Shown here: positions 1 to 64,000 of the stretch, one piece after another
Numbering within the stretch: the first letter of the stretch is position 1
How the letters are laid out: each line of letters opens with the position of its first letter
IMG/VR virus record: IMGVR_UViG_3300031801_001562
DNA: 64,000 bases
Direction: 5' to 3' (one strand)
Origin: a virus
Lineage: Duplodnaviria; Caudoviricetes
Made by a program: the position numbers and the translations under genes
The notes under the pieces: model-generated
What the model was told of the DNA's origin: nothing
The model's input: only the letters and a program-made list of their open reading frames with translations
Databases searched by the model: none

Positions 1-1
1 T

Positions 2-571
2 TCTCCAACTTTTTCTAGTAGCAAATTTCATTCCTTTCTCTTTAGCCATTTGTCTTGCTAAATCAATTTCATGTTCATTATAATCAAAAATAATATATTG
101 CCAAATAGAATGGCCACCTGCTTCATTATATACATTTACATTTTCCCAAACCTTTTCCAAACTAACATTTTCACGATAATCATTTCTAGTAGCTCCGTCA
201 ATAGCCCAATGAACATAAAATCTTTTATCAGAATTTTTAGATAATAATCCAAGATGTTTCCAAAAATCTAAATGTCTGGTTCCACCATTTGTAGACATTT
301 CAATATCTCGAACTTTCTTTTCAAAAAGAAAATAAAATATAATTTCAACTAAATCTGGATTTATTATAGGATCACCTAAAACCCCACACATTTTTATTTT
401 GGTTTTAGTTAAATCTATTTTATCAAACCAATCCTGAATCTCTGAAATATTTAAATTATCTTTTAAATAATATTCTCCACGTTCATCAAGAATAGTTCTC
501 ATACATCCGGAACATTTTGCATTACAAAGAGAAGATAATTCTATTTCTATAATGTTTATATCAAATTGCAT
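2..571 (-). CDS. Radical SAM protein, runs off the left edge (not in ORF track)
   Basis: Manual translation from ATG at 571: MQFDINIIEIELSSLCNAKCSGCMR...GVLGDP...STNGG...WAIDG; CxxxCxxC motif, open to window edge. Confidence 0.9.
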   Translation of the reverse strand, partial: MQFDINIIEIELSSLCNAKCSGCMRTILDERGEYYLKDNLNISEIQDWFDKIDLTKTKIKMCGVLGDPIINPDLVEIIFYFLFEKKVRDIEMSTNGGTRHLDFWKHLGLLSKNSDKRFYVHWAIDGATRNDYRENVSLEKVWENVNVYNEAGGHSIWQYIIFDYNEHEIDLARQMAKEKGMKFATRKSWR

Positions 572-1700
572 CGAGTTCTTGAAAAACTTTTTTTGTTGTT
601 AAATCCGTTTCCCAATTACTTTCTTTTTGAGAAACAATTTCATATGTAAGATCATCAACCACATGCTTTGTAAACATAGGTTCAATATTTTGACTGGTTT
701 TTGTTACACACATTCCACATCCGCAAAATGTCTTAGGGCACGTAATCATCGGTATACGATTATGAACATATAATTCATGTTCTAAACCATCAATGATTTT
801 ATCAAATTCTGAAATCTTACCTAATGGTGCAACTTCTCCATCTAAATTAACCCCGCATGTTTGGTGAGTCCAAACTCTATCAGCTTCAGAATTTATAAAA
901 AGAAAATACCAATTGACCATACAATTCCAACCCACAAAATTAGTGCTAGGAAGGAAATAAGTATCCACACCATCAGCTTTGAAGCTTCTACCCCCGCAGC
1001 AAGGTCGACCAAGCCCGGTTTGACTGTTTCCTTTTTCGGTAACATTTTGTCCTTTCTGTTTCCAATAATTTCGAAACCATTTCATCTGTTCTCGATTATA
1101 ACGATGGGCATATCCTAATTTAATAGCCATTTTATCATTTTCTTCATCACCTATAATTCTGGGAACAAAATCTACTCCGTTTTTTTCTAACTTTTCACAA
1201 ACATCTATACATTCTTTAAAATAATCCTTATGAAACATTACATTAACTTTATACTTAGATCTTAAAGATATTGCATTTGATATACAAGTTTCTTTTTGTT
1301 TCTTTGTGGCTTCACCATGATATGATATAGTACCACCTGTTGTATAAGCATGTACTTGAGATAAAACCTTTTCACCAAACCACCCATTAGTAGTAAGACC
1401 TCTACTAAAATCTGGATATTCATATCTAATATCTTTTAAGAGTTTAAAAAAATCTGGATGAACAGTGGGTTCACCTCCAGTAAAACTTAATTTCTTTTTG
1501 GCAGGTTTTTTTCTAAAAGCATCATATAGCAGTGCATACTCTGCTATTCCTTCCATAGTTTTTTTTAAAGTTTCATATTTTATATATGGAGAAGTTTTAT
1601 TATTACGATGTGGTGGACAATAAGTACAAGCAAACGAACATCGGCGTCCTAAATCCCATATTATCTGATAACGATTTGATTTATCTTCTATACTATACAT
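561..1700 (-). CDS. Radical SAM protein with Cys-rich C-terminal (SPASM-like) region
   Basis: CSFACTYC, FTGGEP, TTNG; C-terminal PCCGGR...CMV...CPKTFCGCGMC; start reassigned to Met31 (1700), giving an 8-nt overlap with the upstream stop. Confidence 0.9.
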   Translation of the reverse strand: MYSIEDKSNRYQIIWDLGRRCSFACTYCPPHRNNKTSPYIKYETLKKTMEGIAEYALLYDAFRKKPAKKKLSFTGGEPTVHPDFFKLLKDIRYEYPDFSRGLTTNGWFGEKVLSQVHAYTTGGTISYHGEATKKQKETCISNAISLRSKYKVNVMFHKDYFKECIDVCEKLEKNGVDFVPRIIGDEENDKMAIKLGYAHRYNREQMKWFRNYWKQKGQNVTEKGNSQTGLGRPCCGGRSFKADGVDTYFLPSTNFVGWNCMVNWYFLFINSEADRVWTHQTCGVNLDGEVAPLGKISEFDKIIDGLEHELYVHNRIPMITCPKTFCGCGMCVTKTSQNIEPMFTKHVVDDLTYEIVSQKESNWETDLTTKKVFQELDAI

Positions 1701-2505
1701 ATCTACCAAATGCCCAATATCGTTCCTGACACCACCAACACTTTTTACAATGTCGAGTATGATGTTTTGTGTCCTCGATACTTCCTTCACAACTATATGT
1801 TAATGGAAATAAAGAATCTAATAATTCTTTATCTTTATATGCTTCTGCTTCCCATTTTTTATTAACATTTATAAATGGATTTATATAGTGTCTATATCCA
1901 TTTCGTTGTTCAACAATTTTATCAACTCCAGTGTCATCCCTAACACGTTCTTTGTTCTTAGGTATCGTTGAATCATCCGCTGGTGGATTTGAAGTGATTC
2001 CTGAATATAATATTTCAAATTTACGATGACGAAAATTATAATCATCTCTTTCCCAAAATATTTTTATTTCTCTCATATATTCATCATCTAATGGAGGATA
2101 ATAAACCTCGTGAGGTAAAATGAAATCAACACCCAAATCTTCCTCTATAAAGTCTATTACGTTTCCGGCATATATAGGATTGTTCGCCCGGCCTCTGCGA
2201 ACAGATATAGGTTGAAATTTAATATCTAATTTTTCATCACGTATTTTTTTACATAATAGATAAGCCAATAAAGAACTATCTGCCCCGCCAGACATCCATT
2301 GTCCTATAACATTAACAGGAATTTCTTCTATATCTGTAGAACCTTCAAACGAACCCAATTTAAATAAAAATTCTTCATTTTCATATGGTTCTTTATCTGC
2401 ATCTTTATATGAATCAAAAAAATCTTCTAAAACTTGTTGCTTTAATCGTTTTGTAGTTGATGGTATTTTAATTTCAACAGTTTTATTTAAATATGTTAAT
2501 TTCAT
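1693..2505 (-). CDS. QueC-like N-type ATP pyrophosphatase (PP-loop)
   Basis: SGGADS PP-loop; C-terminal TYSC...HCKKCWWCQER...AF matching the QueC zinc-site pattern. Confidence 0.75.
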   Translation of the reverse strand: MKLTYLNKTVEIKIPSTTKRLKQQVLEDFFDSYKDADKEPYENEEFLFKLGSFEGSTDIEEIPVNVIGQWMSGGADSSLLAYLLCKKIRDEKLDIKFQPISVRRGRANNPIYAGNVIDFIEEDLGVDFILPHEVYYPPLDDEYMREIKIFWERDDYNFRHRKFEILYSGITSNPPADDSTIPKNKERVRDDTGVDKIVEQRNGYRHYINPFINVNKKWEAEAYKDKELLDSLFPLTYSCEGSIEDTKHHTRHCKKCWWCQERYWAFGRYV

Positions 2506-3929
2506 AATTTATTATACCATTCTAACCATTCTAAATCTGGAAAAATTTTATTAAAATCTAAATCTCTTTTGTCTGATACTTTATAACACCATTCAACTGT
2601 TTCCGGTAATCTTTCGGACCAATCTTCCGAATTCATGAAAGAAGTAAGGCCTTCTAATCTTTTTATTCCGTAAGGAAGTATTTTCCATTCATCCCATGTT
2701 AAATTTTCAACACCATTACATTTGCGCCAATTATCTTTTAACCATTTTCCAAAATCTTTATATTTTAATGTTGTTTCCTTTTTAAACCAATCAGGTAATA
2801 CTTTACAATTTAATTGCGGAGGCCAATATGCAAGATGCAAATCTATCATGCCGGCACCCGCAGGAAATTTATTTAATATCTTCCAATCTTCTTCTAATTT
2901 CCAAGTTATAAATTCGGGTAAGTAAAAAATATTTAGTGCTGTAATACATGTTGCAGTTGTAAGTCTTAAATTATCATAAGGATAATCATCCATTTTATGT
3001 AATTGGTTTACAACTCTTTTCCACTTTGCAGGATATCGAATAAAATAATTTTGTTCTCCGTATGCATCTATACTAAAATGCATAATAACATTTTTAAATT
3101 CTTTCCAAAGATCAAATAAATTAGATTGCCATTCTATACCATTTGAATTATATCTCAGCTCAATATTTTTAGCATGACCCATTTCAATAATTTTTTCAAG
3201 AACTTCATAATGTTCATTCATTATAAGTGATTCTCCACCAGCCCAATATAACTGCCTTAATGTAGGGACTTGTTCGTAAAAGTCTTCCCAAAATTCCGGA
3301 TTTTTTTTATGCCAAGCATAACTTCCACCTGACCATGCTAATTTTCCAGATTCCTTTTCCCACTCCATACTAGACTTGAGTCTTTTATTTTCTAGAGTAG
3401 GCCAAATTTCTTTATATTCTTTTATCCATTTGCTACTATCATGAGGGCTACACATAACACATGCGAGCTGGCACTTATTACCAAGGCGAAGATCAATGTA
3501 CCTTATTTTAGGTGGTATAGCGCCGTCTGTTTCAGTTTCGCCAATGATCTCGTCGAGGCCAAGTTCATTAACCCACTTCGCGGTTTCCCATTGCCTTTTG
3601 CTTCTGTGACCAGCATCTTCTTCCTTAAAACATTTTAAACAAGATGATGGTTTTTCACCTCGCAACATCATTCTTCTGACACCTTTCATATATTCATTAT
3701 TCCAGGCATCTAATAATCTAGTTGTGGCTAAATTTGCTGGCTTACCATCATCTCTTTTAAGAACTCCGGCTTCCGAAACAGTTTTATTAGTAGAATCTTT
3801 ATCTTGTACCGCCGAAGCATTTGCAGTACAGCATACTCTCATATGACCCGATGGTCGAGTCGAAATATGCATCCATGGTAAAGCACAAAATGTTGAAGAT
3901 GGAGTTGGCGGATCATTATCTATTTTCAT
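2502..3929 (-). CDS. N-terminal twitch/SPASM-domain radical SAM protein
   Basis: FCALPW...VCC...CLKCFKEEDAGHRSKR then CQLACVMC, WAGGE, YNSNG, FSIDA. Confidence 0.92.
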   Translation of the reverse strand: MKIDNDPPTPSSTFCALPWMHISTRPSGHMRVCCTANASAVQDKDSTNKTVSEAGVLKRDDGKPANLATTRLLDAWNNEYMKGVRRMMLRGEKPSSCLKCFKEEDAGHRSKRQWETAKWVNELGLDEIIGETETDGAIPPKIRYIDLRLGNKCQLACVMCSPHDSSKWIKEYKEIWPTLENKRLKSSMEWEKESGKLAWSGGSYAWHKKNPEFWEDFYEQVPTLRQLYWAGGESLIMNEHYEVLEKIIEMGHAKNIELRYNSNGIEWQSNLFDLWKEFKNVIMHFSIDAYGEQNYFIRYPAKWKRVVNQLHKMDDYPYDNLRLTTATCITALNIFYLPEFITWKLEEDWKILNKFPAGAGMIDLHLAYWPPQLNCKVLPDWFKKETTLKYKDFGKWLKDNWRKCNGVENLTWDEWKILPYGIKRLEGLTSFMNSEDWSERLPETVEWCYKVSDKRDLDFNKIFPDLEWLEWYNKL

Positions 3930-3930
3930 A

Positions 3931-5106
3931 TTAACTGTCTAACCAGGATATTAAGTTGGGGTGAAGATAATCTCGGAAATTCTGATTACGAGATGAATCA
4001 AACAATTTTATTTCTTTAATCATCTTTTGTTTATCTTCTTGATTATTATCAATAGCATCTTGAATCATATTTAATAACATATGATCACTAAACTCTACAT
4101 TAAGAATTTTATTATATAATTTTTTTAATAAAAATATAGGTAATCTTTTTATACCTATACCTCTGAGATTGGGATATACTTCAGTAAAATAAATATTAAA
4201 TGAATCATTATTCCAGTTTATCAATTCATCTATATAAAATATATTTAATGAACTTACTACACAATTATATTTAATTTCTCTTATATTATAACATTTTTTA
4301 ATAAAATTAGCAATTGATTTTTCTACTTTTTTAAAAGTATATGGATATCTCACATATTCAAAATTTTTCCCTATTGAATCAATCGATATTGTAAAATATA
4401 ATCCCTTGAAGTCGTTAAGAATATCACAAATTTTATTAGTAAATAAAGACCCATTCGTTGTTACATTTAAATTTAACCCATCTTTTTTTAGCGGTATCAT
4501 GGCATTAATAAATTGTTTATTAAAAAGAGGTTCTCCTCCAGTTACTTTTAATGCACCAATTTTGTGTATATTATTGATCACCCACTCCCATTGGGGCAAT
4601 TCTACTGAGCTTAATATATCACTAGAAGAAAAAAATCCATCAGTTACCGAAGTGATATCATCAATGCTTTCATGGCGTTTGAAATAATTAAAATCTTTTT
4701 GAAGTAAGCTTGAAGCCATCGGGGAACACATTCGGCATGCCATATTACATTTATTATCTAATAAAAAATGTACCATTAATCCGAGAGTGTCTTTATCAAT
4801 TTTGTCAGGATTTAATCTGGGACTATGTGGTCCTGTTTTTTCTCGGTCCCAACAAAATTTACACCTTTTATCTTTTACGCCCTTTAGGTGGTTATCCTGC
4901 AGGGTTCGATAATTTGAAGAATCAATTATTTGTTCCGGATTTAATTCCGAATCATTGGATTGCCATTCAAGGGGGTTTGGTATTTTTTGAATAGGGCAAT
5001 GGCTTTCATTATTTTTAGTTATAGCCTCACAGGGCATAAAAAGAGGAAAATCTTTTTTTCGATTTATAAAAAAAACAGATTTAAATGGTAAATCACAAAG
5101 AGGCAT
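3931..5106 (-). CDS. N-terminal twitch-domain radical SAM protein
   Basis: LCDLPF...CKFCWDREKTGPHSPR; CNMACRMC; TGGEP; TTNG; ISIDS. Confidence 0.9.
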   Translation of the reverse strand: MPLCDLPFKSVFFINRKKDFPLFMPCEAITKNNESHCPIQKIPNPLEWQSNDSELNPEQIIDSSNYRTLQDNHLKGVKDKRCKFCWDREKTGPHSPRLNPDKIDKDTLGLMVHFLLDNKCNMACRMCSPMASSLLQKDFNYFKRHESIDDITSVTDGFFSSSDILSSVELPQWEWVINNIHKIGALKVTGGEPLFNKQFINAMIPLKKDGLNLNVTTNGSLFTNKICDILNDFKGLYFTISIDSIGKNFEYVRYPYTFKKVEKSIANFIKKCYNIREIKYNCVVSSLNIFYIDELINWNNDSFNIYFTEVYPNLRGIGIKRLPIFLLKKLYNKILNVEFSDHMLLNMIQDAIDNNQEDKQKMIKEIKLFDSSRNQNFRDYLHPNLISWLDS

Positions 5107-5109
5107 TTT

Positions 5110-5778
5110 CTAAACATAATTAACACTGATTTGCTTATTGCGCTTTAATGATGGAAATGTAAAAGTAGGATCGCTGTGATGTTCTCGTCTATCTCTTTTT
5201 GTATCTGCAACACCAACACCCATTAACAATACAGGGCTCTCTCCTAAAATATCTTTAACAGCTTGAGAATCCATACACTTACAACAACCAGTGGAATAAC
5301 CCATCTGCGTTGCTATAACATTTACGTAGCCGGCTGAAATACCAATCGCCATTGCACGATCTTCTTCATAATCATCATCCTCTTCTCTTACTTGAGTAGG
5401 TTCATTTTTAGTAAATGCCAATAGCATTTGTCCTAAAACTTGAGGATTAGTATACCAATCGCCCTCTCCATCACCTTCTTCAAAGTGAGCTCGACCGTCT
5501 TTAGATCTTTCATGAGGAGATTTGTTCGCATCATAGGTTTTATAGATTGGTCCAAAGCCTTCTGTGTGTGAATGAATTTTTTCAATCATATCTCGATCTT
5601 CAATAACGTGAAGATTAAAATAGTTAAGATTTTGTTTTGAAGGAGAATTAGTTGCGGCCTCAACAATTAAATCTTTATCTTCTTGAGGAATGTCTTTACT
5701 TAAATCCCAATTCCTCTGACACTTTTGAGATTCATGAATCGTTTCTCGCAGCATCTTATTAAATGAACCATGTGCCAT
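5110..5778 (-). CDS. Nitroreductase-family flavoprotein
   Basis: CQRNWD...IP...AATNSPSKQN N-terminal FMN-binding signature; ATQMGYSTGCC; LLMGVG. Confidence 0.8.
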   Translation of the reverse strand: MAHGSFNKMLRETIHESQKCQRNWDLSKDIPQEDKDLIVEAATNSPSKQNLNYFNLHVIEDRDMIEKIHSHTEGFGPIYKTYDANKSPHERSKDGRAHFEEGDGEGDWYTNPQVLGQMLLAFTKNEPTQVREEDDDYEEDRAMAIGISAGYVNVIATQMGYSTGCCKCMDSQAVKDILGESPVLLMGVGVADTKRDRREHHSDPTFTFPSLKRNKQISVNYV

Positions 5779-5802
5779 AATTATTTCCTTATTAAATTTT
5801 TA

Positions 5803-6132
5803 TTAATCAATAATCTGTTCCATAACATCTGAAACGGTATAACTTATATTATATTTATGCATTAATCTTTTTTGATCATTTCTTAATTTTATACTATTAT
5901 AATATTCTTCTTGTGTTTGATATATGTGTGTTAATATACCGATATTAGGCGGGGTAAAGGTTAAGAAAAAGTGTTCATGACCATATTGCTCCATAAGTTT
6001 AAAATTATATATTCGTAAAGGATCTTTGTTTTGGGGCACCAACGATATTTCAAACCATTTTTTAAATTCATATTTATTTTTAAATGCTTTATCAGAACAC
6101 GTTATTATTGTTTGTATAATATATCTATTCAT
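5803..6132 (-). CDS. Hypothetical protein (109 aa)
   Basis: ORF fills the gap; start reassigned to Met60 (MNRYII), 8-nt overlap with the upstream stop. Confidence 0.6.
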   Translation of the reverse strand: MNRYIIQTIITCSDKAFKNKYEFKKWFEISLVPQNKDPLRIYNFKLMEQYGHEHFFLTFTPPNIGILTHIYQTQEEYYNSIKLRNDQKRLMHKYNISYTVSDVMEQIID

Positions 6133-6649
6133 TATTCTCCGGAATAATCCATGGATAATCAATATTACTTGGTGCCGAAAAATAGTTAAGAGACCAACGA
6201 TTATTCTTACATTCAACTTTATGTTCCATTGCCGGCTTATTAAATTGTTTTGCTCCCATATCGCCGAGCCAAATAAACAATCCATAATCCAACTCTTCCC
6301 ATTGTTCATTTATTTTAAGATACATTCCAGGATAAATGTTATAAAGAAAAGATAACATTCCTCTATCTGTATGCTCTCTAATATAACCTTTATTATATTT
6401 TAATATCGAAGCTTTAAAGTTTTTTGTATTTTCATATAAAGGATCATCTAAAATATCCATATTTAAATTATACATTTCACTACACCATTTTTCAGCCTTC
6501 ATTTCTAGAAATGGAGTCCAATCATACATTTCCATTTTCCAATAGTTATCGTGAAAGTTATTCCATTCTACATTATCAAATTCTTTAATAGGGATATCAA
6601 TTTGATAATCTATTTTACAATATCCTTTATCTAATATTTTATCTATCAT
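6125..6649 (-). CDS. Small Fe(II)/2-oxoglutarate oxygenase (IPNS-like fold)
   Basis: Y...HTD...LSFL...GD...H.V...RWS.NYF = HxD...H triad plus RxS motif. Confidence 0.8.
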   Translation of the reverse strand: MIDKILDKGYCKIDYQIDIPIKEFDNVEWNNFHDNYWKMEMYDWTPFLEMKAEKWCSEMYNLNMDILDDPLYENTKNFKASILKYNKGYIREHTDRGMLSFLYNIYPGMYLKINEQWEELDYGLFIWLGDMGAKQFNKPAMEHKVECKNNRWSLNYFSAPSNIDYPWIIPENNE

Positions 6650-7121
6650 AAAATTCTTTAAAAAGTTTTTTACCTATTTCTAAATTATTAAATAAATCTT
6701 TTATATTATTATTACCTACTTCATCGGTAATATATTTGTAACATTCAAAACCTACGAGAAATTCATCACATATTTCTTTTAAGAAAAAGGCTTCACAATC
6801 TACTAAATCTGGATTTGAAACATTTTGAGAAACAACTTTTTTTGTAACATACTTACCTTGAGATAAGAGAGTCAATCCTATATTGTTACCTAAAATTTTG
6901 TTTCCATGTTTAAATGTAGTAATTTGATGTAAGCCTCTTAGACCTGAAACATATGTTCCACAAGAACCATAATTTACTATTCGTGTTAATAACTGTTGAG
7001 TCAACGATAAAGATTGTAAATAATTTCTTAAACTTTCTTTACATTTTTTTTCGCCGATTCCTAATAAAATATCCGGATTATCATATTCCTCCGGCATTGC
7101 TACTGCTAATATGTTTCGCAT
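6639..7121 (-). CDS. MTA/SAH nucleosidase-like (nucleoside phosphorylase fold)
   Basis: AVAMPEE, GIGE, IVNYGSCG, VDCEA (cf. VDMEA), KYITD (cf. catalytic Asp in xISD). Confidence 0.7.
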   Translation of the reverse strand: MRNILAVAMPEEYDNPDILLGIGEKKCKESLRNYLQSLSLTQQLLTRIVNYGSCGTYVSGLRGLHQITTFKHGNKILGNNIGLTLLSQGKYVTKKVVSQNVSNPDLVDCEAFFLKEICDEFLVGFECYKYITDEVGNNNIKDLFNNLEIGKKLFKEFYDR

Positions 7122-8215
7122 ACACTATCGTAAATGGTTTGACATTCTTTCGGCATTCCCCATTTTTGAAAATACTTATAAAATTTTATATATTGATTTG
7201 TATATTCTGGATTATTTTTTTCACTAAACATGAATTCAGAAACCTTGTCTAATTTTTTATCTAATTTATTTGATATTAATTCTTTTGTAATATCTGGTAA
7301 ATGTAAAATACTTAAATAATGAGGTTTTAATATTAAATCTAATGCGTGGTTTTCGCCTTCCATACCGTAATGAATTGGAAGGTCTATCCAATTGATTAAA
7401 TCATTTAAACCTAGAATAGAAAAATTATGAATTACAGAATTATAAGAAATGTTTGTTGTATAATTCATCCATTTTGCAGAATTAATTTTAAAATCTTTTA
7501 TATTTAAACCGCGTCTATTCCATTCACCTAATTTACCAATAGAATCTATACTTAATACTAAAGAAATCTTTTTAAATTTGGGCAAATAATATTGCCATTT
7601 TTTATTTGGAAAAACAGAATTATTTGTGTTAATAAACAATTCAACATTTTGAATAATTTTTTGATCTTCTAAAACTTTAAAAACTTTTAAAAAATTATCT
7701 TCTATTAGTGGCTCTCCTCCAAGGATTCTTAATAATGTTAAATTTTCTAGATTTACATTGAACAAATCATATGGAGAAGTTAAATGTTTTTGAGGAGATA
7801 TTTGTCCAACTTTATCTACTCCAATATTATTTAATGCTATATCATCCTCATACCAATTTTGACTAAAATGGCTGCAACACATGATGCATTGAAAATTACA
7901 TTTATTACTTAAACATAATTCTAATTCTCTTATAGAAGGAGTTACAACGTGAGGATATTTTTCATTCCAATAATCTCTATGACTAGGATTACCGTTTTTA
8001 GCATCAACTTTACATTCTATACATCCAGGAATATCTTCATTGGTAACCATTCGCATACGAAAATTATAGTATTCTTTACCATCAAAAAATTCTTGAAGAT
8101 TTTTATGAGTTTCACCAATTTTTACATTCTTAAATCTATTAAAATATGTTGAACAAGGAACTACACTTCCATTTTCATCTTGTCTTATTGCCACCCATGG
8201 CGCACTACATCTCAT
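7106..8215 (-). CDS. N-terminal twitch-domain radical SAM protein
   Basis: MRCSAPW...PCS...CIECKVDAKNGNPSHR; CNFQCIMC; LGGEP; start Met12 gives an ATGA overlap. Confidence 0.9.
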   Translation of the reverse strand: MRCSAPWVAIRQDENGSVVPCSTYFNRFKNVKIGETHKNLQEFFDGKEYYNFRMRMVTNEDIPGCIECKVDAKNGNPSHRDYWNEKYPHVVTPSIRELELCLSNKCNFQCIMCCSHFSQNWYEDDIALNNIGVDKVGQISPQKHLTSPYDLFNVNLENLTLLRILGGEPLIEDNFLKVFKVLEDQKIIQNVELFINTNNSVFPNKKWQYYLPKFKKISLVLSIDSIGKLGEWNRRGLNIKDFKINSAKWMNYTTNISYNSVIHNFSILGLNDLINWIDLPIHYGMEGENHALDLILKPHYLSILHLPDITKELISNKLDKKLDKVSEFMFSEKNNPEYTNQYIKFYKYFQKWGMPKECQTIYDSVCETY

Positions 8216-8961
8216 GACCAATCCCCCATGGTATTTGGGTCTGGACATCGACGAAATTGTCTATCATATTCTTTATAATGATCTAAAGACCTTTCTGTTA
8301 ATCCGCTTTCGAGTTTTATCATCTCTTGTAATCGATTAATTTTAGTGCTTCTAACAATTGGATTAACACCTTTAGATAATAACCAATCAAGCATAACACC
8401 TGATGAGATTGATGTCTCACCCGGCAAAGACGGAGGTTTACCTCTACAAATGGAAGAATAAGACTGTACTTCAATGTTATGACGTTTACATTCATTAATT
8501 AATTCATCATTCTGACAAAATATATTCAATTCAAATTGATTTATATCAGGTGGTATTTCACATATATCTAATAATTTTTGAAGATGTTTAATTGTAAAAT
8601 TACAGACACCTATTTTTTCAACTTGGCCTTCATTTTTAAGATGTTCAAATGCTCTCCATGTTTCTTTTAATTCTTTTAATGGTAAAACGGGCCAATGTAT
8701 TAAATATGTTGTTATACTTAAATGTTCACTAGATTTTTCAAACTCCTCAATAACATTTTCATATCCCCATTTAAAATAATCTAATTTGGACTGGACTTGA
8801 AAGATACCCTCAAGATCATTACCAACTTCTTTCTCATTTAAATATACAGGAGCAGTATCAAAAGTATCAAAGCCGGCTTTTATAGCATCTTCAATTCCAG
8901 TACCTTTACCTTTTAAAGCGTGACCATCATCGCCCCACTTTTCAACTGTTCCAAATATCAT
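8212..8961 (-). CDS. Aldo/keto reductase
   Basis: FDTAPVYLNE (Asp/Tyr), VQSKL (Lys), YLIHWP, IGVCNF, NQFE. Confidence 0.9.
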   Translation of the reverse strand: MIFGTVEKWGDDGHALKGKGTGIEDAIKAGFDTFDTAPVYLNEKEVGNDLEGIFQVQSKLDYFKWGYENVIEEFEKSSEHLSITTYLIHWPVLPLKELKETWRAFEHLKNEGQVEKIGVCNFTIKHLQKLLDICEIPPDINQFELNIFCQNDELINECKRHNIEVQSYSSICRGKPPSLPGETSISSGVMLDWLLSKGVNPIVRSTKINRLQEMIKLESGLTERSLDHYKEYDRQFRRCPDPNTMGDWS

Positions 8962-10025
8962 ATATTATACATTATAATGGGTGGGACATTGTCAGTTATT
9001 TTACCCATATCCTCTAAGAGATATTCAGAAGGTAGAGCTCGCTTATATTCATCTTCAAATTCCGGTAAAAAATCTAATAATGATTTATTATATTGAACAT
9101 CGCGCACTTTTAAAAAACTCATGGCTGATTTAAATTTGCCTAAATCTGGTTCAGCATGTTTAAAAGATTTTGTTAACTGGTGGCTTTCACTATTTTGAAG
9201 CTTATATGGAATAGGTAAATTTATAGCATCTAAAATACTAGGTATCATCAATCTATTAACTGTAGTTAATGTTTTCCCAAATTCACCAGACACATAATTT
9301 TTAATATCATTTAAATACTTATAATTCATCATTTGCATGGTACAGTAGAAATCTATATCAAAGTATTCCGCATATTTTTTTACATTTAAATGTTTTTTAG
9401 TAAAATTGGAACCTTGACGAATATAATCATCTAATTGCCCAACACCATCTATCGAAACTATAAATTTAATTTTCTTCTTAGTTAATTTATATAACCATTT
9501 GGGAAAAACGGTGGCATTAGTTATGAGTACAAATTCTGCATCAAGATTAAATAGTGCGTCTTTTACACTTTTCATTAATAATGCTTCGCCTCCTATAAAC
9601 CCAATTTTTTTAATATCTTTAAATTCATCAATATTATAATTCCAATTATCTATTAATGGTCCATATCTGGAAGACCTTTCAGGACCACAACCAGCGCATC
9701 GTAGGTTGCATTGATTACCAATTTGATTTAAATTAATATGAGTTAATTCTTCCTTAGGTGGCTTAATAAAAGGAATTCTAGGAGACGTTTCATTAGAGTT
9801 TTCTAATTTTATACAAAATTGGCACATGTCTTGTATATCAGAAGAAAATATGCCATTAGCCATATCTGATCGAATATTTTTTAATAAAGAACTATTAAAG
9901 AAATTATTCGGCGATGAATTATGATATTTTGGATATACTTTAGACCAAGAACAAGTTTGATAATCCCCTTCCATGGTCATGTTTAACATGCTATATGGAA
10001 ATTCACATGTGAAGTTTTTAATCAT
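8958..10025 (-). CDS. N-terminal twitch-domain radical SAM protein
   Basis: CEFPY...TCSW...CQFCIKLENSNETSPR; CNLRCAGC; IGGE; VSIDG; YIRQGS. Confidence 0.88.
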   Translation of the reverse strand: MIKNFTCEFPYSMLNMTMEGDYQTCSWSKVYPKYHNSSPNNFFNSSLLKNIRSDMANGIFSSDIQDMCQFCIKLENSNETSPRIPFIKPPKEELTHINLNQIGNQCNLRCAGCGPERSSRYGPLIDNWNYNIDEFKDIKKIGFIGGEALLMKSVKDALFNLDAEFVLITNATVFPKWLYKLTKKKIKFIVSIDGVGQLDDYIRQGSNFTKKHLNVKKYAEYFDIDFYCTMQMMNYKYLNDIKNYVSGEFGKTLTTVNRLMIPSILDAINLPIPYKLQNSESHQLTKSFKHAEPDLGKFKSAMSFLKVRDVQYNKSLLDFLPEFEDEYKRALPSEYLLEDMGKITDNVPPIIMYNI

Positions 10026-10026
10026 A

Positions 10027-10884
10027 TTAATCGGGAACAGCTATCCTATACGTCATGCCCCATTTTACAAAAGAATCAACTGTTGTGATAGAATATCCTA
10101 GACTAGCAAAAAAATCATTAACCGTAGTAATATTTATATTGAAAGGTTCATTTGCTTTATCTGTACCGGGACCAAAATTAACAGAATCTGATGCATGACC
10201 ATAATAACCCATTTGATCTTCGTATACTTGGTATATTATAGCGGGCCTGTGTGTTTGTATAGTATTAATGGCTCCCATAATAGCAAGATATTCACAACCA
10301 TTAGTATGTAAATTAATTAAATCAACATCGGGGAAATCATATTCATCAAGTTCTTTCATTGGAAGAGTAGCATCATCCGGAAGAGTATATTTAGCCGCAT
10401 TTACTGCTATATCATTTCTGACAAATCTGGAAGAACTATGGTCAGCGTCATCAGTTAATTCTATGAGACCTAACTCGCCCCCTTTATACTGTCCTCCCAT
10501 TGAACCATCTTTCAAAAATACGTTCACATTATAATCCCAACCATCCGACAGAGTAATTTGTTTACTAAATCGGTGTGAAATAATAACTTTGTATATTTCT
10601 ATATTGGATAGACTTTCGGTATTTTTCTGAAAACAATCAATGTTAGATGCAGAAGGTTCAAATGCTTGCACTATGTTGAAATCTTTACTCAATGCAGTTG
10701 ACCAGGCCCCCGTATATGCTCCAATATCTATTGCTGTTCTTTTATTAGATAAATTTAAATCATCTAATATTTTCTGATGAAGACTAAGAGACGCATCATT
10801 ATCTCCAATGGGAAAGTCATCAGCTAGCTTGTCTCTAAGTGCTGTATCGTCTTCGTGTCTATACCATCCGTTATCTTTTATCAT
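10027..10884 (-). CDS. FkbM-family SAM-dependent methyltransferase
   Basis: AIDIGAYTGAWS, AFEP...N, LDEYDFPDVDLINLHTNGCEY. Confidence 0.82.
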   Translation of the reverse strand: MIKDNGWYRHEDDTALRDKLADDFPIGDNDASLSLHQKILDDLNLSNKRTAIDIGAYTGAWSTALSKDFNIVQAFEPSASNIDCFQKNTESLSNIEIYKVIISHRFSKQITLSDGWDYNVNVFLKDGSMGGQYKGGELGLIELTDDADHSSSRFVRNDIAVNAAKYTLPDDATLPMKELDEYDFPDVDLINLHTNGCEYLAIMGAINTIQTHRPAIIYQVYEDQMGYYGHASDSVNFGPGTDKANEPFNINITTVNDFFASLGYSITTVDSFVKWGMTYRIAVPD

Positions 10885-10899
10885 TTAATTCCCTTTTGA

Positions 10900-11979
10900 T
10901 TAATAAGAATTGAACGCTGGAATTCTTTCATCAGTATATCCTAAAATATTGTTCATCTCATTAATTTCTTTTATATATTGTGATTTCCATGGTTCTTTTA
11001 AATATAGACTATCAACTCTTTGAATATATCTTAAATTATGTTGGATCCTATATCCTAATCTGCCAGTAGATAAATCTCCTTGACGCCTATGTAGAGAAAT
11101 AGTATTATCAAGAAAAATTAAATCACTGGACTTATACCAATGATCGTAAATATATTTATCTACTAATAATGTTTTATTTATATTATCGGTTATTTTTTTA
11201 AATTCAGAATCAGTCGCGCCTTTAATTCCGGCAACAGTGCTGGTAATAGTATAATGTAAACCCTTTATTCCGCCGGGAGACTGCATAACCATGGGCAGTT
11301 CACTTCTTTCGGGGCACATATTATTTTTAATTATTACTTGTTGTTCATCTTCCGATAATTCGGGAGTAAATCTATTTTTAGTAAAATCATGTATGAGAAT
11401 CATATCATCGAGCTCACTTCTAAAAGATTCTGTCTGTTCTTCATACCAATCGGCCGTAGTCAAAAACCCGGTAGAGGATCCTATGACATCTGCATATCCA
11501 TAAAAAGATACGCTAGGCGCGAATAAAAAATTGCCAGATTCATTAGCATGCCAAAGCAGGTCTCCATCGGGAAACATTCCCATAAAATCACCATTAGAAT
11601 CTCTTCTAGATGTTACTCTAACTGCTGCAGCTTTTTCTTTATCTATATCAGTAGCCTTAATCTTATCTACTGCTCTAAACCATTGCTTCTCTTCATCAGT
11701 TAAGTTTAATTTCGACATATTTTCAGCAAATTGAAAAACATCTGCGAACCCATATTTTTTGGTAATATTAAATAAAAAAGTACTAGTGCCATCACCCCAT
11801 TTCAAGGTTAGCTCTTCGAATTGTGGTAAAGTAAAATCACAATTGCGTATTATAATTACTAAATTGTCCAAATATAAAGTGGCGATCTCATTCCATAATT
11901 CGGGAGTAATATCTTCATAACGTAGATTATCTATGAATAGGCCAAAGCTTCCTAATCCAGGTATTTTACTTGTTTTCAT
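10900..11979 (-). CDS. TauD/TfdA-family 2OG-dependent dioxygenase
   Basis: LVIIIRN, LLWHANE, TGFLTT..WYE, DLIFLDN..SLHRR. Confidence 0.8.
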   Translation of the reverse strand: MKTSKIPGLGSFGLFIDNLRYEDITPELWNEIATLYLDNLVIIIRNCDFTLPQFEELTLKWGDGTSTFLFNITKKYGFADVFQFAENMSKLNLTDEEKQWFRAVDKIKATDIDKEKAAAVRVTSRRDSNGDFMGMFPDGDLLWHANESGNFLFAPSVSFYGYADVIGSSTGFLTTADWYEEQTESFRSELDDMILIHDFTKNRFTPELSEDEQQVIIKNNMCPERSELPMVMQSPGGIKGLHYTITSTVAGIKGATDSEFKKITDNINKTLLVDKYIYDHWYKSSDLIFLDNTISLHRRQGDLSTGRLGYRIQHNLRYIQRVDSLYLKEPWKSQYIKEINEMNNILGYTDERIPAFNSY

Positions 11980-11987
11980 ATAATTAT

Positions 11988-13004
11988 TTAAAATTGAGTG
12001 GTGTGACTCATAATATTGTTTGTTATGTCGTCTATTTTATCTGCCGATACAAACTTTGATTCTAAGTGAGACCAATACCATTGATAATCTGTACTGTCCC
12101 AATCTTCATATATTTCATCCCACGTATACTCGGTCATATGAGGTATAAAAAAATAATCTGCTAAAGGATCAGATAATGGTATAAATCTAAAATCAGCAGA
12201 AAGTCTTATATGATTCGTTGTATTAGTTGTACTAAAATGGGTAGTCAGATTATGAAAAAAGAATACATCGCCGCTTTCAAAATCATTGGTTAACCATTCA
12301 TGATCATCTTTTTTTAGTTTAAAAGTTATCTGATCGGATTGGTCATAAAATCTATCTTCATTTGGAATAAAACCCAAATTTAAATGACTATCCTTCGCAG
12401 TTACTATAACACCCTTATCCATGGGAGTATCGCCTAATGGGACCCACGCGGTCCACATATTTCGCGCAATTCCGGAATACCAAAAATCCTGATGTAATTT
12501 AGAAAATTCACCATTATTTTTAAAAAATCTAAAAAGTACTCTAGGCAATAAAACAAATTCTTCGCCATACATATGAGAAAATAATTTAAGTACAGAAGGT
12601 TCTTTATGTAAATATTCATTAAAAGATTGTAATTTAACGCATTTTTCCCAAAATGCATGGGGCCCAGATCCGGAATTAACATCTACATCATCGCGTAAAA
12701 TATCATCTTTTAATAATAAATTTTGTTCATTACATATACGCAAAACATCATCCCTTAAAGATATGTTTCTTTCTACATCCACTATTCCTTTTATATATAA
12801 GTAACCATCTAACTTAGCCCTTTTTTTAATCTCGTCAAAATCACCATCATGAAATGCCTCACTGGAATCTGTATATGGAGACATATCATAATCATTAATA
12901 TCACCAGACCAATCATTATGAACGGTTTCATATAAACCATGCATTACAGCGCTGTCCGTAGCATTATGTTGAATTCGTTTTTCTACGTCATGCATAGATT
13001 TCAT
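11988..13004 (-). CDS. PhyH-family Fe(II)/2OG dioxygenase
   Basis: DGYLYIKG, LHQD, WTAWVPLGD, GDVFFFHNLTTH, RLSADFRF. Confidence 0.88.
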   Translation of the reverse strand: MKSMHDVEKRIQHNATDSAVMHGLYETVHNDWSGDINDYDMSPYTDSSEAFHDGDFDEIKKRAKLDGYLYIKGIVDVERNISLRDDVLRICNEQNLLLKDDILRDDVDVNSGSGPHAFWEKCVKLQSFNEYLHKEPSVLKLFSHMYGEEFVLLPRVLFRFFKNNGEFSKLHQDFWYSGIARNMWTAWVPLGDTPMDKGVIVTAKDSHLNLGFIPNEDRFYDQSDQITFKLKKDDHEWLTNDFESGDVFFFHNLTTHFSTTNTTNHIRLSADFRFIPLSDPLADYFFIPHMTEYTWDEIYEDWDSTDYQWYWSHLESKFVSADKIDDITNNIMSHTTQF

Positions 13005-14817
13005 TCCTCTCCGCCAATCCGGATTGCTCCGTGATATTTTTTGTTACATCTCGATAGTAAAAATCCGAATCGGATTTAGATTTTATCATTTCAATCACCT
13101 CGGCGAACTGTTCATCATTTAAAGTATTTATATATGCTTCAGAAATAAATGTTGTGACATCGTGGAAAAAAAACATATGATGTTCCTTGAAAAATTTAAC
13201 ATCTTGAAATTTTAAAGATTTCATATCATATGCAAAATAACTCTTGTTTATTAAAGATTCTAATTCTGAATATCTTTCATGTATTATTCCATGAGAATTA
13301 ATAATATATGTTTGCAATTTTTTAAAAACTTCAACTAGTGGAACATTGATACATTTGCTTATATAACTTACAACGTCTTTTAGAATAATATGATACCAAA
13401 AACATTCTATTATCCAATAAAACATCCAACACTTAATAACATCAGATTCTGACATTGAAGCGGTTTCTACTATTATATCAGCATATTCTAAATGTTCATT
13501 TTTATATTTGTCTAAGCTGGTATATATACGCCTCTCGGAAAATTCCTTACTTACAAAATAATTATATGGCATATTTCTAACTTTGATTTTATATTTTTTT
13601 TGATATTCCGGCGCACCAAATTCGGAATTAGGAAGAACCATGGCTGGATATATCATCCCATCAGACGAATCATTTTGTAAAAAATATTCCCAATCAGAAA
13701 TAAAACTATTATATGTCATTCCCGGTAAAGGAATTATAAGTTCAACTTCAAAAGGCACATCATTTTGCTTTTGATTATCTACTATTAGATCTAGATCAGC
13801 TATGCTTAAATTATCTCGCCTAATATTAGCTAATGTATCATGATCAAAACTTTGTATAGCTACTCTGGGCGATGGTGTTTTATCAAAGGGTAATGCCTCT
13901 CTGATTAATTTCTGAATTTCCGCAACTCCATTTTTTTTCGGTGGCGTCTTGGCATACCCTAAGGTTGGAAAAAATTCAGGATAGCCCTCTTTTTTGTAAA
14001 CATCAACCAAATGTTGCACGAGTTCAATATCTCTTTTTTTAAATATACCAAAATTTGCATCAGATATCCACATTGCAAACATTTTTTTATCCGCAATGTA
14101 TGTAATTTCATCCTTACACCGATCTATATCAAATATTTTTACTTTTTGATAAGTTAATCCTCCCCAATCACAAAAAGAACATCTAAAGGGACATCCTCTA
14201 TTAGATTCCCATGTAGCATGGAATTTTACATTGGGATGATCTGTCATTAATTTTTCAAAAAATCCAGTGAGATAAGGACTTGGTATTACATCAAGATCTT
14301 TCATTCTAGGATGGGAAGAAGTTCTCAGAATATCATTAGTATCATTTAATATGATCCCATTTATTTTAGAATAGTCTGGAATATCATTAATTCCTTCTAA
14401 TAAAACATTTTCAAAAATTTCTTCGCCTTCATTTACAACAGCAATATCAATATATGGGTGATCTTTAAACCACTTATCCTGTTTAATTGGTATATGAGGA
14501 CCGCCAACAATAATAAGACAATTAGGATATAGTTCTTTAATTTTTTTTGCTATAATACATTGAAAGCTTGTATTCCAAACATAACAGCAAAATGCTACCA
14601 CATCTGGATGATCTAAGGAATCTAATATATCATTTAAAGGATCCCTAAACACAATAGTGTCTTTAAGAATATAATTATTTTTAATCAATTCATTGCGGTA
14701 AGCATATTCCCACAATACCCCTGCCGTATAAGGCAAGAAGGCCCACTCACATTCTGACATGCCCCCTATAGTTTCGTCAGCTGGGGTTATTTGACACATG
14801 TATAAATTTTTATTCAT
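12988..14817 (-). CDS. Cobalamin-binding radical SAM protein (class B methyltransferase-like)
   Basis: N-terminal B12-binding domain (PY..G.L...PDVVAFCCYVWN...GGPH) then ESNRGCPFRCSFCDWG. Confidence 0.92.
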   Translation of the reverse strand: MNKNLYMCQITPADETIGGMSECEWAFLPYTAGVLWEYAYRNELIKNNYILKDTIVFRDPLNDILDSLDHPDVVAFCCYVWNTSFQCIIAKKIKELYPNCLIIVGGPHIPIKQDKWFKDHPYIDIAVVNEGEEIFENVLLEGINDIPDYSKINGIILNDTNDILRTSSHPRMKDLDVIPSPYLTGFFEKLMTDHPNVKFHATWESNRGCPFRCSFCDWGGLTYQKVKIFDIDRCKDEITYIADKKMFAMWISDANFGIFKKRDIELVQHLVDVYKKEGYPEFFPTLGYAKTPPKKNGVAEIQKLIREALPFDKTPSPRVAIQSFDHDTLANIRRDNLSIADLDLIVDNQKQNDVPFEVELIIPLPGMTYNSFISDWEYFLQNDSSDGMIYPAMVLPNSEFGAPEYQKKYKIKVRNMPYNYFVSKEFSERRIYTSLDKYKNEHLEYADIIVETASMSESDVIKCWMFYWIIECFWYHIILKDVVSYISKCINVPLVEVFKKLQTYIINSHGIIHERYSELESLINKSYFAYDMKSLKFQDVKFFKEHHMFFFHDVTTFISEAYINTLNDEQFAEVIEMIKSKSDSDFYYRDVTKNITEQSGLAERNEIYA

Positions 14818-15740
14818 TGCAATGTATCATTAAAATCTATTTTTATAGTTGCATGATTATCATGAACGGCGCTGGATAACGATTCATCCGGAACAATATT
14901 TAAATTATATCTATCCCAATAAAAACATTTTGATTTATCTTTAAAATTTGAATATATATCTTTCCATTCCAAATCTTTAGAATGTGTATCAAAAAATAAA
15001 TCAAAAAATCTCTCATCTATGGGTTGGTATCTAACGTCTAAGGTACTCCGAACTTTAGATGATATATTATGATTGTTTCCATGTTGAGTGAGGACATTGA
15101 ACATTAAAAAATCTCCTGTTTGAAAATTATCAGAAACCCATTCTTCAAAGTTAGTTGGATGAAATGCAATCATCTGATTTTTTTCATGAAAATATCTTTG
15201 TTCTGGAGGAATTTCTCCAAGAATATGAGATTGAGAATTTATTTTCATGGTACCAAGCTCTATAGGAACGTCTCCAAAAGGAACCCATATCGTCCACAAA
15301 TCATTTGACATTCCAGCATACCAATGATCTTGATGTGGTAATGTTGTCAATCTGGGATTATTAGGAAAAATTGTCCTTTGAACTAATCTGGGTATAGGTA
15401 TGCAATCTTTGCCAGTAATTATTTTCATTACATCATAAAACATTTTTTGATGCATATATGAATGTAAATCTTCCAGATAATTAATATCAGTAAAATATTC
15501 ATCCGGGCCCACTCCGCCCGCATAAAACATATCTTGAAAATCTGTATTAAAATCCCCAGTTTCAGTAATATAATTATATTTTAATAAAATTTCGTCTATT
15601 TGGCGTTTAACATTTAAATTCTCTTCTACATCTAAACATTGTTTGAAAAAAAGATATCCATACTCATCTGCAAAATTTTTAATTTCTGAAACATTTCCAT
15701 TTTTCCAATGCTCACTACAATCTATGAATTTTTTTACCAT
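14814..15740 (-). CDS. PhyH-family Fe(II)/2OG dioxygenase
   Basis: YGYLFFK, PHQD, WTIWVPFGD, GDFLMFNVLTQH, RSTLDVRY. Confidence 0.88.
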   Translation of the reverse strand: MVKKFIDCSEHWKNGNVSEIKNFADEYGYLFFKQCLDVEENLNVKRQIDEILLKYNYITETGDFNTDFQDMFYAGGVGPDEYFTDINYLEDLHSYMHQKMFYDVMKIITGKDCIPIPRLVQRTIFPNNPRLTTLPHQDHWYAGMSNDLWTIWVPFGDVPIELGTMKINSQSHILGEIPPEQRYFHEKNQMIAFHPTNFEEWVSDNFQTGDFLMFNVLTQHGNNHNISSKVRSTLDVRYQPIDERFFDLFFDTHSKDLEWKDIYSNFKDKSKCFYWDRYNLNIVPDESLSSAVHDNHATIKIDFNDTLQ

Positions 15741-16429
15741 AAAACATCCAGTGCTCGAGGATTCAATGATATAAAAAACTGGTATACATCATCAGCAAAG
15801 GCTAGCCCTTCGTGAGGTTTAATGGAATCATGTAAATAGAGCCGGCCTTGTTCTATATGCGATTCGCTTACCATTTTACCATCTTTTTCATAACGTATAA
15901 CCATGCCGTCGGGATTAGTAGTGCCCCATAATTTAATCCATTGTGTTGGATGCCATGTATCTATATGTTTTTTAAAATGGCCCAAATAATCCCATTTGAG
16001 TATGCAGCTTCTATACATATAAGGCGATAATTCACTTAATGCAGATAGGCTAGAAATCTTTAATGCATCGGTTGGCACTTTAAAATGTTTTTCATTCACA
16101 ATGCTGTCCATATCAATTTCCCGAGAATTCCATTCTTTCCATTTAATTAGATGATCATCTGTCCATTCTTTATATTTAAATTGTGGATATTCTAATAAAA
16201 AATTCCATCTATCTAATGGATAACACGCAGGGTCATCTTTTTTAAAAATACCATCTTCATTGATTAAAGGAACCGCGGATCTTGGAAATTCTAGGTGAAC
16301 ATCTCCCCACGGAAGAAAATTAAATTTGGATATTTCTTTTACAAATATTTCACTATCTATTTTTAACTTTGTGGGAACTAAATTTTGGGTATGATATGTG
16401 TAATATTCTTTTTCCGTTAAGACTTCCAT
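15734..16429 (-). CDS. Putative cupin-fold Fe(II) oxygenase (Asp/Asn beta-hydroxylase-like)
   Basis: C-terminal GHFKKHID...GRLYLHDSIKPH pattern (HxD...H). Confidence 0.55.
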   Translation of the reverse strand: MEVLTEKEYYTYHTQNLVPTKLKIDSEIFVKEISKFNFLPWGDVHLEFPRSAVPLINEDGIFKKDDPACYPLDRWNFLLEYPQFKYKEWTDDHLIKWKEWNSREIDMDSIVNEKHFKVPTDALKISSLSALSELSPYMYRSCILKWDYLGHFKKHIDTWHPTQWIKLWGTTNPDGMVIRYEKDGKMVSESHIEQGRLYLHDSIKPHEGLAFADDVYQFFISLNPRALDVLW

Positions 16430-17037
16430 GTATCATTCTTTATCTGAGTTGATCTAGTCAAAAATTCTCCTGTGTCAAGGTTAAATGTATCACCTGTATT
16501 TACACCATCAACAAATAATGTATCTTCGTGTTCCAAATAATATGGAGAGTCTTTAAAATTAAAAACAGCACCATTTGAAATCATTACTGGCGGAATGCAT
16601 TCTGTAGAGCCATATATGTTCCAAACATTTTGAGCACCTGTTGATTTCATTAATAAAATATCTTCATCAGTAACTGGAGCAGAACCTGTAGAAAAATTTC
16701 TAACAAATTCAAGATTTGGTTTTCTTCTTTTAGCAAGAATTCGCCATGTTCCAACTGCCAATGTAAGAACTGTTGGTTTAACTTCTTCTACAACATCCCA
16801 GAATTTCAAAGGTTCAAATTTAACATTTACTACGTCGCAATGAGTAATCTTTGCGGGTATTATACAAAATGCCCAACATGCTATAGTCCATGACGGAAAA
16901 GGATTTATAATAACATCTCGTTCATCTATTCCCCATTTTTCAACTAACCAATGTCCTGCTTGATAAAATTTTTTTATGTCATGCGTAACTTTTTTTTGCT
17001 TTCCTGTGGAACCACTACTATACATAGATATATTCAT
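16417..17037 (-). CDS. Minimal AMP-binding (ANL adenylation) domain protein
   Basis: YSSGSTGKQK (A3), TGSAP, IYGSTE (A5), TGD (A7); only 206 aa. Confidence 0.78.
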   Translation of the reverse strand: MNISMYSSGSTGKQKKVTHDIKKFYQAGHWLVEKWGIDERDVIINPFPSWTIACWAFCIIPAKITHCDVVNVKFEPLKFWDVVEEVKPTVLTLAVGTWRILAKRRKPNLEFVRNFSTGSAPVTDEDILLMKSTGAQNVWNIYGSTECIPPVMISNGAVFNFKDSPYYLEHEDTLFVDGVNTGDTFNLDTGEFLTRSTQIKNDTWKS

Positions 17038-19232
17038 AAATTATATCTCCAAATATTTTGTTTTACATTATTAAACATTTTACATTCCACCAAATCCACG
17101 ATACCTTTTTGGGATAACTTTTTCATAATGTTTGAAAATTTATAACTCCTGACACCAGTTTTAGAATCTACATTATTTGTTAAATAATATGGACCGACAC
17201 CGCCGGTAATTTCCTTTTGGATGTTTATATGGCTCCATTGATACGAACTTTGTGTAATATCTCTCGATACTTTTTTTACATATCCAGGAAGAGAAGCGCC
17301 TCTGAATAATAAGCGGTATCCTTTTAATTCTTCCTCCCATTTAACCCCACTCATAGAAATTAAAGTTGAACCTATAAAAGTTCCCACCCATTTGGCTTCA
17401 TTATATTTGATACTTTTTAAACTCACATTATTATTGTATCTTGAATATGAACATTCAACTAAAAATTCCAATATTATCAGTAAATCATCATCATTTAATA
17501 ATCTATTCCCACATACTATACTACTTCCAAACCGGTTCGGATGCAGCCGACCATAACCCGCACTTAAATTATGTATATGTTTATTAAAATATATGGATAT
17601 AAAATTTTCAATGTCCTTTAAAACTAAAATAATATTTTGTCGAAGATACTTGATGGAACGTGTATTATCAACCACATGATCATAGTCATCATATGTATTA
17701 TGAATATTATTTTTTATTTGATTATATAATACGCCTATGATTGTTGTTTGCATATCTTGAAACTTGGAAGTGATGAATATCGGATCACTTTCTAAATAAT
17801 CTTGAAATTTAACAAAAAAATCTTTTAATGTAACTTCATCTTTTAAATAATCATAATATATGTATTTTAATATTCGTTGTTCTCCAAACCAAAAATTCAT
17901 AACAATCCATGCGAACATCCAGCCTTTAACAACATCTTCATAAGACATAGATTTCAAAGAAGTAATTATTTCACATTCTTCCATGTCGACATTAAAAGGG
18001 ATAATTTTTGTTTTTATTTTAAAACGTTCCCTATAAGATTTATCATTAAGTTCCGCGTTAGGTAAAATCAAACAAGGATATACGTTTATTTTTAATTTTT
18101 TAACAGGCATTAACGCGGATAACTCATCAACCCACCCATCATACGTAGTACCTGGTAAGGGGTATATTAATTCAACTTCTCTCTCTGTAGAATCCATCTT
18201 ATCTGCATTGACAATGCTCATATTTTTTCTTTTAATATTAGATAAAACTTCTGGATTGGTAGATTGTAAAGCTACTCTAGGAACAGTATTATTATTCTCA
18301 ATACCCTCTAATAATCGTTGTTGTATTTGTAATGAAGAATTTTTACTTGGTGGTGTTTTTGCATAACCTGAGTGTGCTATTTTTTTGGGATAGCCTGTGG
18401 CTTCATGATATCCCACTGCCTTATCTATTATATTATAATCTCTTTCTTTAAATATGCCCAAATTACTATTTGTGAACCAAAGATAATTTATTTTATTACG
18501 ACTAACCCATTCGAATTCTTTAAATAATCGCGGTTCATCAAATTTTATCATTTTTTGTGCAGTTAAACTACCCCAATCACAAAAAGTACATTTAAATGGA
18601 CAACCTCTATCCATCTCAACGGTAGCGTGAAAATTAACCGAAGGATTTTTTAATATAATATTATTAAAAAGACCCGACAAATATGGACTAGGGATTGTAT
18701 TAATATCTTTAATTCTGGAAGCCGGCTTCGTTTTAAAAATTTTATTATTTTTTCTAAAAATAAGACCCGGTATCTCAGAAAAATCTTTTTTATTAAAATA
18801 TTCTAATAAAATTTGTTCAAAGACTTTTTCTCCTTCTCCCACAACACCAATATCTACATAGTCATGCGAATTATACCATTTGCTATCATTAGAATTAGGC
18901 ACATGTGGTCCGCCACAAATAATCAAACAATTAGGATACTTTTTTTTTATTTTTTTTAATATATAAAGGTGCTTATTAGAATTCCACATATAATTACTAG
19001 TAGCAACTATATCTGGTTGTCCCATATTATCAATATAATAATCTAAATTATCTATATTAAACACCAAATCTTTTAATATAAAATTATCGGATATTATTTT
19101 ATTTTGTAAACAATAAGACCAAAGAAGGCCGGCGGAATATGGTAAAAATGCCGATTTATTACTTGACATTTCAGTGCCAGTTGAAGAGTCTATTAAAGGA
19201 GCCGTTAATTGTAATAGATATATATTTTTCAT
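17034..19232 (-). CDS. Cobalamin-binding radical SAM protein with extra C-terminal domain
   Basis: FLPYSAGLLW...PDIVATSNYMWN...GGPH; DRGCPFKCTFCDWG; about 170 aa unassigned C-terminal extension. Confidence 0.92.
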   Translation of the reverse strand: MKNIYLLQLTAPLIDSSTGTEMSSNKSAFLPYSAGLLWSYCLQNKIISDNFILKDLVFNIDNLDYYIDNMGQPDIVATSNYMWNSNKHLYILKKIKKKYPNCLIICGGPHVPNSNDSKWYNSHDYVDIGVVGEGEKVFEQILLEYFNKKDFSEIPGLIFRKNNKIFKTKPASRIKDINTIPSPYLSGLFNNIILKNPSVNFHATVEMDRGCPFKCTFCDWGSLTAQKMIKFDEPRLFKEFEWVSRNKINYLWFTNSNLGIFKERDYNIIDKAVGYHEATGYPKKIAHSGYAKTPPSKNSSLQIQQRLLEGIENNNTVPRVALQSTNPEVLSNIKRKNMSIVNADKMDSTEREVELIYPLPGTTYDGWVDELSALMPVKKLKINVYPCLILPNAELNDKSYRERFKIKTKIIPFNVDMEECEIITSLKSMSYEDVVKGWMFAWIVMNFWFGEQRILKYIYYDYLKDEVTLKDFFVKFQDYLESDPIFITSKFQDMQTTIIGVLYNQIKNNIHNTYDDYDHVVDNTRSIKYLRQNIILVLKDIENFISIYFNKHIHNLSAGYGRLHPNRFGSSIVCGNRLLNDDDLLIILEFLVECSYSRYNNNVSLKSIKYNEAKWVGTFIGSTLISMSGVKWEEELKGYRLLFRGASLPGYVKKVSRDITQSSYQWSHINIQKEITGGVGPYYLTNNVDSKTGVRSYKFSNIMKKLSQKGIVDLVECKMFNNVKQNIWRYNL

Positions 19233-20236
19233 GCCGCGGCATCATTTAAAAATTTATAAGAATAATTTTCCCTAAAAAAATTAATTTGATATTTGGGTTT
19301 ATTCAATGTATGATATTTTTTTAAAGATCTCCAATATTCAGTATGATCATTTTTAGAAGAAGTGTAAAACAATTCTAAAAAATCATATACATGCCGACAC
19401 AATCTAACATATGAACGATTAAATATTTCCTCTTTATTTTTTTTATATTTTAATTTTTCAATAGTTTCTATCGCCCATGTTATTAGAAAAAGTCCTGTAG
19501 CTTCAAGAGGTTCTGCAAATCCACAACTTAATCCCACAGATACGGTATTCCCCAACCACGGAGTTAAACAATATCTATTATTAAAGGGAATGGCGCGAAT
19601 GTCTTCGGCTTTAACATTACCTACATTTTTATTTTTAAATTCTTCAATGGCATCATTTACACTTATAAAATTATTATTAAAAACATACCCATTACCACTC
19701 CTTGATCTTAAATCTACATTCCACATCCACCCATAATCCATAGCGAAAGTGTTTGTTATAGATTGACAATTAGAATCACCAGGCGCGAAGAGGGCCATAT
19801 TATTAGACAGAGTTTTATAAGAACCAAATTGTTTATTTTTAGAAAAATCACTATTGAATCCAGTACAATCTATTACTAGATCAGGATTATCCACTTTACA
19901 TAATCTAGGTCGCGTTATTTCTTCTAGAAGAATAATCATTTTTAACGCATCTAAATGATAAGCATGCATATTATTGGGAAACGGGTGTATCCAATCAGTT
20001 TTATGCCAACCATGATGTTTAATACCATATTTAATTACGCCGTCACACTTATTAATTACATCATCTTCAGATATTCCACAATAATCAAAGAATTTAACTA
20101 GTCCAGGTAATGTACTTTCTCCAACACCTATAGGTTTGGAATTTTTAGGAAGTTTTATTTCAACTTTATTAGTTTGGGATAAATATGCGGCAGCTAACCA
20201 ACCGGCGCTTCCACCGCCTAAAATTATTATGTTCAT
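19229..20236 (-). CDS. Short flavin-dependent (tryptophan) halogenase homologue
   Basis: GGGSAG, PIGVGES, KYGIK, IDCTGF, WMW, FAEPLEATG; start Met3 gives an ATGA overlap. Confidence 0.85.
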   Translation of the reverse strand: MNIIILGGGSAGWLAAAYLSQTNKVEIKLPKNSKPIGVGESTLPGLVKFFDYCGISEDDVINKCDGVIKYGIKHHGWHKTDWIHPFPNNMHAYHLDALKMIILLEEITRPRLCKVDNPDLVIDCTGFNSDFSKNKQFGSYKTLSNNMALFAPGDSNCQSITNTFAMDYGWMWNVDLRSRSGNGYVFNNNFISVNDAIEEFKNKNVGNVKAEDIRAIPFNNRYCLTPWLGNTVSVGLSCGFAEPLEATGLFLITWAIETIEKLKYKKNKEEIFNRSYVRLCRHVYDFLELFYTSSKNDHTEYWRSLKKYHTLNKPKYQINFFRENYSYKFLNDAAA

Positions 20237-20874
20237 AGACAAAGCTTCGTCCTTCTATAAGTTATATCCCATGACTTAAATTCTTGCAATGATTCTATCT
20301 TATAACCAAAACTATTTAAATATACTTCAATATCTTCTTCACTATGTCCATACTGTTTTAATTGATGAGGATATGCTTGATATACTATTGTAGGTAAATA
20401 TTTTTCAATAGTTCTTTCTAATCCTAACAATGCTTCATATTCCATACCTTTTATATGCATTTGTATAAAAGTAATATTTTTAAAATCGAAATCATCAATA
20501 ACTTTTACTATTACTTCTTCGCCTTCTTCTTCATTTAATTGATAACCTCCATAATTACCTTCTTGATCAGGCTTAGCAAATTTTTTGCTTTGTTTAGAAG
20601 CTGCGGCAAATGGAAATATTTTTACATCGGGTACATTTTGTCTTAAACATTCACAATTACTTTCTATAGGTTCCCAAGCATACACTTCATCAAACTTTTT
20701 AGTTAATTGCCTACTCCAAATACCAACATGAGCTCCTACATCAATAGCATTACCCTTAGGTACTGATTTAAGTATTTCTCTATGAATACTACCATCCATA
20801 GGAAAACCGCTTGAATGCATATATTCAAAAAATGAATCATCATCTTGTATGTAAAAGTTGCCTATCTTCTTCAT
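20233..20874 (-). CDS. FkbM-family SAM-dependent methyltransferase
   Basis: AIDVGAHVGIWS, AWEP...N, IDDFDF...FIQMHIKGMEY; start Met8. Confidence 0.85.
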   Translation of the reverse strand: MKKIGNFYIQDDDSFFEYMHSSGFPMDGSIHREILKSVPKGNAIDVGAHVGIWSRQLTKKFDEVYAWEPIESNCECLRQNVPDVKIFPFAAASKQSKKFAKPDQEGNYGGYQLNEEEGEEVIVKVIDDFDFKNITFIQMHIKGMEYEALLGLERTIEKYLPTIVYQAYPHQLKQYGHSEEDIEVYLNSFGYKIESLQEFKSWDITYRRTKLCL

Positions 20875-21041
20875 TTCCCTCCGCGCTTCTTCCACTGCTC
20901 AGGATACTTTTCTCGTAATATCTCATCTATAGAATCTTCAAATGCTTTGCTATTTCTGCCTGGTTTATAAGTACAAGGAAATTTAAAATCTTTATTCCCA
21001 AAGTTTTTTTTCCAAAAGTTGACTATCTTGTTTATTATCAT
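20871..21041 (-). CDS. Small hypothetical protein, 56 aa (not in ORF track)
   Basis: MIINKIVNFWKKNFGNKDFKFPCTYKPGRNSKAFEDSIDEILREKYPEQWKKRGGK; ATGA overlaps at both ends. Confidence 0.7.
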   Translation of the reverse strand: MIINKIVNFWKKNFGNKDFKFPCTYKPGRNSKAFEDSIDEILREKYPEQWKKRGGK

Positions 21042-22462
21042 ACATGTACCATAGTCAAAAAATCATCATGTGTAATATTGTTTGAATAATCTATATCGTA
21101 ATCAGGCTCTGTCCAATCTACATATTTCATATTTTTTGTTTTGTTTAAGTACGGTTTTTCGTAACCAATTAACATTGATGCAAGGTTAAAATGATTAAAA
21201 ATGGTTTCTCCTTTTTTACAATATCTCTTTTTAGAAAGAAACATATTCAAATAATCATTATATTCTTCAATGTTTTGTTGATTATTCCAATATCTCCAAA
21301 ATTCGGAATCAGTTCTGTCACTCAATGTATAATGATATTTTACAAATTCTTTTGAATGTTTGAGAAATCTTTTGAGATGCCTAGATAAAACTTTAGATTC
21401 TTTTGAAGTCCATTTCTTTTTCTTTTTATATTGGTCTACAAAATTAATTACCGTCACACAGGTTAACATCAATGAAGTCGCTTCCATAGGTTCTATAAAA
21501 CTCTGTGCCAGCCCATTTGATATGCAATTATCGACCGCAACATTTTTCATAGATCCATTTTCATATTTTATGCAATCAAATACAAAATCTATTTGGCCAT
21601 TCCAAGCATCTTTTAAAATTTTTCTTGCCTCATCATCAGTAGTAAAATAATCTGAATAGATAAATCCACCCGCAGTTCTATTACGTGTGTTCACATCCCA
21701 CAACCATCCATCAGGTTTTGCAGTCAATTCCGTATAAATTTTATGTTGTTTAGGAACACCTCTGACTTTTCCAGCAACAAATTTATTACAAATCATGTCA
21801 TCATAACTTTCATAATCAGACAATTTTGAAATCAAAACTCTATTAAAACCAGAGCAATCAAAAAATACATCACCATATACGGTTTGGCCATTTTCTAAAC
21901 GTAAAAATTCTATACCATTTTCATTTATGCAAACATCTTTTACACCACTGGTAATTAATGTGTAATCATTGAGATGTTTCTGTAATGTCGCTCCAAATTT
22001 ATCTGCTAATATTTGATATGCATGCCCTGGTCGATCACTAATTGTTTTTGGATAAGGAGTTAAATTTTTATCAAGCAAATATTGTTGAGGACCGTGAAAT
22101 AAATTAAAATATTTTGTGGACATATCTAAATTATTGATACAATACTCAACAGAATCTACTTTTGTTTCTGAAAATTCGAAAGCATCTTCAAATAAATGAT
22201 ACCACACGCTACCTGAATAATTCCAATCATTAAATTTAATTCCATATTTAAATGTAGCATCACTATCTTTTAACCAAACATTTTCTGAAATATTTGCATT
22301 TTCGGCTATCAAACGCAATGTCGGTGTTACTGTTTCACCAACACCAATCGGGTTATTTTGCTCTTCGTGAATAACTGTCAACTCACAATCAATAGAATTT
22401 TTTATATAACTAGCAGTTGTCCAACCTGCGGAACCGCCACCGACTACTACGATTCTAACCAT
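21038..22462 (-). CDS. Flavin-dependent (tryptophan) halogenase homologue
   Basis: GGGSAG, PIGVGET, ATFKYGIKF (catalytic Lys position), FDCSGF, WLW, FIEPMEATS. Confidence 0.9.
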   Translation of the reverse strand: MVRIVVVGGGSAGWTTASYIKNSIDCELTVIHEEQNNPIGVGETVTPTLRLIAENANISENVWLKDSDATFKYGIKFNDWNYSGSVWYHLFEDAFEFSETKVDSVEYCINNLDMSTKYFNLFHGPQQYLLDKNLTPYPKTISDRPGHAYQILADKFGATLQKHLNDYTLITSGVKDVCINENGIEFLRLENGQTVYGDVFFDCSGFNRVLISKLSDYESYDDMICNKFVAGKVRGVPKQHKIYTELTAKPDGWLWDVNTRNRTAGGFIYSDYFTTDDEARKILKDAWNGQIDFVFDCIKYENGSMKNVAVDNCISNGLAQSFIEPMEATSLMLTCVTVINFVDQYKKKKKWTSKESKVLSRHLKRFLKHSKEFVKYHYTLSDRTDSEFWRYWNNQQNIEEYNDYLNMFLSKKRYCKKGETIFNHFNLASMLIGYEKPYLNKTKNMKYVDWTEPDYDIDYSNNITHDDFLTMVHV

Positions 22463-23592
22463 TGTGTTAAATATGGATGTAAATAATTTTGAAATTGTTG
22501 ATTTCGAGAAAAATCAAATAGTGTAATTTCTTTAAGCATTTTCTTTTTATTTTCCACATTTCTTTTAAAATATGAATTGCGTATTTGATTAAACTTTTTC
22601 GAATCTATCCGAGGAACTTTTTCTAACAATTGTCTGCTTAGATGAATCGGGCTTATACCTCGATTATCTGGATATACTTCACAATATGAAACATAAACTT
22701 TTTTAGGTAAGGTGCAACACCATTGCCAATGATTAAGCAAATCTAAAATATTTAAAGCAGAAACAACAACTGCCACATTAACTCTTCCTAAATTTGTAGA
22801 AGTTGTTAAAAATAATCTTATGGTCTTATCTAGTTCATCAAACGATTGAGGATATCTTATATATTCGTAACCTTCTTCAACTGAATCTATACTTAATTTA
22901 GGATGCTGCTTTTTAAATTTATTTAATTTTTTAATTAATCGATCGTTAAACATTGTACCATTAGTATGATACGCAAGAATAGTATTTTTAGCCCATCCAT
23001 TATCAATATATTTATCGAGAAGTTTCAAAACTTGTGTATCAAAAAAAGGTTCCCCTCCACTGAATCTAAGTTCCTTTAAGGGATTATTTAAAAGCCAATT
23101 ATATTGTTTTGAATTGGAAGTTTTGGGAATTGTAATCCGCCCCCTAAATTTACCAGATGTAGACTCTTCAACTTCATGAAGTATGCCTTCTTTGCTAAAG
23201 AATTCATAATCTAACATTAATCTATGACTCGTTTGAGGATCACACATTCTACAAGCCAGATTACATTTATTAGAAAAAATGAAATCAACTACATCTAATT
23301 TTCCTCTGGGAATAGTATCATCATTATGGATTCTGAAAGATTCGATACCTCTATCTTCCATATCCCAACAAGTTTTACAAAATGGATGTTTTATATTATT
23401 AGATAAAGCTTCGCGTAATTCTTTAAATTGTTTTGAATTAAAAGCTTCTTCGGGGGTAAGATCTGTCTCTTCCCATTCCATTGGGTCTTCCCAATCGGGT
23501 CGTGACATATTACAACAAGGATGAAACCATTTAATTTTGTCTCCATCCCAATCTCTAATTGTAATTTGTTTAAAGGGATAACTACATAACAT
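22447..23592 (-). CDS. N-terminal twitch-domain radical SAM protein
   Basis: LCSYPF...PCCN...CKTCWDMEDRGIESFR; CNLACRMC; SGGEP; HTNG; LSIDS. Confidence 0.92.
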   Translation of the reverse strand: MLCSYPFKQITIRDWDGDKIKWFHPCCNMSRPDWEDPMEWEETDLTPEEAFNSKQFKELREALSNNIKHPFCKTCWDMEDRGIESFRIHNDDTIPRGKLDVVDFIFSNKCNLACRMCDPQTSHRLMLDYEFFSKEGILHEVEESTSGKFRGRITIPKTSNSKQYNWLLNNPLKELRFSGGEPFFDTQVLKLLDKYIDNGWAKNTILAYHTNGTMFNDRLIKKLNKFKKQHPKLSIDSVEEGYEYIRYPQSFDELDKTIRLFLTTSTNLGRVNVAVVVSALNILDLLNHWQWCCTLPKKVYVSYCEVYPDNRGISPIHLSRQLLEKVPRIDSKKFNQIRNSYFKRNVENKKKMLKEITLFDFSRNQQFQNYLHPYLTQWLES

Positions 23593-24377
23593 TATTCTAC
23601 ATTAAAATCATCACTCGCAAAGCTTGCTTCCCAACCAAACTTTTTAATTTCAGTAGGATCAGCACAAGTTTCTTCGCTCTCACCGGTTACATTTTTAAAA
23701 TCAATTGAATCAATATCAATATCTTCCGGTGCATGTTCTTTAGCAAAATCATAAACAGATTTTGGTGTTCCATATCCAATATCAAAAACTTTAGGAAATT
23801 TTTTCCATACAGGAGTTTCAGTCATTAGTAAATATATAGCTTTTACACAATCTTTTACATATAACCAATCTCTCGTATGAGTTGTTAAATAATTAATATT
23901 TCCTTCTTGTAATTGTCTATAAAACATATCAGGTCGCGAATTCGATCCCCATACTGTAAAGAATCTCATTCCTATAGCATTAGTTGGTGCCATTACTTCA
24001 CAGACCCCTTTAGTCATTGCGTAAGGACTTTTCATATCCGAAACTGAAGAACTCGATGCATATAAGATTTTAGAATTTTTATAAGTATCAAAGATACGTT
24101 TTGTTCCCTTAATATTTACTTCATAATATTCTTTTAAATATTTTGGATCCCAACTATTACGAACACCGGCTCTCGCAGCTAAATGAACTACAACTTTTGC
24201 ATCAACATGAGGTAAATCATCTGTGGTAATATCACAATGAGAATGAGGAACTTCGCGATCCTCCCAACCTAATCCCGAACAATTATCAATACCATAAACT
24301 TCATGACCCTCTTCAGTTAAAAAATTAAATAAATGATGACCTATAAATCCTTTAACTCCAGTAATTAAAATTTTCAT
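23592..24377 (-). CDS. NAD-dependent epimerase/dehydratase (extended SDR)
   Basis: ILITGVKGFIG, VVHLAARAGVR, YASSSS, YAMTK, RFFTVWG; start Met4. Confidence 0.9.
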   Translation of the reverse strand: MKILITGVKGFIGHHLFNFLTEEGHEVYGIDNCSGLGWEDREVPHSHCDITTDDLPHVDAKVVVHLAARAGVRNSWDPKYLKEYYEVNIKGTKRIFDTYKNSKILYASSSSVSDMKSPYAMTKGVCEVMAPTNAIGMRFFTVWGSNSRPDMFYRQLQEGNINYLTTHTRDWLYVKDCVKAIYLLMTETPVWKKFPKVFDIGYGTPKSVYDFAKEHAPEDIDIDSIDFKNVTGESEETCADPTEIKKFGWEASFASDDFNVE

Positions 24378-25021
24378 TATATCCATTCTTTTAATGTTGT
24401 TTCAAGCAATCGCCAATAATCAAAAGATTTCTCTTCAAAAATTTGAGGTTCTTCATTCTCAACTGCTATTACTATAACAATATTATTTATTGGGATTTTA
24501 GTTCTTTCTTCAAACATTATTGAATAAGCTGTTGTCTGGAGGAAATATTCTTCAACCCATTCTCTTTTTTTAAGTTTTCCGGAAGTCTTCCAATCTAAAA
24601 TTGCTTTTTGGCCTTTCCAATCGGCAACACAGTCGCAACGGCCGGCGACTCCTAATTGTTTACTCCATAATGGAATTTCAATGCCTGCAATATTATCGAG
24701 ATTTTTATCTAGGTGGGGCTTGATTGTATTAAACATCTCGCGAACATGCGGTAGAGAATCTCCAAAATAATCTTCTTGATTTAAAATATAATTTTCTACA
24801 ACTTTATGTACTTTTGTTCCGCGACGTGTGGCTTGAGTTGTTATTTTATTGGCTTCTTCTTCACCAATTCTAGCTCGCCATTCTTTAAAAAATTGAGCTT
24901 TTTTTCTACCTAGTACTGTTGTAATGGATGGAAAGGTTCCGTCAGGGGTTTCATAAACTCTGGAACCACTTGTGGTGATTGACTTTAATTCTTCAAATTC
25001 AAGTTCTACATGATCAAACAT
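24377..25021 (-). CDS. PD-(D/E)xK exonuclease, common in T4-like phages
   Basis: PSITTVL, RGTKVH, E..LWS...AGRCDC, ILDWKTS, YFLQ. Confidence 0.85.
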   Translation of the reverse strand: MFDHVELEFEELKSITTSGSRVYETPDGTFPSITTVLGRKKAQFFKEWRARIGEEEANKITTQATRRGTKVHKVVENYILNQEDYFGDSLPHVREMFNTIKPHLDKNLDNIAGIEIPLWSKQLGVAGRCDCVADWKGQKAILDWKTSGKLKKREWVEEYFLQTTAYSIMFEERTKIPINNIVIVIAVENEEPQIFEEKSFDYWRLLETTLKEWI

Positions 25022-25277
25022 TCATCTTACTTCCCGGATAATTCCTTTTCATTTGTTTCAGATGATCTGTAAAAGCTTCATCGGGTTTTTTTCGATGGCC
25101 TTTAGCAGTTGTACCTGAAATGTTATCATAAACAAACATCGGGCTTGCAACTTTCATTTTTATCTCCCCATTGCATTCAGGACAATGGCTTTCCAAAGGC
25201 TCATTCCTTCTTGCAATAGGAAGAATATCTTCAAATTCAAAATCACATTCCACACACTCATAATCATATGTTGGCAT
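25014..25277 (-). CDS. FmdB-type zinc ribbon protein
   Basis: MPTYDYECVEC...CPECNG. Confidence 0.85.
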   Translation of the reverse strand: MPTYDYECVECDFEFEDILPIARRNEPLESHCPECNGEIKMKVASPMFVYDNISGTTAKGHRKKPDEAFTDHLKQMKRNYPGSKMNV

Positions 25278-25280
25278 AAT

Positions 25281-25898
25281 TTACCTATAAAATATATGCG
25301 TATCTATTTGCACTGTTTTTTTCTTATACGTTGCCCATCTGGGGCTATCAATATAATCAGCATGGTAATGTGTTGCTCCATCTGTTATATCTCTTAAATC
25401 ATCTGCATTTGCATAATAATAACTTGCCAAATCCTGAACCCTACTCCAAGTCGGTCCTGGATATGGATTATCATGTCTTCCGTCACAATACCAACTGAAT
25501 TGGCATCGATCTCGTTTAGGAAAACCACTTGTGTAGTGTTTTCCTTCATAAATTACTTTACAATAAGAATCAGGCCAAGAGTGGCTACTTACTCTATTAT
25601 GAGTTACATGAGCGACAGCTAATTTTCCGGCCGTACTTTCTACAGCTGCTTCAAAATATATATTTAAAGCTAGACAAGCTATTTCATCTTGTGCTACAGA
25701 TATTAGAGTGGTCGGATCCATTAGTTGTGGGCCCATGGTCATTAAATTTTTCTTTTCAACAATTTCAGGAAGTATTTGCTGCTCTGCGCGAGGTAAATTT
25801 ATTTTCGCTGCTAGAGCATCTGCTTCCTGAATAACTATTTTTACTGGGTAAGTAATTACTACTACTACCGCCATAACAAAAACTATTATAAATTTCAT
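25281..25898 (-). CDS. SleB/Hydrolase_2 cell wall hydrolase with N-terminal signal/anchor
   Basis: CLALNIYFEA, VAHVTHNRV, CQFSWYCDG, TDGATHYHA, IDTHIFY; hydrophobic N-terminus. Confidence 0.9.
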   Translation of the reverse strand: MKFIIVFVMAVVVVITYPVKIVIQEADALAAKINLPRAEQQILPEIVEKKNLMTMGPQLMDPTTLISVAQDEIACLALNIYFEAAVESTAGKLAVAHVTHNRVSSHSWPDSYCKVIYEGKHYTSGFPKRDRCQFSWYCDGRHDNPYPGPTWSRVQDLASYYYANADDLRDITDGATHYHADYIDSPRWATYKKKTVQIDTHIFYR

Positions 25899-25953
25899 AT
25901 AATCCTTGATTAGAAGTTAGAAAATCACACTTCCATAATTATTATAATAAATT

Positions 25954-26409
25954 TTATGTATTGCTGGTTTGCATAGGTGGTATAAGATGGGGAAAAGTCT
26001 CACTTACGAGCTTATAAGTTAAACCGCGGATACCAAGGTCTTTCTTTTTTATATTTATAAGAATCTCAGCTTCTCTTGGTGTAACACTCTCTAACATTGT
26101 TATGTACATTGTCTCCATTCTGGTAGAATCTATAGTATTTCCTACACAAAAAATCTCTCCTCCTGGGCCGTCAACAAAATATCTTAATTTACGAATTTGT
26201 CCGTAAAGCATTGTTGAACCGGGATCTTCCGCCGCTGCATTAAAAGGTGGCTTCCCCTCTGGTAACAAAAATTTTACATCCGGATGAAATGTATACCACA
26301 ATAAATTTTCCAGATGATCCGTTTGATTTTGTTTAAGTAGATCCCCTCTCTCTTTTTGACTTTTTGCTTTGTCTACCAATTCCAATAATTGCATTAATGA
26401 TATAGCCAT
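25954..26409 (-). CDS. Conserved T4-like phage hypothetical protein
   Basis: LPEGKPPF, RMETMYITMLES...EAEIL..IK pattern typical of ORFs next to rnh. Confidence 0.65.
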   Translation of the reverse strand: MAISLMQLLELVDKAKSQKERGDLLKQNQTDHLENLLWYTFHPDVKFLLPEGKPPFNAAAEDPGSTMLYGQIRKLRYFVDGPGGEIFCVGNTIDSTRMETMYITMLESVTPREAEILINIKKKDLGIRGLTYKLVSETFPHLIPPMQTSNT

Positions 26410-26411
26410 AA

Positions 26412-27269
26412 TTAAAACTCCTGTATCGATTCAGTCATATCTTTGAGTCGATGCTTAATAAAATAATTAAGCATTCTGTCGCGACCTAAATATTGCGCGC
26501 TCTCATATCGTGTTCTTATATTTATCTCGATTTTATCTGGGATACAACCGAGATCTATTAAAGTTTCATTGCGTTTGAAATTTCTTAAAATTTCTCCCTC
26601 GAAATGTTTTTCTGGTGAAATATTTAGCCAATCCATGATCTTCTTCTTCGACATTGGCTTCTGTCTTAACCCCTCTACCAAACAAGCATCATTTGAAAGA
26701 ATATTTGGTATACCATCGCTTCTATCTCCTTTTACTATTAAAGCGCGCAATTGTCCGGCCGGATCATTTTCTTTAATAAATTTTTTAGTTCGAGGCGACC
26801 ATTGAAAAATATTAGGATATCGTTGCAATTGAATAAAATCTTTATCTGAAGAAACTATCAATATATTATAATCTCTATGAGAATAATATTTACAAATAAC
26901 ACCAATAATATCATCTGCTTCACATCCATCTAAAACAACTACTCTATAAGGCATATTTTCTGCTATTTCAACTCGAATGCCATCGAGTATATTAAATAAT
27001 GCCTGCCAATCTACATTTTGTTTATTTTCTTCTCTTGCTTTTTTTCTATTGGCTTTATATTGTGGAAAAACATCCCGGCGCCAATTTTTTCTACTATCAC
27101 AACAAAAAACAATTTCTTTTCCGTACTTAGTACTAAATTTGTTTTTAATCATTTTAATATTATTAAGAACCATATGCCTCATTACAGCATCTTCTTTACC
27201 TGGCTCAAATTGTTTTCGAAATTGCATAAAATTAGCAATTATCATCTGATTATAATCAATTAATATCAT
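26412..27269 (-). CDS. rnh: T4-type RNase H (5'-3' exonuclease)
   Basis: MILIDYNQ, WRRDVFPQYKANR, EADDIIG, SSDKDFIQL, GDRSDGIPN. Confidence 0.95.
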   Translation of the reverse strand: MILIDYNQMIIANFMQFRKQFEPGKEDAVMRHMVLNNIKMIKNKFSTKYGKEIVFCCDSRKNWRRDVFPQYKANRKKAREENKQNVDWQALFNILDGIRVEIAENMPYRVVVLDGCEADDIIGVICKYYSHRDYNILIVSSDKDFIQLQRYPNIFQWSPRTKKFIKENDPAGQLRALIVKGDRSDGIPNILSNDACLVEGLRQKPMSKKKIMDWLNISPEKHFEGEILRNFKRNETLIDLGCIPDKIEINIRTRYESAQYLGRDRMLNYFIKHRLKDMTESIQEF

Positions 27270-27270
27270 A

Positions 27271-28026
27271 TTATTTTTTTTGTTTATATTTCGCTGCTTT
27301 CGTTACTTTTTGTTTTTTTGTTGTAATAACAACATCACATTCTTCTATCATCATATCATAAAATTTAATTAATCTATTTTGTTGTGGGCCACTCATATGA
27401 CTATATGCTTCTTTAAAATCTATATCACCTTCTTTAGCTAATTTTATTTCACCGGCCATTTCTACAATTTCAGATTTTAAATGTTTAGCAACTGGTCTTG
27501 AAACTTTATTATGTTTAACAAATTGTTTAAAATTAAATTTCTTTTTAAAATCTTCTTCAAGTTGTTCTTCAACAATATCTTCTATGTCATATTTTAAATT
27601 TTTTGCTGCTTCTCGAATTCTTTTTTGAATATCTGGTTTTACTTTATCTTTTGATTCTACTACTACCTTACGATGCTCGGCAATTTCTTCTATCTTTTTT
27701 AATTTTTGGATAAAAAGCTCTTCATATTCTTCTGGTAAACTCTTTAATCCTCTTATTTTCATTCGAGCAATATAACCAACATGATTTCCAACCTCGATTA
27801 AATCGGCGATTTTAAGTTTTCCAGGAGATTTACTTTTTACTTTATTTTTTTTATAATATTCTTGAACAAAATTCATACTCTCTTTAAAATCAAAAAATTT
27901 ATAATACCATCTAAAGGCTTCATGAATTTCAGATTTTAATTTATCAGGAGGTAAACTATCCCAATCAATTGGATCCGGCTCGTCACCCATATATTTTGCG
28001 TTAATACTTCTTTTCGAAAAAGCCAT
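27271..28026 (-). CDS. Hypothetical protein
   Basis: 251 aa ORF, phage-like composition, no motif recognised. Confidence 0.65.
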   Translation of the reverse strand: MAFSKRSINAKYMGDEPDPIDWDSLPPDKLKSEIHEAFRWYYKFFDFKESMNFVQEYYKKNKVKSKSPGKLKIADLIEVGNHVGYIARMKIRGLKSLPEEYEELFIQKLKKIEEIAEHRKVVVESKDKVKPDIQKRIREAAKNLKYDIEDIVEEQLEEDFKKKFNFKQFVKHNKVSRPVAKHLKSEIVEMAGEIKLAKEGDIDFKEAYSHMSGPQQNRLIKFYDMMIEECDVVITTKKQKVTKAAKYKQKK

Positions 28027-28716
28027 TTAACTACCTTCATACTCTCCGAGTGTTATGTTATATAATTCTTTTAGCTCACACATAATATAATGTAAGATAA
28101 CAGACATAATTCCTTCACATTTTTCCATATGATTTAAATTAATATGTATATAATTTGAGAGTTTATCTTTCAAAATTCCTCCATCATATCCTAAAATGCC
28201 ATATGTTTCTATGCCATTTGAATGAGCCCATTCAACAGCTTCTATGAGATTTTTACTATTGCCACTACCACTAAGAACTAATAATCCATCACCCCTATTA
28301 GCATAAGCTACAAGTTGATGCTTAAAAATATTATCATAAGAATCATCATTAGATGTAGCAGTAATGAAGCCGATATCGTTGCAAAGAGATATAGCTTTAA
28401 TCCTAGGTCTTGAAAGTCCATTTTCAATTGTCCCTTTAGTTAGATCTTGTGCGAAATGATTAGAATTACAAGCACTTCCTCCATTTCCACATATAAAAAA
28501 TTGGTTTTCATTTATATATAGGTTCCAAATGCCCTTTAATAGTTCATCAAGTTGACTTTCCGAAACTAAATGTAGAGAATTACTTATAGAGGTAACATGA
28601 GATCTCCATCCGGATGTATCCTTTAATAATTCTATTTCCGAATTTATTTTAATTTCTGACACATTATTTGATAAAGTATTATCAGCCCATTTTACATGTA
28701 TATTTTTATTTTTCAT
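28027..28716 (-). CDS. gmhA: Phosphoheptose isomerase (SIS domain)
   Basis: CGNGGSACNSNHFAQD, TATSND, LSGSGNSKN, EGIMSVILH. Confidence 0.88.
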   Translation of the reverse strand: MKNKNIHVKWADNTLSNNVSEIKINSEIELLKDTSGWRSHVTSISNSLHLVSESQLDELLKGIWNLYINENQFFICGNGGSACNSNHFAQDLTKGTIENGLSRPRIKAISLCNDIGFITATSNDDSYDNIFKHQLVAYANRGDGLLVLSGSGNSKNLIEAVEWAHSNGIETYGILGYDGGILKDKLSNYIHINLNHMEKCEGIMSVILHYIMCELKELYNITLGEYEGS

Positions 28717-29668
28717 TATAAAACACTATTCTTGTTCCCTGATTATCGAATCCAACATCAAATGTATCTAAAGTTCTATTTTTCATATGTATCTCTTTAG
28801 CATGATCTGTCATGAAAAGTATATAGCCACCACCACCAGCTCCACATATTTTACATCCTGTAGCCCAAGAAACAGAATTTTGCATAATAGCATTAATTGC
28901 ATCATTAGTAATTCCTTTAGCTAGAGTGTTTTTAATTTGCATGGATTTATTCATGAGTATACCAAAATCATCGTACTGTCTATGATCATAATAATCCAAA
29001 GCTTCGGTACAAATGTCATATATTTTATTATATTTTTTTAATTTTTTTTCAATAGATTTTTTCTGAGAAGTAAGAATTGAAGATGATTGTCTATGTTGGC
29101 CAGTATTAACCAGAACAAACTTTCTTTCAAACTCTGTATCATATTGTAATTCTTCAATTTTTACACTGCCATCTTTAAAAAACTGAAAGTGGTTAAAACC
29201 GCCGTAACTAACCGCAAATTGATCTTGTTTCCCAATCGGCTTATCCAAGATTTCAAGCTCAATATGACATGCTAGATGAGCTATATCGGCCTGATTCATT
29301 GGAGCCCCGATCCAAGTACTTATAGCATTTATTAACCCAACCAGAATACTTGAAGAGGAAGCTAAACCAGATCCCTCAGAAGGAATGTCTGCTAATGTTG
29401 TAATTTCGAGGCCAGGTTTTACATTAAAATGTCTGAGGACTTCGCGAATATATTCATGTTCGATTTCTTCAACATAACTGACTGATTCTTTTTTAGTATA
29501 ATTACAAACAAATTGATCTCGATATAATCTATTTAATATAACATAGGTAGATTTATCGATAGCTGCGCTCATGACTTGACCGCCATCGGGAGCTGTCATA
29601 TAATATTCCGGAATATCGGTTCCGCCCCCGAAAAAACTAATCCGTAAGGGTGTTTGACAAACTAACAA
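28706..29668 (-). CDS. hddA: GHMP kinase, D-glycero-alpha-D-manno-heptose-7-phosphate kinase-like
   Basis: TPLRISFFGGGTD, PSEGSGLASSSS, GKQDQ..VSYGGFN, KICGAGGGG. Confidence 0.88.
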   Translation of the reverse strand: MLVCQTPLRISFFGGGTDIPEYYMTAPDGGQVMSAAIDKSTYVILNRLYRDQFVCNYTKKESVSYVEEIEHEYIREVLRHFNVKPGLEITTLADIPSEGSGLASSSSILVGLINAISTWIGAPMNQADIAHLACHIELEILDKPIGKQDQFAVSYGGFNHFQFFKDGSVKIEELQYDTEFERKFVLVNTGQHRQSSSILTSQKKSIEKKLKKYNKIYDICTEALDYYDHRQYDDFGILMNKSMQIKNTLAKGITNDAINAIMQNSVSWATGCKICGAGGGGYILFMTDHAKEIHMKNRTLDTFDVGFDNQGTRIVFYNEK

Positions 29669-30056
29669 TTCTCTTCTTCAGTTCAGTTGATGAATAATGA
29701 TGAAATCTCTTACAATAATAGAGTTCAATATTTTTTAAGATACATGTATTATATCCTGTTATGAATTTATTGTCACGGGAATAATCTTCACCTAAAAATC
29801 TAATATTAATTTCTATTGTTTTTAATATATTTTTAAGATCTTTTTCTGATTCATAAGGAATAATTTCATCAACATATCTACATCCTTTTAATTGTATGAA
29901 TCGTTCAAAGACTGACTGTATTAAATCTTTTTTGTGGGCAGGGCTAGTGTGAAGACCAACAATTAAATAATCACAATTTTTTCTCGCTTCTTCTAACATT
30001 ACAATATGACCCGCATGCAGTAAATCAAAACTGGAAGCTGTAAATCCTTTTTTCAT
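29637..30056 (-). CDS. HIGH-motif cytidylyltransferase (TagD/HldE-domain-like)
   Basis: SSFDLLHAGH, LIVGL, VDEIIPY, GEDY, YSSTELK. Confidence 0.88.
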   Translation of the reverse strand: MKKGFTASSFDLLHAGHIVMLEEARKNCDYLIVGLHTSPAHKKDLIQSVFERFIQLKGCRYVDEIIPYESEKDLKNILKTIEINIRFLGEDYSRDNKFITGYNTCILKNIELYYCKRFHHYSSTELKKRIVSLSNTLTD

Positions 30057-31048
30057 TCTGATTGTTCTTCGAGTTCATCTTCAATATCCATTAATTCAAA
30101 CATCTCTATCCATTTAGGTGCTCTATAATCCCAACTATAATATTTGTCCGCATGTTTTTTAGCTCGATCTATAACATCCTGAGTTTCATCGTCCCAATAT
30201 GTATCCATTAATTTATCTATTTCATCTGTGACTCTATAACAATGTTCTATTTCATCTTTAATATAAGGATACATAAAAGCATGATCGGAACAAGTCTCTG
30301 GTAACGCTCCTAGACTATTTGTAAGCATTAATGTCCTGGAAGACATTGCTTCCATGGCAGTCCTACAAGAAGTTTCTTCCCATATACATGGATAAGCCCA
30401 AATATGCATATCTTTCCATTCTTCTCTTAAAGGTCTTCCTCTAACAATTTTATGTAAGGTCATATTAGGATTTTTTTCAATATGATCGAATAATTCTCCG
30501 TATGGTTGATCGTTCTCTTTCCACCCATATATCTGAAAACTTGAATATACATGCAAATGCCAATCATCTCTTTCGAGTTCATGTAAAGCATTACATAATA
30601 CATGTAAACCTCTTTGAGGGGTAGAAGCATAGATTAAATTTATTTTACCCTCTCTAGGTTTTTCATAATGTTCAAATGGAAATATTGCTGTTTTTTGAAC
30701 TTCACAACGATCCATTGGTAAATCATATTTTTCTAGAAAAGTATGCATTTGCCAATAACTCGAAAAAATTAATTTTTCAAATTGTTCTGCTCCGTCTTTA
30801 TTTTTTAAAAAATCATGTCCACCACTTGGATCTTTTGCTAAATCATGAAACCACCAAATTCTGGGCAAAATAGTTTGAATATTTTCTGGATATAATCTTG
30901 ATATTATCCATTGATAATCTGTTTTATATTTTTTAGGCAAATGCGACCATAATTCTAAGGTTGTTAATTCTGTTCCCCCAAAAGAATTCTTAGCCATATT
31001 ATTTTCTTTTCTTTGAGGTATTGTCTTATCTTTATAAATGTCTTTCAT
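30053..31048 (-). CDS. Glycosyltransferase (GT-B, GT4-like)
   Basis: FGGTEL, YASTPQRGL, AYPCIWEETSC..AMEAM, GALPET. Confidence 0.85.
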   Translation of the reverse strand: MKDIYKDKTIPQRKENNMAKNSFGGTELTTLELWSHLPKKYKTDYQWIISRLYPENIQTILPRIWWFHDLAKDPSGGHDFLKNKDGAEQFEKLIFSSYWQMHTFLEKYDLPMDRCEVQKTAIFPFEHYEKPREGKINLIYASTPQRGLHVLCNALHELERDDWHLHVYSSFQIYGWKENDQPYGELFDHIEKNPNMTLHKIVRGRPLREEWKDMHIWAYPCIWEETSCRTAMEAMSSRTLMLTNSLGALPETCSDHAFMYPYIKDEIEHCYRVTDEIDKLMDTYWDDETQDVIDRAKKHADKYYSWDYRAPKWIEMFELMDIEDELEEQSE

Positions 31049-31908
31049 ACTTCAATCTTGAATGTTCTGGGACTATTTAAAATATGTTCTTTTAATTCTT
31101 TATGAAAATTTATATTTGCTTCTCTACATTCTTCTAAAGAACTTTTATACTGTCTTTGTTCTTTATCTTGTATAGTTTTCCACCAATCGGTTGTGGGACA
31201 ATATAAAGGTTTATGTTTTAAACCATAAAATTTAGAACACCAAGGAAAAACTACAACAACCTTTCCTAAAAGTGTTGCCCAATAAGCGCCATGATAAGAA
31301 TTTGTAACAACAATATCTCCACTTGCAATAAATTCTATTGTTTCTTCAAAATTGATTTCATTGTTTCCCTTATGAGGATAATCCCAAGTTTCCGAAGGCA
31401 TGCCATGAATAACATTCATTGGAAGAGTTGAATGAGTAAAAAATACAACATCATATTTGACTTTATATTCTTTATCAAAAGCTTCATGCATACAGCTTGC
31501 GCATGGAACCCATCTTGCGGTTGGTATTGCTTGATATATATGTGGATGATGATCTCGTATACCCAATAAATCAAATGATCTTATATAACCTGGATAAGTT
31601 ATATTCATTGGTGGTATACATTGTACTTGTTCATCTAAACAAATATACATATGTTCGCCTAATCCCCATCCATATATTCTATAATTAGAATTTTTTTGAT
31701 GTTTCAAAACATGAGACATTGGCCTCATTTGACCTATGAGTCCTCCACCACCGTAAATGACGTTTTCATGAGGTGGCATATAATCATATTCTAATTTAAA
31801 GATATCTTTTTGATTTCCTGGTAAATCAAAATATTTTGTAGGAGTACTGTACGAATCGCCTATGTTAGTTTCATCTGTCCTAAATATATTGGTAAACTGT
31901 AATTCCAT
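31045..31908 (-). CDS. Polysaccharide pyruvyltransferase-like protein
   Basis: NIGD, YGGGGL, GIRD, VPCASCM, VVTNSYHGAYWATLLGK. Confidence 0.6.
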   Translation of the reverse strand: MELQFTNIFRTDETNIGDSYSTPTKYFDLPGNQKDIFKLEYDYMPPHENVIYGGGGLIGQMRPMSHVLKHQKNSNYRIYGWGLGEHMYICLDEQVQCIPPMNITYPGYIRSFDLLGIRDHHPHIYQAIPTARWVPCASCMHEAFDKEYKVKYDVVFFTHSTLPMNVIHGMPSETWDYPHKGNNEINFEETIEFIASGDIVVTNSYHGAYWATLLGKVVVVFPWCSKFYGLKHKPLYCPTTDWWKTIQDKEQRQYKSSLEECREANINFHKELKEHILNSPRTFKIEV

Positions 31909-31922
31909 AGAAAGGTATATTC

Positions 31923-32309
31923 ATGCAAGATTTAAATGATTTTGGTTTTAGCACAGTTAGTGAACAAGAATTTACATCGGCTGCTAAAGAACCTGAAGAG
32001 AAAGTAGTTACTGCTGCGGTTGAAAAAGCTAAGGCGGGGCAAATAAAAGAAGTTGAGGGAACTGTGAATAAAATTTGGAGTTTGCTGGACTATCATTATG
32101 AAGATATTGATAAACATAAAGAAAAATTAAACCAAGAATACGGACGGCAGATGAAAGAAGTAGAAGATTTAATTATACCTCTGCTAAACAACTTAGCAAA
32201 ATCTTCCACTAATGAATACATATATTGGCCCGGCAGACGAGAGATTTTAGAAACGCAAATTGAGAAAATTACTGCACATACTCGAGACGTAAATATATTC
32301 ACTGAGTAA
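31923..32309 (+). CDS. Conserved T4-like hypothetical protein; only plus-strand gene
   Basis: AAAGG SD; DFGFS...IIPLLNNL...EYIYWP.R resembles small ORFs of T4-like phages; exactly fills a gap with no credible minus-strand gene. Confidence 0.75.
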   Translation: MQDLNDFGFSTVSEQEFTSAAKEPEEKVVTAAVEKAKAGQIKEVEGTVNKIWSLLDYHYEDIDKHKEKLNQEYGRQMKEVEDLIIPLLNNLAKSSTNEYIYWPGRREILETQIEKITAHTRDVNIFTE

Positions 32310-32835
32310 TTCCATATTTACAAAGGAAGTAAGAATCAACAATATCAGACGCCGGGTTACCTTTTTCTTGAACTAATTCAAAAGTATCCGGCTCTGTCTT
32401 CCATGCTTCTAACATCGCATCTTTATTAGAATTTCCCTTACCTGTTGCGAACTTCTTAATAACAGTTGGTGGAATAGTTTCATAGCGGAAACCATTCTGT
32501 TTTAATTTCAGTTTTAAAATACCAACATTTTCCGCGATGTGAAAAACTCTACCTGTAGATCCGTAAGAATAATCTTCTAATATAACTTTCTCAACTCTAC
32601 CATTATGCCAACGTAATGTGTCTATGGTCCATTCTGCTAAAAACTTGAACTTATCTATATCTTTTAAATCTTTTGGCAACTTATAACAATTCACATTTTG
32701 AAGGGCGGACCACCTATGCCGCCACTTATCCAAAGCAAAAAAATAATAAGTACAATTATTGGGACTACATATTCCATTTTTATATACACAAACACATGGG
32801 CTGGTTGTAGAATAATCTATTCCTGCACAAATCAA
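32299..32835 (-). CDS. RuvC-like Holliday junction resolvase/nuclease
   Basis: GIDYS, ILEDY, PPTVIKKFATGKGN, DIVDSY. Confidence 0.82.
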   Translation of the reverse strand: MICAGIDYSTTSPCVCVYKNGICSPNNCTYYFFALDKWRHRWSALQNVNCYKLPKDLKDIDKFKFLAEWTIDTLRWHNGRVEKVILEDYSYGSTGRVFHIAENVGILKLKLKQNGFRYETIPPTVIKKFATGKGNSNKDAMLEAWKTEPDTFELVQEKGNPASDIVDSYFLCKYGITQ

Positions 32836-33300
32836 TTAAAATCCTAACTGTTGTAATTCTCTTATACTATTATTTGCAGATGTATGTAAAATCGCAATGC
32901 CACCCTTTGACTTCCACTCAGCTACGTTTGATTCAGAATCATCAATTAAAATATTTGGTGATAAATTTTCTTCAACAGCATAATATTGTTTTTCTCTTTG
33001 AAAAACACAATGAATTCTTACAGGGTATATTTTATAATGTTTATAAATCCATTGCATTTTTTGCATGCGGCATTCCAGAAAAACGGGTAGATTAGGAATA
33101 GCAGTTAAAACATGCCATTCAAATTGTCCGGAAATATGATTTACTAATTCATCTGCATCGGATATTTTGGGAAGAGAAAAGAAAAAATCTTCAGGGAGGA
33201 GATCCCATCTGTTTGCCCACTCTTTTTTGGTTTCAAATTTTTCAATAATGGCTTTATCAAAATCTGATAAAACTCCATCCATATCAATAAAAACTTTCAT
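32836..33300 (-). CDS. HAD-family 5'(3')-deoxyribonucleotidase-like
   Basis: IDMDGVLSDF, LTA, K..W, ILIDD. Confidence 0.85.
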   Translation of the reverse strand: MKVFIDMDGVLSDFDKAIIEKFETKKEWANRWDLLPEDFFFSLPKISDADELVNHISGQFEWHVLTAIPNLPVFLECRMQKMQWIYKHYKIYPVRIHCVFQREKQYYAVEENLSPNILIDDSESNVAEWKSKGGIAILHTSANNSIRELQQLGF

Positions 33301-33302
33301 AA

Positions 33303-33515
33303 TTAATCGTATATAAAATTCATTTCACCTTCAAGGCCCACTTTTTCTTTGTATGTTTTATCAAGAATATCTTCTAACCAGAGTTTACCTGTAAAAGCAG
33401 GTGCATTCTCGATATCTTTCCACACCTCTTGAATTGCGTTAACACCTAATGATTCAGTATGTTTTTCAAGAACTTTAACACACTCATCAACATATTTTTC
33501 AAATGTTGTTTTCAT
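33303..33515 (-). CDS. Hypothetical protein (70 aa)
   Basis: ORF with GAGG SD directly after a sigma70-like promoter. Confidence 0.6.
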   Translation of the reverse strand: MKTTFEKYVDECVKVLEKHTESLGVNAIQEVWKDIENAPAFTGKLWLEDILDKTYKEKVGLEGEMNFIYD

Positions 33516-33525
33516 AATACCCTCT

Positions 33526-33554
33526 ATTATACATCATTAATAAGTAAATTTCAA
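33526..33554 (-). promoter_or_regulatory. Sigma70-like early promoter
   Basis: TTGAAA-17 nt-TATAAT on minus strand. Confidence 0.7.
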
Positions 33555-33563
33555 CAAAAAAAT

Positions 33564-35525
33564 TTAAATCAAATCTACAACCTCACATCCACCGTCACTT
33601 CCACAAGCTTGTGTTTGTGCTCCGGCGGTATGATCTTCTTTTTCATAATCACTTAATTTATCCCAATTTACATTTTTGGGCATTTTTAATAATAATTCTT
33701 TATACTGTTCTTCATCACAATCTTGGTAAGGAGCTTGTTTATACGTATATTCACTAAATGGTAAAAATGAAATACCACTAATAGAATCAAAATTTTCCCA
33801 AACCCATGAACCCACAACCATCCATTCGTGTTCCTTAACCGATACTGTAATAGATGGTTTATGCTCACACCAATGATCTTGATATATTTTCCACAATTCT
33901 ACTTGATCTATAGCTGTCATATCCGTTCTGCATATAGCCCCTTTCGGACTTTTTTGTGGAAAAGAAAATACTGAAGTATGAGTTGGTTTTGTTATATCCG
34001 GTTCATTTGGAAATTTGGCATCTTTCATAAACTTACATAAAGGATCTTTATTATCCGCTCTTACTGTGCGGATGTAATAAGGATTATGTCGAGCATGAAT
34101 ACCAGAAGAACTATCAACCAGCTGAGATACCGTTCCAGAAGGTTTGATACAAGTAATTGCCGCTGATCTTGGGATACCAAGTTTAGTAGACCATTCTTTA
34201 TTTGTTTCAATAGCGACATTTCGAAGCTCCTCTAAAAGTTTGCCGGTTTTTTCTTTTCCTTTTTTTCCATTTGTTAATTCGTTATCCATTATTCCGGTAA
34301 GAGATACTCCCAAAAGTCGTTCTTCTTCACAATTTCTGGCCCATTCTTTGGTGATGTATTTGAAGTTAATGAGCGTTGATTGGAATGTTCCAAGTATGGT
34401 AGCATTGCGAACTTTATCTTTGAGAGATTGGCGAGTGTCCCGTCCACGGATAACGACTTCAGATAAGTTGCAAAATTCTCGTGACCGTAAAATGATCTCG
34501 CTGCACGGATTTGTGCCAAAGTCTTCTCTGGGATCTCGTCTTCGAATAAATCCTCCATGTTCATCTTGTTCCCTTTCGTTTAGTTTTTGAACTTGTCGAT
34601 TAGCTGAATCTCCATTATATATTCCTCGTTCTCCGGATTTTGAATCATAAAGAGATAGCCACTCTCTCATAAAAGTACCAACGTCTGGTTTTTCTTTATA
34701 ATTAACAGAATTATTTGCTAAAGCACGTTGTACATTAAGTTTATACCATTCTCCATGTTTTGCAAATCGCATTTCACGGTCATTAAGATCACTGAGACTG
34801 ATAAGAGCACTTCTTCGAACACCTCCTACAACAACAACTTCTGCAGTCTTACAAATGATGTCATGACATTCAATAGGTTTAAGTTTTCTCCCAGCTGAAT
34901 TTTTAAATATATCTGTAACAAAGTTAAATAAATCTACTAGCGGTTCTGGGCCTGAAGCTCTACCTCCAAATGTTTTTAAAGGCATGCCTGCAGCCCTTAC
35001 TTTACTCATATCCCATTTAGGAGAAAGTCCTTGATATAATAATGAAACTAATTCTTTAAAAGCCTTACACCAACCCAATTTACTATCTGCAACTACTATG
35101 GTAGTATCTGTGAGAAAAAATTCTTCCGCGATAACTGGCATTTGTTTTGTATATTTTTCTTCAACGGAAAAACCAACACCTGTTCCATTCATTAAAACAT
35201 ACATAATTTCATCAAACGTTCTTTGATTATCACATTTTAAATACGAACAATTATATCCAGCAACATTTTCTTTTTTAAGAGGCTCTCCGGCTGTCATTAA
35301 ACATCTCATAGACGGCATAACTTCTAAATTTAGAACTGCTTCTTCTAATTCTTTTCTTTCTACATCAGAAAAATCATAATCGCATTTTTCTTTTAAATCT
35401 TCTTTAAAAAAATCAAAATATCTACCGATTGTTTCGGACCATTTTTCTCTTCTTTCTTCATCATACCTCCATCTTGCATATCTTGAAAGATGTATAAATG
35501 ATTGATATTCTGTAGGTAGGTTCAT
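33564..35525 (-). CDS. nrdJ: Class II (AdoCbl-dependent) ribonucleotide reductase, monomeric type
   Basis: MPSMR, YNCS, GGVRRSA, TNPCSEI, CNLSE, KPSGTVSQL, C-terminal Cys pair CGSDGGC; no nrdB beta subunit adjacent. Confidence 0.9.
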   Translation of the reverse strand: MNLPTEYQSFIHLSRYARWRYDEERREKWSETIGRYFDFFKEDLKEKCDYDFSDVERKELEEAVLNLEVMPSMRCLMTAGEPLKKENVAGYNCSYLKCDNQRTFDEIMYVLMNGTGVGFSVEEKYTKQMPVIAEEFFLTDTTIVVADSKLGWCKAFKELVSLLYQGLSPKWDMSKVRAAGMPLKTFGGRASGPEPLVDLFNFVTDIFKNSAGRKLKPIECHDIICKTAEVVVVGGVRRSALISLSDLNDREMRFAKHGEWYKLNVQRALANNSVNYKEKPDVGTFMREWLSLYDSKSGERGIYNGDSANRQVQKLNEREQDEHGGFIRRRDPREDFGTNPCSEIILRSREFCNLSEVVIRGRDTRQSLKDKVRNATILGTFQSTLINFKYITKEWARNCEEERLLGVSLTGIMDNELTNGKKGKEKTGKLLEELRNVAIETNKEWSTKLGIPRSAAITCIKPSGTVSQLVDSSSGIHARHNPYYIRTVRADNKDPLCKFMKDAKFPNEPDITKPTHTSVFSFPQKSPKGAICRTDMTAIDQVELWKIYQDHWCEHKPSITVSVKEHEWMVVGSWVWENFDSISGISFLPFSEYTYKQAPYQDCDEEQYKELLLKMPKNVNWDKLSDYEKEDHTAGAQTQACGSDGGCEVVDLI

Positions 35526-35539
35526 TCATTTTCCTTGTG

Positions 35540-36325
35540 TTAAATTTTTTTTAGGAATTCTTTTCGTTCTCGTTTTGATAACCCCTCGAGGGCAAATGCT
35601 TTTCTGTCTGCTAATTCATACTTTATTACTTCCATTTCTTGTTTAGAAAATGTAACAGCATTTTTATCATAATCTTCAAATGCCTCACAACACAAAGGAA
35701 ATTCGGGTTTGACTAACTGATACATAGCTACAGCATAATCTTGAGTTTCTTTCTGTGTATGATTATCCATTCTTAATTTACAAAAGTGAAAAAAATTATG
35801 TAAATCTATTTTCCAAATAACTTCAGTATAATTACCTACTGGTAGCACAGAACGAGCTAATTCTCGAGCCAAATCAAGATCTAATAAATTGTGATAGGAG
35901 TGAATAGCATTATCATATATGCGATTAAATTCGAATTTAACAAGACCTTTTTGCTCAATTTCTTCACCTCTACCCTGATTGTTTTGGGTTGATTGTTTTT
36001 GTATATCATCGTCATGAGGAACATAAAAGTCTTCACTCATCAACGAATATCGTCCAGAATATTCATTTAAATTCGCCGTCCGATGTCGAACTATTTGTCT
36101 CATAACGAAAATGGGCAATTTTAAATAAAACTTTACTTCACACATCTCAAAAGGCGAGGTGTGTTTATGCCGCATTAAATATCGAATTAAATTACGGGTC
36201 TCACTAACTTTTTTTGTACCTTTGCCGTAACTTATTCGGGCGGCATCGACTATATCTTCATCACTTCCCATAATATCTAATAATCTAACTAGTCCATCTT
36301 CATGAACTTTCACTTCTTCATTCAT
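35540..36325 (-). CDS. thyX: Flavin-dependent thymidylate synthase
   Basis: HTSPFE, RQIVRHR...NEYSGRY, ELARSVLP; start Met5. Confidence 0.95.
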   Translation of the reverse strand: MNEEVKVHEDGLVRLLDIMGSDEDIVDAARISYGKGTKKVSETRNLIRYLMRHKHTSPFEMCEVKFYLKLPIFVMRQIVRHRTANLNEYSGRYSLMSEDFYVPHDDDIQKQSTQNNQGRGEEIEQKGLVKFEFNRIYDNAIHSYHNLLDLDLARELARSVLPVGNYTEVIWKIDLHNFFHFCKLRMDNHTQKETQDYAVAMYQLVKPEFPLCCEAFEDYDKNAVTFSKQEMEVIKYELADRKAFALEGLSKRERKEFLKKI

Positions 36326-37320
36326 GATCTTTTCCACTGGTTAAATTTTATTCTTGCGGGAAGGCCGCGATAAGTATTCATATTTATTATATCAATAATT
36401 TCCAAAATATCCATTTCACCCACGACCATATCATTAATATCTTTAAATTTAACTGTGTCTGGCCATATGCAAACCGCGAAACCTTTTTTAATAGATTTTT
36501 CTATTTTAAATACAATTTCTTTATTTCTTGGTTCATTATCATATACAAAAACAACGTTCTTAGCATAAAACATACTAACATCATCCAAATCGCTGCCGGC
36601 CATGGCAAGAGAATTTGGAAGAAACATGCTATCAAACGGTCCTTCAACAATGTATATTAATTCATCTTCTTTTATTTTATCTAATCCGAATATTTTTGTA
36701 GCGCTCTTATCTATTTTAATAGTAAAATATCTTAATGTATTATTTTCTAAACTTCTACCCTGAGCAGCAATTAGTTTTCGATCTTTACTAAAAAATGGAA
36801 TAATTATTCTGGGATCATTTGCTTTTAATCGCGCAGCTAATTCTACATCATATTTACTCACCCAACTTTTAAAACAATCTGCAAAGTACATATCACTATA
36901 GCGATCTTTGGGCAACATTCTTACATCACAAAATTTTACGGCTGGATGATCTGGATCCAAATCAATTAATTTTGGCGCATCTATTTTTGTAAAAACCGGT
37001 TTTCTAAAAATAGGAATTTTTTCTTGATAAACTGGAGTACCGTTTTCTTCTTTATAATTTTCAAATGAATATTGTCTTGATAAAGTAGGATCTATTTTGT
37101 CTAATAAAAATTTTAACGATCCGCCGGCTCCGCAATTATGACATTTAAAAATTAAGTTATTTTTTTTATTAAAAAGATAACCTCTTGCTTTAAATTGATT
37201 TTTTTGAGAATCTCCACATATTGGACATCTAAAATTATATAAGTCTCTGGATTTTCGGGCAAAACGAGATAAACGGGAAGAAAGCAAATTAGTATACTTG
37301 TGGTCGATATATAGACTCAT
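36322..37320 (-). CDS. gp61: T4-type DNA primase
   Basis: Zn finger CPICGD...CHNC, IIIPF, YIVEGPFDSMF, DNEPRN, KDINDM. Confidence 0.95.
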   Translation of the reverse strand: MSLYIDHKYTNLLSSRLSRFARKSRDLYNFRCPICGDSQKNQFKARGYLFNKKNNLIFKCHNCGAGGSLKFLLDKIDPTLSRQYSFENYKEENGTPVYQEKIPIFRKPVFTKIDAPKLIDLDPDHPAVKFCDVRMLPKDRYSDMYFADCFKSWVSKYDVELAARLKANDPRIIIPFFSKDRKLIAAQGRSLENNTLRYFTIKIDKSATKIFGLDKIKEDELIYIVEGPFDSMFLPNSLAMAGSDLDDVSMFYAKNVVFVYDNEPRNKEIVFKIEKSIKKGFAVCIWPDTVKFKDINDMVVGEMDILEIIDIINMNTYRGLPARIKFNQWKRS

Positions 37321-37355
37321 TGTGCTCTATATTTTAGAGTTTAATTTAATAATAT

Positions 37356-37384
37356 ATTATAGTATGATTTAAAAGAAATGTCAA
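37356..37384 (-). promoter_or_regulatory. Consensus sigma70 promoter for primase-thyX-nrdJ
   Basis: Perfect TTGACA-17 nt-TATAAT on minus strand. Confidence 0.85.
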
Positions 37385-37387
37385 GAT

Positions 37388-37414
37388 AAAAAAAGGGACC
37401 AGTGGTCCCTTTTT
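37388..37414 (-). terminator. Rho-independent terminator ending the late module
   Basis: GGGACC-ACT-GGTCCC followed by T7 on minus strand; T-run also on the plus side. Confidence 0.85.
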
Positions 37415-37431
37415 ACTCGCTGTGGATTTTA

Positions 37432-37767
37432 TTAAGAATTTTTAAACATTCTTATAATTTTTATGATTTCTACGCCAGCATTAATTGCTTCTTCAACTAC
37501 TACGTCAAGATCATCTGTTAGATCTTGTAATTCAAATTCATCTTTAGCAAATTGAATTAATTCTTCGAATTCAGTATCATCTAAATCTTGTAATTCAACT
37601 AAAACATCTTCAACATGATCCATAGATGATCCTAATCTTTTCAAAGGATCAATAAACTTTTTTGCATCCGACCATCCAATATCACCTGCTTCCATTGCAG
37701 TAACAGATGCTTCACTTAATGCGAAAACGAAAGCCAATACATCTTTCGTTTCTTGTACTCCTGCCAT
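37432..37767 (-). CDS. Hypothetical acidic protein
   Basis: 111 aa ORF with SD. Confidence 0.65.
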   Translation of the reverse strand: MAGVQETKDVLAFVFALSEASVTAMEAGDIGWSDAKKFIDPLKRLGSSMDHVEDVLVELQDLDDTEFEELIQFAKDEFELQDLTDDLDVVVEEAINAGVEIIKIIRMFKNS

Positions 37768-37778
37768 AATATACCTTT

Positions 37779-38471
37779 CTAAATGTTATGATTGGGATGG
37801 GAAGGAAAAATTCTTCTTTGTTCCCTAATTCCCATAGGTTCAAGTCTTTTTAAAACTTCCCCTTTCCTCTTCTTTTTTCTTACGGGTGGATCATCGCCTG
37901 CTTCAGCACTTCCAGCTATTCCACCTGCGGCCATGGCATTAGCAGGAGCATCTTCTTTAACTTCCTTATGTTTAAGAAAATCTTTAACCATTTGAAGATC
38001 CATATCATGTAATTTTTTCCAATTCGGGTCATCAACCCATTTAATACCGGCATCGCGATCAGCTTCCGTATCGCCTTCTGTTAGAAAATCATCTTCGCCC
38101 CACTCATGAAGCACATCTTCATATAAATTTGAAAACTTTTCTTCTAATATTTTTTCATCTGCCAATATTTTTAGATTTTTTTCTTCGCGGAGGAGTAATA
38201 AAGCCGCAGCATAAGTAGCAATTGTTGTTTTTCCAAAAGGTATCTTACCTAACAATTTCTTCAAATTGAAGATAAGAGTATCCATCATAGTATAGGCATT
38301 TCTTTGTTCTATAGTAGTAAAGTCTCTTTTTTTAATGAGAACTTTACCATTCTTATCGATAATGCCTAACTTATAAGCATCTGTTTTTTCAAATTTGGTA
38401 ACTAATCGTTTTAGGAAGGAAAATAGAAAATATAATTCTGAACCTTGTACTAGTACATTTTTTAGACCCAT
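37779..38471 (-). CDS. Conserved T4-like hypothetical (likely virion) protein
   Basis: DAYKLGIIDKNGK...AAALLLLRE...EDAPAN, typical of marine T4-like phages. Confidence 0.65.
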   Translation of the reverse strand: MGLKNVLVQGSELYFLFSFLKRLVTKFEKTDAYKLGIIDKNGKVLIKKRDFTTIEQRNAYTMMDTLIFNLKKLLGKIPFGKTTIATYAAALLLLREEKNLKILADEKILEEKFSNLYEDVLHEWGEDDFLTEGDTEADRDAGIKWVDDPNWKKLHDMDLQMVKDFLKHKEVKEDAPANAMAAGGIAGSAEAGDDPPVRKKKRKGEVLKRLEPMGIREQRRIFPSHPNHNI

Positions 38472-38478
38472 GAAAATC

Positions 38479-38871
38479 CTATAACCATCTTAATTGCTTT
38501 ACTACGTGTTGATCTAGTGTTATATCACTTTCTCTGATATTTGCACCTTTTATGCTGCGAACAACTTTTGGCATTCTTTTTAAATATATTAAAAAAGGTT
38601 TTAACACATGCCAACTATTTTCATCAATTTTATAAAATAATATTCGGGTCGCAGCTTCGTTCTCGAATAAATTATATATCATAATCAAGTGGTTAAGAAT
38701 TAATCTTTGTTTTAATTCATGAGTTGTTAGATAATGATTTAAAAGCCTTTTTAAATATTTAAACCTTTTCATATCATCTCTATAATCCTCAGTACCGATA
38801 CATTGAGGATTATCATAAAACTTCATGCAATATAATTCTATATTATTTTCATTTATATCATCAAAATTCAC
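38479..38871 (-). CDS. Conserved T4-like hypothetical protein
   Basis: YDNPQC...RFKYLKRL...RLILNHLI pattern. Confidence 0.7.
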   Translation of the reverse strand: MNFDDINENNIELYCMKFYDNPQCIGTEDYRDDMKRFKYLKRLLNHYLTTHELKQRLILNHLIMIYNLFENEAATRILFYKIDENSWHVLKPFLIYLKRMPKVVRSIKGANIRESDITLDQHVVKQLRWL

Positions 38872-39098
38872 TTTTTAACTTTTTTATCACTTTTTGAACT
38901 TTTAATAGTTCCATCTTCTACTTTATTTTCAATCATACTTAAATAATGATTCGAAACTTGAATTGCTCCGTCAAGATTGGCAAGCGTCCGCTCTAATTGT
39001 TGAATTTCGTCAGACGCTTGATCTAATCTTGTTTGAACTTGAACTCTATCTTTTTGTAAGAAATCTAATTGCTTATCAATTTCACTTTTTTTTATCAT
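38868..39098 (-). CDS. Small coiled-coil protein
   Basis: Heptad pattern LDFLQKDRVQVQTRLDQASDEIQQLERTLANL. Confidence 0.7.
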   Translation of the reverse strand: MIKKSEIDKQLDFLQKDRVQVQTRLDQASDEIQQLERTLANLDGAIQVSNHYLSMIENKVEDGTIKSSKSDKKVKK

Positions 39099-39119
39099 AA
39101 TATATCCATTAATTATTTA

Positions 39120-39839
39120 TTATGCAACACCGTCCCAAAGTAAAAGATACTTAGTCAAGCCAGATACACATACTTTTATTGCACCATTTGCAGGACCGGT
39201 ATTTGTACTAACGGTATTTTCACCGGAAGTTAAAAATGGTCCGACATTGGCCCCGGCTGCAGCACTATATCCGCCTGCTGGTGTCGCATCCCAAGCAAAA
39301 GCAACATTTTGTGATGCTCCTGTTAAGGTGCTTGCAACATCAAATTTAATAAATGCTGTAGGACTTGCACTAGGTGAAGCATAGGTATTAGCATGAGATA
39401 AAATCATGACATATGAGTTACCAGAATCGGCACTATCCCATGTATTTAAATCAAGCGTAGCTTTATGTGCGGTTGTTTCTGCGGTAAAGGCAACATTAGC
39501 ATCATGTATTAAAACTTTTGAGGCGGTTGCCGTTAAAGTTCCAACATTAGCCTGAGTTGCTCCCGTGGCCATAGGTGAAACACAGATTTGCGATGTGGTA
39601 ATATTATCAAAAACATCGGTAGATGAAGGTGTAATATTAGCGGTATGCAAAGTTTTGTGAACTATTTCTTCAGTAGCAGCTGCTGTACCAGTGACGGTAT
39701 GAGTAACGTTTGCTAAGAAATCTTTAACTGTGAGTTTCTTGTTCACAGGTGATCCACTTGGATCATCTATAATATGAAGTAAATCTTCGGACGCCGCTTC
39801 TGACGCGGGCGTTAACGCGGTTATTTTCTTATCAGCCAT
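39120..39839 (-). CDS. Putative virion fibre/decoration protein
   Basis: MADKKITAL...DLL.I.DDP.G.PVNKK N-terminal module; Ala/Thr/Ser-rich beta-type remainder. Confidence 0.6.
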
Positions 39840-39849
39840 TTTTCTCCTT

Positions 39850-39925
39850 GCTGGCTTTTGCGGTGGGACTCACCACCAGTTAAAATCATGCTGAGAATCG
39901 CTCTTGCGAAGGGTCTTTTCTCAGA
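39850..39925 (-). ncRNA. Candidate structured 5' leader (two compound hairpins)
   Basis: CUGAGAA/UUCUCAG with inner UCGC/GCGA; CUGG/CCAG with inner GGUG/CACC; abuts AAGGAG SD; about 49% GC by manual count. Confidence 0.45.
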
Positions 39926-39933
39926 CATCCAAA

Positions 39934-39941
39934 TATTTATG
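39934..39941 (-). promoter_or_regulatory. T4-type late promoter (NATAAATA)
   Basis: CATAAATA overlapping the upstream stop codon; similar AATAAATA at 39114-39121. Confidence 0.5.
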
Positions 39942-40779
39942 ATACCAATCCTAGGCGTTCTAATTCATCTATAATGTCCGCAGCTGTTGTTGCGCCGGCA
40001 ATAAAAGTAGAATTAGCTGCAACGGGAGCAGAACCATAAAATCCAACTATATCGGTCGCGCTTCCTATTTGTACGCCACCTCTAAATCTCATTACTGTAG
40101 TATTTGCAGAAATATACATATCTTTTTCGACACCATCTTCGAGTGCCATATCAATACCAGATTCTAATTGCATATTTCCGGTTTCAGAAAAGTTACTAGT
40201 AAAAGAACCATTTTCTGGAACGCTATCTTCTATTAATAGACTGCCTTGAAAATCTATTCTTGATTCTATCAAACCAACAATTTGCCATCGATCAGCTGTC
40301 TTGTGTCCGACAACTGTATCAAATTTAATACTAATACCATTAGCAAGGGCTTGATTAGTTCCGTCAATATCAACAGTTGTTGCTCCGGTTGAAGTATCTC
40401 CGTCTCTCCACCATTTAAAAGTGTCATTGGCGGTTATGGAAGTACCATCAATTTCAACATGCCATACTGAATTTTCTTCTAAATCAAGAGTTCCTAAAAC
40501 AACTGTTAAATCATCTACCTCACCTTTTATTATTTCAGGCTGTAAAGTTGTTTTAGAATTTCTTAAATTTATGTCTCTGGCAACATTTGTATCAGCGCGG
40601 GATTGAATTTTATTAGCAACACTTCTTGTGGTTTTATCCGTAGATAAAGCTGATAACAAATTATCTAACCTTATCTTTTTATTAACCGGATTACCAATTG
40701 GATCATCTACTATGATTAATAAATCTTCGGAGGTAGGCGATGCATGAGTATCTAAAGCTGGTATAGTTTTGTCTGCCAT
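39937..40779 (-). CDS. Putative virion fibre/decoration protein, shares N-terminal module with 39120..39839
   Basis: MADKTIPAL...SEDLLIIVDDPIGNPVNKK; C-terminal IIDELERLGLV. Confidence 0.6.
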   Translation of the reverse strand: MADKTIPALDTHASPTSEDLLIIVDDPIGNPVNKKIRLDNLLSALSTDKTTRSVANKIQSRADTNVARDINLRNSKTTLQPEIIKGEVDDLTVVLGTLDLEENSVWHVEIDGTSITANDTFKWWRDGDTSTGATTVDIDGTNQALANGISIKFDTVVGHKTADRWQIVGLIESRIDFQGSLLIEDSVPENGSFTSNFSETGNMQLESGIDMALEDGVEKDMYISANTTVMRFRGGVQIGSATDIVGFYGSAPVAANSTFIAGATTAADIIDELERLGLVS

Positions 40780-41022
40780 TTATTTCTTCGATTCTGTTTC
40801 AAGTTCTTTCAGTTCGGGTACTTCAACGTCTACAGATTCAGCTGTCGTTAAAATATCATCGCAAGCACTAATTGCACCTGCGTAAGCTTGTATATTAGCT
40901 TTTGTTTGCTCAACTTCTTGAAGCTGCTGCGAAAGCTGTTTTTCAAACTCGACTTTCGCAGCTGCATGTTGATTGCGTTTTACAACAATTGTGCTCACAT
41001 TTATATTTTCAATATATTCCAT
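40780..41022 (-). CDS. Small coiled-coil protein
   Basis: FEKQLSQQLQEVEQTKANIQAYAGAISACDDIL. Confidence 0.7.
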   Translation of the reverse strand: MEYIENINVSTIVVKRNQHAAAKVEFEKQLSQQLQEVEQTKANIQAYAGAISACDDILTTAESVDVEVPELKELETESKK

Positions 41023-41036
41023 AATTTAATTAATTA

Positions 41037-41636
41037 TTAAGGAGCTGCAATTGTAATTTGTGAATAACCTATTGCTGTTTTAACCGCAGCAGTTAACTTA
41101 CCTGATGCTAGTTCTATGGCAACACCTGATACTGTATCTTTTAGGTTTGCTCGATTACCCATTGCTACATTAGCTGCAAGATCATAAGTTGTTGCTTGTG
41201 AACTTGTTGCTGTAAACCTTAACACGTTTCCAGCTACACCGGTAGCTATTGCTGTTCCGGAAATATGTGTGACTGTTGCGGTTACGTTTGATCCTGCTCC
41301 TGCTGTAAGTAACAGAGTTGCTGCTGAACCAGCTGTATAAGTTACAGATTCATCATAGGCAATTTCAAATACGATATTACCTGCAGAACCGTGTGCTGTA
41401 GAAGTCACAATTCTATAGTTTGACATCGTTGGATGTTTCAATCCAACAGCAGCGGTTGCACCGGCGAGTCCGCCAATTGCAACTAAAATTTCTGGTGCGT
41501 CACTTCCTGGAAGTTTCGTTTCCCACCCTCGATTAGTTGCATAGACACCAGTTTTGTCATACGTATGACCTGCCGAATCGGGCAACCATTTAGGTTTATT
41601 ATCTGCCGCATCGTGAGTTGTTCCCCATAAAGGCAT
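41037..41636 (-). CDS. Putative virion structural protein
   Basis: MPLWG...KPKWL...YAT.RGW...EILVAIGGL N-terminus typical of T4-like late proteins; preceded by TATAAATA. Confidence 0.6.
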   Translation of the reverse strand: MPLWGTTHDAADNKPKWLPDSAGHTYDKTGVYATNRGWETKLPGSDAPEILVAIGGLAGATAAVGLKHPTMSNYRIVTSTAHGSAGNIVFEIAYDESVTYTAGSAATLLLTAGAGSNVTATVTHISGTAIATGVAGNVLRFTATSSQATTYDLAANVAMGNRANLKDTVSGVAIELASGKLTAAVKTAIGYSQITIAAP

Positions 41637-41666
41637 TTTGTTCTCCTTGATTTGTTAGTTATTTAA

Positions 41667-41674
41667 TATTTATA
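41667..41674 (-). promoter_or_regulatory. T4 late promoter
   Basis: Exact TATAAATA on minus strand about 30 nt before the ATG at 41636. Confidence 0.7.
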
Positions 41675-42413
41675 ATAATTTTTTAAATTCGTTTATAGAT
41701 ATTGTATCTATATTAGAAATTTCTTTATTAAAACACCATTCTTCCTGAACATGAATAAAGTCAACTTCAGGAAAGTGATCTGTAAATATTACTTCAAAAT
41801 TCTGAATCCATCCTTTTGCCTTGACCGGTAAAGCATAACTCGGAGCATAACAATAAGTATCTTTATATATATTATTTACTTTTCCATTATTTATGTTAAA
41901 ATCAAAACCCATTAAATAAACCTTTTCCGGTTTTTCATTCTCACAACATAACCAGGTTGCAAGAGGTCCTGAATCTAACAAAGGTATATGTTTTAAATCA
42001 TCTACTACGTTTATCTTATCTTCTTCTGATACCCATGTAAACCAATGACATGGCTTTTCCTCCAAATCCATTGTATGTGTATCATCATGAAAAACTCTAC
42101 TAATTTCTTGACCATAATAAGCAAATTTGAAACTGGTATTTTCATTCTCAATAACTTCAATGTCAGGTGATACTGTTGACCTTAAAACCGGATACATATC
42201 AGAATCCAGTAACTGAAAATTTCTAAACCAACATTGATGTAACTTAGGATAATCAGAAGTAACAAGTTCATGTAACATCTTATTATCTATGCATATAAGA
42301 TTAGTTGGAGGCCAATCTCTATACATCGCATTACAACCATATGTTATATGGTTTAATAATAAATCTAAATTAAAGTCTTTACGACTTTCACCGTTTCCTA
42401 TCACTACATACAT
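41670..42413 (-). CDS. Hypothetical protein, possible sugar-transferase (Maf/GT29-like) fold
   Basis: VIGNGESR, YGCNA, ICID, SGP.A...C, VYLMGFDF...NIY pattern. Confidence 0.45.
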   Translation of the reverse strand: MYVVIGNGESRKDFNLDLLLNHITYGCNAMYRDWPPTNLICIDNKMLHELVTSDYPKLHQCWFRNFQLLDSDMYPVLRSTVSPDIEVIENENTSFKFAYYGQEISRVFHDDTHTMDLEEKPCHWFTWVSEEDKINVVDDLKHIPLLDSGPLATWLCCENEKPEKVYLMGFDFNINNGKVNNIYKDTYCYAPSYALPVKAKGWIQNFEVIFTDHFPEVDFIHVQEEWCFNKEISNIDTISINEFKKLL

Positions 42414-42425
42414 AACTATATTTTA

Positions 42426-45308
42426 CTATACAGTCGGATTAACCCTAACTCCCAAAGGTTCTGCTGCTCTAGGTGATGCATATGAATAAGCATCTCCAAC
42501 CCTAGTAATTTGTCCTGCTTGAACCATATCATCTAAGAGTTTCTGCACAACTGTTGGACTACATCTTAATGTTCTAGCAATAGTTGAAGCAGAAGCGGGT
42601 TCATCGGAAACAGCAAATTCAGCGCCAACTGGTTCACCATCGATACTAGCATAAGAACTTCGAAACAATTCTAAAACTTGATCTTGTAACGAAGTATCTT
42701 CATTTGTTTCAGATATTTTGTTCTTAAATTTTCGAACAAATGCTACTCCTGTACTTTCTTTCATTTTCTCCTGTTCTGGTTCCATTTTTATTTTATTATT
42801 AATTTTACCATTTTCTTTTACTTTGGAATCACTTTCATCATCGTCTTTCTTTATTGCTTTAGAAATGGCTTTTCTTTTAGTGTGAATAAACTCATCAGAA
42901 TCATCCGTTTCACCGTCATTATCAATATCTGTATCTTTACGTTTATCAAATTTCTTTTTCAGAGCTTTGGGCTGGACTGCGTCTAATCCTTCGCCATCGT
43001 CATCTTTATCATTCTTATTAGTTTCTTTAGTTATTATCGGTTCTACAGATTGCCTCTTACCTAGAATTTCTTTGGCTTTTTCATAAGCTAATTTTTTAAT
43101 TTTTTCTTTAAAAATTCTACGTCTAGCATCGAGTCTTTCAGGTGATTGATCTTCAAAGTATTCAACCATTTGTCCGTCTGGGTCATAACTTCCGCCAAGT
43201 ATAGCTGAGCCAATCGCACCCATTACTTTTCCTTTTGTTGATGTCCGAACATCCTTTTTAAGACCAGGATCATCTTGTAACTTTGCTTGAGCTAGTCTCT
43301 TTCTAGCTCTTTCTTTGTTTTCCGCATCCATTCTTTTCTGTTGGGATTTGTCTGCATTTGCTCCAGTAGTGTTTCGTTGTTGATTGGCGCTAGTTTGAGT
43401 ATTCTTGGAAGTAGTAGTTTGGATTTGCGCCTTTTTCTTTTGATCTTTTACAGCTTTATTTGCGATTTTATCTGCATCAGATGTCACGGTCCGGACTCCG
43501 GCAGTTTTGGTTGGCTGCGCGCCGACAACTCTCTTTGCGACGTTCTTTATACCCGATCCAATCTTGCCTAAGGTTTTTTTCATTAGTCCGGGTTTTTGTT
43601 TAGATTTTAGTTCTACTGATCTCTCTTTTTCTTTCTCAATACCTGATAGAGTATCCGCGTGTGCCTGCGCTGCATCGTTTTTCGCAGTTCTTTTTTCGAG
43701 TTCGTTTCGAGCTCTACCAGATGCTGACATCCAATTCGGTAATTCTGCCAACACTTCCTCATCTTCTAATTGATTTACAAAAGTCGCGAATGAAGTTTGT
43801 TCATCTTCATTAAGAGAATTAAACATTTCGGTGACCTCGTCAATAACTCGTTCAGTTATATCTGAATCATCCGTAATCATTTGACCGCAAGCTTTTTCTA
43901 AATCTTCTAATTCACATTCATCTGCTAATTTTTGAACTTCGGGTGAAGGAGCATCAATTGTTCCCATTTTAGTAGCATAAGCAAGAGAAACTAATCTGCG
44001 CTCTGTATTTTTAATTAACCTCTCACCAATTTCTCCCCATGTTAATTCATGATATTTTTTATACATTCCTTCAAGAATAAATTTATGAGAAGGAACTTCG
44101 CATGTATCATATCCCTCTGTTTTCATTTTTTTCATAACCGAATTAGCAACTTTTTGGTCGGTCATTAGTACCATCAAAACACTTTGTCGTGCTTCTTCTG
44201 ACATCTTATCTAGATAAGGTGCTAATTTATCATAATCTTTTTTAGATACTAACGAAGCGGCACCTTCGATTGAAAGTCTATCTTTTCCTCTAACAGCTCT
44301 GGCTAATTCTTTAATTTGTTTAGCTATTCCTTTTGATGTAGGAAGTTCCTTTGATTCTGTTTCCATTCCTTGATCACACCATCCACAATGTTCTTCGATA
44401 TCATGATAATTATTAAATACCTTTTTAGCCCATTCCATATTTGTTACTGTATCTTGTTTCTTGGAAAAATCAGGCTCTTCTATTCCTTTAACCCTCTTCT
44501 TCAAATTGTCATCTCTGTAATCTTTTTTATTCAAACTTTTTTTCTGCTTCAGTCTTTTTTCATCAACTGGCATCCAACTTTCCCTTTTGTCTTTTAGTTT
44601 CTGGGCTGGCGTCTTATATCCCTTAGCCATTGCTCCTAATGCGCTATCACCTACAGGATCTTTATCTTCATCTTCTTTTCTTTTTTCATCTTCTTTTCTT
44701 TTATTATTATACATATCAACGCCTTTACCTACTGCATCCTCATTTTTTTTAGCGTACCAGTCGTCCTTTCTCCTCTCTTGGTCACTTTTTGGAGCCGTAA
44801 ATGGAACTTTTTTCTTTACAGGTGCTTTTTTGTGCATTTGAGGATTTGCTTTTTTGTGATCTGCATAAGCATCATCTCCTTTATACCAGGCAGCCCGGAC
44901 ATCATCTTGATAATCTTCCGATTGTTGCTTTTCCCTCTGGGCTTGTGCCTGATCGGATGTTGGCCCAGCGATAGAGACTTTCCTTACTCCGCCTTGCTGA
45001 GTTTGAAGTTGTTTTTTCTTTGATGCTTCAGCTGCTTTTGCTCGTGCTATAGCAGGATCCATTGCCATTGCTTCAGCTGCCTCTATAGCCTTAGTAATTG
45101 CTTTTCTTTTCTTATGTAGAAACTTATCAGAATTGTCTTCATCTCCATCTTTGTCTATATCAACATGATCGTCATCTGAACGATCTTTCCAATCCTGTTT
45201 AACTGCATCTTTGTCCACAGGAGCGAGTTTTTTCTCTCTAATCATTCTAACATCTTCAGCGGTTACCGCGGTCCAATTCGCGGGATAATATTTTGACCAG
45301 TCCATCAT
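42426..45308 (-). CDS. Large low-complexity charged protein, probable internal head/core protein
   Basis: 960 aa, K/E/D/A-rich; two DxDxDG repeats; C-terminal winged-helix-like segment; within late module. Confidence 0.6.
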   Translation of the reverse strand: MMDWSKYYPANWTAVTAEDVRMIREKKLAPVDKDAVKQDWKDRSDDDHVDIDKDGDEDNSDKFLHKKRKAITKAIEAAEAMAMDPAIARAKAAEASKKKQLQTQQGGVRKVSIAGPTSDQAQAQREKQQSEDYQDDVRAAWYKGDDAYADHKKANPQMHKKAPVKKKVPFTAPKSDQERRKDDWYAKKNEDAVGKGVDMYNNKRKEDEKRKEDEDKDPVGDSALGAMAKGYKTPAQKLKDKRESWMPVDEKRLKQKKSLNKKDYRDDNLKKRVKGIEEPDFSKKQDTVTNMEWAKKVFNNYHDIEEHCGWCDQGMETESKELPTSKGIAKQIKELARAVRGKDRLSIEGAASLVSKKDYDKLAPYLDKMSEEARQSVLMVLMTDQKVANSVMKKMKTEGYDTCEVPSHKFILEGMYKKYHELTWGEIGERLIKNTERRLVSLAYATKMGTIDAPSPEVQKLADECELEDLEKACGQMITDDSDITERVIDEVTEMFNSLNEDEQTSFATFVNQLEDEEVLAELPNWMSASGRARNELEKRTAKNDAAQAHADTLSGIEKEKERSVELKSKQKPGLMKKTLGKIGSGIKNVAKRVVGAQPTKTAGVRTVTSDADKIANKAVKDQKKKAQIQTTTSKNTQTSANQQRNTTGANADKSQQKRMDAENKERARKRLAQAKLQDDPGLKKDVRTSTKGKVMGAIGSAILGGSYDPDGQMVEYFEDQSPERLDARRRIFKEKIKKLAYEKAKEILGKRQSVEPIITKETNKNDKDDDGEGLDAVQPKALKKKFDKRKDTDIDNDGETDDSDEFIHTKRKAISKAIKKDDDESDSKVKENGKINNKIKMEPEQEKMKESTGVAFVRKFKNKISETNEDTSLQDQVLELFRSSYASIDGEPVGAEFAVSDEPASASTIARTLRCSPTVVQKLLDDMVQAGQITRVGDAYSYASPRAAEPLGVRVNPTV
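42852..45161 (-). repeat. Two copies of a 26-aa EF-hand-like motif (45084-45161 and 42852-42929)
   Basis: DIDKDGDEDNSDKFLHKKRKAITKAI vs DIDNDGETDDSDEFIHTKRKAISKAI. Confidence 0.8.
44667..44702. repeat. Perfect 18-bp tandem duplication (KRKEDE x2)
   Basis: ttcatcttcttttctttt repeated twice. Confidence 0.85.
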
Positions 45309-46699
45309 TTGCTCCTACTTGCAATTATTTTCGAAAGAATTTTATTATGTCTTTCTGTTTGATTTAATCTTTTTTTATCTTGTTCGAGTTTAAACTCCTC
45401 TTCGGGAGTCAAATTCACAATATATTGTCTATATTTATCTGTTCCTAATTCTAACTGTCTACCTTCGGATGCACGATTCTTATTCCATTCTTTTAAACCG
45501 AGAATTTTTTGCAATTTATTACTAACAGGGACTTCGAAATCTACTTTATCTACAGAAAGATTATCTACCATTTCATGTAAATATGTGAAATCTGTCTTAT
45601 TAAAATCAACCATTCCAGACTGTTCATCTAATATTGTTATATAATCAGTTGTCTTTTTAATAAGTCCTCTTAATTTTGAAAGTTCCCAAAGTTTTACTTT
45701 TTCCGTTATTAATTCATAAGTTCCAAAAAATTCTTGGCATTCTTTTAAACATCCTTTAATATAAGCTATTTCTTGAGTATGATATGGTAAAGTTTTTATA
45801 TATTCAAATATTTTAGTAGCTCTCTTATCTACACAAAATATTTCTCCTTCAAATTCAACATTCTCCATCCATAAACTCTCTTTAACATCATCATCGGGCA
45901 TGGGTGGATAATTCACTGGACGCATTTTTGGCATATGAGTAGAAATAAAACTATCCGCAGCTTTTTTTTGTTGTTTTGGGTTTTTTCCCTTAGGCTTCTG
46001 CATCACAGCTTTACTCGGTCGTATTTTGCTTATATCAAGCACTTCCGTAGTACTGAGTTTTTCTTTTATTTGCTTTTCCATTACACTAAGTTTCATTTGT
46101 TTTCTTAATAATTGATATAGACTTCTTTTGTCTCTTTCACTTAAAGTATCGGGTAAACCCGTCTTAAATGCATCGAAATCGCTATCTACAGCAAGAGATC
46201 TTAATTTAGATGCAGACATACCGGCAGCATCATCCGCGTCTGGATCTCTTTCCCCAGCACTTTCTATATCTATATTTTTAAAATCATAAAAGCCATGTGG
46301 CTTATCTTCAACGCCATTATATTGAGACAAGAGCTTTTTAAATTCATTTATCCTATCACTTCCAACAACCATAATGATTTGTTCATATCCCTCATCATGT
46401 AATAATGAAGCAGCTCTCATAACATCATTAGGTTGATCTTTGGAATATTTGAAAATGTCTTGTCCTCTTGGTTTAAACATTTTCTTCATCCATTTGACTT
46501 TATTTTTATAATCTAATGGATTTTTTTTCGAATCTTGAGAAGAACTTAAAAAAACAAAAGCGTCAGCCCGATTTCGTTTAGCCACAGTTTCAATTTTATT
46601 AACCAAAACTTCATGTCCAATCGTAGGGGGATTGAATCGACCAAATGTAAATACAGCAGTTTTTAATGTTCCTTCACGTAATTCAGAAAATGATGTCAT
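45305..46699 (-). CDS. HIGH-superfamily nucleotidyltransferase (T4-like 'cytidyltransferase') with C-terminal extension
   Basis: FTFGRFNPPTIGH, KNPL, VVGSDR, SAGERDPD, MSASKLR. Confidence 0.85.
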   Translation of the reverse strand: MTSFSELREGTLKTAVFTFGRFNPPTIGHEVLVNKIETVAKRNRADAFVFLSSSQDSKKNPLDYKNKVKWMKKMFKPRGQDIFKYSKDQPNDVMRAASLLHDEGYEQIIMVVGSDRINEFKKLLSQYNGVEDKPHGFYDFKNIDIESAGERDPDADDAAGMSASKLRSLAVDSDFDAFKTGLPDTLSERDKRSLYQLLRKQMKLSVMEKQIKEKLSTTEVLDISKIRPSKAVMQKPKGKNPKQQKKAADSFISTHMPKMRPVNYPPMPDDDVKESLWMENVEFEGEIFCVDKRATKIFEYIKTLPYHTQEIAYIKGCLKECQEFFGTYELITEKVKLWELSKLRGLIKKTTDYITILDEQSGMVDFNKTDFTYLHEMVDNLSVDKVDFEVPVSNKLQKILGLKEWNKNRASEGRQLELGTDKYRQYIVNLTPEEEFKLEQDKKRLNQTERHNKILSKIIASRSK

Positions 46700-46938
46700 T
46701 TATCCTCTTCTCCGGGTTTGACAATTTTGTTCGGAGTTCTATTACTAGTAATCATTGACGCATAAGTATCTTGAACAGATTTGTTCGCGCTCTGTTCTGA
46801 CATGTCCCGAATTTGTTCTTTAGTATATTTAAACCCTTTAGACTTTTTATCTACAATTCTTTTTACAGAATTTGCTAGATCACTATAATCTTCACCTGAA
46901 AAGGGGCTATCACCGAAATAATTATGTTTATCTGCCAT
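46696..46938 (-). CDS. Hypothetical protein (80 aa)
   Basis: AGGAG SD, ATGA overlap downstream. Confidence 0.65.
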   Translation of the reverse strand: MADKHNYFGDSPFSGEDYSDLANSVKRIVDKKSKGFKYTKEQIRDMSEQSANKSVQDTYASMITSNRTPNKIVKPGEEDK

Positions 46939-46980
46939 TATATTCTCCTATTGTTGTAATTAAAGGTTTTCATTTATCTT

Positions 46981-47235
46981 CTACCAGCTGTCGCGATCTA
47001 TCCTTGCATCTGAAAATTCTTCTATCGCATCAAAAAAACCTTGCATCATATAAGGTAATTTGGGTTGCCTTCTACCAAACTTTTCCATATAATCTTCAAA
47101 TACTTGAGCCAATTTATTTTTAGCTCTATTTGGTGCTGCATCAATACAATCACCGAGGGCTTTAATCAATTTATCAGAATCCTTAGATTCATTCAGTGCT
47201 GTTTCTTTTACAAAAATAGGTCTCATTGGTCCCAC
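46981..47235 (-). CDS. Hypothetical protein (84 aa)
   Basis: ORF filling a gap in the late module. Confidence 0.55.
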   Translation of the reverse strand: MGPMRPIFVKETALNESKDSDKLIKALGDCIDAAPNRAKNKLAQVFEDYMEKFGRRQPKLPYMMQGFFDAIEEFSDARIDRDSW

Positions 47236-48455
47236 TCCTTTTCTGCGGTGAAATTTATTCTACTAAATTCCATCCTGTTAACTAATTTTAAACCTTTTTG
47301 ATTATCAAAGGTATCAATGGCAACAAAACCTTCCGGCTTAGTCACTCTATACCCTGAAGAAGTTTTTATAAAAGTATTAGTTATTCCTTTTACTTCTTCT
47401 AATTTTTTAACTATAAAAAGTTTTATATTGTTTATTAATGACATTAATCGAAATATGATCTCTATTTGATCCATAGAACCATTTAAAGTTTTCATATATC
47501 CATCAACAGTCATTTGTTTTCTTTGTCTACCTCTTTCAGACTTTAACTTCCCAACTTCTTTCTGCATTTTATTCTCAATCCACTTAACACAATCCTTTGC
47601 TGATCTTTTATAGTTATCAACAAATTCACCTTCTCTAACTTTTGTGTTCATGAATGTTTTAATGTGCGTTCTAATAATATTATCTTTTGATATATTATCT
47701 AAAAATCTTCCATTAACTTTATTAAAATCTTTTCCTAATTCAGAAAGCATTCCGGTTACTTTAGTGGTATCTGATTGAGTAAATGTTGCTGAACCACTTA
47801 AATCAGTAAAATCAGCATTTACTGCCCACACATCTCTATGAGAAGACCATAGATTTATATCTGCCCCAAATTCTGCTCTAAGATCGTTTAAATCGTCGGC
47901 ACCAGTTGTTCTATATGTTGTATGAAAAACAATCCCAACTTTAGCAGCAATAATTTTTTTAGCTAATTCAGTATTTAATGGAACAGCATATGTTATAGTA
48001 TTAGGTGTAAAAGTAACATACTTTTCTTTATCAATTGTTTTAATTTTTTTATCTTTATTATCTGTCCAAAGAACATCTCCATGGAATATATTTCCTGGTA
48101 TATTTAATTTGGGCAAATGTTCTAAAAGAGCAGACATTTTTGGATGTAAAGGTCCGCCACCAAAATGTTCATCTACGTCTGATTGTGTAAAACAAGGTTT
48201 CCTCATTGATTTATAATCAACGAAAAATTTTCCATTAGGATGAATTCCTGCTACCGCTGCTGGTGCACCATCCCATTTAACTGTAACATTAACAGCTTCT
48301 TTATTATTACCTGCTAACATATCTCTTAAAGATCTTAAAAAATTAATAGCACCTCTAGTACCATTAACTCCTCCATTCAACACCTCATCTTCGAGATGTT
48401 CCATATGGAGATTCTTACCTGAAGCTTCTATAAGAAATTGTTTGTAAGATTTCAT
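47223..48455 (-). CDS. Conserved T4-like protein with ligase-like KxDG motif
   Basis: KNLHMEHLED, TVKWDGAPA, GDVL, PNTITY, PEGFVA; start Met6 gives an ATGA overlap. Confidence 0.75.
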   Translation of the reverse strand: MKSYKQFLIEASGKNLHMEHLEDEVLNGGVNGTRGAINFLRSLRDMLAGNNKEAVNVTVKWDGAPAAVAGIHPNGKFFVDYKSMRKPCFTQSDVDEHFGGGPLHPKMSALLEHLPKLNIPGNIFHGDVLWTDNKDKKIKTIDKEKYVTFTPNTITYAVPLNTELAKKIIAAKVGIVFHTTYRTTGADDLNDLRAEFGADINLWSSHRDVWAVNADFTDLSGSATFTQSDTTKVTGMLSELGKDFNKVNGRFLDNISKDNIIRTHIKTFMNTKVREGEFVDNYKRSAKDCVKWIENKMQKEVGKLKSERGRQRKQMTVDGYMKTLNGSMDQIEIIFRLMSLINNIKLFIVKKLEEVKGITNTFIKTSSGYRVTKPEGFVAIDTFDNQKGLKLVNRMEFSRINFTAEKEWDQ

Positions 48456-49921
48456 AAAGTTTTTGCCCACTTCTTAAAAGCTATACCAAATGTTATATCT
48501 TTTCTATCTCTCATACCTAAATCTTTCTTATGAGCGAAGTATCTTTTTAAACCCTCTTTGGTTTGTGTTTTAATAAGGTCTAGATTTTTAAGAACTTTTA
48601 CTGCAGTATTAATAGATTCTAATCCTAAGGTTTTTCTATGTTTAACAGTAAAATTCTTTTTAGGCATATTTTTAATTGCATGGTCTAAAGCGCTTCTTAA
48701 ATCTTTAAGTTCTTCAATTTTTTCTACATCGCCTGGAACATCTGTTGATATTGGTTGTGCTTGAAATGGTTGTGCTATAATTCTAGTAGAAGCTCCACCT
48801 TCTTTCTGGCCACCACCTGCCCACATTAAATGCCAATCTGAGTCCCAATTATTTCTATTTTTAAAGAAGTGCGCATGTCCGTCAAACGAGATAGTAGCAC
48901 CTGATTTTTTATTAAATAAAGTCACCCAATCAAAACCGTGCGCTTCATATTGTTGATAAGCTGCTGCACACCAATTTTGTAAAAAGATATTTGGATTAGT
49001 GAAACCATCTTTAACGACTTTATTAAATTTATAAGAGGTGGTAATTCCCATACAAGCATCACATACATCTGTATATAATTTCTCACATGCTTTATCTGCT
49101 TGAAATTGTGTTCCACCATGTTTAGCTTTATATAATTCTGTAAACAACTTACTAGCATCAGATAAAGCTTTAGGCATCCTGGCTTTGCCATTTCTTAACA
49201 TGAGATCATCAAGATCTTTTTCTTTTAAAACTTTTCCTAAATCCTTAAACGCATCTTTAAAAACTTCTTTGCCAATATTAAACTGTGAACTTGTTCCTAA
49301 ATGGCCCCCATCTGACTTCATTTCAATATTAAGACCTCTTCCTAGATAAGCATCACCTTTATCTTCTGCATCACCTTTCATGCCAGTATCTGTTGCTAAA
49401 ATAAAAAGTAATTCTCCGGGGCCAATATTTGCATTATGTACTTTTGGTGTCCAATTCACTAGTTCGGAATACATCTTACTCATAATCGGATATGCTGAGG
49501 TAATATAATTCATTGCATTAGCAACCTTACCACTACTACCTTTTACTAAGCCTTTAGCATCAAAAGATTTACCGTCTAAAAACTCTTTTAAAAAGTCAAA
49601 CTGTTGTTCAACGTTTTCACCATATTTGTTTATAAATGCAATAACACCTCGTGTAACTTCATCTCGGCCCATTAAGATTTTCTTTTTATCACATGCTTCA
49701 TGAATCATTTTTTCCATTACAGGAACGGCCATGGCATTTATAGCCTTTAATAGATCTTCATCATTATCTATTTCATCTATCATATTCAAAACTTTGGATT
49801 TAAGTCTAGCATTAACTGCTTCATTAATCCAATCTTTCATATCACCTTTTTTTCGCTCTTTTTCGCTCATAATGCGATCTAGTATATGTTCGCCAATAAT
49901 ATGAGCTTTGAATGTTTTCAA
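48452..49921 (-). CDS. Hypothetical protein with PD-(D/E)xK nuclease-like motif
   Basis: GPGELLF...GDAYLGRGLNIEMKS; probable TTG start at 49921 overlapping the upstream TGA. Confidence 0.55.
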   Translation of the reverse strand: MKTFKAHIIGEHILDRIMSEKERKKGDMKDWINEAVNARLKSKVLNMIDEIDNDEDLLKAINAMAVPVMEKMIHEACDKKKILMGRDEVTRGVIAFINKYGENVEQQFDFLKEFLDGKSFDAKGLVKGSSGKVANAMNYITSAYPIMSKMYSELVNWTPKVHNANIGPGELLFILATDTGMKGDAEDKGDAYLGRGLNIEMKSDGGHLGTSSQFNIGKEVFKDAFKDLGKVLKEKDLDDLMLRNGKARMPKALSDASKLFTELYKAKHGGTQFQADKACEKLYTDVCDACMGITTSYKFNKVVKDGFTNPNIFLQNWCAAAYQQYEAHGFDWVTLFNKKSGATISFDGHAHFFKNRNNWDSDWHLMWAGGGQKEGGASTRIIAQPFQAQPISTDVPGDVEKIEELKDLRSALDHAIKNMPKKNFTVKHRKTLGLESINTAVKVLKNLDLIKTQTKEGLKRYFAHKKDLGMRDRKDITFGIAFKKWAKTL

Positions 49922-50160
49922 AGGGATTTCCCTTCCCAGGAACCCTTTGCCCATTTATCCATAGTCTTCTGAATATCTTTGGCTAAGGCTTTAACAGACT
50001 TGGCATCGGCACTATCCATTTCAGCTGCATTACGAGCCCATCTCGCTATTCTATTTGCACGCGAAGCAACTTCTTCCATACTTTTCACTGCCAATTTACT
50101 TATGGCTGCTTCCTCTAGAACTTCCTTAGCTGCGTCGTGTAGATCTTGTATTTTTTCCAT
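49918..50160 (-). CDS. Hypothetical Ala/Lys-rich helical protein
   Basis: GAGGGG SD; first gene after the late promoter at 50190-50197. Confidence 0.65.
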   Translation of the reverse strand: MEKIQDLHDAAKEVLEEAAISKLAVKSMEEVASRANRIARWARNAAEMDSADAKSVKALAKDIQKTMDKWAKGSWEGKSL

Positions 50161-50188
50161 GGTTTCCCCTCAAAATAGTTTTATAATC

Positions 50189-50797
50189 TTATTTATTGTT
50201 TTTAAGATATCCGAATTTCTTTTCGGTAAGTTGTAAGAATTGTTTAAAAATATTTTGTTCTTTTATTTTAGAATATCTCATAAATGCTTCACAACTTGTT
50301 TTTGGTTTAGCATAAAGATACATATCAAAGGCGAGTTCAGAACTATACGCATCTATTTCAAATGGGTTTGAAAAATAATCATCATATTTGTTTTGTTGAT
50401 CATCAAATTGTAAAGAATGAGTTAATTCGTGAATGTAGGTGAGAGTGAATTGTTGTTTATATTTTTCCCAAACGGATTCAGGAATAAATAATTGTTGTGT
50501 ATATAGTTCTGGTGATAAATTAATTGTTATTTCTAATTCAGATTCTGAAAAATGTTCTTCAGGAACATTAGCAGCTCCATCGAAAGTCATTTCATATAAG
50601 GCATGATCCATATCTTTTCGTATATTAACATAACAAGAAAATCCTAGTTCATCTTCTAATATTTCTTCTGTTCTATTAGCACATTCATGCCAGAGTTTAA
50701 TATAGCGATTTGTTTTTGTATTATAAGAATTTTTAAATTCCTTAAAAGCTTGATCTATACAACCCAATGAATTTTTAACAAAATCTAAATCATTCAT
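50189..50797 (-). CDS. Putative HExxH zinc metalloprotein
   Basis: YIHELTHSLQ...NPFEIDAY; start Met25, 8-nt overlap with the gp41 stop. Confidence 0.6.
   Translation of the reverse strand: MNDLDFVKNSLGCIDQAFKEFKNSYNTKTNRYIKLWHECANRTEEILEDELGFSCYVNIRKDMDHALYEMTFDGAANVPEEHFSESELEITINLSPELYTQQLFIPESVWEKYKQQFTLTYIHELTHSLQFDDQQNKYDDYFSNPFEIDAYSSELAFDMYLYAKPKTSCEAFMRYSKIKEQNIFKQFLQLTEKKFGYLKNNK
50190..50197 (-). promoter_or_regulatory. T4-type late promoter (AATAAATA)
   Basis: NATAAATA overlapping the upstream stop, 30 nt before the ATG at 50160. Confidence 0.5.
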
Positions 50798-52199
50798 ATT
50801 GAAAATTCCCGAAGTCAGCCTTATTTCTGTGTCTATTATCAGTAGAGATATCAAACAATGGTTCATCATCTTGTCCGCTATCCGCTATATCTTCTTGAGC
50901 TTTTTGATCGACATCATAAAGTCTCATTTTACTTCTATCTACTCCAATAATAAACTTTCTATAAGATGTAGGATCATTATATCTGTTTTTCAATTGTTTT
51001 ACAAGCATTTGATTTAATTCTTCCATTTCTTCAGAAGATATAAGTGCGAACATAAAATCAGCAGTTGCTGGCAAACCAAAACTCTCAGATGTATCTTCTA
51101 AACCAATATCCGTACTTGTAAATCCTGTTCTAGTTGTTTGTGTTGCAGACATTATCGGAACATTATGTTCTACGGCTAACCCTCTTAATTCTTCAGCAAT
51201 GGATTTAATATATGTGTATGAATTAACATTGGCCCCTGCCTTTATTCTAGAAGATGTACAAATGTTTAAATAATCTATGAATATTATATCGGGAACAAAA
51301 TTACGTTTCAAGTTTAATTCACCTAATAAATTTTTAAAATGCAGTGCACTAGCAGATGCAGTAGGATATTCTTTAATAATTATTTTACCATTGGTTTTTC
51401 CTTTGAGTTTATCTATTTTCTTTTTATACATATCTCTAGGAATTTCTTCTAATTGATCCATAGGAATATCTAAAAGATTTGCATCTATTCTTTCAGCAAT
51501 TCTTTCTTCAGCCATCTCTAATGTAATATACAATACATTTTTATTAATAGAAAGACAACTGGCGGCTTGATGACACATGAATAAAGATTTACCAACTCCA
51601 GTTCCTGCTAAACAAATATTTAAGGTCTTCTTAGGTAAGCCTCCTTTTGTAATTTTATTAAACAACTCGAGATCAAATTCAAGTTTTTCTTCTACTCTGT
51701 GATAAAAATCAAATCTATCTTCTGCGTCTTCAATAAAATCGTGTCCGACATGAGGATCAAAAGAAACAGCTAAAGCATCCGATAAAACAGTAGGAATTGC
51801 TCCTTTAGATAAATGAGTCTTTTCATTACCTTCAAGAATCGCAATAGCATGTACCACAGCATTATATATTGCTTTATCTTGACAAAATGTTTCTGATTGT
51901 TCTAAAAGCCAAGGTGTGATGTCTTTAAAATCACTAGGCTTATCTAAAGTATTAATTATTTCATTAGATTTAGTATATTCTGTTTCATGTATACCATCTA
52001 ATTGATCTAAATCTATTAATAAACTTTGTTTGGTCGGCAGGTCATTATGTTTTAAAATATATTCTTGAATTAATTTGAAAACTAACTTTTCAGGAGGGTC
52101 TTCAAAATATTCAGATTTTACGTAAGGAACAACTTTACGCGAAAAATTTTCATTGTGTATTAAATGTGATAGTATCAGTCGTTCTATCCGTTCCGTCAT
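50790..52199 (-). CDS. gp41: T4-type replicative DNA helicase
   Basis: AGTGVGKS, ITLEMAEE, IKEYPT, IDYLNI, SATQTTR, SESFGLPATAD, KNRYND. Confidence 0.97.
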   Translation of the reverse strand: MTERIERLILSHLIHNENFSRKVVPYVKSEYFEDPPEKLVFKLIQEYILKHNDLPTKQSLLIDLDQLDGIHETEYTKSNEIINTLDKPSDFKDITPWLLEQSETFCQDKAIYNAVVHAIAILEGNEKTHLSKGAIPTVLSDALAVSFDPHVGHDFIEDAEDRFDFYHRVEEKLEFDLELFNKITKGGLPKKTLNICLAGTGVGKSLFMCHQAASCLSINKNVLYITLEMAEERIAERIDANLLDIPMDQLEEIPRDMYKKKIDKLKGKTNGKIIIKEYPTASASALHFKNLLGELNLKRNFVPDIIFIDYLNICTSSRIKAGANVNSYTYIKSIAEELRGLAVEHNVPIMSATQTTRTGFTSTDIGLEDTSESFGLPATADFMFALISSEEMEELNQMLVKQLKNRYNDPTSYRKFIIGVDRSKMRLYDVDQKAQEDIADSGQDDEPLFDISTDNRHRNKADFGNFQYE

Positions 52200-52548
52200 T
52201 AGTTTTTACTCCTTCCTTTTCAGATTCTTCTCTATATCTGTCCCATAATAATTTAACTAAAATTTCTCCAATCATATATTCAAACTCTACACCTTCTTCA
52301 TCGGAATGTTCTACACCCTGTAATTCTGGTGGAACAAGAATAACATCGTATTCATATTTCGCATTACTTTCTCCTTTTTCATCCGGTGGAGCTACTTGAA
52401 ACTTCCCTAATTTTATAACAGTTCCTTTAAAAGGGCCCGCATTTAATTCAACACACATTTGAGAAACATCCTCGGGATGCTCTGGATGAGGAACTAAATT
52501 ATAATAACTATTAATTCTATCGTAATCTTCTTGTGTTAATTCATTCAT
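52150..52548 (-). CDS. gp40: gp40-like head vertex assembly chaperone
   Basis: Position between uvsX and gp41; GPFKGTVIKLG...YEYDVI...IGEILV pattern; start Met38. Confidence 0.6.
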   Translation of the reverse strand: MNELTQEDYDRINSYYNLVPHPEHPEDVSQMCVELNAGPFKGTVIKLGKFQVAPPDEKGESNAKYEYDVILVPPELQGVEHSDEEGVEFEYMIGEILVKLLWDRYREESEKEGVKTNDGTDRTTDTITFNTQ

Positions 52549-52796
52549 TCTTGTGACCAACCCATTATTTCTTTTGCAACATATTGTTCTACTTCTTGTT
52601 CCGTCAATCTTACTTGCTCGTCCGGAATCCATTGCATTGTTTGTTCTTCTCCTGTCCATCTAGCAGAAACTATTGGATAAGTTCCCCAGGCTCTTTCTAC
52701 GGCGGCTTCTCCCCCCCGACATATTTTTTTTGTTCCATCTTCAAAAGTTAGTTCCACTACTTTAACTTTTTCTACTATCAAATTATTAATGCTCAT
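52545..52796 (-). CDS. Hypothetical protein (83 aa)
   Basis: ORF coupled to both neighbours. Confidence 0.6.
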   Translation of the reverse strand: MSINNLIVEKVKVVELTFEDGTKKICRGGEAAVERAWGTYPIVSARWTGEEQTMQWIPDEQVRLTEQEVEQYVAKEIMGWSQE

Positions 52797-53112
52797 GTTG
52801 TTCTATTCCATGTTGATCTAACAAATCATGCATTCGTTGATGTTCGTCCGCCGTATATTTGTAAAAAAGTACTCCGGTAACAAGACTTCCAATAACAAGC
52901 CCTTGAACAAATCTATAAATTGTTTTTCTATTTTTGGCTTTTGTGTCTTCTTCCATTGATTTGCCACGTTTATAACCATCATAAAATTTATAAAGTCCAT
53001 AAGCAACAACAAATCCTCCTATAATCCAACTTATAGGATGGTTAACGGTAGCGACAAAACTACCGCCAAATAGTACGGCAATAAAACCACTAATCCAGCA
53101 TATAGGACACAT
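52786..53112 (-). CDS. Small membrane protein with N-terminal CxxC and His-rich tail
   Basis: MCPICW; three hydrophobic segments; EHQRMHDLLDQHGIEQHEH. Confidence 0.65.
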   Translation of the reverse strand: MCPICWISGFIAVLFGGSFVATVNHPISWIIGGFVVAYGLYKFYDGYKRGKSMEEDTKAKNRKTIYRFVQGLVIGSLVTGVLFYKYTADEHQRMHDLLDQHGIEQHEH

Positions 53113-53132
53113 ATGTATACTCCTGTCCGGTG

Positions 53133-54245
53133 TTAAGTGTTTTCAACTGATTTAGCTTCAAGAGTTTTTTCTCCTCTTCTTTCTCCCTCTTTTCTTGCCC
53201 CTTCAAGAACTGATTCTTCCTCTACTCCTATTTCGCCATATAAAAATTCTTTCCCTGCAACTTTATCTAATTGATCAAGAATTTCTTTTGTAAAATATTT
53301 TGTGGGATTTTTAAGCATGGTTTTTAGAAAAACCTTTTCTCCATCAGGCATTTCTAATCTAGTAGAAACTTTTTTAAAGATTTCATACTTCTCTGCTAAT
53401 TCTGCTAATCCATAATATCTATTCAATCCTTCTTTATATGTAAGAAGAACATCCACCATTTTATGTTCTTTTGTGAGTCTTGATTTATAAGTTCTACAAT
53501 GGATTATTTGACCAATAACTTCTGTTCCGTCTTTTTCTTTTTTCTTGGAAAGAAAAACAATAGAAGATGCGGCATAATGTAAGCCAGTTCCACCTCCCAT
53601 AATTTTTTGAGGAAACAATGTCCCTATTTGATCATATGTGTGATTAGTAACCACAAGAGGAACTTTTGCTTTGCCTCCTAATAAAGTAAGAACTCTAAAT
53701 GTTCCTTTAACCATTTGAGCTCTGGTCATATCTCTTGTATCCTTACCTTCACCTATATCTTCCATCTCTTTAGTAGTAGACAGATTACCTAATGAATCTA
53801 GACACATCATCATTGGAGGACGATCTTTTTCGGGTTCTTCTAAATGTTTTTCTAAAATTTTAGTTGCTTGAGTTCTGAATTCTTGAACTGTTGCAACGGG
53901 AAGGATGATCATGCGCTTAGTATCTATTCCACGCATTTCAATCATATCTTTGGTTAGGGCAGATTCACTTTCAAAATATATAACCCCACCAGTAGGATTA
54001 TCTGCGAGAAACTGTCTGACACAACCCAAAACGAAAAAAGTTTTACCTGTTGAACTTTCTCCAGCAAATGCTGTAATTTTATTTGAGGGTAACCCCCCAT
54101 AAATGCTTCCTGATAGCTGTGCATTTAAAATATACGAACCGGTATCAATAAAACTTTCTACATCTCCAGCTTCAATCCCATCACTTACTTTTGAGCCATA
54201 TTCATTTTTGGCTACTTGTAACATTTCTCCAAAATAATCACTCAT
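53133..54245 (-). CDS. uvsX: RecA-like recombinase
   Basis: [37 protein letters not shown]. Confidence 0.96.
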
Positions 54246-54271
54246 AAAACCTTTTCAATTAATCATCATAC

Positions 54272-54300
54272 ATTATAATATAATTTAACATAATAATCAA
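54272..54300 (-). promoter_or_regulatory. Sigma70-like promoter for uvsX-gp41
   Basis: TTGATT-17 nt-TATAAT. Confidence 0.75.
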
Positions 54301-54302
54301 GT

Positions 54303-54327
54303 AAAAAGGGGGCAGAGCCCCCCTTTT
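54303..54327 (-). terminator. Rho-independent terminator
   Basis: GGGGGC-TCT-GCCCCC followed by T5 on minus strand. Confidence 0.85.
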
Positions 54328-54341
54328 ACGTAACTAGTTAT

Positions 54342-54563
54342 TTAGTTTTTGGAATAAATTCCCCAGAGTACCCATATAGCAATTAAACCGACAAAACCTT
54401 CTTGTCCTAATTGTTTTACAAGTGCTACAACAGAACCCACGATATCAATTCCGATAAACGGTAAAGCTGCACCAAAAATAATCTGAAGAACTACGCCTAA
54501 AGCAATAACTGCTAAACCAAGTTCAGTTAAACTTCTCATCCAACCGAGTGCCTTATCTAACAT
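54342..54563 (-). CDS. Small two-helix membrane protein
   Basis: 73 aa, two hydrophobic segments; AAGGAG SD. Confidence 0.75.
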   Translation of the reverse strand: MLDKALGWMRSLTELGLAVIALGVVLQIIFGAALPFIGIDIVGSVVALVKQLGQEGFVGLIAIWVLWGIYSKN

Positions 54564-54651
54564 ATATAACTCCTTTATTTTATATTAATCTCTCACCACT
54601 AATTATACATAATTTCGGTAGCTAAGCTTATTCCGAACTACCTTCATTACA

Positions 54652-54659
54652 TATTTATC
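54652..54659 (-). promoter_or_regulatory. T4-type late promoter (GATAAATA)
   Basis: NATAAATA in the intergenic region after gp43. Confidence 0.45.
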
Positions 54660-54666
54660 AAATTCT

Positions 54667-57171
54667 CTATACTAAAAACGCTTCTAGAGAACTTGTTTTT
54701 TCAGGAGACCATCCAATGACTTTTAATATTTCATTCAAGGGTCCCCTAAAAGACTTTTCAAATTGTTTATCATAATCAATATAATCATGAAGCCCGAACT
54801 CTTCGGGTAAACCTTCTATCATGGCTATGACACCATCTCTAATAGGATTAGGCTGTTTCAAATAAACAAATTTGATCTTTTCCCCTTCTTGAATAAGAGG
54901 ATACTTATTTTGCAATTTATTTTGTTTCAAAAAATGATTATACAGGCGTGTTCCTTTTACATGAACAGGTGTTCCTTTAGCATACAATTTTGTCCCACCA
55001 TTATATTTTTCAATTCCTTTAACAGATCTAGGAAATGCAATATTTTCAATAGGTTCTTTTTCAAACTGTACTCTAAAATCTGCAATGAACTTCTGTATAG
55101 CTTCTTCATCGTGATTGATAATAATATCAAAAGACTTTTTTAATTTATCTCTACAAGATGTGGGTGTTGATGATTTAACAGATTCAATACCCATAACCTT
55201 GATTCGTGGATTTGCATACCTAACTCCTTCATTATCATGAACATTAAGAATATAATGTTTCTTTCCTGTCCAAATACCTTTATCAGCAAGGATCTCTCTT
55301 TTCATAAACATCTTCTGACCATAAGCATTCATATAATTTGCTAGATCTGAATATCCGTTATCGATTACTCCTTGTAGTTTTTCCTCACATACTTTATCTA
55401 AAAAATTTATTACTTTAGTTGTATCCGGCTCTTCAGGAAATACTTTTTTTACTAATCCATCTAAAGTAATGTAGAGGGAGTCTGTATCCGATGCAAGAAC
55501 ATAATCAACCTCTTTTGTTTCCATAACTTGATTAAGATAATTATTGACTACAGTTTCTGCCCAGCGAATACTCAGTTGTCCTCCTAATGTAATAGCTTCA
55601 GATATTCTCAAATCAAAAAATCTAAAATATGGATTTCCAAAAGCTCCGTAAACACTATTAAGCATTAATTTCATGGCAGTTTGTTTATTGCCAAATGAAT
55701 CTGCTTCCTTTTTTAATTTTTCTATCTCAACCGGATCCGTTGCTTTTTCTAATTTTTTCTTAGCCGCGATTTCCTTCTTTTTAAAGATAACTCTATTATC
55801 ATACTTCTCCTGCATTAGCCTTGGTAAAAATCCTTGTTCATCCTTTTTGAATCCTTGACCATTAGGAGCAATGATAATATCTTTATCATAATATTTGTCT
55901 AAATCAACTTGCTTATTTAATAAAGAATCAACCCGACACGGCTCTGTAATACCTGTTAAAATAGTATCAGGACTAACATTGTATTGCATGATTAAATGAG
56001 GGTATAGACTATTTAAATCAAAACTGACAACCCAATTATGTAATCCCGCTTGTACTTCTTTTACATATGCTCCAACATATGCAGCATTTTTTGTATTATC
56101 TTTCTTAGGTGGAACTACTATATTTCTATTCATTAAATCATTCGCAAGAATAACTTCCCACATCATCACCATTCCAAATGTGTCCTGATAGTTTACCTTT
56201 GCTTCATAAGCCAAAGCAACCACCATTTCTATCAATTTTTTCTTTTCCTCTAATCGTTCTACAAGCTGTGCATCTTTAATATTATAATCAATAAACAACT
56301 GATAATTTTCTTTATATAATGTATAAAGATTTCCATACTCTTCAAATGATAATTTTCTTTCTCCTAATTCAACAGAAGCAATATAATCTAACCTATAACT
56401 TTCCGCAGGAGGAGAATTCCTTCTATAAACATCAATGTAATCAATAACAGCAATACCGATGAGATCATGAAAGATTGTTTCTCTACCTCTAAAGGTTGTT
56501 GATCGCTCATTAACTAATCTCCAAGGAGATAATCTTTTGACAGCTTTATTATCAAATAATCTAGAAATTCTATTAACCAAATATGGAATATCAAAACCTT
56601 GAATATTCCACCCAGTAACAATATCTGGGGCTAACTTTTCCCAAAAAGAAAGAAATTCTTGAACCAAATGATTTTCATCAGCACAATGAAAATATTCAAC
56701 CGCCGGATTAGTATTATTATATTCACCACAACCAAATACGAAATATTTTTCTTTTGCTCCGACAGTAATGGCTTGAATTATTTCAGTAGCTGAAATTGGA
56801 TCTGGAAATCCGTGTTCTGAGGCAACCTCAATATCAATACTCGCAACTACTAATTGAGAGAAGTCATAATCAATACCTTTGTCTTTGGGAAACTCTTCGT
56901 AAATATAATTATATCTCCAAGCAGTCATTCCATAAATCTGAAAATTTTCTACTCCATCATATTTTCGAATAAATTCTCTTGTTTCTTTAATTGTACCAGG
57001 CTTAATAGGAGATAATGATTTTCCATCAATAGTTGAATATTTTGATTTTTCGTTGGAAGGAATAAAAACTGTGGGGTGATATTCAATGCGATCATCAAAA
57101 CGTTGGCCGTTTTCATAACCCCTAACTAAAACATGATCACCGATTTGGTGTACGTTTGTATAAAATTTCAT
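54667..57171 (-). CDS. gp43: Family B DNA polymerase
   Basis: Exo DIEV, GWNIQGFDIPY, YNIKD; pol SFDLNSLYP, KLMLNSVYG, ASDTDS, KKHY. Confidence 0.98.
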   Translation of the reverse strand: MKFYTNVHQIGDHVLVRGYENGQRFDDRIEYHPTVFIPSNEKSKYSTIDGKSLSPIKPGTIKETREFIRKYDGVENFQIYGMTAWRYNYIYEEFPKDKGIDYDFSQLVVASIDIEVASEHGFPDPISATEIIQAITVGAKEKYFVFGCGEYNNTNPAVEYFHCADENHLVQEFLSFWEKLAPDIVTGWNIQGFDIPYLVNRISRLFDNKAVKRLSPWRLVNERSTTFRGRETIFHDLIGIAVIDYIDVYRRNSPPAESYRLDYIASVELGERKLSFEEYGNLYTLYKENYQLFIDYNIKDAQLVERLEEKKKLIEMVVALAYEAKVNYQDTFGMVMMWEVILANDLMNRNIVVPPKKDNTKNAAYVGAYVKEVQAGLHNWVVSFDLNSLYPHLIMQYNVSPDTILTGITEPCRVDSLLNKQVDLDKYYDKDIIIAPNGQGFKKDEQGFLPRLMQEKYDNRVIFKKKEIAAKKKLEKATDPVEIEKLKKEADSFGNKQTAMKLMLNSVYGAFGNPYFRFFDLRISEAITLGGQLSIRWAETVVNNYLNQVMETKEVDYVLASDTDSLYITLDGLVKKVFPEEPDTTKVINFLDKVCEEKLQGVIDNGYSDLANYMNAYGQKMFMKREILADKGIWTGKKHYILNVHDNEGVRYANPRIKVMGIESVKSSTPTSCRDKLKKSFDIIINHDEEAIQKFIADFRVQFEKEPIENIAFPRSVKGIEKYNGGTKLYAKGTPVHVKGTRLYNHFLKQNKLQNKYPLIQEGEKIKFVYLKQPNPIRDGVIAMIEGLPEEFGLHDYIDYDKQFEKSFRGPLNEILKVIGWSPEKTSSLEAFLV

Positions 57172-57329
57172 TTATCAAAATAATTATATTCCACTTTGTG
57201 TCCATAAGATTTTAATTTCTTATAACACCATAATATTTGATCATCGACCCAACTTCTAGCCATATAAGCTCCAATTAAATATAGAAATTGGAGATATACC
57301 AAAAGAGGAAATATCAATAATCGTTTCAT
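57168..57329 (-). CDS. Small membrane protein, 53 aa (not in ORF track)
   Basis: MKRLLIFPLLVYLQFLYLIGAYMARSWVDDQILWCYKKLKSYGHKVEYNYFDK; ATGA overlaps at both ends. Confidence 0.7.
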   Translation of the reverse strand: MKRLLIFPLLVYLQFLYLIGAYMARSWVDDQILWCYKKLKSYGHKVEYNYFDK

Positions 57330-57823
57330 TGAATCAGCCCATTTTTATATACTGTTTTTCCTTTTATTCTTAGGGCTGTATTAATTTTTCCGCGGTTTTG
57401 ACCATTTGTTTTATAAGAACAGTGAACCCATCCACTGCTAGGTACGCCTTGAGTATAAAATTCTAAAATTAATTGATCAAATTCTAAATTTTCTTTAATC
57501 CAGCGTGCTAATTTATAATTACCTATTCTGGAACTTTCAAAATCAGCTGCTTCTCCAAAACAATGTTGACTAGTTTTAGATCCGCCAACTGCTCTGTTTA
57601 AAGCTGGTCCTCTATAACCACTATTAATACGAACTGGCCCGAATTCATCTCTTACCGGTTGTAAAATATGATTTGCAACGTTAGTAAGGTTAATCAGAAT
57701 TTGATCTTCTTCTGGCCAATTATTCAACCCCATTCTTTCTGCAGTTGAACTTTTCACTAATTCAGGAAGAGTAAAATTAGGAGATACCCTAATATCCTCT
57801 TCTGTTTTTAATATTGATTTCAT
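57326..57823 (-). CDS. Peptidase M15A (Zn D-Ala-D-Ala peptidase), candidate endolysin
   Basis: SGYR...N.AVGG...SQH..GEAAD...WVH. Confidence 0.9.
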   Translation of the reverse strand: MKSILKTEEDIRVSPNFTLPELVKSSTAERMGLNNWPEEDQILINLTNVANHILQPVRDEFGPVRINSGYRGPALNRAVGGSKTSQHCFGEAADFESSRIGNYKLARWIKENLEFDQLILEFYTQGVPSSGWVHCSYKTNGQNRGKINTALRIKGKTVYKNGLIQ

Positions 57824-57871
57824 TCTATAATCCTGAAAGAGGGTTTGTTATGAGCATATTTCTATACACCA

Positions 57872-57879
57872 TATTTATA
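57872..57879 (-). promoter_or_regulatory. T4 late promoter for the M15 peptidase
   Basis: Exact TATAAATA in the intergenic region. Confidence 0.7.
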
Positions 57880-57912
57880 ACGCGCCCTCTTGTATAATTT
57901 ACGAAAAATAAA

Positions 57913-58356
57913 TTATTTAGTTACAATTGGGATCTGTCTAGATTTCTTATCCTCAGGAATAACTCTTTCTAAGGTGATAATTAACATTCCGCTAGTCATT
58001 GTCGCGCCGTTAACTATCATATCATCAGATAAAGTCCAAGACCTCTTAAATGAGCGCCTGGCTATACCTTGATGAAGATAATCTTCTTCAGATTTTTCTG
58101 TATCACTGCTGACAGTTAATACCCTATCCTCAACATGTACCTGAATATCTTTTTCGCTGAGTCCTGCAACTGCTAACTCTATTATATAATGATCTCCATC
58201 TTTTTTCAAGTTATAAGGTGGATAACCAGAAGATTGGTTTTGTTGATTACTTTCAAAAAGTCTATCAAACATTGTATCAAACCCAACGGCTGATCCTAAT
58301 GCTTGTTCGAATTGTTTGTGGGTGGGGAATACAGAAAGTGCGTTAGTCGTTAACAT
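57913..58356 (-). CDS. hsp20: Small heat-shock protein (IbpA-like)
   Basis: YPPYNL, ELAVAG, YLHQGIARRSFKRSW, GML.I.LER.IPE. Confidence 0.95.
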   Translation of the reverse strand: MLTTNALSVFPTHKQFEQALGSAVGFDTMFDRLFESNQQNQSSGYPPYNLKKDGDHYIIELAVAGLSEKDIQVHVEDRVLTVSSDTEKSEEDYLHQGIARRSFKRSWTLSDDMIVNGATMTSGMLIITLERVIPEDKKSRQIPIVTK

Positions 58357-58358
58357 AT

Positions 58359-58425
58359 GTCCTCCTTTTTAAGCAAAGACGTTTAGTAAAAACATTAAGA
58401 ATCCTTACGCAAGCAATTCCTAATG
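58359..58425 (-). promoter_or_regulatory. ROSE-like RNA thermometer in the hsp20 leader
   Basis: GUCUUUGCUU-AAA-AAGGAGGAC hairpin with UUGCU/AGGA and a bulged G over the SD; upstream 14-bp hairpin. Confidence 0.65.
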
Positions 58426-58448
58426 ATATGAAAAGAAAAGGTCAAGAA

Positions 58449-58643
58449 TTAATCTCTCCAACCTTCTCCGGCTATTAAATGCCCAAATCTGTGTTTGAGC
58501 ACTATCCATATTAAATATAATATGGAATTGGCACTATACACTCCGACCTCGTCGAATTCAATAGTACCTTTTTCGGGATCAGTTAAAACTTCTTCGTATA
58601 TTTCTAAGTCGTAACTGTGCCCTAAAACTTTAAATTTACTCAT
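58449..58643 (-). CDS. Hypothetical protein (64 aa)
   Basis: ATGA overlap with the dUTPase stop. Confidence 0.55.
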   Translation of the reverse strand: MSKFKVLGHSYDLEIYEEVLTDPEKGTIEFDEVGVYSANSILYLIWIVLKHRFGHLIAGEGWRD

Positions 58644-59149
58644 TTGCCAGTACTCCCAAAACCACCTGTCCGGCTGGTTTTTTGTTTAGGAGGCGAGCTA
58701 ATTTCTTCGATATCATATTGTTGTAATCTCACAAGTTCGCCCTGTGCAATTCTATCATTGTTATTTATAACAATTGATTGAATGTCTGATAAGTTTATTA
58801 CAGGAATCATTAACGGATCGATATAATCAAAATCGATCACACCTTCACAATTAATAAAACTCATTCCTTGTTTAATCGCCGCACCAGATCTTGGATGTAT
58901 TCTTACTGAATATCCCGCTGGAATATCTAAAATTATCCCTGTAGGAACTAGGGCTCTTTGAAAAGGATGTATTACTATATTTTTATCATGTCTTTCAATA
59001 AATTTTTTCCTATCGTCATTCCAAAATTTACATCCTATTTCAGGAGTATAATAAGCATGTATATCAAAACATGCTGAGCCTCGTGTTGAAAATGTTGGAA
59101 GGGTTACATCGGGATATAATTTATGAGCTTTCAAACTTAGTGTCGTCAT
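58640..59149 (-). CDS. dut: Trimeric dUTPase
   Basis: GSACFDI, PTG, PRSG, GVIDFDY, RIAQ, RTGGFGSTG. Confidence 0.95.
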   Translation of the reverse strand: MTTLSLKAHKLYPDVTLPTFSTRGSACFDIHAYYTPEIGCKFWNDDRKKFIERHDKNIVIHPFQRALVPTGIILDIPAGYSVRIHPRSGAAIKQGMSFINCEGVIDFDYIDPLMIPVINLSDIQSIVINNNDRIAQGELVRLQQYDIEEISSPPKQKTSRTGGFGSTGK

Positions 59150-59549
59150 TCTTTTTATTACCTATATTATATTTCGCAACTAGTTCCCATTCATCTTTTT
59201 TCTTAAAAGATATAATCTTTAATTGATTAATTGGAACTACATCATCTTCATTAATATTATCATTATCAACTTTTTGTACCAGATCCCATTCGGCTAATAA
59301 ATTAACTATTGTATTTCGCCTTGCGGCATCGTTATCCGAAAAATTGGAAGGTTTTCCATCCAACATAAACAATTCTTTAAAATGTACAATGTAATATCTA
59401 GCTTGCTTATGAAGAATATGACAAGATTGATATAAAATCTTATCCTTCTTAGATGCTACACCTATTCTCGTTAATGTTTCTTTTACTTTTAAAAAATCAT
59501 CGGGCTGTTTTAACTTGATTTCAACGAGAGAATCTATCTCTACGCTCAT
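59121..59549 (-). CDS. regA: Translational repressor RegA
   Basis: DDFLKVKETLTRIG, LYQSCHILHKQ..YYIVHFKELF, RRNTI..LL..W. Confidence 0.97.
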   Translation of the reverse strand: MSVEIDSLVEIKLKQPDDFLKVKETLTRIGVASKKDKILYQSCHILHKQARYYIVHFKELFMLDGKPSNFSDNDAARRNTIVNLLAEWDLVQKVDNDNINEDDVVPINQLKIISFKKKDEWELVAKYNIGNKKNDDTKFESS

Positions 59550-59946
59550 TGTTCTCCTTCAAACCACCTGTAAATAATTCTTGCCTAAGAGTATTCAGAT
59601 CCTCATCACTGAAGATATCTACAACCTCTCTTGCTTTTTGAAGGCTGTATCCATAATATTCAACAATTAAATCTATGGCTTCATACTTCTCTGCTTTTAA
59701 CCATCGACCAAATCTATTCTTGGGTCTGATAATATTTAGCAAATAGTGATATTGAAGTTTATTATCCAGATGAGTTCTGGTGTTCATTTCATTGGCTTGA
59801 AGGATAGTATCGAAATTAAAGCTTAAAGATCGATTTACCAGAAACGCTTTATATTGCCCTTCTAATTGATTATCAAAGTCATCACTTAGTATATCTTTTT
59901 TCTTATAATTAATATCATTTACAAAATCGAACGGATTTATTGCCAT
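59521..59946 (-). CDS. gp62: Clamp loader small subunit
   Basis: FLVNRSLS, ANEMN, LQYHYLLN..R...RF..W, EYYGYS. Confidence 0.92.
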   Translation of the reverse strand: MAINPFDFVNDINYKKKDILSDDFDNQLEGQYKAFLVNRSLSFNFDTILQANEMNTRTHLDNKLQYHYLLNIIRPKNRFGRWLKAEKYEAIDLIVEYYGYSLQKAREVVDIFSDEDLNTLRQELFTGGLKENNERRDRFSR

Positions 59947-60875
59947 TGGCCTTCTATCATGATCTCAATTAAACATGCTGTAAGATTTATGTCTTGATCA
60001 GCGGCGAATGCACTCTTATATTGATAATCTGCCAATAAAAGAATTATTGGTGGTAATCCTGCTGGTGTCAAATGGTCATGCAAATTATCATATAACTTTC
60101 TATATACTGTTCTAGCATCTGTATGACTTGTATCAACAACCCATTTACGAACCTTTGTAAAGTTCTTTTCTTTTAATGCATTAATAAGGGCGTTAAAATC
60201 AGAATCAGAAAGTAAACTAAGGATACCGGTATCAATACTTCCGCTGGTGCTATATCGTTGTAATTCATTTAGAGTTCTTCTAAAATCTGGATAATATTTC
60301 ATAATAAGTTCAACAATAACCTTTTCGTTGAACTTTACATTATTTTCATTAAGAATTACTTTAATCCTATCTAATAACTGTTGTGCTATTTTAGGTGATT
60401 CTTTTTTATCTACCTTAAATTCAACTACCGAACATCGAGAATGAATAGGATCGATAATTCTATTAAGATAATTACAAGTAAAAATGAAACTACAGTTATC
60501 TGCAAATCGTTCAATAAATCCTCTCATTGCGGGTTGTGTAGATTGAGGATTTAAATAATCAGCTTCATCTATAATAACAACTTTACGGCCACCAATTAAA
60601 GAAACGCTACTACAATAATTTTCTAACTTAACTCTTAATAAATCAATACCAGATTCTTGAGAACCATTAATAACCAAATAATCAAGACCAATCTCTTTAC
60701 ACATTGCTTTCGCGATTGTGGTTTTACCCATACCTGGACCACCACATAAAAGAAGATTTGGAATATTCCCTGTAGATACATAAGATTCAAATGGCTCTTT
60801 CAAATGATCCGGTAGAATACATTCCGATACTGTTTGAGGTCTATAAGCTTCAACCCATAATATATTTTTTGTCAT
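59937..60875 (-). CDS. gp44: Clamp loader large subunit
   Basis: LWVEAYRP, GPGMGKTT, IIDEAD, SRC, YPDFRR. Confidence 0.96.
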   Translation of the reverse strand: MTKNILWVEAYRPQTVSECILPDHLKEPFESYVSTGNIPNLLLCGGPGMGKTTIAKAMCKEIGLDYLVINGSQESGIDLLRVKLENYCSSVSLIGGRKVVIIDEADYLNPQSTQPAMRGFIERFADNCSFIFTCNYLNRIIDPIHSRCSVVEFKVDKKESPKIAQQLLDRIKVILNENNVKFNEKVIVELIMKYYPDFRRTLNELQRYSTSGSIDTGILSLLSDSDFNALINALKEKNFTKVRKWVVDTSHTDARTVYRKLYDNLHDHLTPAGLPPIILLLADYQYKSAFAADQDINLTACLIEIMIEGQWQ

Positions 60876-60879
60876 AATT

Positions 60880-61566
60880 TCAAGATACCTGTTCGGTTGC
60901 TATCCAATATTCAAGATTCCGTTCTGAATTTTTAAAATATCCAAGACCTTTATTTGATATTTTCACATCATAAGAACCTCTCATGAGTTTAAGATTTTCT
61001 ATCTTAAAAATCATTTTAAAATTAGAAGTTGAATTCCCTAATTCAACTGCATAACTATCGATAGATGTTTTAGCATCAATTGCTTGTATTTTAAGTTTTC
61101 CATCATTTGCTACAACTGCAATTTCTGGAAGACTCATTACTGCAGCTGCTCTCATTATAGACATAAAATATTTTTCTTCTAATTTAAAAACAGCTTCTTC
61201 AGATGGTAAATTTATATCCTTTGCTAAGATCTTTCTCTCATTTTCAAATAAACTCATATTTGCAAATTGATATTCAGCTACGGAATCCCCTGCGACGAAA
61301 TTATTAGCATCAACACTTGATTGTATTTTTATAGATTTTTCACTGAAATCAAATTGAGGCTCTGCAAATAATGAAAGAACTCCTAAAAATTTATTCAAAT
61401 CATATATAGCAAAATCCTGAGGAAAGCTTTGACCAAGCTTAGCCTTTGCTAAAACGTTTGTTTGTTCACTTACTGTTTTAATTACATCGCCGGTCTCAAT
61501 AACCAAACTTTGATTGATTTCTGCAAAGTTTTTTAATGTTTCAACAGTCTCATTATTAATTATCAT
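60880..61566 (-). CDS. gp45: Sliding clamp
   Basis: LKNFAEINQS, FAIYDLNKFL, FKIENLK...G.Y.V, YWIATE. Confidence 0.95.
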   Translation of the reverse strand: MIINNETVETLKNFAEINQSLVIETGDVIKTVSEQTNVLAKAKLGQSFPQDFAIYDLNKFLGVLSLFAEPQFDFSEKSIKIQSSVDANNFVAGDSVAEYQFANMSLFENERKILAKDINLPSEEAVFKLEEKYFMSIMRAAAVMSLPEIAVVANDGKLKIQAIDAKTSIDSYAVELGNSTSNFKMIFKIENLKLMRGSYDVKISNKGLGYFKNSERNLEYWIATEQVS

Positions 61567-61574
61567 TATATTTC

Positions 61575-62573
61575 CTATAGGTGATTAGGGCTCTCAGCAT
61601 GAGAGGAATTGACCTTCTTTTTGGTTTCCTTTCGTTTTTCTTTAGCAAGAGCTCTTCTGTCTTTTCTACTCATTCCTTTTGATGCTAACTTCTTTTTTCG
61701 ATCTTCAAGAAAAGGTCGGGTTTCAGTATCATATCCATGGGCAGCGTATTCTAAAGCTCCCATATCAGGAAGATTTCCATTAAACACATATGTTCCAATA
61801 TGTTGTAATTTCATCCATGGACATAGAAAAGTTTTAATATCTATCTTCTGACACAGTTGACAAAACATATAATCTTCAGAAAGATAACGATCAGACCCTT
61901 CAGATTTTCCTTTGCCCATCCATTGATCATTGTCAATAATGGTATCAAAAAATGCATGAATATATCTGGAACCATCGAAATGGTCTGATCGATTATGATC
62001 GGGTTTATATCGAAATTTAGGATAAGCTTTTTCAAACTTTTCAAATACATTTCTCTGTATCATCATAAACCCTGTTCCTATTTCTAATGCTTCAACTGGC
62101 TCAGATAAAGATATTGTTTGAGTTCCACCAGTTGGATTGAAAACAAAATCTCCTGTAAACTTCTCAAGAAGCATAGGATTATCATCAGCTAAACCTTTAT
62201 CAACAGCATTACGAACTTTTTCCCAAGCAATACACTTCTTGGGATATATTCCTCCAACAATTGGTTTTGTATCATCACATAGAGCAGCTAATGTTAAAAC
62301 ATAATTTGGATCGAAACAAATATCGCTATCAATGAACATGAGATGAGTATAATCTGATCTCAAAAATTCATCAACACAATAATTTCGAGCTCTGGTGATT
62401 AATGATTCGTTAAATAAATAAAAGTATTTAAGATCTATTTGATATTTTGTGGCGGTTGTTGCCAAATCACAACACGCCTTTGTATACATTCCGCTACACA
62501 TGCCAGCATACATTGGAGTTGCAACAAATATTTTTTTCTTTCGTAAATCTGCTATAGGTACTTCAATTTGCAT
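61575..62573 (-). CDS. GT-A (GT2-like) glycosyltransferase
   Basis: IFVATPMY, ESLITRARN, FIDSDI (DxD), GTGFMMI, LSEDY.FC; likely start Met12 after an AAGGA SD. Confidence 0.75.
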   Translation of the reverse strand: MQIEVPIADLRKKKIFVATPMYAGMCSGMYTKACCDLATTATKYQIDLKYFYLFNESLITRARNYCVDEFLRSDYTHLMFIDSDICFDPNYVLTLAALCDDTKPIVGGIYPKKCIAWEKVRNAVDKGLADDNPMLLEKFTGDFVFNPTGGTQTISLSEPVEALEIGTGFMMIQRNVFEKFEKAYPKFRYKPDHNRSDHFDGSRYIHAFFDTIIDNDQWMGKGKSEGSDRYLSEDYMFCQLCQKIDIKTFLCPWMKLQHIGTYVFNGNLPDMGALEYAAHGYDTETRPFLEDRKKKLASKGMSRKDRRALAKEKRKETKKKVNSSHAESPNHL

Positions 62574-62632
62574 TATTTCCTTTTTTTCATCATTAACAAA
62601 AAACAAACAAACATTATCAACTATTTAATATA

Positions 62633-62661
62633 ATTATAGCTGATAATGTTAATAATGTCAA
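62633..62661 (-). promoter_or_regulatory. Consensus sigma70 promoter
   Basis: Perfect TTGACA-17 nt-TATAAT. Confidence 0.85.
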
Positions 62662-62677
62662 GGATTAAATATTTTTT

Positions 62678-63871
62678 TTAATATTTCGCTGACTCTTCAT
62701 CCAGCATTCTATGAGCTTCTTCTGCTTCGGTTTCTGTGCCAGGCTCATCAGGAACTGCATTAGGATCTACTTTAGTCCAGAGATCCATAAATCCTGTTTT
62801 GGTATCTTCATCGAACCGGTTGATCGAAAATTCGATCGCTTTTTCTTTATTCTGGAATATCATATAAGAAGTAACAATGTTTATCAAACGACGAGTGGAA
62901 ATAATTTCATCGATTCCCCCATCAGCAAAGGTCCGGCGGATAACATCTGTCCATTGACAAAGGTGATTAACAAAGTCTGAATCTTCAACACCATGATTTT
63001 TAAGAACTCTAGAAACAATTTTCTTTTCAATGGCGGTGGGAGGATAATCTTGTTCGAATGTAATTGGAAAACGATCAAGGAATGCTTCATTAAGAATGTT
63101 GGCTCCGATAAACCGGCCATCATCATTACCTTTACCTTTTGTATTGGCAGTTGCGACAATGTTGAATCCGGCTTCAGGCTTTACAAGACGATTAATCTTT
63201 TTCAAGAAAATGCTTCCGCCTTCAAGTACAGGTTGGAGACACATAATCTTATTAGATGCAAGATCAATTTCATCAAGAAGAAGCAGTGCGCCTCTTTCCA
63301 TCGCAACGATAACTGGTCCATCTTCCCAAATGGTCTCTCCATCTTTTAAAATATAGTGACCGAGAAGATCATCTTCATCTGTTTCGATTGTAATATTGAC
63401 ACGAATTAATTCGCGTTTTGTGCTAGCCGCAGCTTCAAAAACTTCTTTGGTTTTACCCATTCCGGACAAGCCGGTAATAAAGGAAGGCACAAACATTCCA
63501 GATTTAAATATCTGAACAAGTTCTTTGTAATATCCTGCTCTAATATAATTGGGATCTTTTTCTGGAACGAAAGAGATGCTTTCATCTACTTTCTTGATTG
63601 TGGTATCGTGCTGGACGATCTTCACATCTTTAAGTGCTTTTGGTTTGCGGTATTTATCACCCCATTTTCCCATGCTGGGCAGCGTCATGTTTTTTCCATA
63701 ATTCGCAATTGAAAACTGATTTCGACCTATTCGAAGTTTTCCTAGGAAATTCTGATTCGGCCATGGATTGCCGCTTTCATCTGCTACTTCATTTACCTGG
63801 GAACGATCTAGGATCGTTTGCACACCGTGCTTAGTTTTCCAGGTTTCAACTATTTGTTCTTTATTCATCAT
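62678..63871 (-). CDS. MoxR/CobS-like AAA+ ATPase
   Basis: GLSGMGKT, LLLDEID, TANTKGKG, NEAFLDRF. Confidence 0.9.
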   Translation of the reverse strand: MMNKEQIVETWKTKHGVQTILDRSQVNEVADESGNPWPNQNFLGKLRIGRNQFSIANYGKNMTLPSMGKWGDKYRKPKALKDVKIVQHDTTIKKVDESISFVPEKDPNYIRAGYYKELVQIFKSGMFVPSFITGLSGMGKTKEVFEAAASTKRELIRVNITIETDEDDLLGHYILKDGETIWEDGPVIVAMERGALLLLDEIDLASNKIMCLQPVLEGGSIFLKKINRLVKPEAGFNIVATANTKGKGNDDGRFIGANILNEAFLDRFPITFEQDYPPTAIEKKIVSRVLKNHGVEDSDFVNHLCQWTDVIRRTFADGGIDEIISTRRLINIVTSYMIFQNKEKAIEFSINRFDEDTKTGFMDLWTKVDPNAVPDEPGTETEAEEAHRMLDEESAKY

Positions 63872-63908
63872 ATAACCTCTCTCGCTATTTTTATTTTATT
63901 ATATATAT

Positions 63909-63937
63909 ATTATACACTATTTTTGACAACATGTCAA
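63909..63937 (-). promoter_or_regulatory. Consensus sigma70 promoter
   Basis: Perfect TTGACA-17 nt-TATAAT; the -35 box is half of a TTGACA-N3-TGTCAA inverted repeat. Confidence 0.85.
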
Positions 63938-64000
63938 CCTTTTTGTTTATCAATGATTACAACAAGTTCCTTATAACCTATTGATTTCATTACAAAACAA

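What the first reader, a model, noticed from the sequence alone, without database searches (positions are those of the whole stretch)
1..24377. A >24 kb phage-encoded tailoring-enzyme cluster with no visible scaffold
Seen: at least 27 contiguous, translationally coupled genes on one strand, continuing off the left edge. They include 9 radical SAM proteins, 5 Fe/2OG-type oxygenases, 2 halogenase homologues, 2 FkbM methyltransferases, QueC-like, nitroreductase, AKR, nucleosidase, adenylation and epimerase genes. No NRPS, PKS, terpene synthase, transporter or regulator is present. Known: each family installs C-methyl, O-methyl, hydroxyl, halide, amide or crosslink modifications. Inference: a lytic phage keeping this much chemistry without a biosynthetic scaffold is probably decorating a macromolecule it already makes, such as virion proteins or glycans, its DNA or host tRNA. 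A RiPP-type peptide is another option. This would be an uncharacterised multi-step modification system and is the best candidate for a new system in this window.
Basis: partly seen in the sequence, partly recalled or inferred. Interest (0 to 1): 0.9.

Follow-up and report, generated by a model that had tools for sequence, protein, structure and literature searches.

The report
Phage radical-SAM sugar-tailoring gene island
An uncultured marine T4-like phage devotes about a quarter of its genome to a conserved, selected, horizontally exchanged island of about 16-19 iron-sulfur "radical SAM" enzymes plus oxygenases, halogenases and methyltransferases. It most likely builds and edits an unusual sugar decoration, but what it makes and where the product goes is untested.

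Summary
Window 2-24386 (minus strand) holds 26 abutting or overlapping ORFs. Nine are radical SAM genes with an intact CX3CX2C motif. The rest include three firm and two putative Fe/2OG oxygenases, two flavin halogenases, two FkbM methyltransferases, a QueC-like PP-loop ATPase, a nitroreductase, an AKR, a mini adenylating enzyme and an SDR epimerase.

The island runs off the left edge. In a complete 167-kb relative it spans about 43 kb with 19 radical SAM genes. The genes are under purifying selection (omega mostly 0.06-0.3) and keep their order across many marine contigs. The 1-20 kb part is 82-94% identical in DNA between phages whose backbones are only about 72-76% identical, so it is an exchanged cassette.

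"No visible scaffold" is only partly right. An NDP-heptose-type module with a GT1 lies 3.6 kb upstream. In real bacterial contigs (Bdellovibrionales MAGs) orthologues of the island's radical SAM set sit among family-2 glycosyltransferases.

My best reading is glycan or glycoconjugate tailoring (0.42). A RiPP or protein target, a small molecule and nucleic acid are rivals. No DpdA/TGT and no ThyA-type hydroxymethylase is present. The pelagimyophage literature mentions radical SAM cassettes, and this scan found similar islands on other DNA. No function has been shown.

The parts
2..571 (-). radical SAM enzyme, N-terminal 190 aa; the gene runs off the left edge (328 aa in same-strain contig L033)
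   Evidence: PF04055 38 bits; CX3CX2C at residue 16; full length seen in L033
561..1790 (-). radical SAM enzyme, 409 aa, 14 Cys
   Evidence: PF04055 45 bits; CX3CX2C at 51; omega 0.15-0.22
1693..2505 (-). QueC-like PP-loop ATPase (putative ATP-dependent carboxylate amidation), 270 aa
   Evidence: Weak QueC C-terminal hit, E=0.003. SGGxDS motif and C-terminal Cys cluster. 95-97% conserved, omega about 0.1. Follows the 475-aa rSAM in other phages too.
2502..3929 (-). N-terminal-twitch radical SAM enzyme (NF033640), 475 aa; the most widespread marker of the island
   Evidence: NF033640 402 bits against a cut-off of 170. More than 3000 homologues. AF2 model pLDDT 84. No close solved relative.
3931..5106 (-). 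N-terminal-twitch radical SAM enzyme, 391 aa
   Evidence: NF033640 172 bits; CX3CX2C at 120
5110..5778 (-). nitroreductase-family flavoenzyme; inferred flavin reductase or redox partner
   Evidence: PF00881 47 bits; co-occurs with the rSAM set in distant contigs
5803..6132 (-). 109-aa conserved protein, no family
   Evidence: Called as a gene on public contigs; omega 0.2-0.34; no Pfam hit
6125..6649 (-). 174-aa putative small Fe/2OG oxygenase
   Evidence: 2OG-FeII_Oxy E=0.025, below cut-off; HxD...H motif
6639..7121 (-). 160-aa MTA/SAH-nucleosidase-like protein (weak); inferred removal of 5'-deoxyadenosine and SAH
   Evidence: NCBIfam nucleosidase models, 26-30 bits, far below cut-offs
7106..8248 (-). 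N-terminal-twitch radical SAM enzyme, 380 aa
   Evidence: NF033640 201 bits; SPASM hit at residues 14-80
8212..8961 (-). aldo/keto reductase, 249 aa
   Evidence: PF00248 90 bits; DkgA-like
8958..10025 (-). N-twitch-like radical SAM enzyme, 355 aa (below the family cut-off)
   Evidence: NF033640 130 bits against 170; CX3CX2C at 106
10027..10884 (-). FkbM-family methyltransferase; divergent allele between relatives
   Evidence: TIGR01444 42 bits; only 62-65% identity to relatives, omega 0.4-0.6
10900..11979 (-). TauD/TfdA-family Fe/2OG dioxygenase
   Evidence: PF02668 42 bits
11988..13004 (-). PhyH-family Fe/2OG dioxygenase
   Evidence: PF05721 45 bits; nearest solved PtlH, SnoN and SnoK
12988..14817 (-). 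cobalamin-dependent radical SAM C-methyltransferase, TokK/CysS/KedN5-like, 609 aa
   Evidence: B12-binding domain; NF033712 234 bits; TokK 2.6e-66 and CysS 1.5e-47
14814..15740 (-). PhyH-family Fe/2OG dioxygenase
   Evidence: PF05721 37 bits
15734..16429 (-). 231-aa conserved protein, no family; HxD...H motif suggests a cupin or 2OG-type oxygenase (unverified)
   Evidence: omega 0.08-0.12
16417..17037 (-). minimal ANL (adenylate-forming) core, 206 aa, from the P-loop motif to the TGD motif only
   Evidence: PF00501 66 bits, covering profile positions 168-330 of 384; motifs seen
17034..19232 (-). second cobalamin-dependent radical SAM C-methyltransferase, 732 aa, with a roughly 170-aa C-terminal extension of no known family (a separate ORF in relative G001)
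19229..20242 (-). compact flavin-dependent halogenase homologue, 337 aa
   Evidence: PF04820 211 bits; GxGxxG, Lys and Glu retained; 95-99% conserved, omega 0.06-0.12
20233..20895 (-). FkbM-family methyltransferase; a variable cassette replaced by another ORF in relatives
   Evidence: PF05050 44 bits; absent in G001
20871..21041 (-). 56-aa basic ORF, conserved at 80-84%; no precursor-like features
21038..22462 (-). flavin-dependent halogenase homologue, 474 aa
   Evidence: PF04820 250 bits. Nearest solved are Trp 5-, 6- and 7-halogenases at about 1e-42 and VirX1 at 5e-30. Only 44% identity to the G001 counterpart.
22447..23592 (-). N-terminal-twitch radical SAM enzyme, 381 aa
   Evidence: NF033640 203 bits
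23592..24386 (-). short SDR NAD-dependent sugar epimerase/dehydratase homologue; first gene of the island
   Evidence: PF01370 85 bits; GalE and ADP-heptose-6-epimerase models at about 1e-12, below cut-offs
28027..31908 (-). Associated candidate scaffold supply (inferred link). GmhA-like SIS isomerase 28027-28716; GHMP kinase 28706-29668; cytidylyltransferase-like nucleotidyltransferase 29637-30056; GT1 glycosyltransferase 30053-31048; polysaccharide-pyruvyl-transferase-like 31045-31908.
   Evidence: conserved in G001 at backbone-level divergence

Best explanation
The island is a phage-borne pathway that builds and heavily tailors an unusual sugar or glycoconjugate.

Shown by tool results: the gene families, their intact catalytic motifs, conservation, selection, cassette exchange, and the glycosyltransferase context in bacteria.

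Inferred pathway:
1. The phage makes an activated sugar with its own GmhA-like isomerase, GHMP kinase and nucleotidyltransferase.
2. GT1 and other transferase-like proteins attach it to an acceptor. The acceptor could be the host envelope or virion or tail-fibre proteins; this is unknown.
3. The island enzymes then edit it.

Inferred roles of the editing enzymes:
- The SDR and the AKR set keto and hydroxyl stereochemistry.
- Each of the many N-terminal-twitch radical SAM paralogues (19-25% identical to each other) abstracts a hydrogen at one position, for oxidation, epimerisation, deoxygenation or C-C bond formation.
- FkbM enzymes O-methylate. The two TokK/CysS-like B12 radical SAM enzymes extend methyl groups by C-methylation.
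- TauD and PhyH enzymes hydroxylate.
- The QueC-like ATPase and the mini ANL enzyme activate a carboxylate for amide formation.
- The two compact halogenases halogenate an electron-rich substituent.
- The nitroreductase-family protein may supply reduced flavin.
- The nucleosidase-like protein may clear 5'-deoxyadenosine and SAH.
For: 1. Cellular contigs carry the same rSAM set in a glycosyltransferase context. These contigs hold ATP synthase gamma/beta or NuoL and come from Bdellovibrionales MAGs. They carry orthologues (about 50% identity) of the 475-aa N-twitch rSAM, together with relatives of two other island rSAMs and a methyltransferase-like protein. The genes sit among four to five GT2 glycosyltransferases and an SDR. 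In L029 a GT2 lies between the two rSAM genes.
2. The phage has an NDP-heptose-type module, a GT1 and a pyruvyl-transferase-like gene 3.6 kb upstream, conserved in relatives.
3. The island starts with a sugar-type SDR. It contains an AKR, FkbM methyltransferases and PhyH proteins. The PhyH proteins weakly match the 'sporadic carbohydrate cluster' oxygenase TIGR04324.
4. Tail-end ORFs of the island in G001 resemble viral clusters by language-model features. These clusters are annotated GT9 heptosyltransferase (60 of 100 hits, score 0.94-0.95), class I methyltransferase, and DUF6071/GDSL. These are leads only.
5. A cassette present in relatives adds a PLP aminotransferase fragment.
6. The island is functional. 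All nine rSAMs keep CX3CX2C, and the N-twitch paralogues keep four N-terminal Cys. Omega is 0.06-0.3. Gene order is conserved with modular indels.
7. PMC7029224 places rSAM cassettes with LPS and glycosyltransferase genes in pelagimyophage hypervariable regions.
Against: - No canonical glycosyltransferase lies inside window 1-24386.
- The GT9-like call failed HMM and profile tests: PF01075 was not found there, hhalign gave E=0.075-0.5, and the PDB profile search found nothing.
- The heptose module is separated from the island by core genes and has backbone-level divergence, so the link is by proximity only. Its GmhA hit (100 bits) is below the equivalog cut-off, and no GmhB phosphatase was identified.
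- Flavin halogenases and TokK/CysS-type methylases are not known to act on sugars.
- The nearest solved structures to the N-twitch rSAM are a tie of peptide maturases (CteB, SkfB, SuiB, anSME) and nucleoside or sugar enzymes (BlsE, viperin, MoaA) at Z of about 10, which does not discriminate.
- The acceptor is unknown.
Confidence: 0.42

Rival explanations
1. The island performs RiPP-like or protein post-translational tailoring. In this reading the enzymes modify amino-acid side chains of a peptide or of a virion or tail-fibre protein encoded elsewhere, by radical cross-links or epimerisation, C-methylation, hydroxylation and halogenation, in the manner of proteusin or sactipeptide maturation.
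For: - SPASM/twitch rSAMs are typical peptide maturases. The top structural neighbours include CteB, SkfB, SuiB, anSME and ChlB.
- Both B12-rSAMs also hit the RiPP C-methyltransferase models TIGR03975 and ApyD at 1e-13 to 1e-17.
- The halogenases are short (474 and 337 aa, against about 510-550 aa for solved Trp halogenases). This suggests an open site for a bulky substrate.
- In another phage contig the rSAM array abuts collagen-like proteins and proteins of 644-982 aa.
Against: - No precursor-like small ORF was found. The only conserved small ORFs are a 56-aa basic protein and, in G001, lipoprotein-like ORFs.
- No RRE or PqqD family, protease or leader-type motif was detected.
- No carrier-protein motif was found.
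- The B12-rSAMs match the small-molecule methylases TokK, CysS and KedN5 far better.
- Bacterial orthologues lie among GT2 genes.
Confidence: 0.2
2. The island makes a diffusible small molecule, such as an aminoglycoside-like, nucleoside-like or aromatic metabolite, during infection. The metabolite could suppress competitors or manipulate the host.
For: - TokK/CysS/KedN5-type iterative methylases, an ANL enzyme, halogenases, PhyH/TauD oxygenases and an AKR are classic secondary-metabolite tailoring enzymes.
- A first-stage note reports a second cluster in this genome with amidinotransferase and DegT-like genes (e1-5403607, not tested here).
- A cyanophage paper calls such a trio 'antibiotic synthesis genes' (PMC12801897).
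Against: - No core scaffold synthase, carrier protein, exporter or self-resistance gene was found.
- A lytic infection gives little time for a product that must act outside the cell.
- The bacterial GT2 context points to a polymer-linked product.
Confidence: 0.15
3. The island hypermodifies nucleic acid, either phage DNA or host/phage tRNA, to evade restriction or retune translation.
For: - There is a QueC-like ATPase, rSAM cores with weak viperin, MoaA and QueE similarity, and a nucleosidase-like protein.
- Phage DNA hypermodification pathways can use rSAM and PLP enzymes (PMC8989533).
Against: - Complete or near-complete relatives have no TGT/DpdA and no ThyA-family hydroxymethylase.
- ThyX is present.
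- No DNA glycosyltransferase, kinase or pyrophosphorylase of the known pathways was seen.
- Roughly 19 rSAMs far exceeds any known base-modification pathway.
- The bacterial context is GT2-rich.
Confidence: 0.06
4. The island is decaying or selfish cargo with no coherent function.
For: - It sits in a plastic genome region and contains swapped cassettes (20233-22462).
- Some genes are unusually short (ANL core, halogenase, AKR).
- Two genes are split in G001.
Against: - Omega is 0.06-0.3 for nearly all genes.
- All catalytic motifs are intact.
- Gene order is conserved over many contigs and oceans.
- Short contigs identical to the island occur in four RNA libraries.
Confidence: 0.03

Closest known systems
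Hypervariable 'host recognition cluster' of pelagimyophages and cyanomyophages (Zaragoza-Solas et al. 2020, PMC7029224)
   Same: Both are large accessory regions of marine T4-like phages that carry LPS or glycosyltransferase genes. [quoted passage not shown] All of this matches what is seen here.
   Different: The paper gives no function and no inventory of the rSAM genes. This phage's relatives lack the curli CsgG reported for all marine PMP groups, and they lack psbA. The island here lies next to replication genes, and its 1-20 kb part is more conserved than the backbone rather than hypervariable.
NCBIfam NF033640, N_Twi_rSAM (twitch domain-containing radical SAM protein)
   Same: Four window proteins score above the 170-bit cut-off (172-402 bits). 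They have the N-terminal four-Cys auxiliary-cluster domain followed by CX3CX2C.
   Different: The family is defined computationally, and no member has a known substrate or a solved structure. One paralogue (8958-10025) is below the cut-off, and three other rSAMs in the window are outside the family.
TokK/ThnK/CysS/KedN5 cobalamin-dependent radical SAM iterative C-methyltransferases
   Same: Both have a B12-binding domain plus a radical SAM domain. TokK (2.6e-66) and CysS (1.5e-47) are the best solved matches. FkbM methyltransferases nearby could supply methyl groups to be extended, as in the methoxy-to-isopropoxy chemistry of CysS. That chemistry is cited from my own knowledge.
   Different: Scores of 203-234 bits are far below the 700-bit cut-off of NF033712. 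There is no carbapenem, cystobactamid or enediyne context and no carrier protein.
Cyanophage and pelagiphage flavin-dependent halogenases (for example VirX1; HTVC008M PrnA-like gene)
   Same: They belong to the same Pfam family and keep the FAD and catalytic motifs. In cultured marine myoviruses the homologues also sit beside PhyH and 2OG oxygenases.
   Different: Identity is only 24-31%. One copy is a 337-aa compact form. Here the halogenases are embedded in an rSAM island rather than among the neck and terminase genes.
Proteusin or sactipeptide RiPP maturation clusters
   Same: The enzyme mix is the same: SPASM/twitch rSAMs, B12 C-methyltransferases, Fe/2OG hydroxylase and methyltransferases. 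The nearest solved folds include CteB and SkfB.
   Different: No precursor peptide, RRE, protease or transporter was found.
Virion glycosylation in mycobacteriophages, and phage-encoded O-antigen modification
   Same: Both are phage-encoded sugar-nucleotide and glycosyltransferase genes that decorate the virion or the host surface. This comparison rests on my own knowledge and on scan note e1-2912501.
   Different: Those systems have a few GTs and no radical SAM array. No acceptor is identified here.

Membership tests
NF033640 N_Twi_rSAM | Score at or above the curated cut-off of 170 bits over nearly the whole model | tested here: met
   2502-3929: 402 bits. 3931-5106: 172 bits. 7106-8248: 201 bits. 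22447-23592: 203 bits. 8958-10025 reaches only 130 bits and is not met.
NF033640 N_Twi_rSAM | N-terminal Cys-rich twitch domain before a CX3CX2C radical SAM core | tested here: met
   Four invariant N-terminal Cys plus CX3CX2C in 8 aligned paralogues. Pfam SPASM hits at the N-termini.
Radical SAM superfamily | CX3CX2C cluster motif and a PF04055 match | tested here: met
   All nine genes carry the motif. PF04055 or B12-binding/NF033712 hits support them.
KedN5/TokK/CysS B12-rSAM subfamily (NF033712) | Score at or above 700 bits | tested here: not met
   234 and 203 bits. These are related class-B methylases, not members of the curated subfamily.
Flavin-dependent (Trp-type) halogenase | PF04820 above cut-off; GxGxxG; catalytic Lys; conserved Glu | tested here: met
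   250 and 211 bits. Motifs were read. The WxWxIP motif is only WxWxV(N/D), a partial match.
Flavin-dependent (Trp-type) halogenase | C-terminal substrate 'pyramid' that binds free tryptophan | tested here: inconclusive
   The proteins are 474 and 337 aa, against 510-550 aa for solved Trp halogenases. Alignments end near residue 390-400. No structure was modelled.
RiPP biosynthetic cluster | A precursor peptide gene | tested here: not met
   No small ORF with leader/core features was found in the window or in G001. A precursor encoded elsewhere cannot be excluded.
RiPP biosynthetic cluster | RRE/PqqD-like recognition domain, leader protease or transporter | tested here: inconclusive
   No such Pfam or NCBIfam hit. 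Absence of a hit does not exclude a divergent domain.
NDP-heptose pathway (GmhA, kinase, GmhB, nucleotidyltransferase) | All four activities present | tested here: inconclusive
   GmhA-like protein scores 100 bits against a cut-off of 209. A GHMP kinase domain and a CTP_transf_like domain are present. No GmhB was identified; an NT5C/HAD-like gene at 32836-33300 is only a candidate.
Glycan biosynthesis locus | Glycosyltransferase genes co-located with the tailoring genes | tested here: inconclusive
   Met in bacterial orthologous loci, with 4-5 GT2 genes. In the phage, GT1 lies 5.7 kb upstream. The GT9-like tail-end ORF rests on language-model features only and failed HMM and profile tests.
Pelagimyophage (PMP) host recognition cluster | PMP backbone markers (curli CsgG/F) and an island contiguous with the tail-fibre genes | tested here: not met
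   No CsgG in G001 or G002. The island abuts the RNase H and nuclease genes on one side. Tail-fibre adjacency was not examined.
7-deazaguanine or hydroxymethyl-pyrimidine DNA hypermodification | DpdA/TGT transglycosylase or a ThyA-family hydroxymethylase | tested here: not met
   No PF01702 and no PF00303 match in G001 (100% complete) or G002.

The most novel reading that the evidence does not exclude
The island is a self-contained, horizontally exchanged 'surface-chemistry cassette'. About 16-19 distinct radical SAM enzymes of an unstudied N-terminal-twitch family, together with iterative B12 C-methylases and halogenases, rewrite a glycan or the side chains of the phage's own receptor-binding or virion proteins. 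This would give marine T4-like phages a chemical, not only sequence-based, way to diversify host recognition or evade defences. It would also reveal new radical chemistry on carbohydrates that operates in oxic, iron-poor seawater hosts.
Probability: 0.2. Interest if true: 0.9.

Novelty: new variant of a known kind. Interest (0 to 1): 0.66.

Why it matters
The product could be any of three things: a radical-tailored glycan, a modified virion protein, or a metabolite. In any of these cases it would be chemistry with no characterised precedent in viruses.

- **Cost to the phage.** A lytic phage of the open ocean keeps about 43 kb (about 26% of a 167-kb genome) for roughly 19 oxygen-sensitive, iron-hungry enzymes. 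It keeps them under purifying selection and passes the block between diverged phage lineages.
- **New enzymology.** Working out the product would assign function to NF033640, a family with thousands of environmental members and no known substrate.
- **Phage biology.** It would also open a testable link between accessory gene islands and host recognition or superinfection exclusion in abundant marine phages.
- **Practical limit.** The phages are uncultured, so tests must start from heterologous expression.

Tried and rejected
**Searches for known relatives**
- Megablast of 24 kb stretches against 50,697 GenBank phage records found no match.
- tblastn of the 475-aa rSAM and the B12-rSAM found only weak hits, in Vibrio and Ralstonia jumbo phages and in gut phage contigs. 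The Vibrio K566 context was uninformative.
- No whole genome is held for the window.

**Promoters and terminators**
- The sigma-70 and terminator scans gave no more hits than shuffled sequence.
- TATAAATA is depleted: 7 matches against 16 expected. All are on the coding strand, and three lie inside the island (10131, 11175, 13125). I did not treat this as evidence of timing.

**Structure**
- The single-sequence AF2 fold of G001 ORF 91707-92456 failed (pLDDT 36).
- The N-twitch rSAM model was searched against PDB and AFDB. It gave generic rSAM matches only, with peptide maturases tied with BlsE, viperin and MoaA.

**The GT9 lead**
- PF01075 was not found at that ORF.
- hhalign against E. coli WaaC/WaaF gave E=0.5 and 0.075.
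- The PDB profile search found nothing.
- No homologue carries a GT Pfam label.

**Unassigned pieces**
- The C-terminal extension of the 732-aa B12-rSAM and the 231-aa protein have no PDB or Pfam match.

**Other negatives**
- A carrier-protein motif scan found nothing credible.
- No tRNA or Rfam family lies in the window.

**RNA libraries**
- Only short contigs were laid from the RNA runs. The tool warns that DNA carry-over cannot be excluded, and uncovered bins mean nothing.

Full report
**What is in the window**

All long ORFs lie on the minus strand, and GC content is about 31%. The right part of the window is a T4-type replication and nucleotide-metabolism module. It holds a gp43-like polymerase, UvsX, a gp41-like helicase, RNR, ThyX, RNase H and CobS. 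The nearest cultured phages are cyanomyoviruses, at about 50% polymerase identity. No GenBank phage record matches at the DNA level. No whole genome is held for the window.

**Check of the observation**

From 2 to 24386 I count 26 ORFs. Every junction overlaps or leaves at most 24 nt, and the first gene overlaps the upstream Cas4-like nuclease gene.

- Nine radical SAM genes, all with CX3CX2C.
  - Four reach the curated cut-off of NF033640, the 'N-terminal twitch' family, and a fifth is related.
  - Two are cobalamin-dependent. Their best solved relatives are the iterative C-methylases TokK (2.6e-66) and CysS (1.5e-47).
- TauD, two PhyH proteins, two Trp-halogenase-family proteins, two FkbM methyltransferases, a nitroreductase, an AKR and an SDR epimerase.
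- An adenylation gene that is only a 206-aa core, running from the P-loop motif to the TGD motif.

Some calls are weaker:
- The QueC-like gene has a weak profile hit, but it has a clear SGGxDS PP-loop and a C-terminal Cys cluster.
- The nucleosidase scores far below its cut-offs.
- Two of the five Fe/2OG oxygenases rest on E=0.025 or on a motif alone.

Both halogenases keep the FAD motif and the catalytic Lys and Glu. They are short, at 474 and 337 aa.

**Extent of the island**

The island runs off the window. L033, a public contig of the same strain with 100% identical proteins, continues with more radical SAM genes.

IMG/VR holds relatives with the same gene order at 60-99% protein identity. 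One of them, G001, is 167,436 bp, and CheckV rates it 100% complete. In G001:
- The island runs from about 54.1 to 97.5 kb, or about 43 kb.
- It holds 19 radical SAM genes.
- It ends in eight ORFs without Pfam hits.

The paralogues are only 19-25% identical to one another but keep all cluster ligands. They are therefore old, differentiated enzymes.

**Is it functional?**

- Selection: pairwise dN/dS against six related loci gives omega of 0.06-0.3 for nearly every gene.
- Conservation: gene order is conserved, and differences are indels or swaps of cassettes. Examples are the FkbM gene 20233-20895, the halogenase 21038-22462, and a cassette in G001 with an aminotransferase fragment and small SPASM rSAMs.
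- Distribution: near-identical DNA occurs in at least 16 runs from 11 of the listed studies, labelled seawater, marine or hydrothermal-vent metagenome. The exact 475-aa protein is on 17 contigs.
- Expression: four RNA libraries from four studies hold short contigs with no mismatches to several island genes. The tool warns of possible DNA carry-over, so this is only weak support.

**An unexpected pattern**

Window 1-20.2 kb is 82-94% identical in DNA to G001, L015 and L016. The adjacent backbone is only 71-78% identical in the same contigs. The break falls at the swapped 20.2-22.5 kb cassette.

Synonymous divergence agrees. dS is 0.1-0.4 for genes 8212-20242, against about 0.6-2.5 for backbone genes. 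The block has been exchanged between diverged phage lineages more recently than their backbones split.

**What it acts on**

No scaffold synthase, carrier protein, precursor peptide, transporter or regulator is present. Three lines of evidence point to carbohydrate.

1. The bacterial context. A scan of species genomes found orthologues of the 475-aa rSAM (about 50% identity) on contigs that are clearly cellular, because they carry ATP synthase gamma/beta or NuoL. On these contigs it travels with relatives of two other island rSAMs and a methyltransferase-like protein. The set sits among four to five GT2 glycosyltransferases and an SDR.
2. The phage's own sugar genes. It encodes a GmhA-like isomerase, a GHMP kinase, a cytidylyltransferase-like enzyme, a GT1 and a pyruvyl-transferase-like protein at 28027-31908. 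These are conserved in G001.
3. The island's gene content. It opens with a sugar-type SDR and contains an AKR, FkbM enzymes and PhyH proteins that weakly match a carbohydrate-cluster oxygenase model. Its tail-end ORFs resemble viral clusters labelled GT9 heptosyltransferase, methyltransferase and DUF6071/GDSL by language-model features.

The GT9 lead failed every sequence-profile test I could run, so it stays a lead.

The AF2 model of the 475-aa rSAM is good (pLDDT 84). Its solved neighbours are a tie of peptide maturases with BlsE, viperin and MoaA at Z of about 10. The fold therefore does not decide the substrate class.

**Rival readings**

- A RiPP or protein target fits the enzyme mix and the compact halogenases. 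It lacks a precursor, an RRE and a protease.
- A diffusible metabolite fits the TokK/CysS-type methylases and the ANL core. It lacks a scaffold synthase and an exporter.
- Nucleic-acid modification is disfavoured. G001 and G002 have no TGT/DpdA and no ThyA-type hydroxymethylase, and ThyX is present.
- Decay is rejected by the selection data.

**Support functions (inferred)**

- The nitroreductase-family protein could reduce flavin for the halogenases.
- The nucleosidase-like protein could remove 5'-deoxyadenosine and SAH.
- CobS in the window could relate to the cobalamin need of the B12 enzymes.
- In another phage contig an rSAM array ends with a ferredoxin gene.

**Comparison with what is known**

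Zaragoza-Solas et al. 2020 (PMC7029224) described hypervariable regions rich in LPS and glycosyltransferase genes in pelagimyophages. [quoted passage not shown]

The relatives here lack the curli CsgG gene reported for marine pelagimyophages, and they lack psbA. The host is unknown.

NF033640 has no characterised member.

Earlier notes of this scan report similar radical SAM plus glycosyltransferase islands in at least 36 other genomes, and a Bdellovibrionota cassette. Notes on this same genome give the left extension and a second tailoring cluster. I used these as leads. The bacterial GT2 context and the left extension I checked myself.

**Verdict**

This is a real, large, selected and mobile enzyme island. 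It is best read as a radical-SAM-rich glycan or glycoconjugate tailoring pathway (0.42), with a peptide or protein target as the main rival (0.20). It is a new variant of the known phage surface-modification islands. Its chemistry is wholly uncharacterised.

Noticed in passing
window 1-20242 versus 22447-48470: There is a mosaic boundary. The island is 82-94% identical in DNA to relatives whose backbone is only 71-78% identical, and dS is about four-fold lower in the island. The break coincides with a swapped FkbM/halogenase cassette at 20.2-22.5 kb.
   Followed up: yes
window 28027-31908 (-): An NDP-heptose-type module sits inside the replication gene block. It comprises a GmhA-like isomerase, a GHMP kinase and a cytidylyltransferase-like protein, followed by a GT1 and a polysaccharide-pyruvyl-transferase-like gene.
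   Followed up: partly
window 17034-19232 (-) and G001 58984-61108: The 732-aa B12-rSAM carries a roughly 170-aa C-terminal extension of no known family. In G001 this extension is a separate 164-aa ORF just upstream of the mini ANL core. It could be a split or fused adenylating enzyme, or a frameshift.
   Followed up: partly
L019 20980-21427 (G001 69963-70410): The relative G001 has two small lipoprotein-like ORFs (77 and 73 aa, signal peptide plus Cys) inserted between the AKR and the next rSAM. They are absent from the window.
   Followed up: no
window 10131-10138, 11175-11182, 13125-13132 (-): The T4 late-promoter-like octamer TATAAATA is depleted in the window (7 matches against about 16 expected). 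It occurs only on the coding strand. Three copies lie inside island genes, about 100-120 nt upstream of the next start codon in two cases.
   Followed up: no
L036 21401-21431 and upstream (155-kb ENA contig): In another T4-like contig an rSAM array lies back to back with collagen-like ORFs and ORFs of 644-982 aa. The array ends with a 7Fe-type ferredoxin gene, a plausible electron donor.
   Followed up: no
window 45305-48470 and 62678-63871 (-): There are cytidyltransferase/phrog_455 proteins, possibly for NAD salvage, and a CobS-like 'porphyrin biosynthesis' ATPase. CobS may be relevant to the cobalamin need of the B12 radical SAM enzymes.
   Followed up: no
window 31923-32309 (+): This is the only sizeable plus-strand ORF in this part of the window (128 aa, acidic and Lys-rich, no family sought). 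An opposite-strand ORF sits at the same place in G001.
   Followed up: no
L007 1538-2712 (G001 73506-74680): The orthologue of rSAM 3931-5106 is split into 251 and 140 aa in G001 but is intact in G002. This is either a frameshift or an assembly error.
   Followed up: no

Follow-up and report, generated by a model that had tools for sequence, protein, structure and literature searches.

What do two flavin-dependent halogenase (FDH) homologues, one of them strikingly short, do in a phage genome, and on what would they act? To address this question, we examined a 64,000-nucleotide stretch of viral DNA (IMG/VR record IMGVR_UViG_3300031801_001562; hereafter the window), in which the long homologue (21038-22462, minus strand; 474 aa) and the short one (19229-20236, minus strand; 335 aa) bracket a 56-aa micro-ORF (20871-21041, minus strand) and an FkbM-family methyltransferase gene (20233-20874, minus strand; 213 aa). 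As called, the methyltransferase and short FDH ORFs span 20233-20895 and 19229-20242, respectively, both on the minus strand, with the ATGs at 20874 and 20236 as the likely true starts. Downstream lie a gene for a KedN5-like B12-binding radical SAM methyltransferase fused to a GNAT-like domain, here called X (17034-19232, minus strand), and a gene for a mini adenylating (ANL/AMP-binding) enzyme, mini-ANL (16417-17037, minus strand; 206 aa; PF00501 at 2e-18). An ATGA stop/start overlap is present at all five junctions from the long FDH through mini-ANL, namely long FDH/micro-ORF, micro-ORF/methyltransferase, methyltransferase/short FDH, short FDH/B12 radical SAM and B12 radical SAM/AMP-binding. 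The neighbor directly upstream, sharing 16 nt with the beginning of the long FDH, is an N-terminal-twitch radical SAM gene (22447-23592, minus strand; NF033640 at 7e-60, above its cut-off). These genes belong to a tailoring-enzyme island of about 25 to 40 kb in an uncultured marine T4-like myophage, and comparison of related phage contigs shows the region to be a recombination mosaic.

Both genes are genuine FDH homologues with their catalytic residues kept. The long copy matches Trp_halogenase (PF04820) at E 7e-74 over profile positions 1-443 of 458, and the short copy matches the same family at E 5e-62 in two stretches, which, with the ORF coordinates, bears out the original prediction of two homologues flanking a methyltransferase and a micro-ORF. 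HMMER alignments to solved FDHs confirm that both copies carry the anticipated GxGxxG (GGGSAG in each), catalytic-Lys strand (FKYGIKF with K72 in the long copy, IKYGIKH with K69 in the short copy) and FxEPxE motif (FIEPMEATS and FAEPLEATG, respectively). The catalytic Lys is invariant among the relatives of either copy, the FxEPxE Glu shows no variation in the long-copy alignment and is 95% conserved, otherwise Asp, in the short-copy alignment, and the HxF platform, H89/F91 of the long copy and H84/F86 of the short one, is conserved. The flavin-shielding motif reads GWLWDVNT in the long copy and GWMWNVDL in the short copy, that is, WxWxV(N/D) rather than the canonical WxWxIP, as had been noticed at the outset. 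This ending is not special, being common in relatives of both copies: the last position is Pro in just 34 of 105 short-copy relatives and is Asp or Asn in 18 of 92 long-copy relatives, and the two Trp are 93-100% conserved in both sets. In the published Fx.Px.Sx.G motif, Ala replaces Ser in both copies. Both copies may bind FAD and halogenate. The two are only about 25% identical and fall into different clades, and therefore did not arise by recent duplication.

The long copy, a complete FDH in a single domain, comes from a marine and largely viral clade. Its HMMER matches to solved FDHs range from E 1e-42 to 1e-30, K72, E324 and E327 are invariant in its 92 relatives, and its dN/dS is 0.12. 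Its AF2 model (pLDDT 93.7) has a complete FDH fold, including a compact C-terminal helical module, and aligns by VIA-align to PrnA (2apg) at Z 39.8 over 461 residues, model positions 1-474 lying on chain positions 4-518.

At 335 aa, the short copy falls 139 aa short of the long copy and 176 aa short of PyrH; in the HMMER alignment, PyrH 3-95 pairs with short-copy residues 3-89, and PyrH 219-419 with short-copy residues 120-308. Mapped by alignment and secondary structure, its deletions remove the helical insert that follows HxF, the beta-meander of the FAD domain and the helices at the C-terminus. Possibly one further strand of the Rossmann-type FAD domain is missing too, and these losses from the domain make cofactor binding less certain. 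The predicted loss of much of the substrate-binding region in a 335-aa protein is thus upheld by alignments, secondary structure and models alike. What is left models confidently as an FDH core (AF2 pLDDT 93.9, pTM 0.92), aligning to FDH structures at Z 35-41 over 320-334 of its 335 residues. In the comparison with PrnA and VirX1 that had been proposed as a check, the long copy emerged as a complete FDH and the short copy as a confident FDH core, which stops at about PrnA 468 (chain range 6-468) whereas the long model reaches 518. Among short-copy relatives, G7, G9, G39, E40, K69, W170, F240 and P243 are invariant, and GxGxxG, GVGE and DCTG are all retained under purifying selection (dN/dS 0.06-0.16).

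This reduced architecture is not peculiar to the window. Short FDHs of 327-416 aa, found on viral contigs, form a clade with support of 99/97, so that the short copy is a member of a separate reduced-FDH clade that has lost the C-terminal helical substrate module. Within it, the window copy falls in a group of four (100/100) nested in a 99/98 clade of triad-carrying forms of about 390-409 aa, and its sub-lineage (335-345 aa) has additionally lost the helical insert and the beta-meander. The 90% cluster of the short copy holds 208 member sequences, on contigs of up to 220 kb, and the gene occurs in 14 DNA runs from about nine studies.

Which genes travel with the short FDH was assessed within 3.5 kb of it, in testable lineages dereplicated at 80% identity. 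Its conserved partners across distant phages are a GNAT-like domain and a mini-ANL, encoded downstream of the bracketed genes; their roles as partners are suggested by this linkage. X and a mini-ANL of 200-236 aa are near the short FDH in 19 of 29 lineages and beside a full-length FDH in none of 11. The pair is missing from 10 of the 29, so the link is frequent rather than obligatory; among these, one lineage has an ANL alone and one a full-length 503-aa ANL. In most phages X and the ANL form a different operon, convergent to the FDH. In the window, X is instead fused in frame to the B12 radical SAM gene (NF033712 at 8e-60, plus PF02310), occupying residues ~564-732 (~17034-17540). The C-terminal 160 aa of the fusion are homologous to stand-alone proteins of 152-199 aa beside short FDHs elsewhere (BLASTP 1e-10 to 4e-21), and in one related contig (L004) the fusion is split into proteins of 550 and 161 aa. 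Leads to a GNAT assignment for X are Atlas feature scores of 0.94-0.97 to clusters named N-acetyltransferase or carrying an Acetyltransf Pfam, and a PDB profile match to 3t9y at E 0.052. The mini-ANL spans roughly motifs A3 to A8 only, matching PF00501 profile positions 168-330 of 384 and, by hhalign, residues 170-398 of a 503-aa ANL enzyme (probability 98.4).

Starting from what was observed directly, namely family membership, catalytic-residue conservation, fold, purifying selection and gene linkage, we consider it about an even call that both genes are working FDH-family members, the short one acting on a bulky or tethered target with mini-ANL and the GNAT-like protein as partners. By analogy with the family, reduced FAD, O2 and halide would yield hypohalous acid, which Lys69 and Glu242 would direct to an electron-rich carbon. 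The reduced flavin might come from a host reductase or, possibly, from a nitroreductase-family flavoprotein of the same island (5110-5778, minus strand; PF00881 at 4e-12), which weakly matches the NAD(P)H-flavin oxidoreductase 3gbh (E 7e-4). Since the pocket-forming helices are missing, a bulky or tethered target, putatively an aromatic group, is more probable than a free amino acid. Such a target would most likely be built or presented by the mini adenylating enzyme and the GNAT-like transferase, which might, for example, activate an aromatic or heteroaromatic acid and then attach it to an amine acceptor. Pfam scans of individual island proteins and a 4-kb Rfam scan found neither a carrier protein nor an enzyme making an aromatic substrate.

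The original prediction also took an open, truncated site to suit a protein or peptide substrate to which the neighboring genes point. The loss of the substrate module stands, and by analogy with FDHs whose site is open a bulky or tethered substrate would fit it; the bracketed neighbors are not supported as pointers, as both vary beside short FDHs that are 95-99% identical. In such phages an unrelated Cys-rich ORF of 156-164 aa replaces the methyltransferase (L003, L004, L007 and others), which is present in L012; the FkbM methyltransferase (PF05050, Methyltransf_21, at 3e-11; TIGR01444 at 4e-14) is thus a variable cassette, and in some of these phages the long FDH is itself swapped for a 45%-identical allele. 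That the 56-aa product is a RiPP-like peptide substrate of one or both FDHs, further tailored by the methyltransferase, therefore seems improbable, and the two genes are unlikely to present the substrate. The micro-ORF is a genuine gene for a small protein. Its translation is coupled to that of the long FDH and the methyltransferase, it is kept beside both long-FDH alleles, and it has a near-invariant 31-aa core with mostly synonymous changes (dN/dS ~0.05-0.2) and a product containing two Trp and two Tyr. Yet it is not tied to the FDH genes: it is missing from most short-FDH phages, and from L003 and L005 despite a 99% identical short FDH, while no FDH lies within 13 kb of a homologue on an unrelated viral contig (L042). 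Neither Trp10 nor Trp50 is conserved in two homologues (P0449 and P0450), and conservation peaks mid-sequence, resembling a small folded protein rather than a leader-plus-core precursor. It matched nothing in Pfam, PHROG or Rfam, and homologues were found in only six clusters.

A protein substrate is a considerably less likely alternative, in which the exposed site would halogenate Trp, Tyr or His of a host surface or virion protein, the latter a tail fibre or receptor-binding protein, alongside the islands' protein-type hydroxylases. Besides the lost substrate module, gene order favors it: in other phages the short FDH ends a run of Asp/Asn beta-hydroxylase-family genes and converges on an operon with an Mtd_N tail-fibre gene first and mini-ANL and X last, and the two FDHs of cyanophage Syn9 come after its tail-fibre genes; islands of this type in pelagimyophages have also been termed host recognition clusters (PMC7029224). 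The window island, however, borders replication and nucleotide-metabolism genes, not tail fibres, we know of no halogenated phage protein, and adjacency to tail fibres may just mirror the position of hypervariable islands. This alternative overlaps with our preferred reading, since a protein could be the acceptor. We give a similarly low chance to one or both copies being a monooxygenase or another flavoenzyme in vivo, or to the short one being a cofactor-less structural or regulatory subunit. The departure from strict WxWxIP, the Ser-to-Ala change and, in the short copy, the partial deletion of the FAD domain are in keeping with this, and many PF04820 proteins, such as BrvH and Xcc4156, have no known substrate (PMC7754283). 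Against it, the invariant Lys and (near-)invariant Glu are residues that the family requires for halogenation but can do without in plain hydroxylation, the Trp pair that shields the flavin is 93-100% conserved, GxGxxG, GVGE and DCTG persist under purifying selection, and WxWxIP variants occur in active FDHs (PMC8407142). Least credible, and close to negligible, is that the genes are transient nonfunctional cargo acquired by illegitimate recombination and the short copy a decaying fragment. Such an origin was proposed for prnA of cyanophage P-SSM2 by Sullivan et al. 2005 (PMC1079782) and would suit a recombination mosaic, but both copies are under purifying selection and fold confidently as models, the reading frames are intact and coupled, and the short architecture is common to a whole clade with invariant catalytic residues. 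RNA-library contigs from three studies also cover parts of the genes; this counts for little, as the contigs might stem from DNA carry-over.

Comparison with known systems places both copies with the variant A FDHs (PrnA, RebH, PyrH, Thal and the orphans BrvH, 6frl, and Xcc4156, 6y1w), with which they share Pfam family, fold (Z 35-42, rmsd 2-3 Å), GxGxxG, catalytic Lys, FxEPxE Glu, Trp pair and HxF platform. Identity to these is just 21-33%, and the phage motif ends in VN or VD rather than IP. The C-terminal module of the long copy cannot be aligned in sequence with that of PrnA beyond about residue 390, and relative to PyrH the short copy is without the insert, the meander and the last helices. 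VirX1 (cyanophage Syn10, PDB 6qgm), to our knowledge the sole characterized viral FDH, likewise comes from a T4-like marine phage and has been suggested to have an open active site (PMC8407142). It differs in being full-length (531 aa), and its matches to the two copies, at E 5e-30 and 3e-31 with Z values of 34.7 and 36.8, are distant and rank behind those of bacterial FDHs. Syn9, another T4-like marine phage, also has tandem FDH genes amid many oxygenases in a hypervariable island, an array of ten dioxygenases and two tryptophan halogenases for which peptide or secondary-metabolite tailoring was proposed (Iyer et al. 2010, PMC2938197). The Syn9 FDHs, of 507 and 530 aa, are each full length; no adenylating enzyme, acetyltransferase or radical SAM gene is annotated in the part of Syn9 examined, and searches of GenBank phage records with X and mini-ANL gave no match. 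Variant B FDHs (PltA/PltF/PltL, SgcC3, CndH, 3e1t, and CmlS, 3i3l) work together with an adenylation enzyme on substrates tethered to a carrier. In structure, the short copy is nearer to variant A, at Z 35-41, than to either CndH or CmlS, at Z 28.7-29.7, Pfam scans found no phosphopantetheine carrier protein in the window island, and the window's adenylating enzyme is a fragment-like 206 aa paired with a GNAT-like protein. Even so, the short copy resembles variant B in two respects, a site left open without the closing C-terminal module and a genetic link to an adenylating enzyme.

The two genes first read as flavin-dependent halogenase (FDH) homologues, a long one of 474 aa (window 21038-22462, minus strand) and a short one of 335 aa (19229-20236, minus strand), match that family by profile and by fold. 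The Pfam Trp_halogenase profile (PF04820; cut-off, 21) matches the long FDH across the whole profile at 249.7 bits (E 7e-74) and the short FDH in two stretches at 210.7 bits (E 5e-62), with PHROG 2928, "tryptophan halogenase," matching at 3e-88 and 3e-75, respectively. FDHs use reduced FAD, O2, and halide to make hypohalous acid and, through a Lys and a Glu, guide it to an electron-rich carbon. The motifs that the original prediction reported as retained are indeed present, as placed by HMMER alignments of both proteins to solved halogenases, including PyrH and Thal. GxGxxG is GGGSAG (residues 8-13 of the long FDH and 7-12 of the short), with Gly columns that are invariant or nearly so in relatives; the catalytic Lys (K79 of PrnA) is K72 in FKYGIKF and K69 in IKYGIKH; and the catalytic Glu of FxEPxE (E346 of PrnA) is E324 in FIEPMEATS and E242 in FAEPLEATG. 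Across the relatives aligned (92 for the long FDH and 105 for the short), the Lys is invariant in both sets and the Glu is present in 100% and 95%. The flavin-shielding Trp pair (W253/W255 and W170/W172) is conserved at 93-100%, and in the 105 short-FDH relatives there is little or no variation in GVGE, DCTG, the first of the shielding Trp residues, or the F and P of FxEPxE, the second Trp being kept in 93%. As all that the family chemistry needs is conserved in both proteins, we take both to be probable halogenases.

The reading of a noncanonical WxWxIP motif also held. The position reads GWLWDVNT in the long FDH and GWMWNVDL in the short, ending in VN and VD rather than in a strict IP, and the same ending is common among relatives: Pro occupies the last position in 34 of 105 short-FDH and 74 of 92 long-FDH relatives, with Asp or Asn in 18 of the 92. 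The Ser of Fx.Px.Sx.G is Ala in both FDHs, as it is in 79 of 105 and 82 of 92 relatives of the short and long forms, respectively. Because these positions vary in relatives and variants of WxWxIP occur in active FDHs (reviewed in PMC8407142), we treat both departures as non-defining for family membership, and the altered ending is not distinctive of this pair.

The long and short FDHs share ~25% identity and fall in separate, well-supported clades of the tree. Relatives of the long FDH, 411-527 aa in length and 35-66% identical, come from marine metagenomes. Comparison of structure models with solved FDHs, a check proposed at the outset, gives an FDH fold for both proteins. The long FDH model (pLDDT 93.7) superposes on 6y1w with a Z score of 42.0 and on PrnA with 39.8 (457-461 residues aligned). 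On PrnA, 461 residues align, model 1-474 on chain 4-518, and the model superposes on full-length enzymes end to end, which makes this a complete, somewhat compact enzyme. The C-terminal helical module is present in the model, and the sequence alignment to PrnA stops at about residue 390, near PrnA 408, so that tryptophan specificity and Trp-binding residues are not readable from the alignment.

The short FDH model (pLDDT 93.9, pTM 0.92) superposes on halogenase structures with Z scores of 35-41 over 320-334 of its 335 residues (41.0 to 6y1w and 36.8 to PrnA, with 328-334 residues aligned), and the aligned range on PrnA ends at ~468. Sequence and secondary-structure comparison locates three losses, namely, ~50 residues of helices past the conserved HxF platform; ~25 residues that make up the FAD-domain beta-meander, and possibly one strand of that domain, directly before DCTGF; and the final ~60 residues, also helices. 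Relative to PyrH, ~93 internal and ~65 C-terminal residues are missing, and the complete helical module that encloses free Trp in enzymes of the PrnA, RebH, and PyrH type is absent from the short FDH. The first and last losses correspond to the helical module enclosing the substrate in PrnA-type structures, and the claim that the short copy lacks much of the substrate-binding region is therefore right. That its active site is open is argued from the alignment and the aligned ranges.

About 3,400 relatives were retrieved in all, and they form a gradient of size and identity away from the short FDH, with forms of 335-347 aa at 50-65% identity, a large group of 365-416 aa at 36-44%, and full-length enzymes at ~30%. 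In the tree, the short forms make up a single clade (99/97 support), and the 335- to 345-aa forms are a 100/100 group within a 99/98 clade of ~390- to 409-aa forms, a nested position that fits stepwise reduction. The contexts fetched for the 365- to 416-aa forms all look viral (RNase H, ThyX, Mtd_N tail-fibre genes, IMG/VR records). The cluster of the short FDH at 90% identity has 208 member sequences, on contigs of up to 220 kb, with one member labelled by its source as an archaeal metagenome-assembled genome, and dN/dS of the short FDH against near relatives is 0.06-0.16. A reduced halogenase clade on viral contigs can be set apart, and the shortening is selected rather than a product of decay.

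The surroundings of the two genes are those of a T4-like phage. The window has a GC content of ~31% and almost all of its genes on the minus strand; its DNA polymerase is ~50% identical to T4-like cyanophage polymerases, its replication genes are of T4 type, and it also encodes T4 RNase H and ThyX, together with a class II ribonucleotide reductase and a DnaB-like helicase. A search for near-identical DNA among GenBank phages found none. From ~560 to 24400 runs an uninterrupted series of tailoring-type enzymes, comprising at least six radical SAM proteins, among them several N-terminal-twitch members; two radical SAM methylases that bind B12; dioxygenases of the PhyH and TauD kinds; two FkbM methyltransferases; and a nitroreductase-family protein, an aldo-keto reductase, a short AMP-binding protein, and an epimerase. 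Two radical SAM-type genes of this island (2502-3929 and 7106-8248, minus strand) have an N-terminal SPASM match, the radical SAM profile matching only that at 2502-3929, and the gene at 22447-23592 (minus strand) matches NF033640 (N_Twi_rSAM).

An ATGA stands at all five junctions from the long FDH gene down to the AMP-binding gene (16417-17037, minus strand), which fits a single translationally coupled operon. The annotated TTG start of the short FDH gene is probably wrong, as an ATG at 20236, in an ATGA overlap with the methyltransferase stop, gives 335 aa; for the methyltransferase, the most likely start is the ATG at 20874, overlapping the stop of the preceding micro-ORF. The stretch is nearly complete in 14 DNA runs from ~9 studies of seawater and vent samples. 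Short RNA-library contigs from three studies span parts of the operon, including the entire micro-ORF, and leave several stretches uncovered, most of the short FDH among them. As DNA carry-over is possible, they hint only weakly at transcription of the operon, and such contigs cannot show absence, strand, or level.

Between the two FDH genes lie the micro-ORF of 56 aa (20871-21041, minus strand) and an FkbM methyltransferase of 213 aa (20233-20874, minus strand), and the original prediction held that these neighbors point to the substrate. We compared arrangements among phages whose short FDH is 95-99% identical to that of the window. Contig L012 is arranged as the window is. In L007 and L013, the long FDH and micro-ORF are as in the window and a 157-aa Cys-rich protein replaces the methyltransferase, and in L004, L006, L008-L011, and others, a long FDH of 417-423 aa (45% identical) is followed by the micro-ORF and then the Cys-rich protein. 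L003 and L005 share the arrangement of the L004 group without the micro-ORF, their short FDH being 99% identical. Among more distant relatives, a short FDH at 50% identity has no second halogenase nearby, and one at 65% is directly followed by a 411-aa halogenase. With the methyltransferase replaced, the micro-ORF lost, and the long FDH swapped, this part of the prediction is unsupported, and the bracketed genes do not appear to point to the substrate.

The Cys-rich protein (156-164 aa) occupies the place of the methyltransferase at L004:9534-10004, L007:7626-8099, and L003:9510-10004, and its sole match is a weak one to zf-CW (E 0.01-0.09). The 417- to 423-aa allele (L004:8109-9362; 45% identical) substitutes for the window long FDH at 21038-22462 between a downstream short FDH that is 95-99% identical and an upstream radical SAM gene that in L004 encodes nearly the same protein, a case of allele replacement by recombination within the island.

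The micro-ORF has six homologue clusters, with a 31-residue core that is nearly invariant and few DNA changes, most of them synonymous, and it is a real gene whose protein is under purifying selection. A nucleic-acid element beneath it was considered and rejected: no Rfam match was found in 19000-23000 at E<=1, shuffled sequences give stronger folds than the RNA itself (z +2.26), and covariation is absent. Searches of Pfam at E<=10, PHROGs, and Atlas yielded nothing usable for the family. In one source, a homologue is annotated as "putative lipoic acid-binding regulatory protein" (YbeD-like), an assignment that Pfam does not confirm, and a DSID stretch may resemble the Ser motif of acyl carriers, without profile support. 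That the encoded peptide is itself the halogenase substrate is highly improbable, since the micro-ORF is absent from L003 and L005 despite their 99%-identical short FDH, a homologue occurs without an FDH in L042, and its two Trp residues are both nonconserved among homologues; nor does it co-occur with the halogenase as the precursor peptide gene of a MibH-type RiPP system does. L042 is an unrelated viral contig in which the homologue sits among small ORFs, adjacent to a HIT-family gene, with no FDH within 13 kb. The core (window 20886-20992, minus strand; L042:8001-8156; L043:477-677) keeps >90% DNA identity on viral contigs that are otherwise unrelated, and the micro-ORF behaves like a small mobile gene.

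Linkage across many phage lineages replaces the guess from adjacent genes with two specific partners, an adenylating enzyme and a GNAT-like transferase. In every independent context fetched, an AMP-binding protein of 202-255 aa is encoded within one gene of the short FDH, and between them there is usually a protein of 152-199 aa without a known family, here termed X. This protein is homologous to the last ~160 residues of the 732-aa B12 radical SAM ORF of the window (BLASTP E 1e-10 to 4e-21), and the corresponding region of L004 is two genes, encoding 550 and 161 aa. From this homology and the two separate genes, it follows that in this phage lineage a B12 radical SAM gene was inserted between the FDH and X genes and, in the window, fused to X. 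The in-frame fusion (732-736 aa) is found in the window (17034-19232, minus strand), L106, and L112, and the split form (550 aa plus 161 aa) is found in L004 (11005-13129) and L107-L110; the difference between such close relatives may be either natural fusion or fission or a frameshift.

To follow the linkage, profiles for all three proteins were run against another 78 viral loci, with the FDHs dereplicated at 80% identity. X and the short AMP-binding protein, which we call mini-ANL, are both encoded within 3.5 kb of the short FDH in 19 of 29 testable lineages and in none of 11 full-length FDH lineages; of the remaining short-FDH lineages, one has the AMP-binding gene alone and another a full-length 503-aa relative. 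Mini-ANL aligns to residues 170-398 of a normal ANL enzyme with an hhalign probability of 98.4, and its PDB profile matches fall at ~160-305 or beyond. In 23 phages (alignment A6 of these proteins, 202-236 aa), it ends in an invariant Thr-Trp-Lys just past the hinge Arg, which might replace the catalytic Lys of the missing ANL C-terminal domain. X has no match in Pfam or PHROGs and is probably GNAT-like, from two weak leads: its neighbors by Atlas features bear the name N-acetyltransferase or contain Acetyltransf Pfam families, and a PDB profile matches one GNAT at E 0.052. The alternative that X supplies the N-terminal portion absent from mini-ANL, the two being a split ANL enzyme, is unsupported (hhalign probability 0.2) in a test that is weak, its template being a single full-length ANL sequence. 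The predicted complex of the short FDH with X and mini-ANL scored 0.19 against a mark of 0.32, in a run without controls, which counts neither way on binding.

GenBank phage records contain no match to X and only weak partial matches to mini-ANL, so the triad of short FDH, X, and mini-ANL is to date known only from viruses without a cultured representative. The FDHs of the cultured relatives HTVC008M and Campylobacter phage CP21 lie in different contexts, with no triad; in Pelagibacter phage HTVC008M (L129, 63763-65157), a 464-aa halogenase and a PhyH dioxygenase lie within the structural module, with the small terminase gene on one side and the large terminase gene on the other. In another contig (L097:5247-9224), tandem short-clade halogenases of 412 and 416 aa lie directly downstream of a full-length 503-aa ANL, possibly an un-reduced version of the FDH-ANL pairing. 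The sister phages L044 (3195-10000), L049, and L050 have 5-6 tandem Asp/Asn beta-hydroxylase-family genes and a thioredoxin immediately upstream of the short FDH, and these runs are convergent with an Mtd_N tail-fibre operon.

For the short FDH, a large or tethered substrate is suggested by three features: its enclosing helices are gone, its HxF platform is kept, and an acyl-activating enzyme and a probable acyltransferase are linked to it. We infer that the substrate would be built or presented by the partners; for example, an aromatic acid might be adenylated and then passed to an amine acceptor, for which a sugar, a peptide, or a protein would be candidates, and the nitroreductase-family protein of the island could supply reduced flavin. 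A protein target stays in play, given the tail-fibre genes and protein-type hydroxylases in sister phages (PMC7029224; PMC2938197). A bolder reading, which we consider unlikely as it stands, is that the three proteins form a new module of uncultured aquatic myophages, one that makes an acyl group on a host-recognition macromolecule, either a phage receptor-binding protein or a cell-surface glycan, and adds halogen to that group. Were this true, viral halogenases would gain a first natural role, and the 335-aa protein would be the smallest working FDH, active without the FAD-domain beta-meander. The three genes make a concrete co-expression set for a product search, and the 335-residue core would offer enzyme engineers a minimal scaffold and a probe of the extent to which the chemistry depends on the FAD domain and the substrate module.

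Halogenase homologues have been reported from marine phage genomes since 2005; VirX1 is reportedly prized as an iodinating biocatalyst, and we know of no natural substrate or role for any viral halogenase. Earlier examples from T4-like marine phages are prnA of P-SSM2 (PMC1079782); the dioxygenase array of Syn9, with two halogenases (PMC2938197); and VirX1 (PMC8407142). PMC10452541 lists halogenases for 20 of 153 cyanophage genomes, and our tblastn searches found homologues in 73-82 phage records. As these have long been known, the FDH pair as first described joins an established, functionally orphan kind. Within the literature and databases searched, three features appear new: a clade of reduced FDHs seen on viral contigs; within it, an extreme form of 335 aa that has lost part of the FAD domain; and the repeated occurrence of this clade beside a mini adenylating enzyme and a GNAT-like protein. 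Variant B FDHs act on carrier-tethered substrates, with a partner adenylation enzyme and a phosphopantetheinyl carrier protein in the cluster. The short FDH has a linked mini-ANL, the island proteins scanned one by one against Pfam gave no PP-binding match, and in structure the short FDH stands nearer to variant A.
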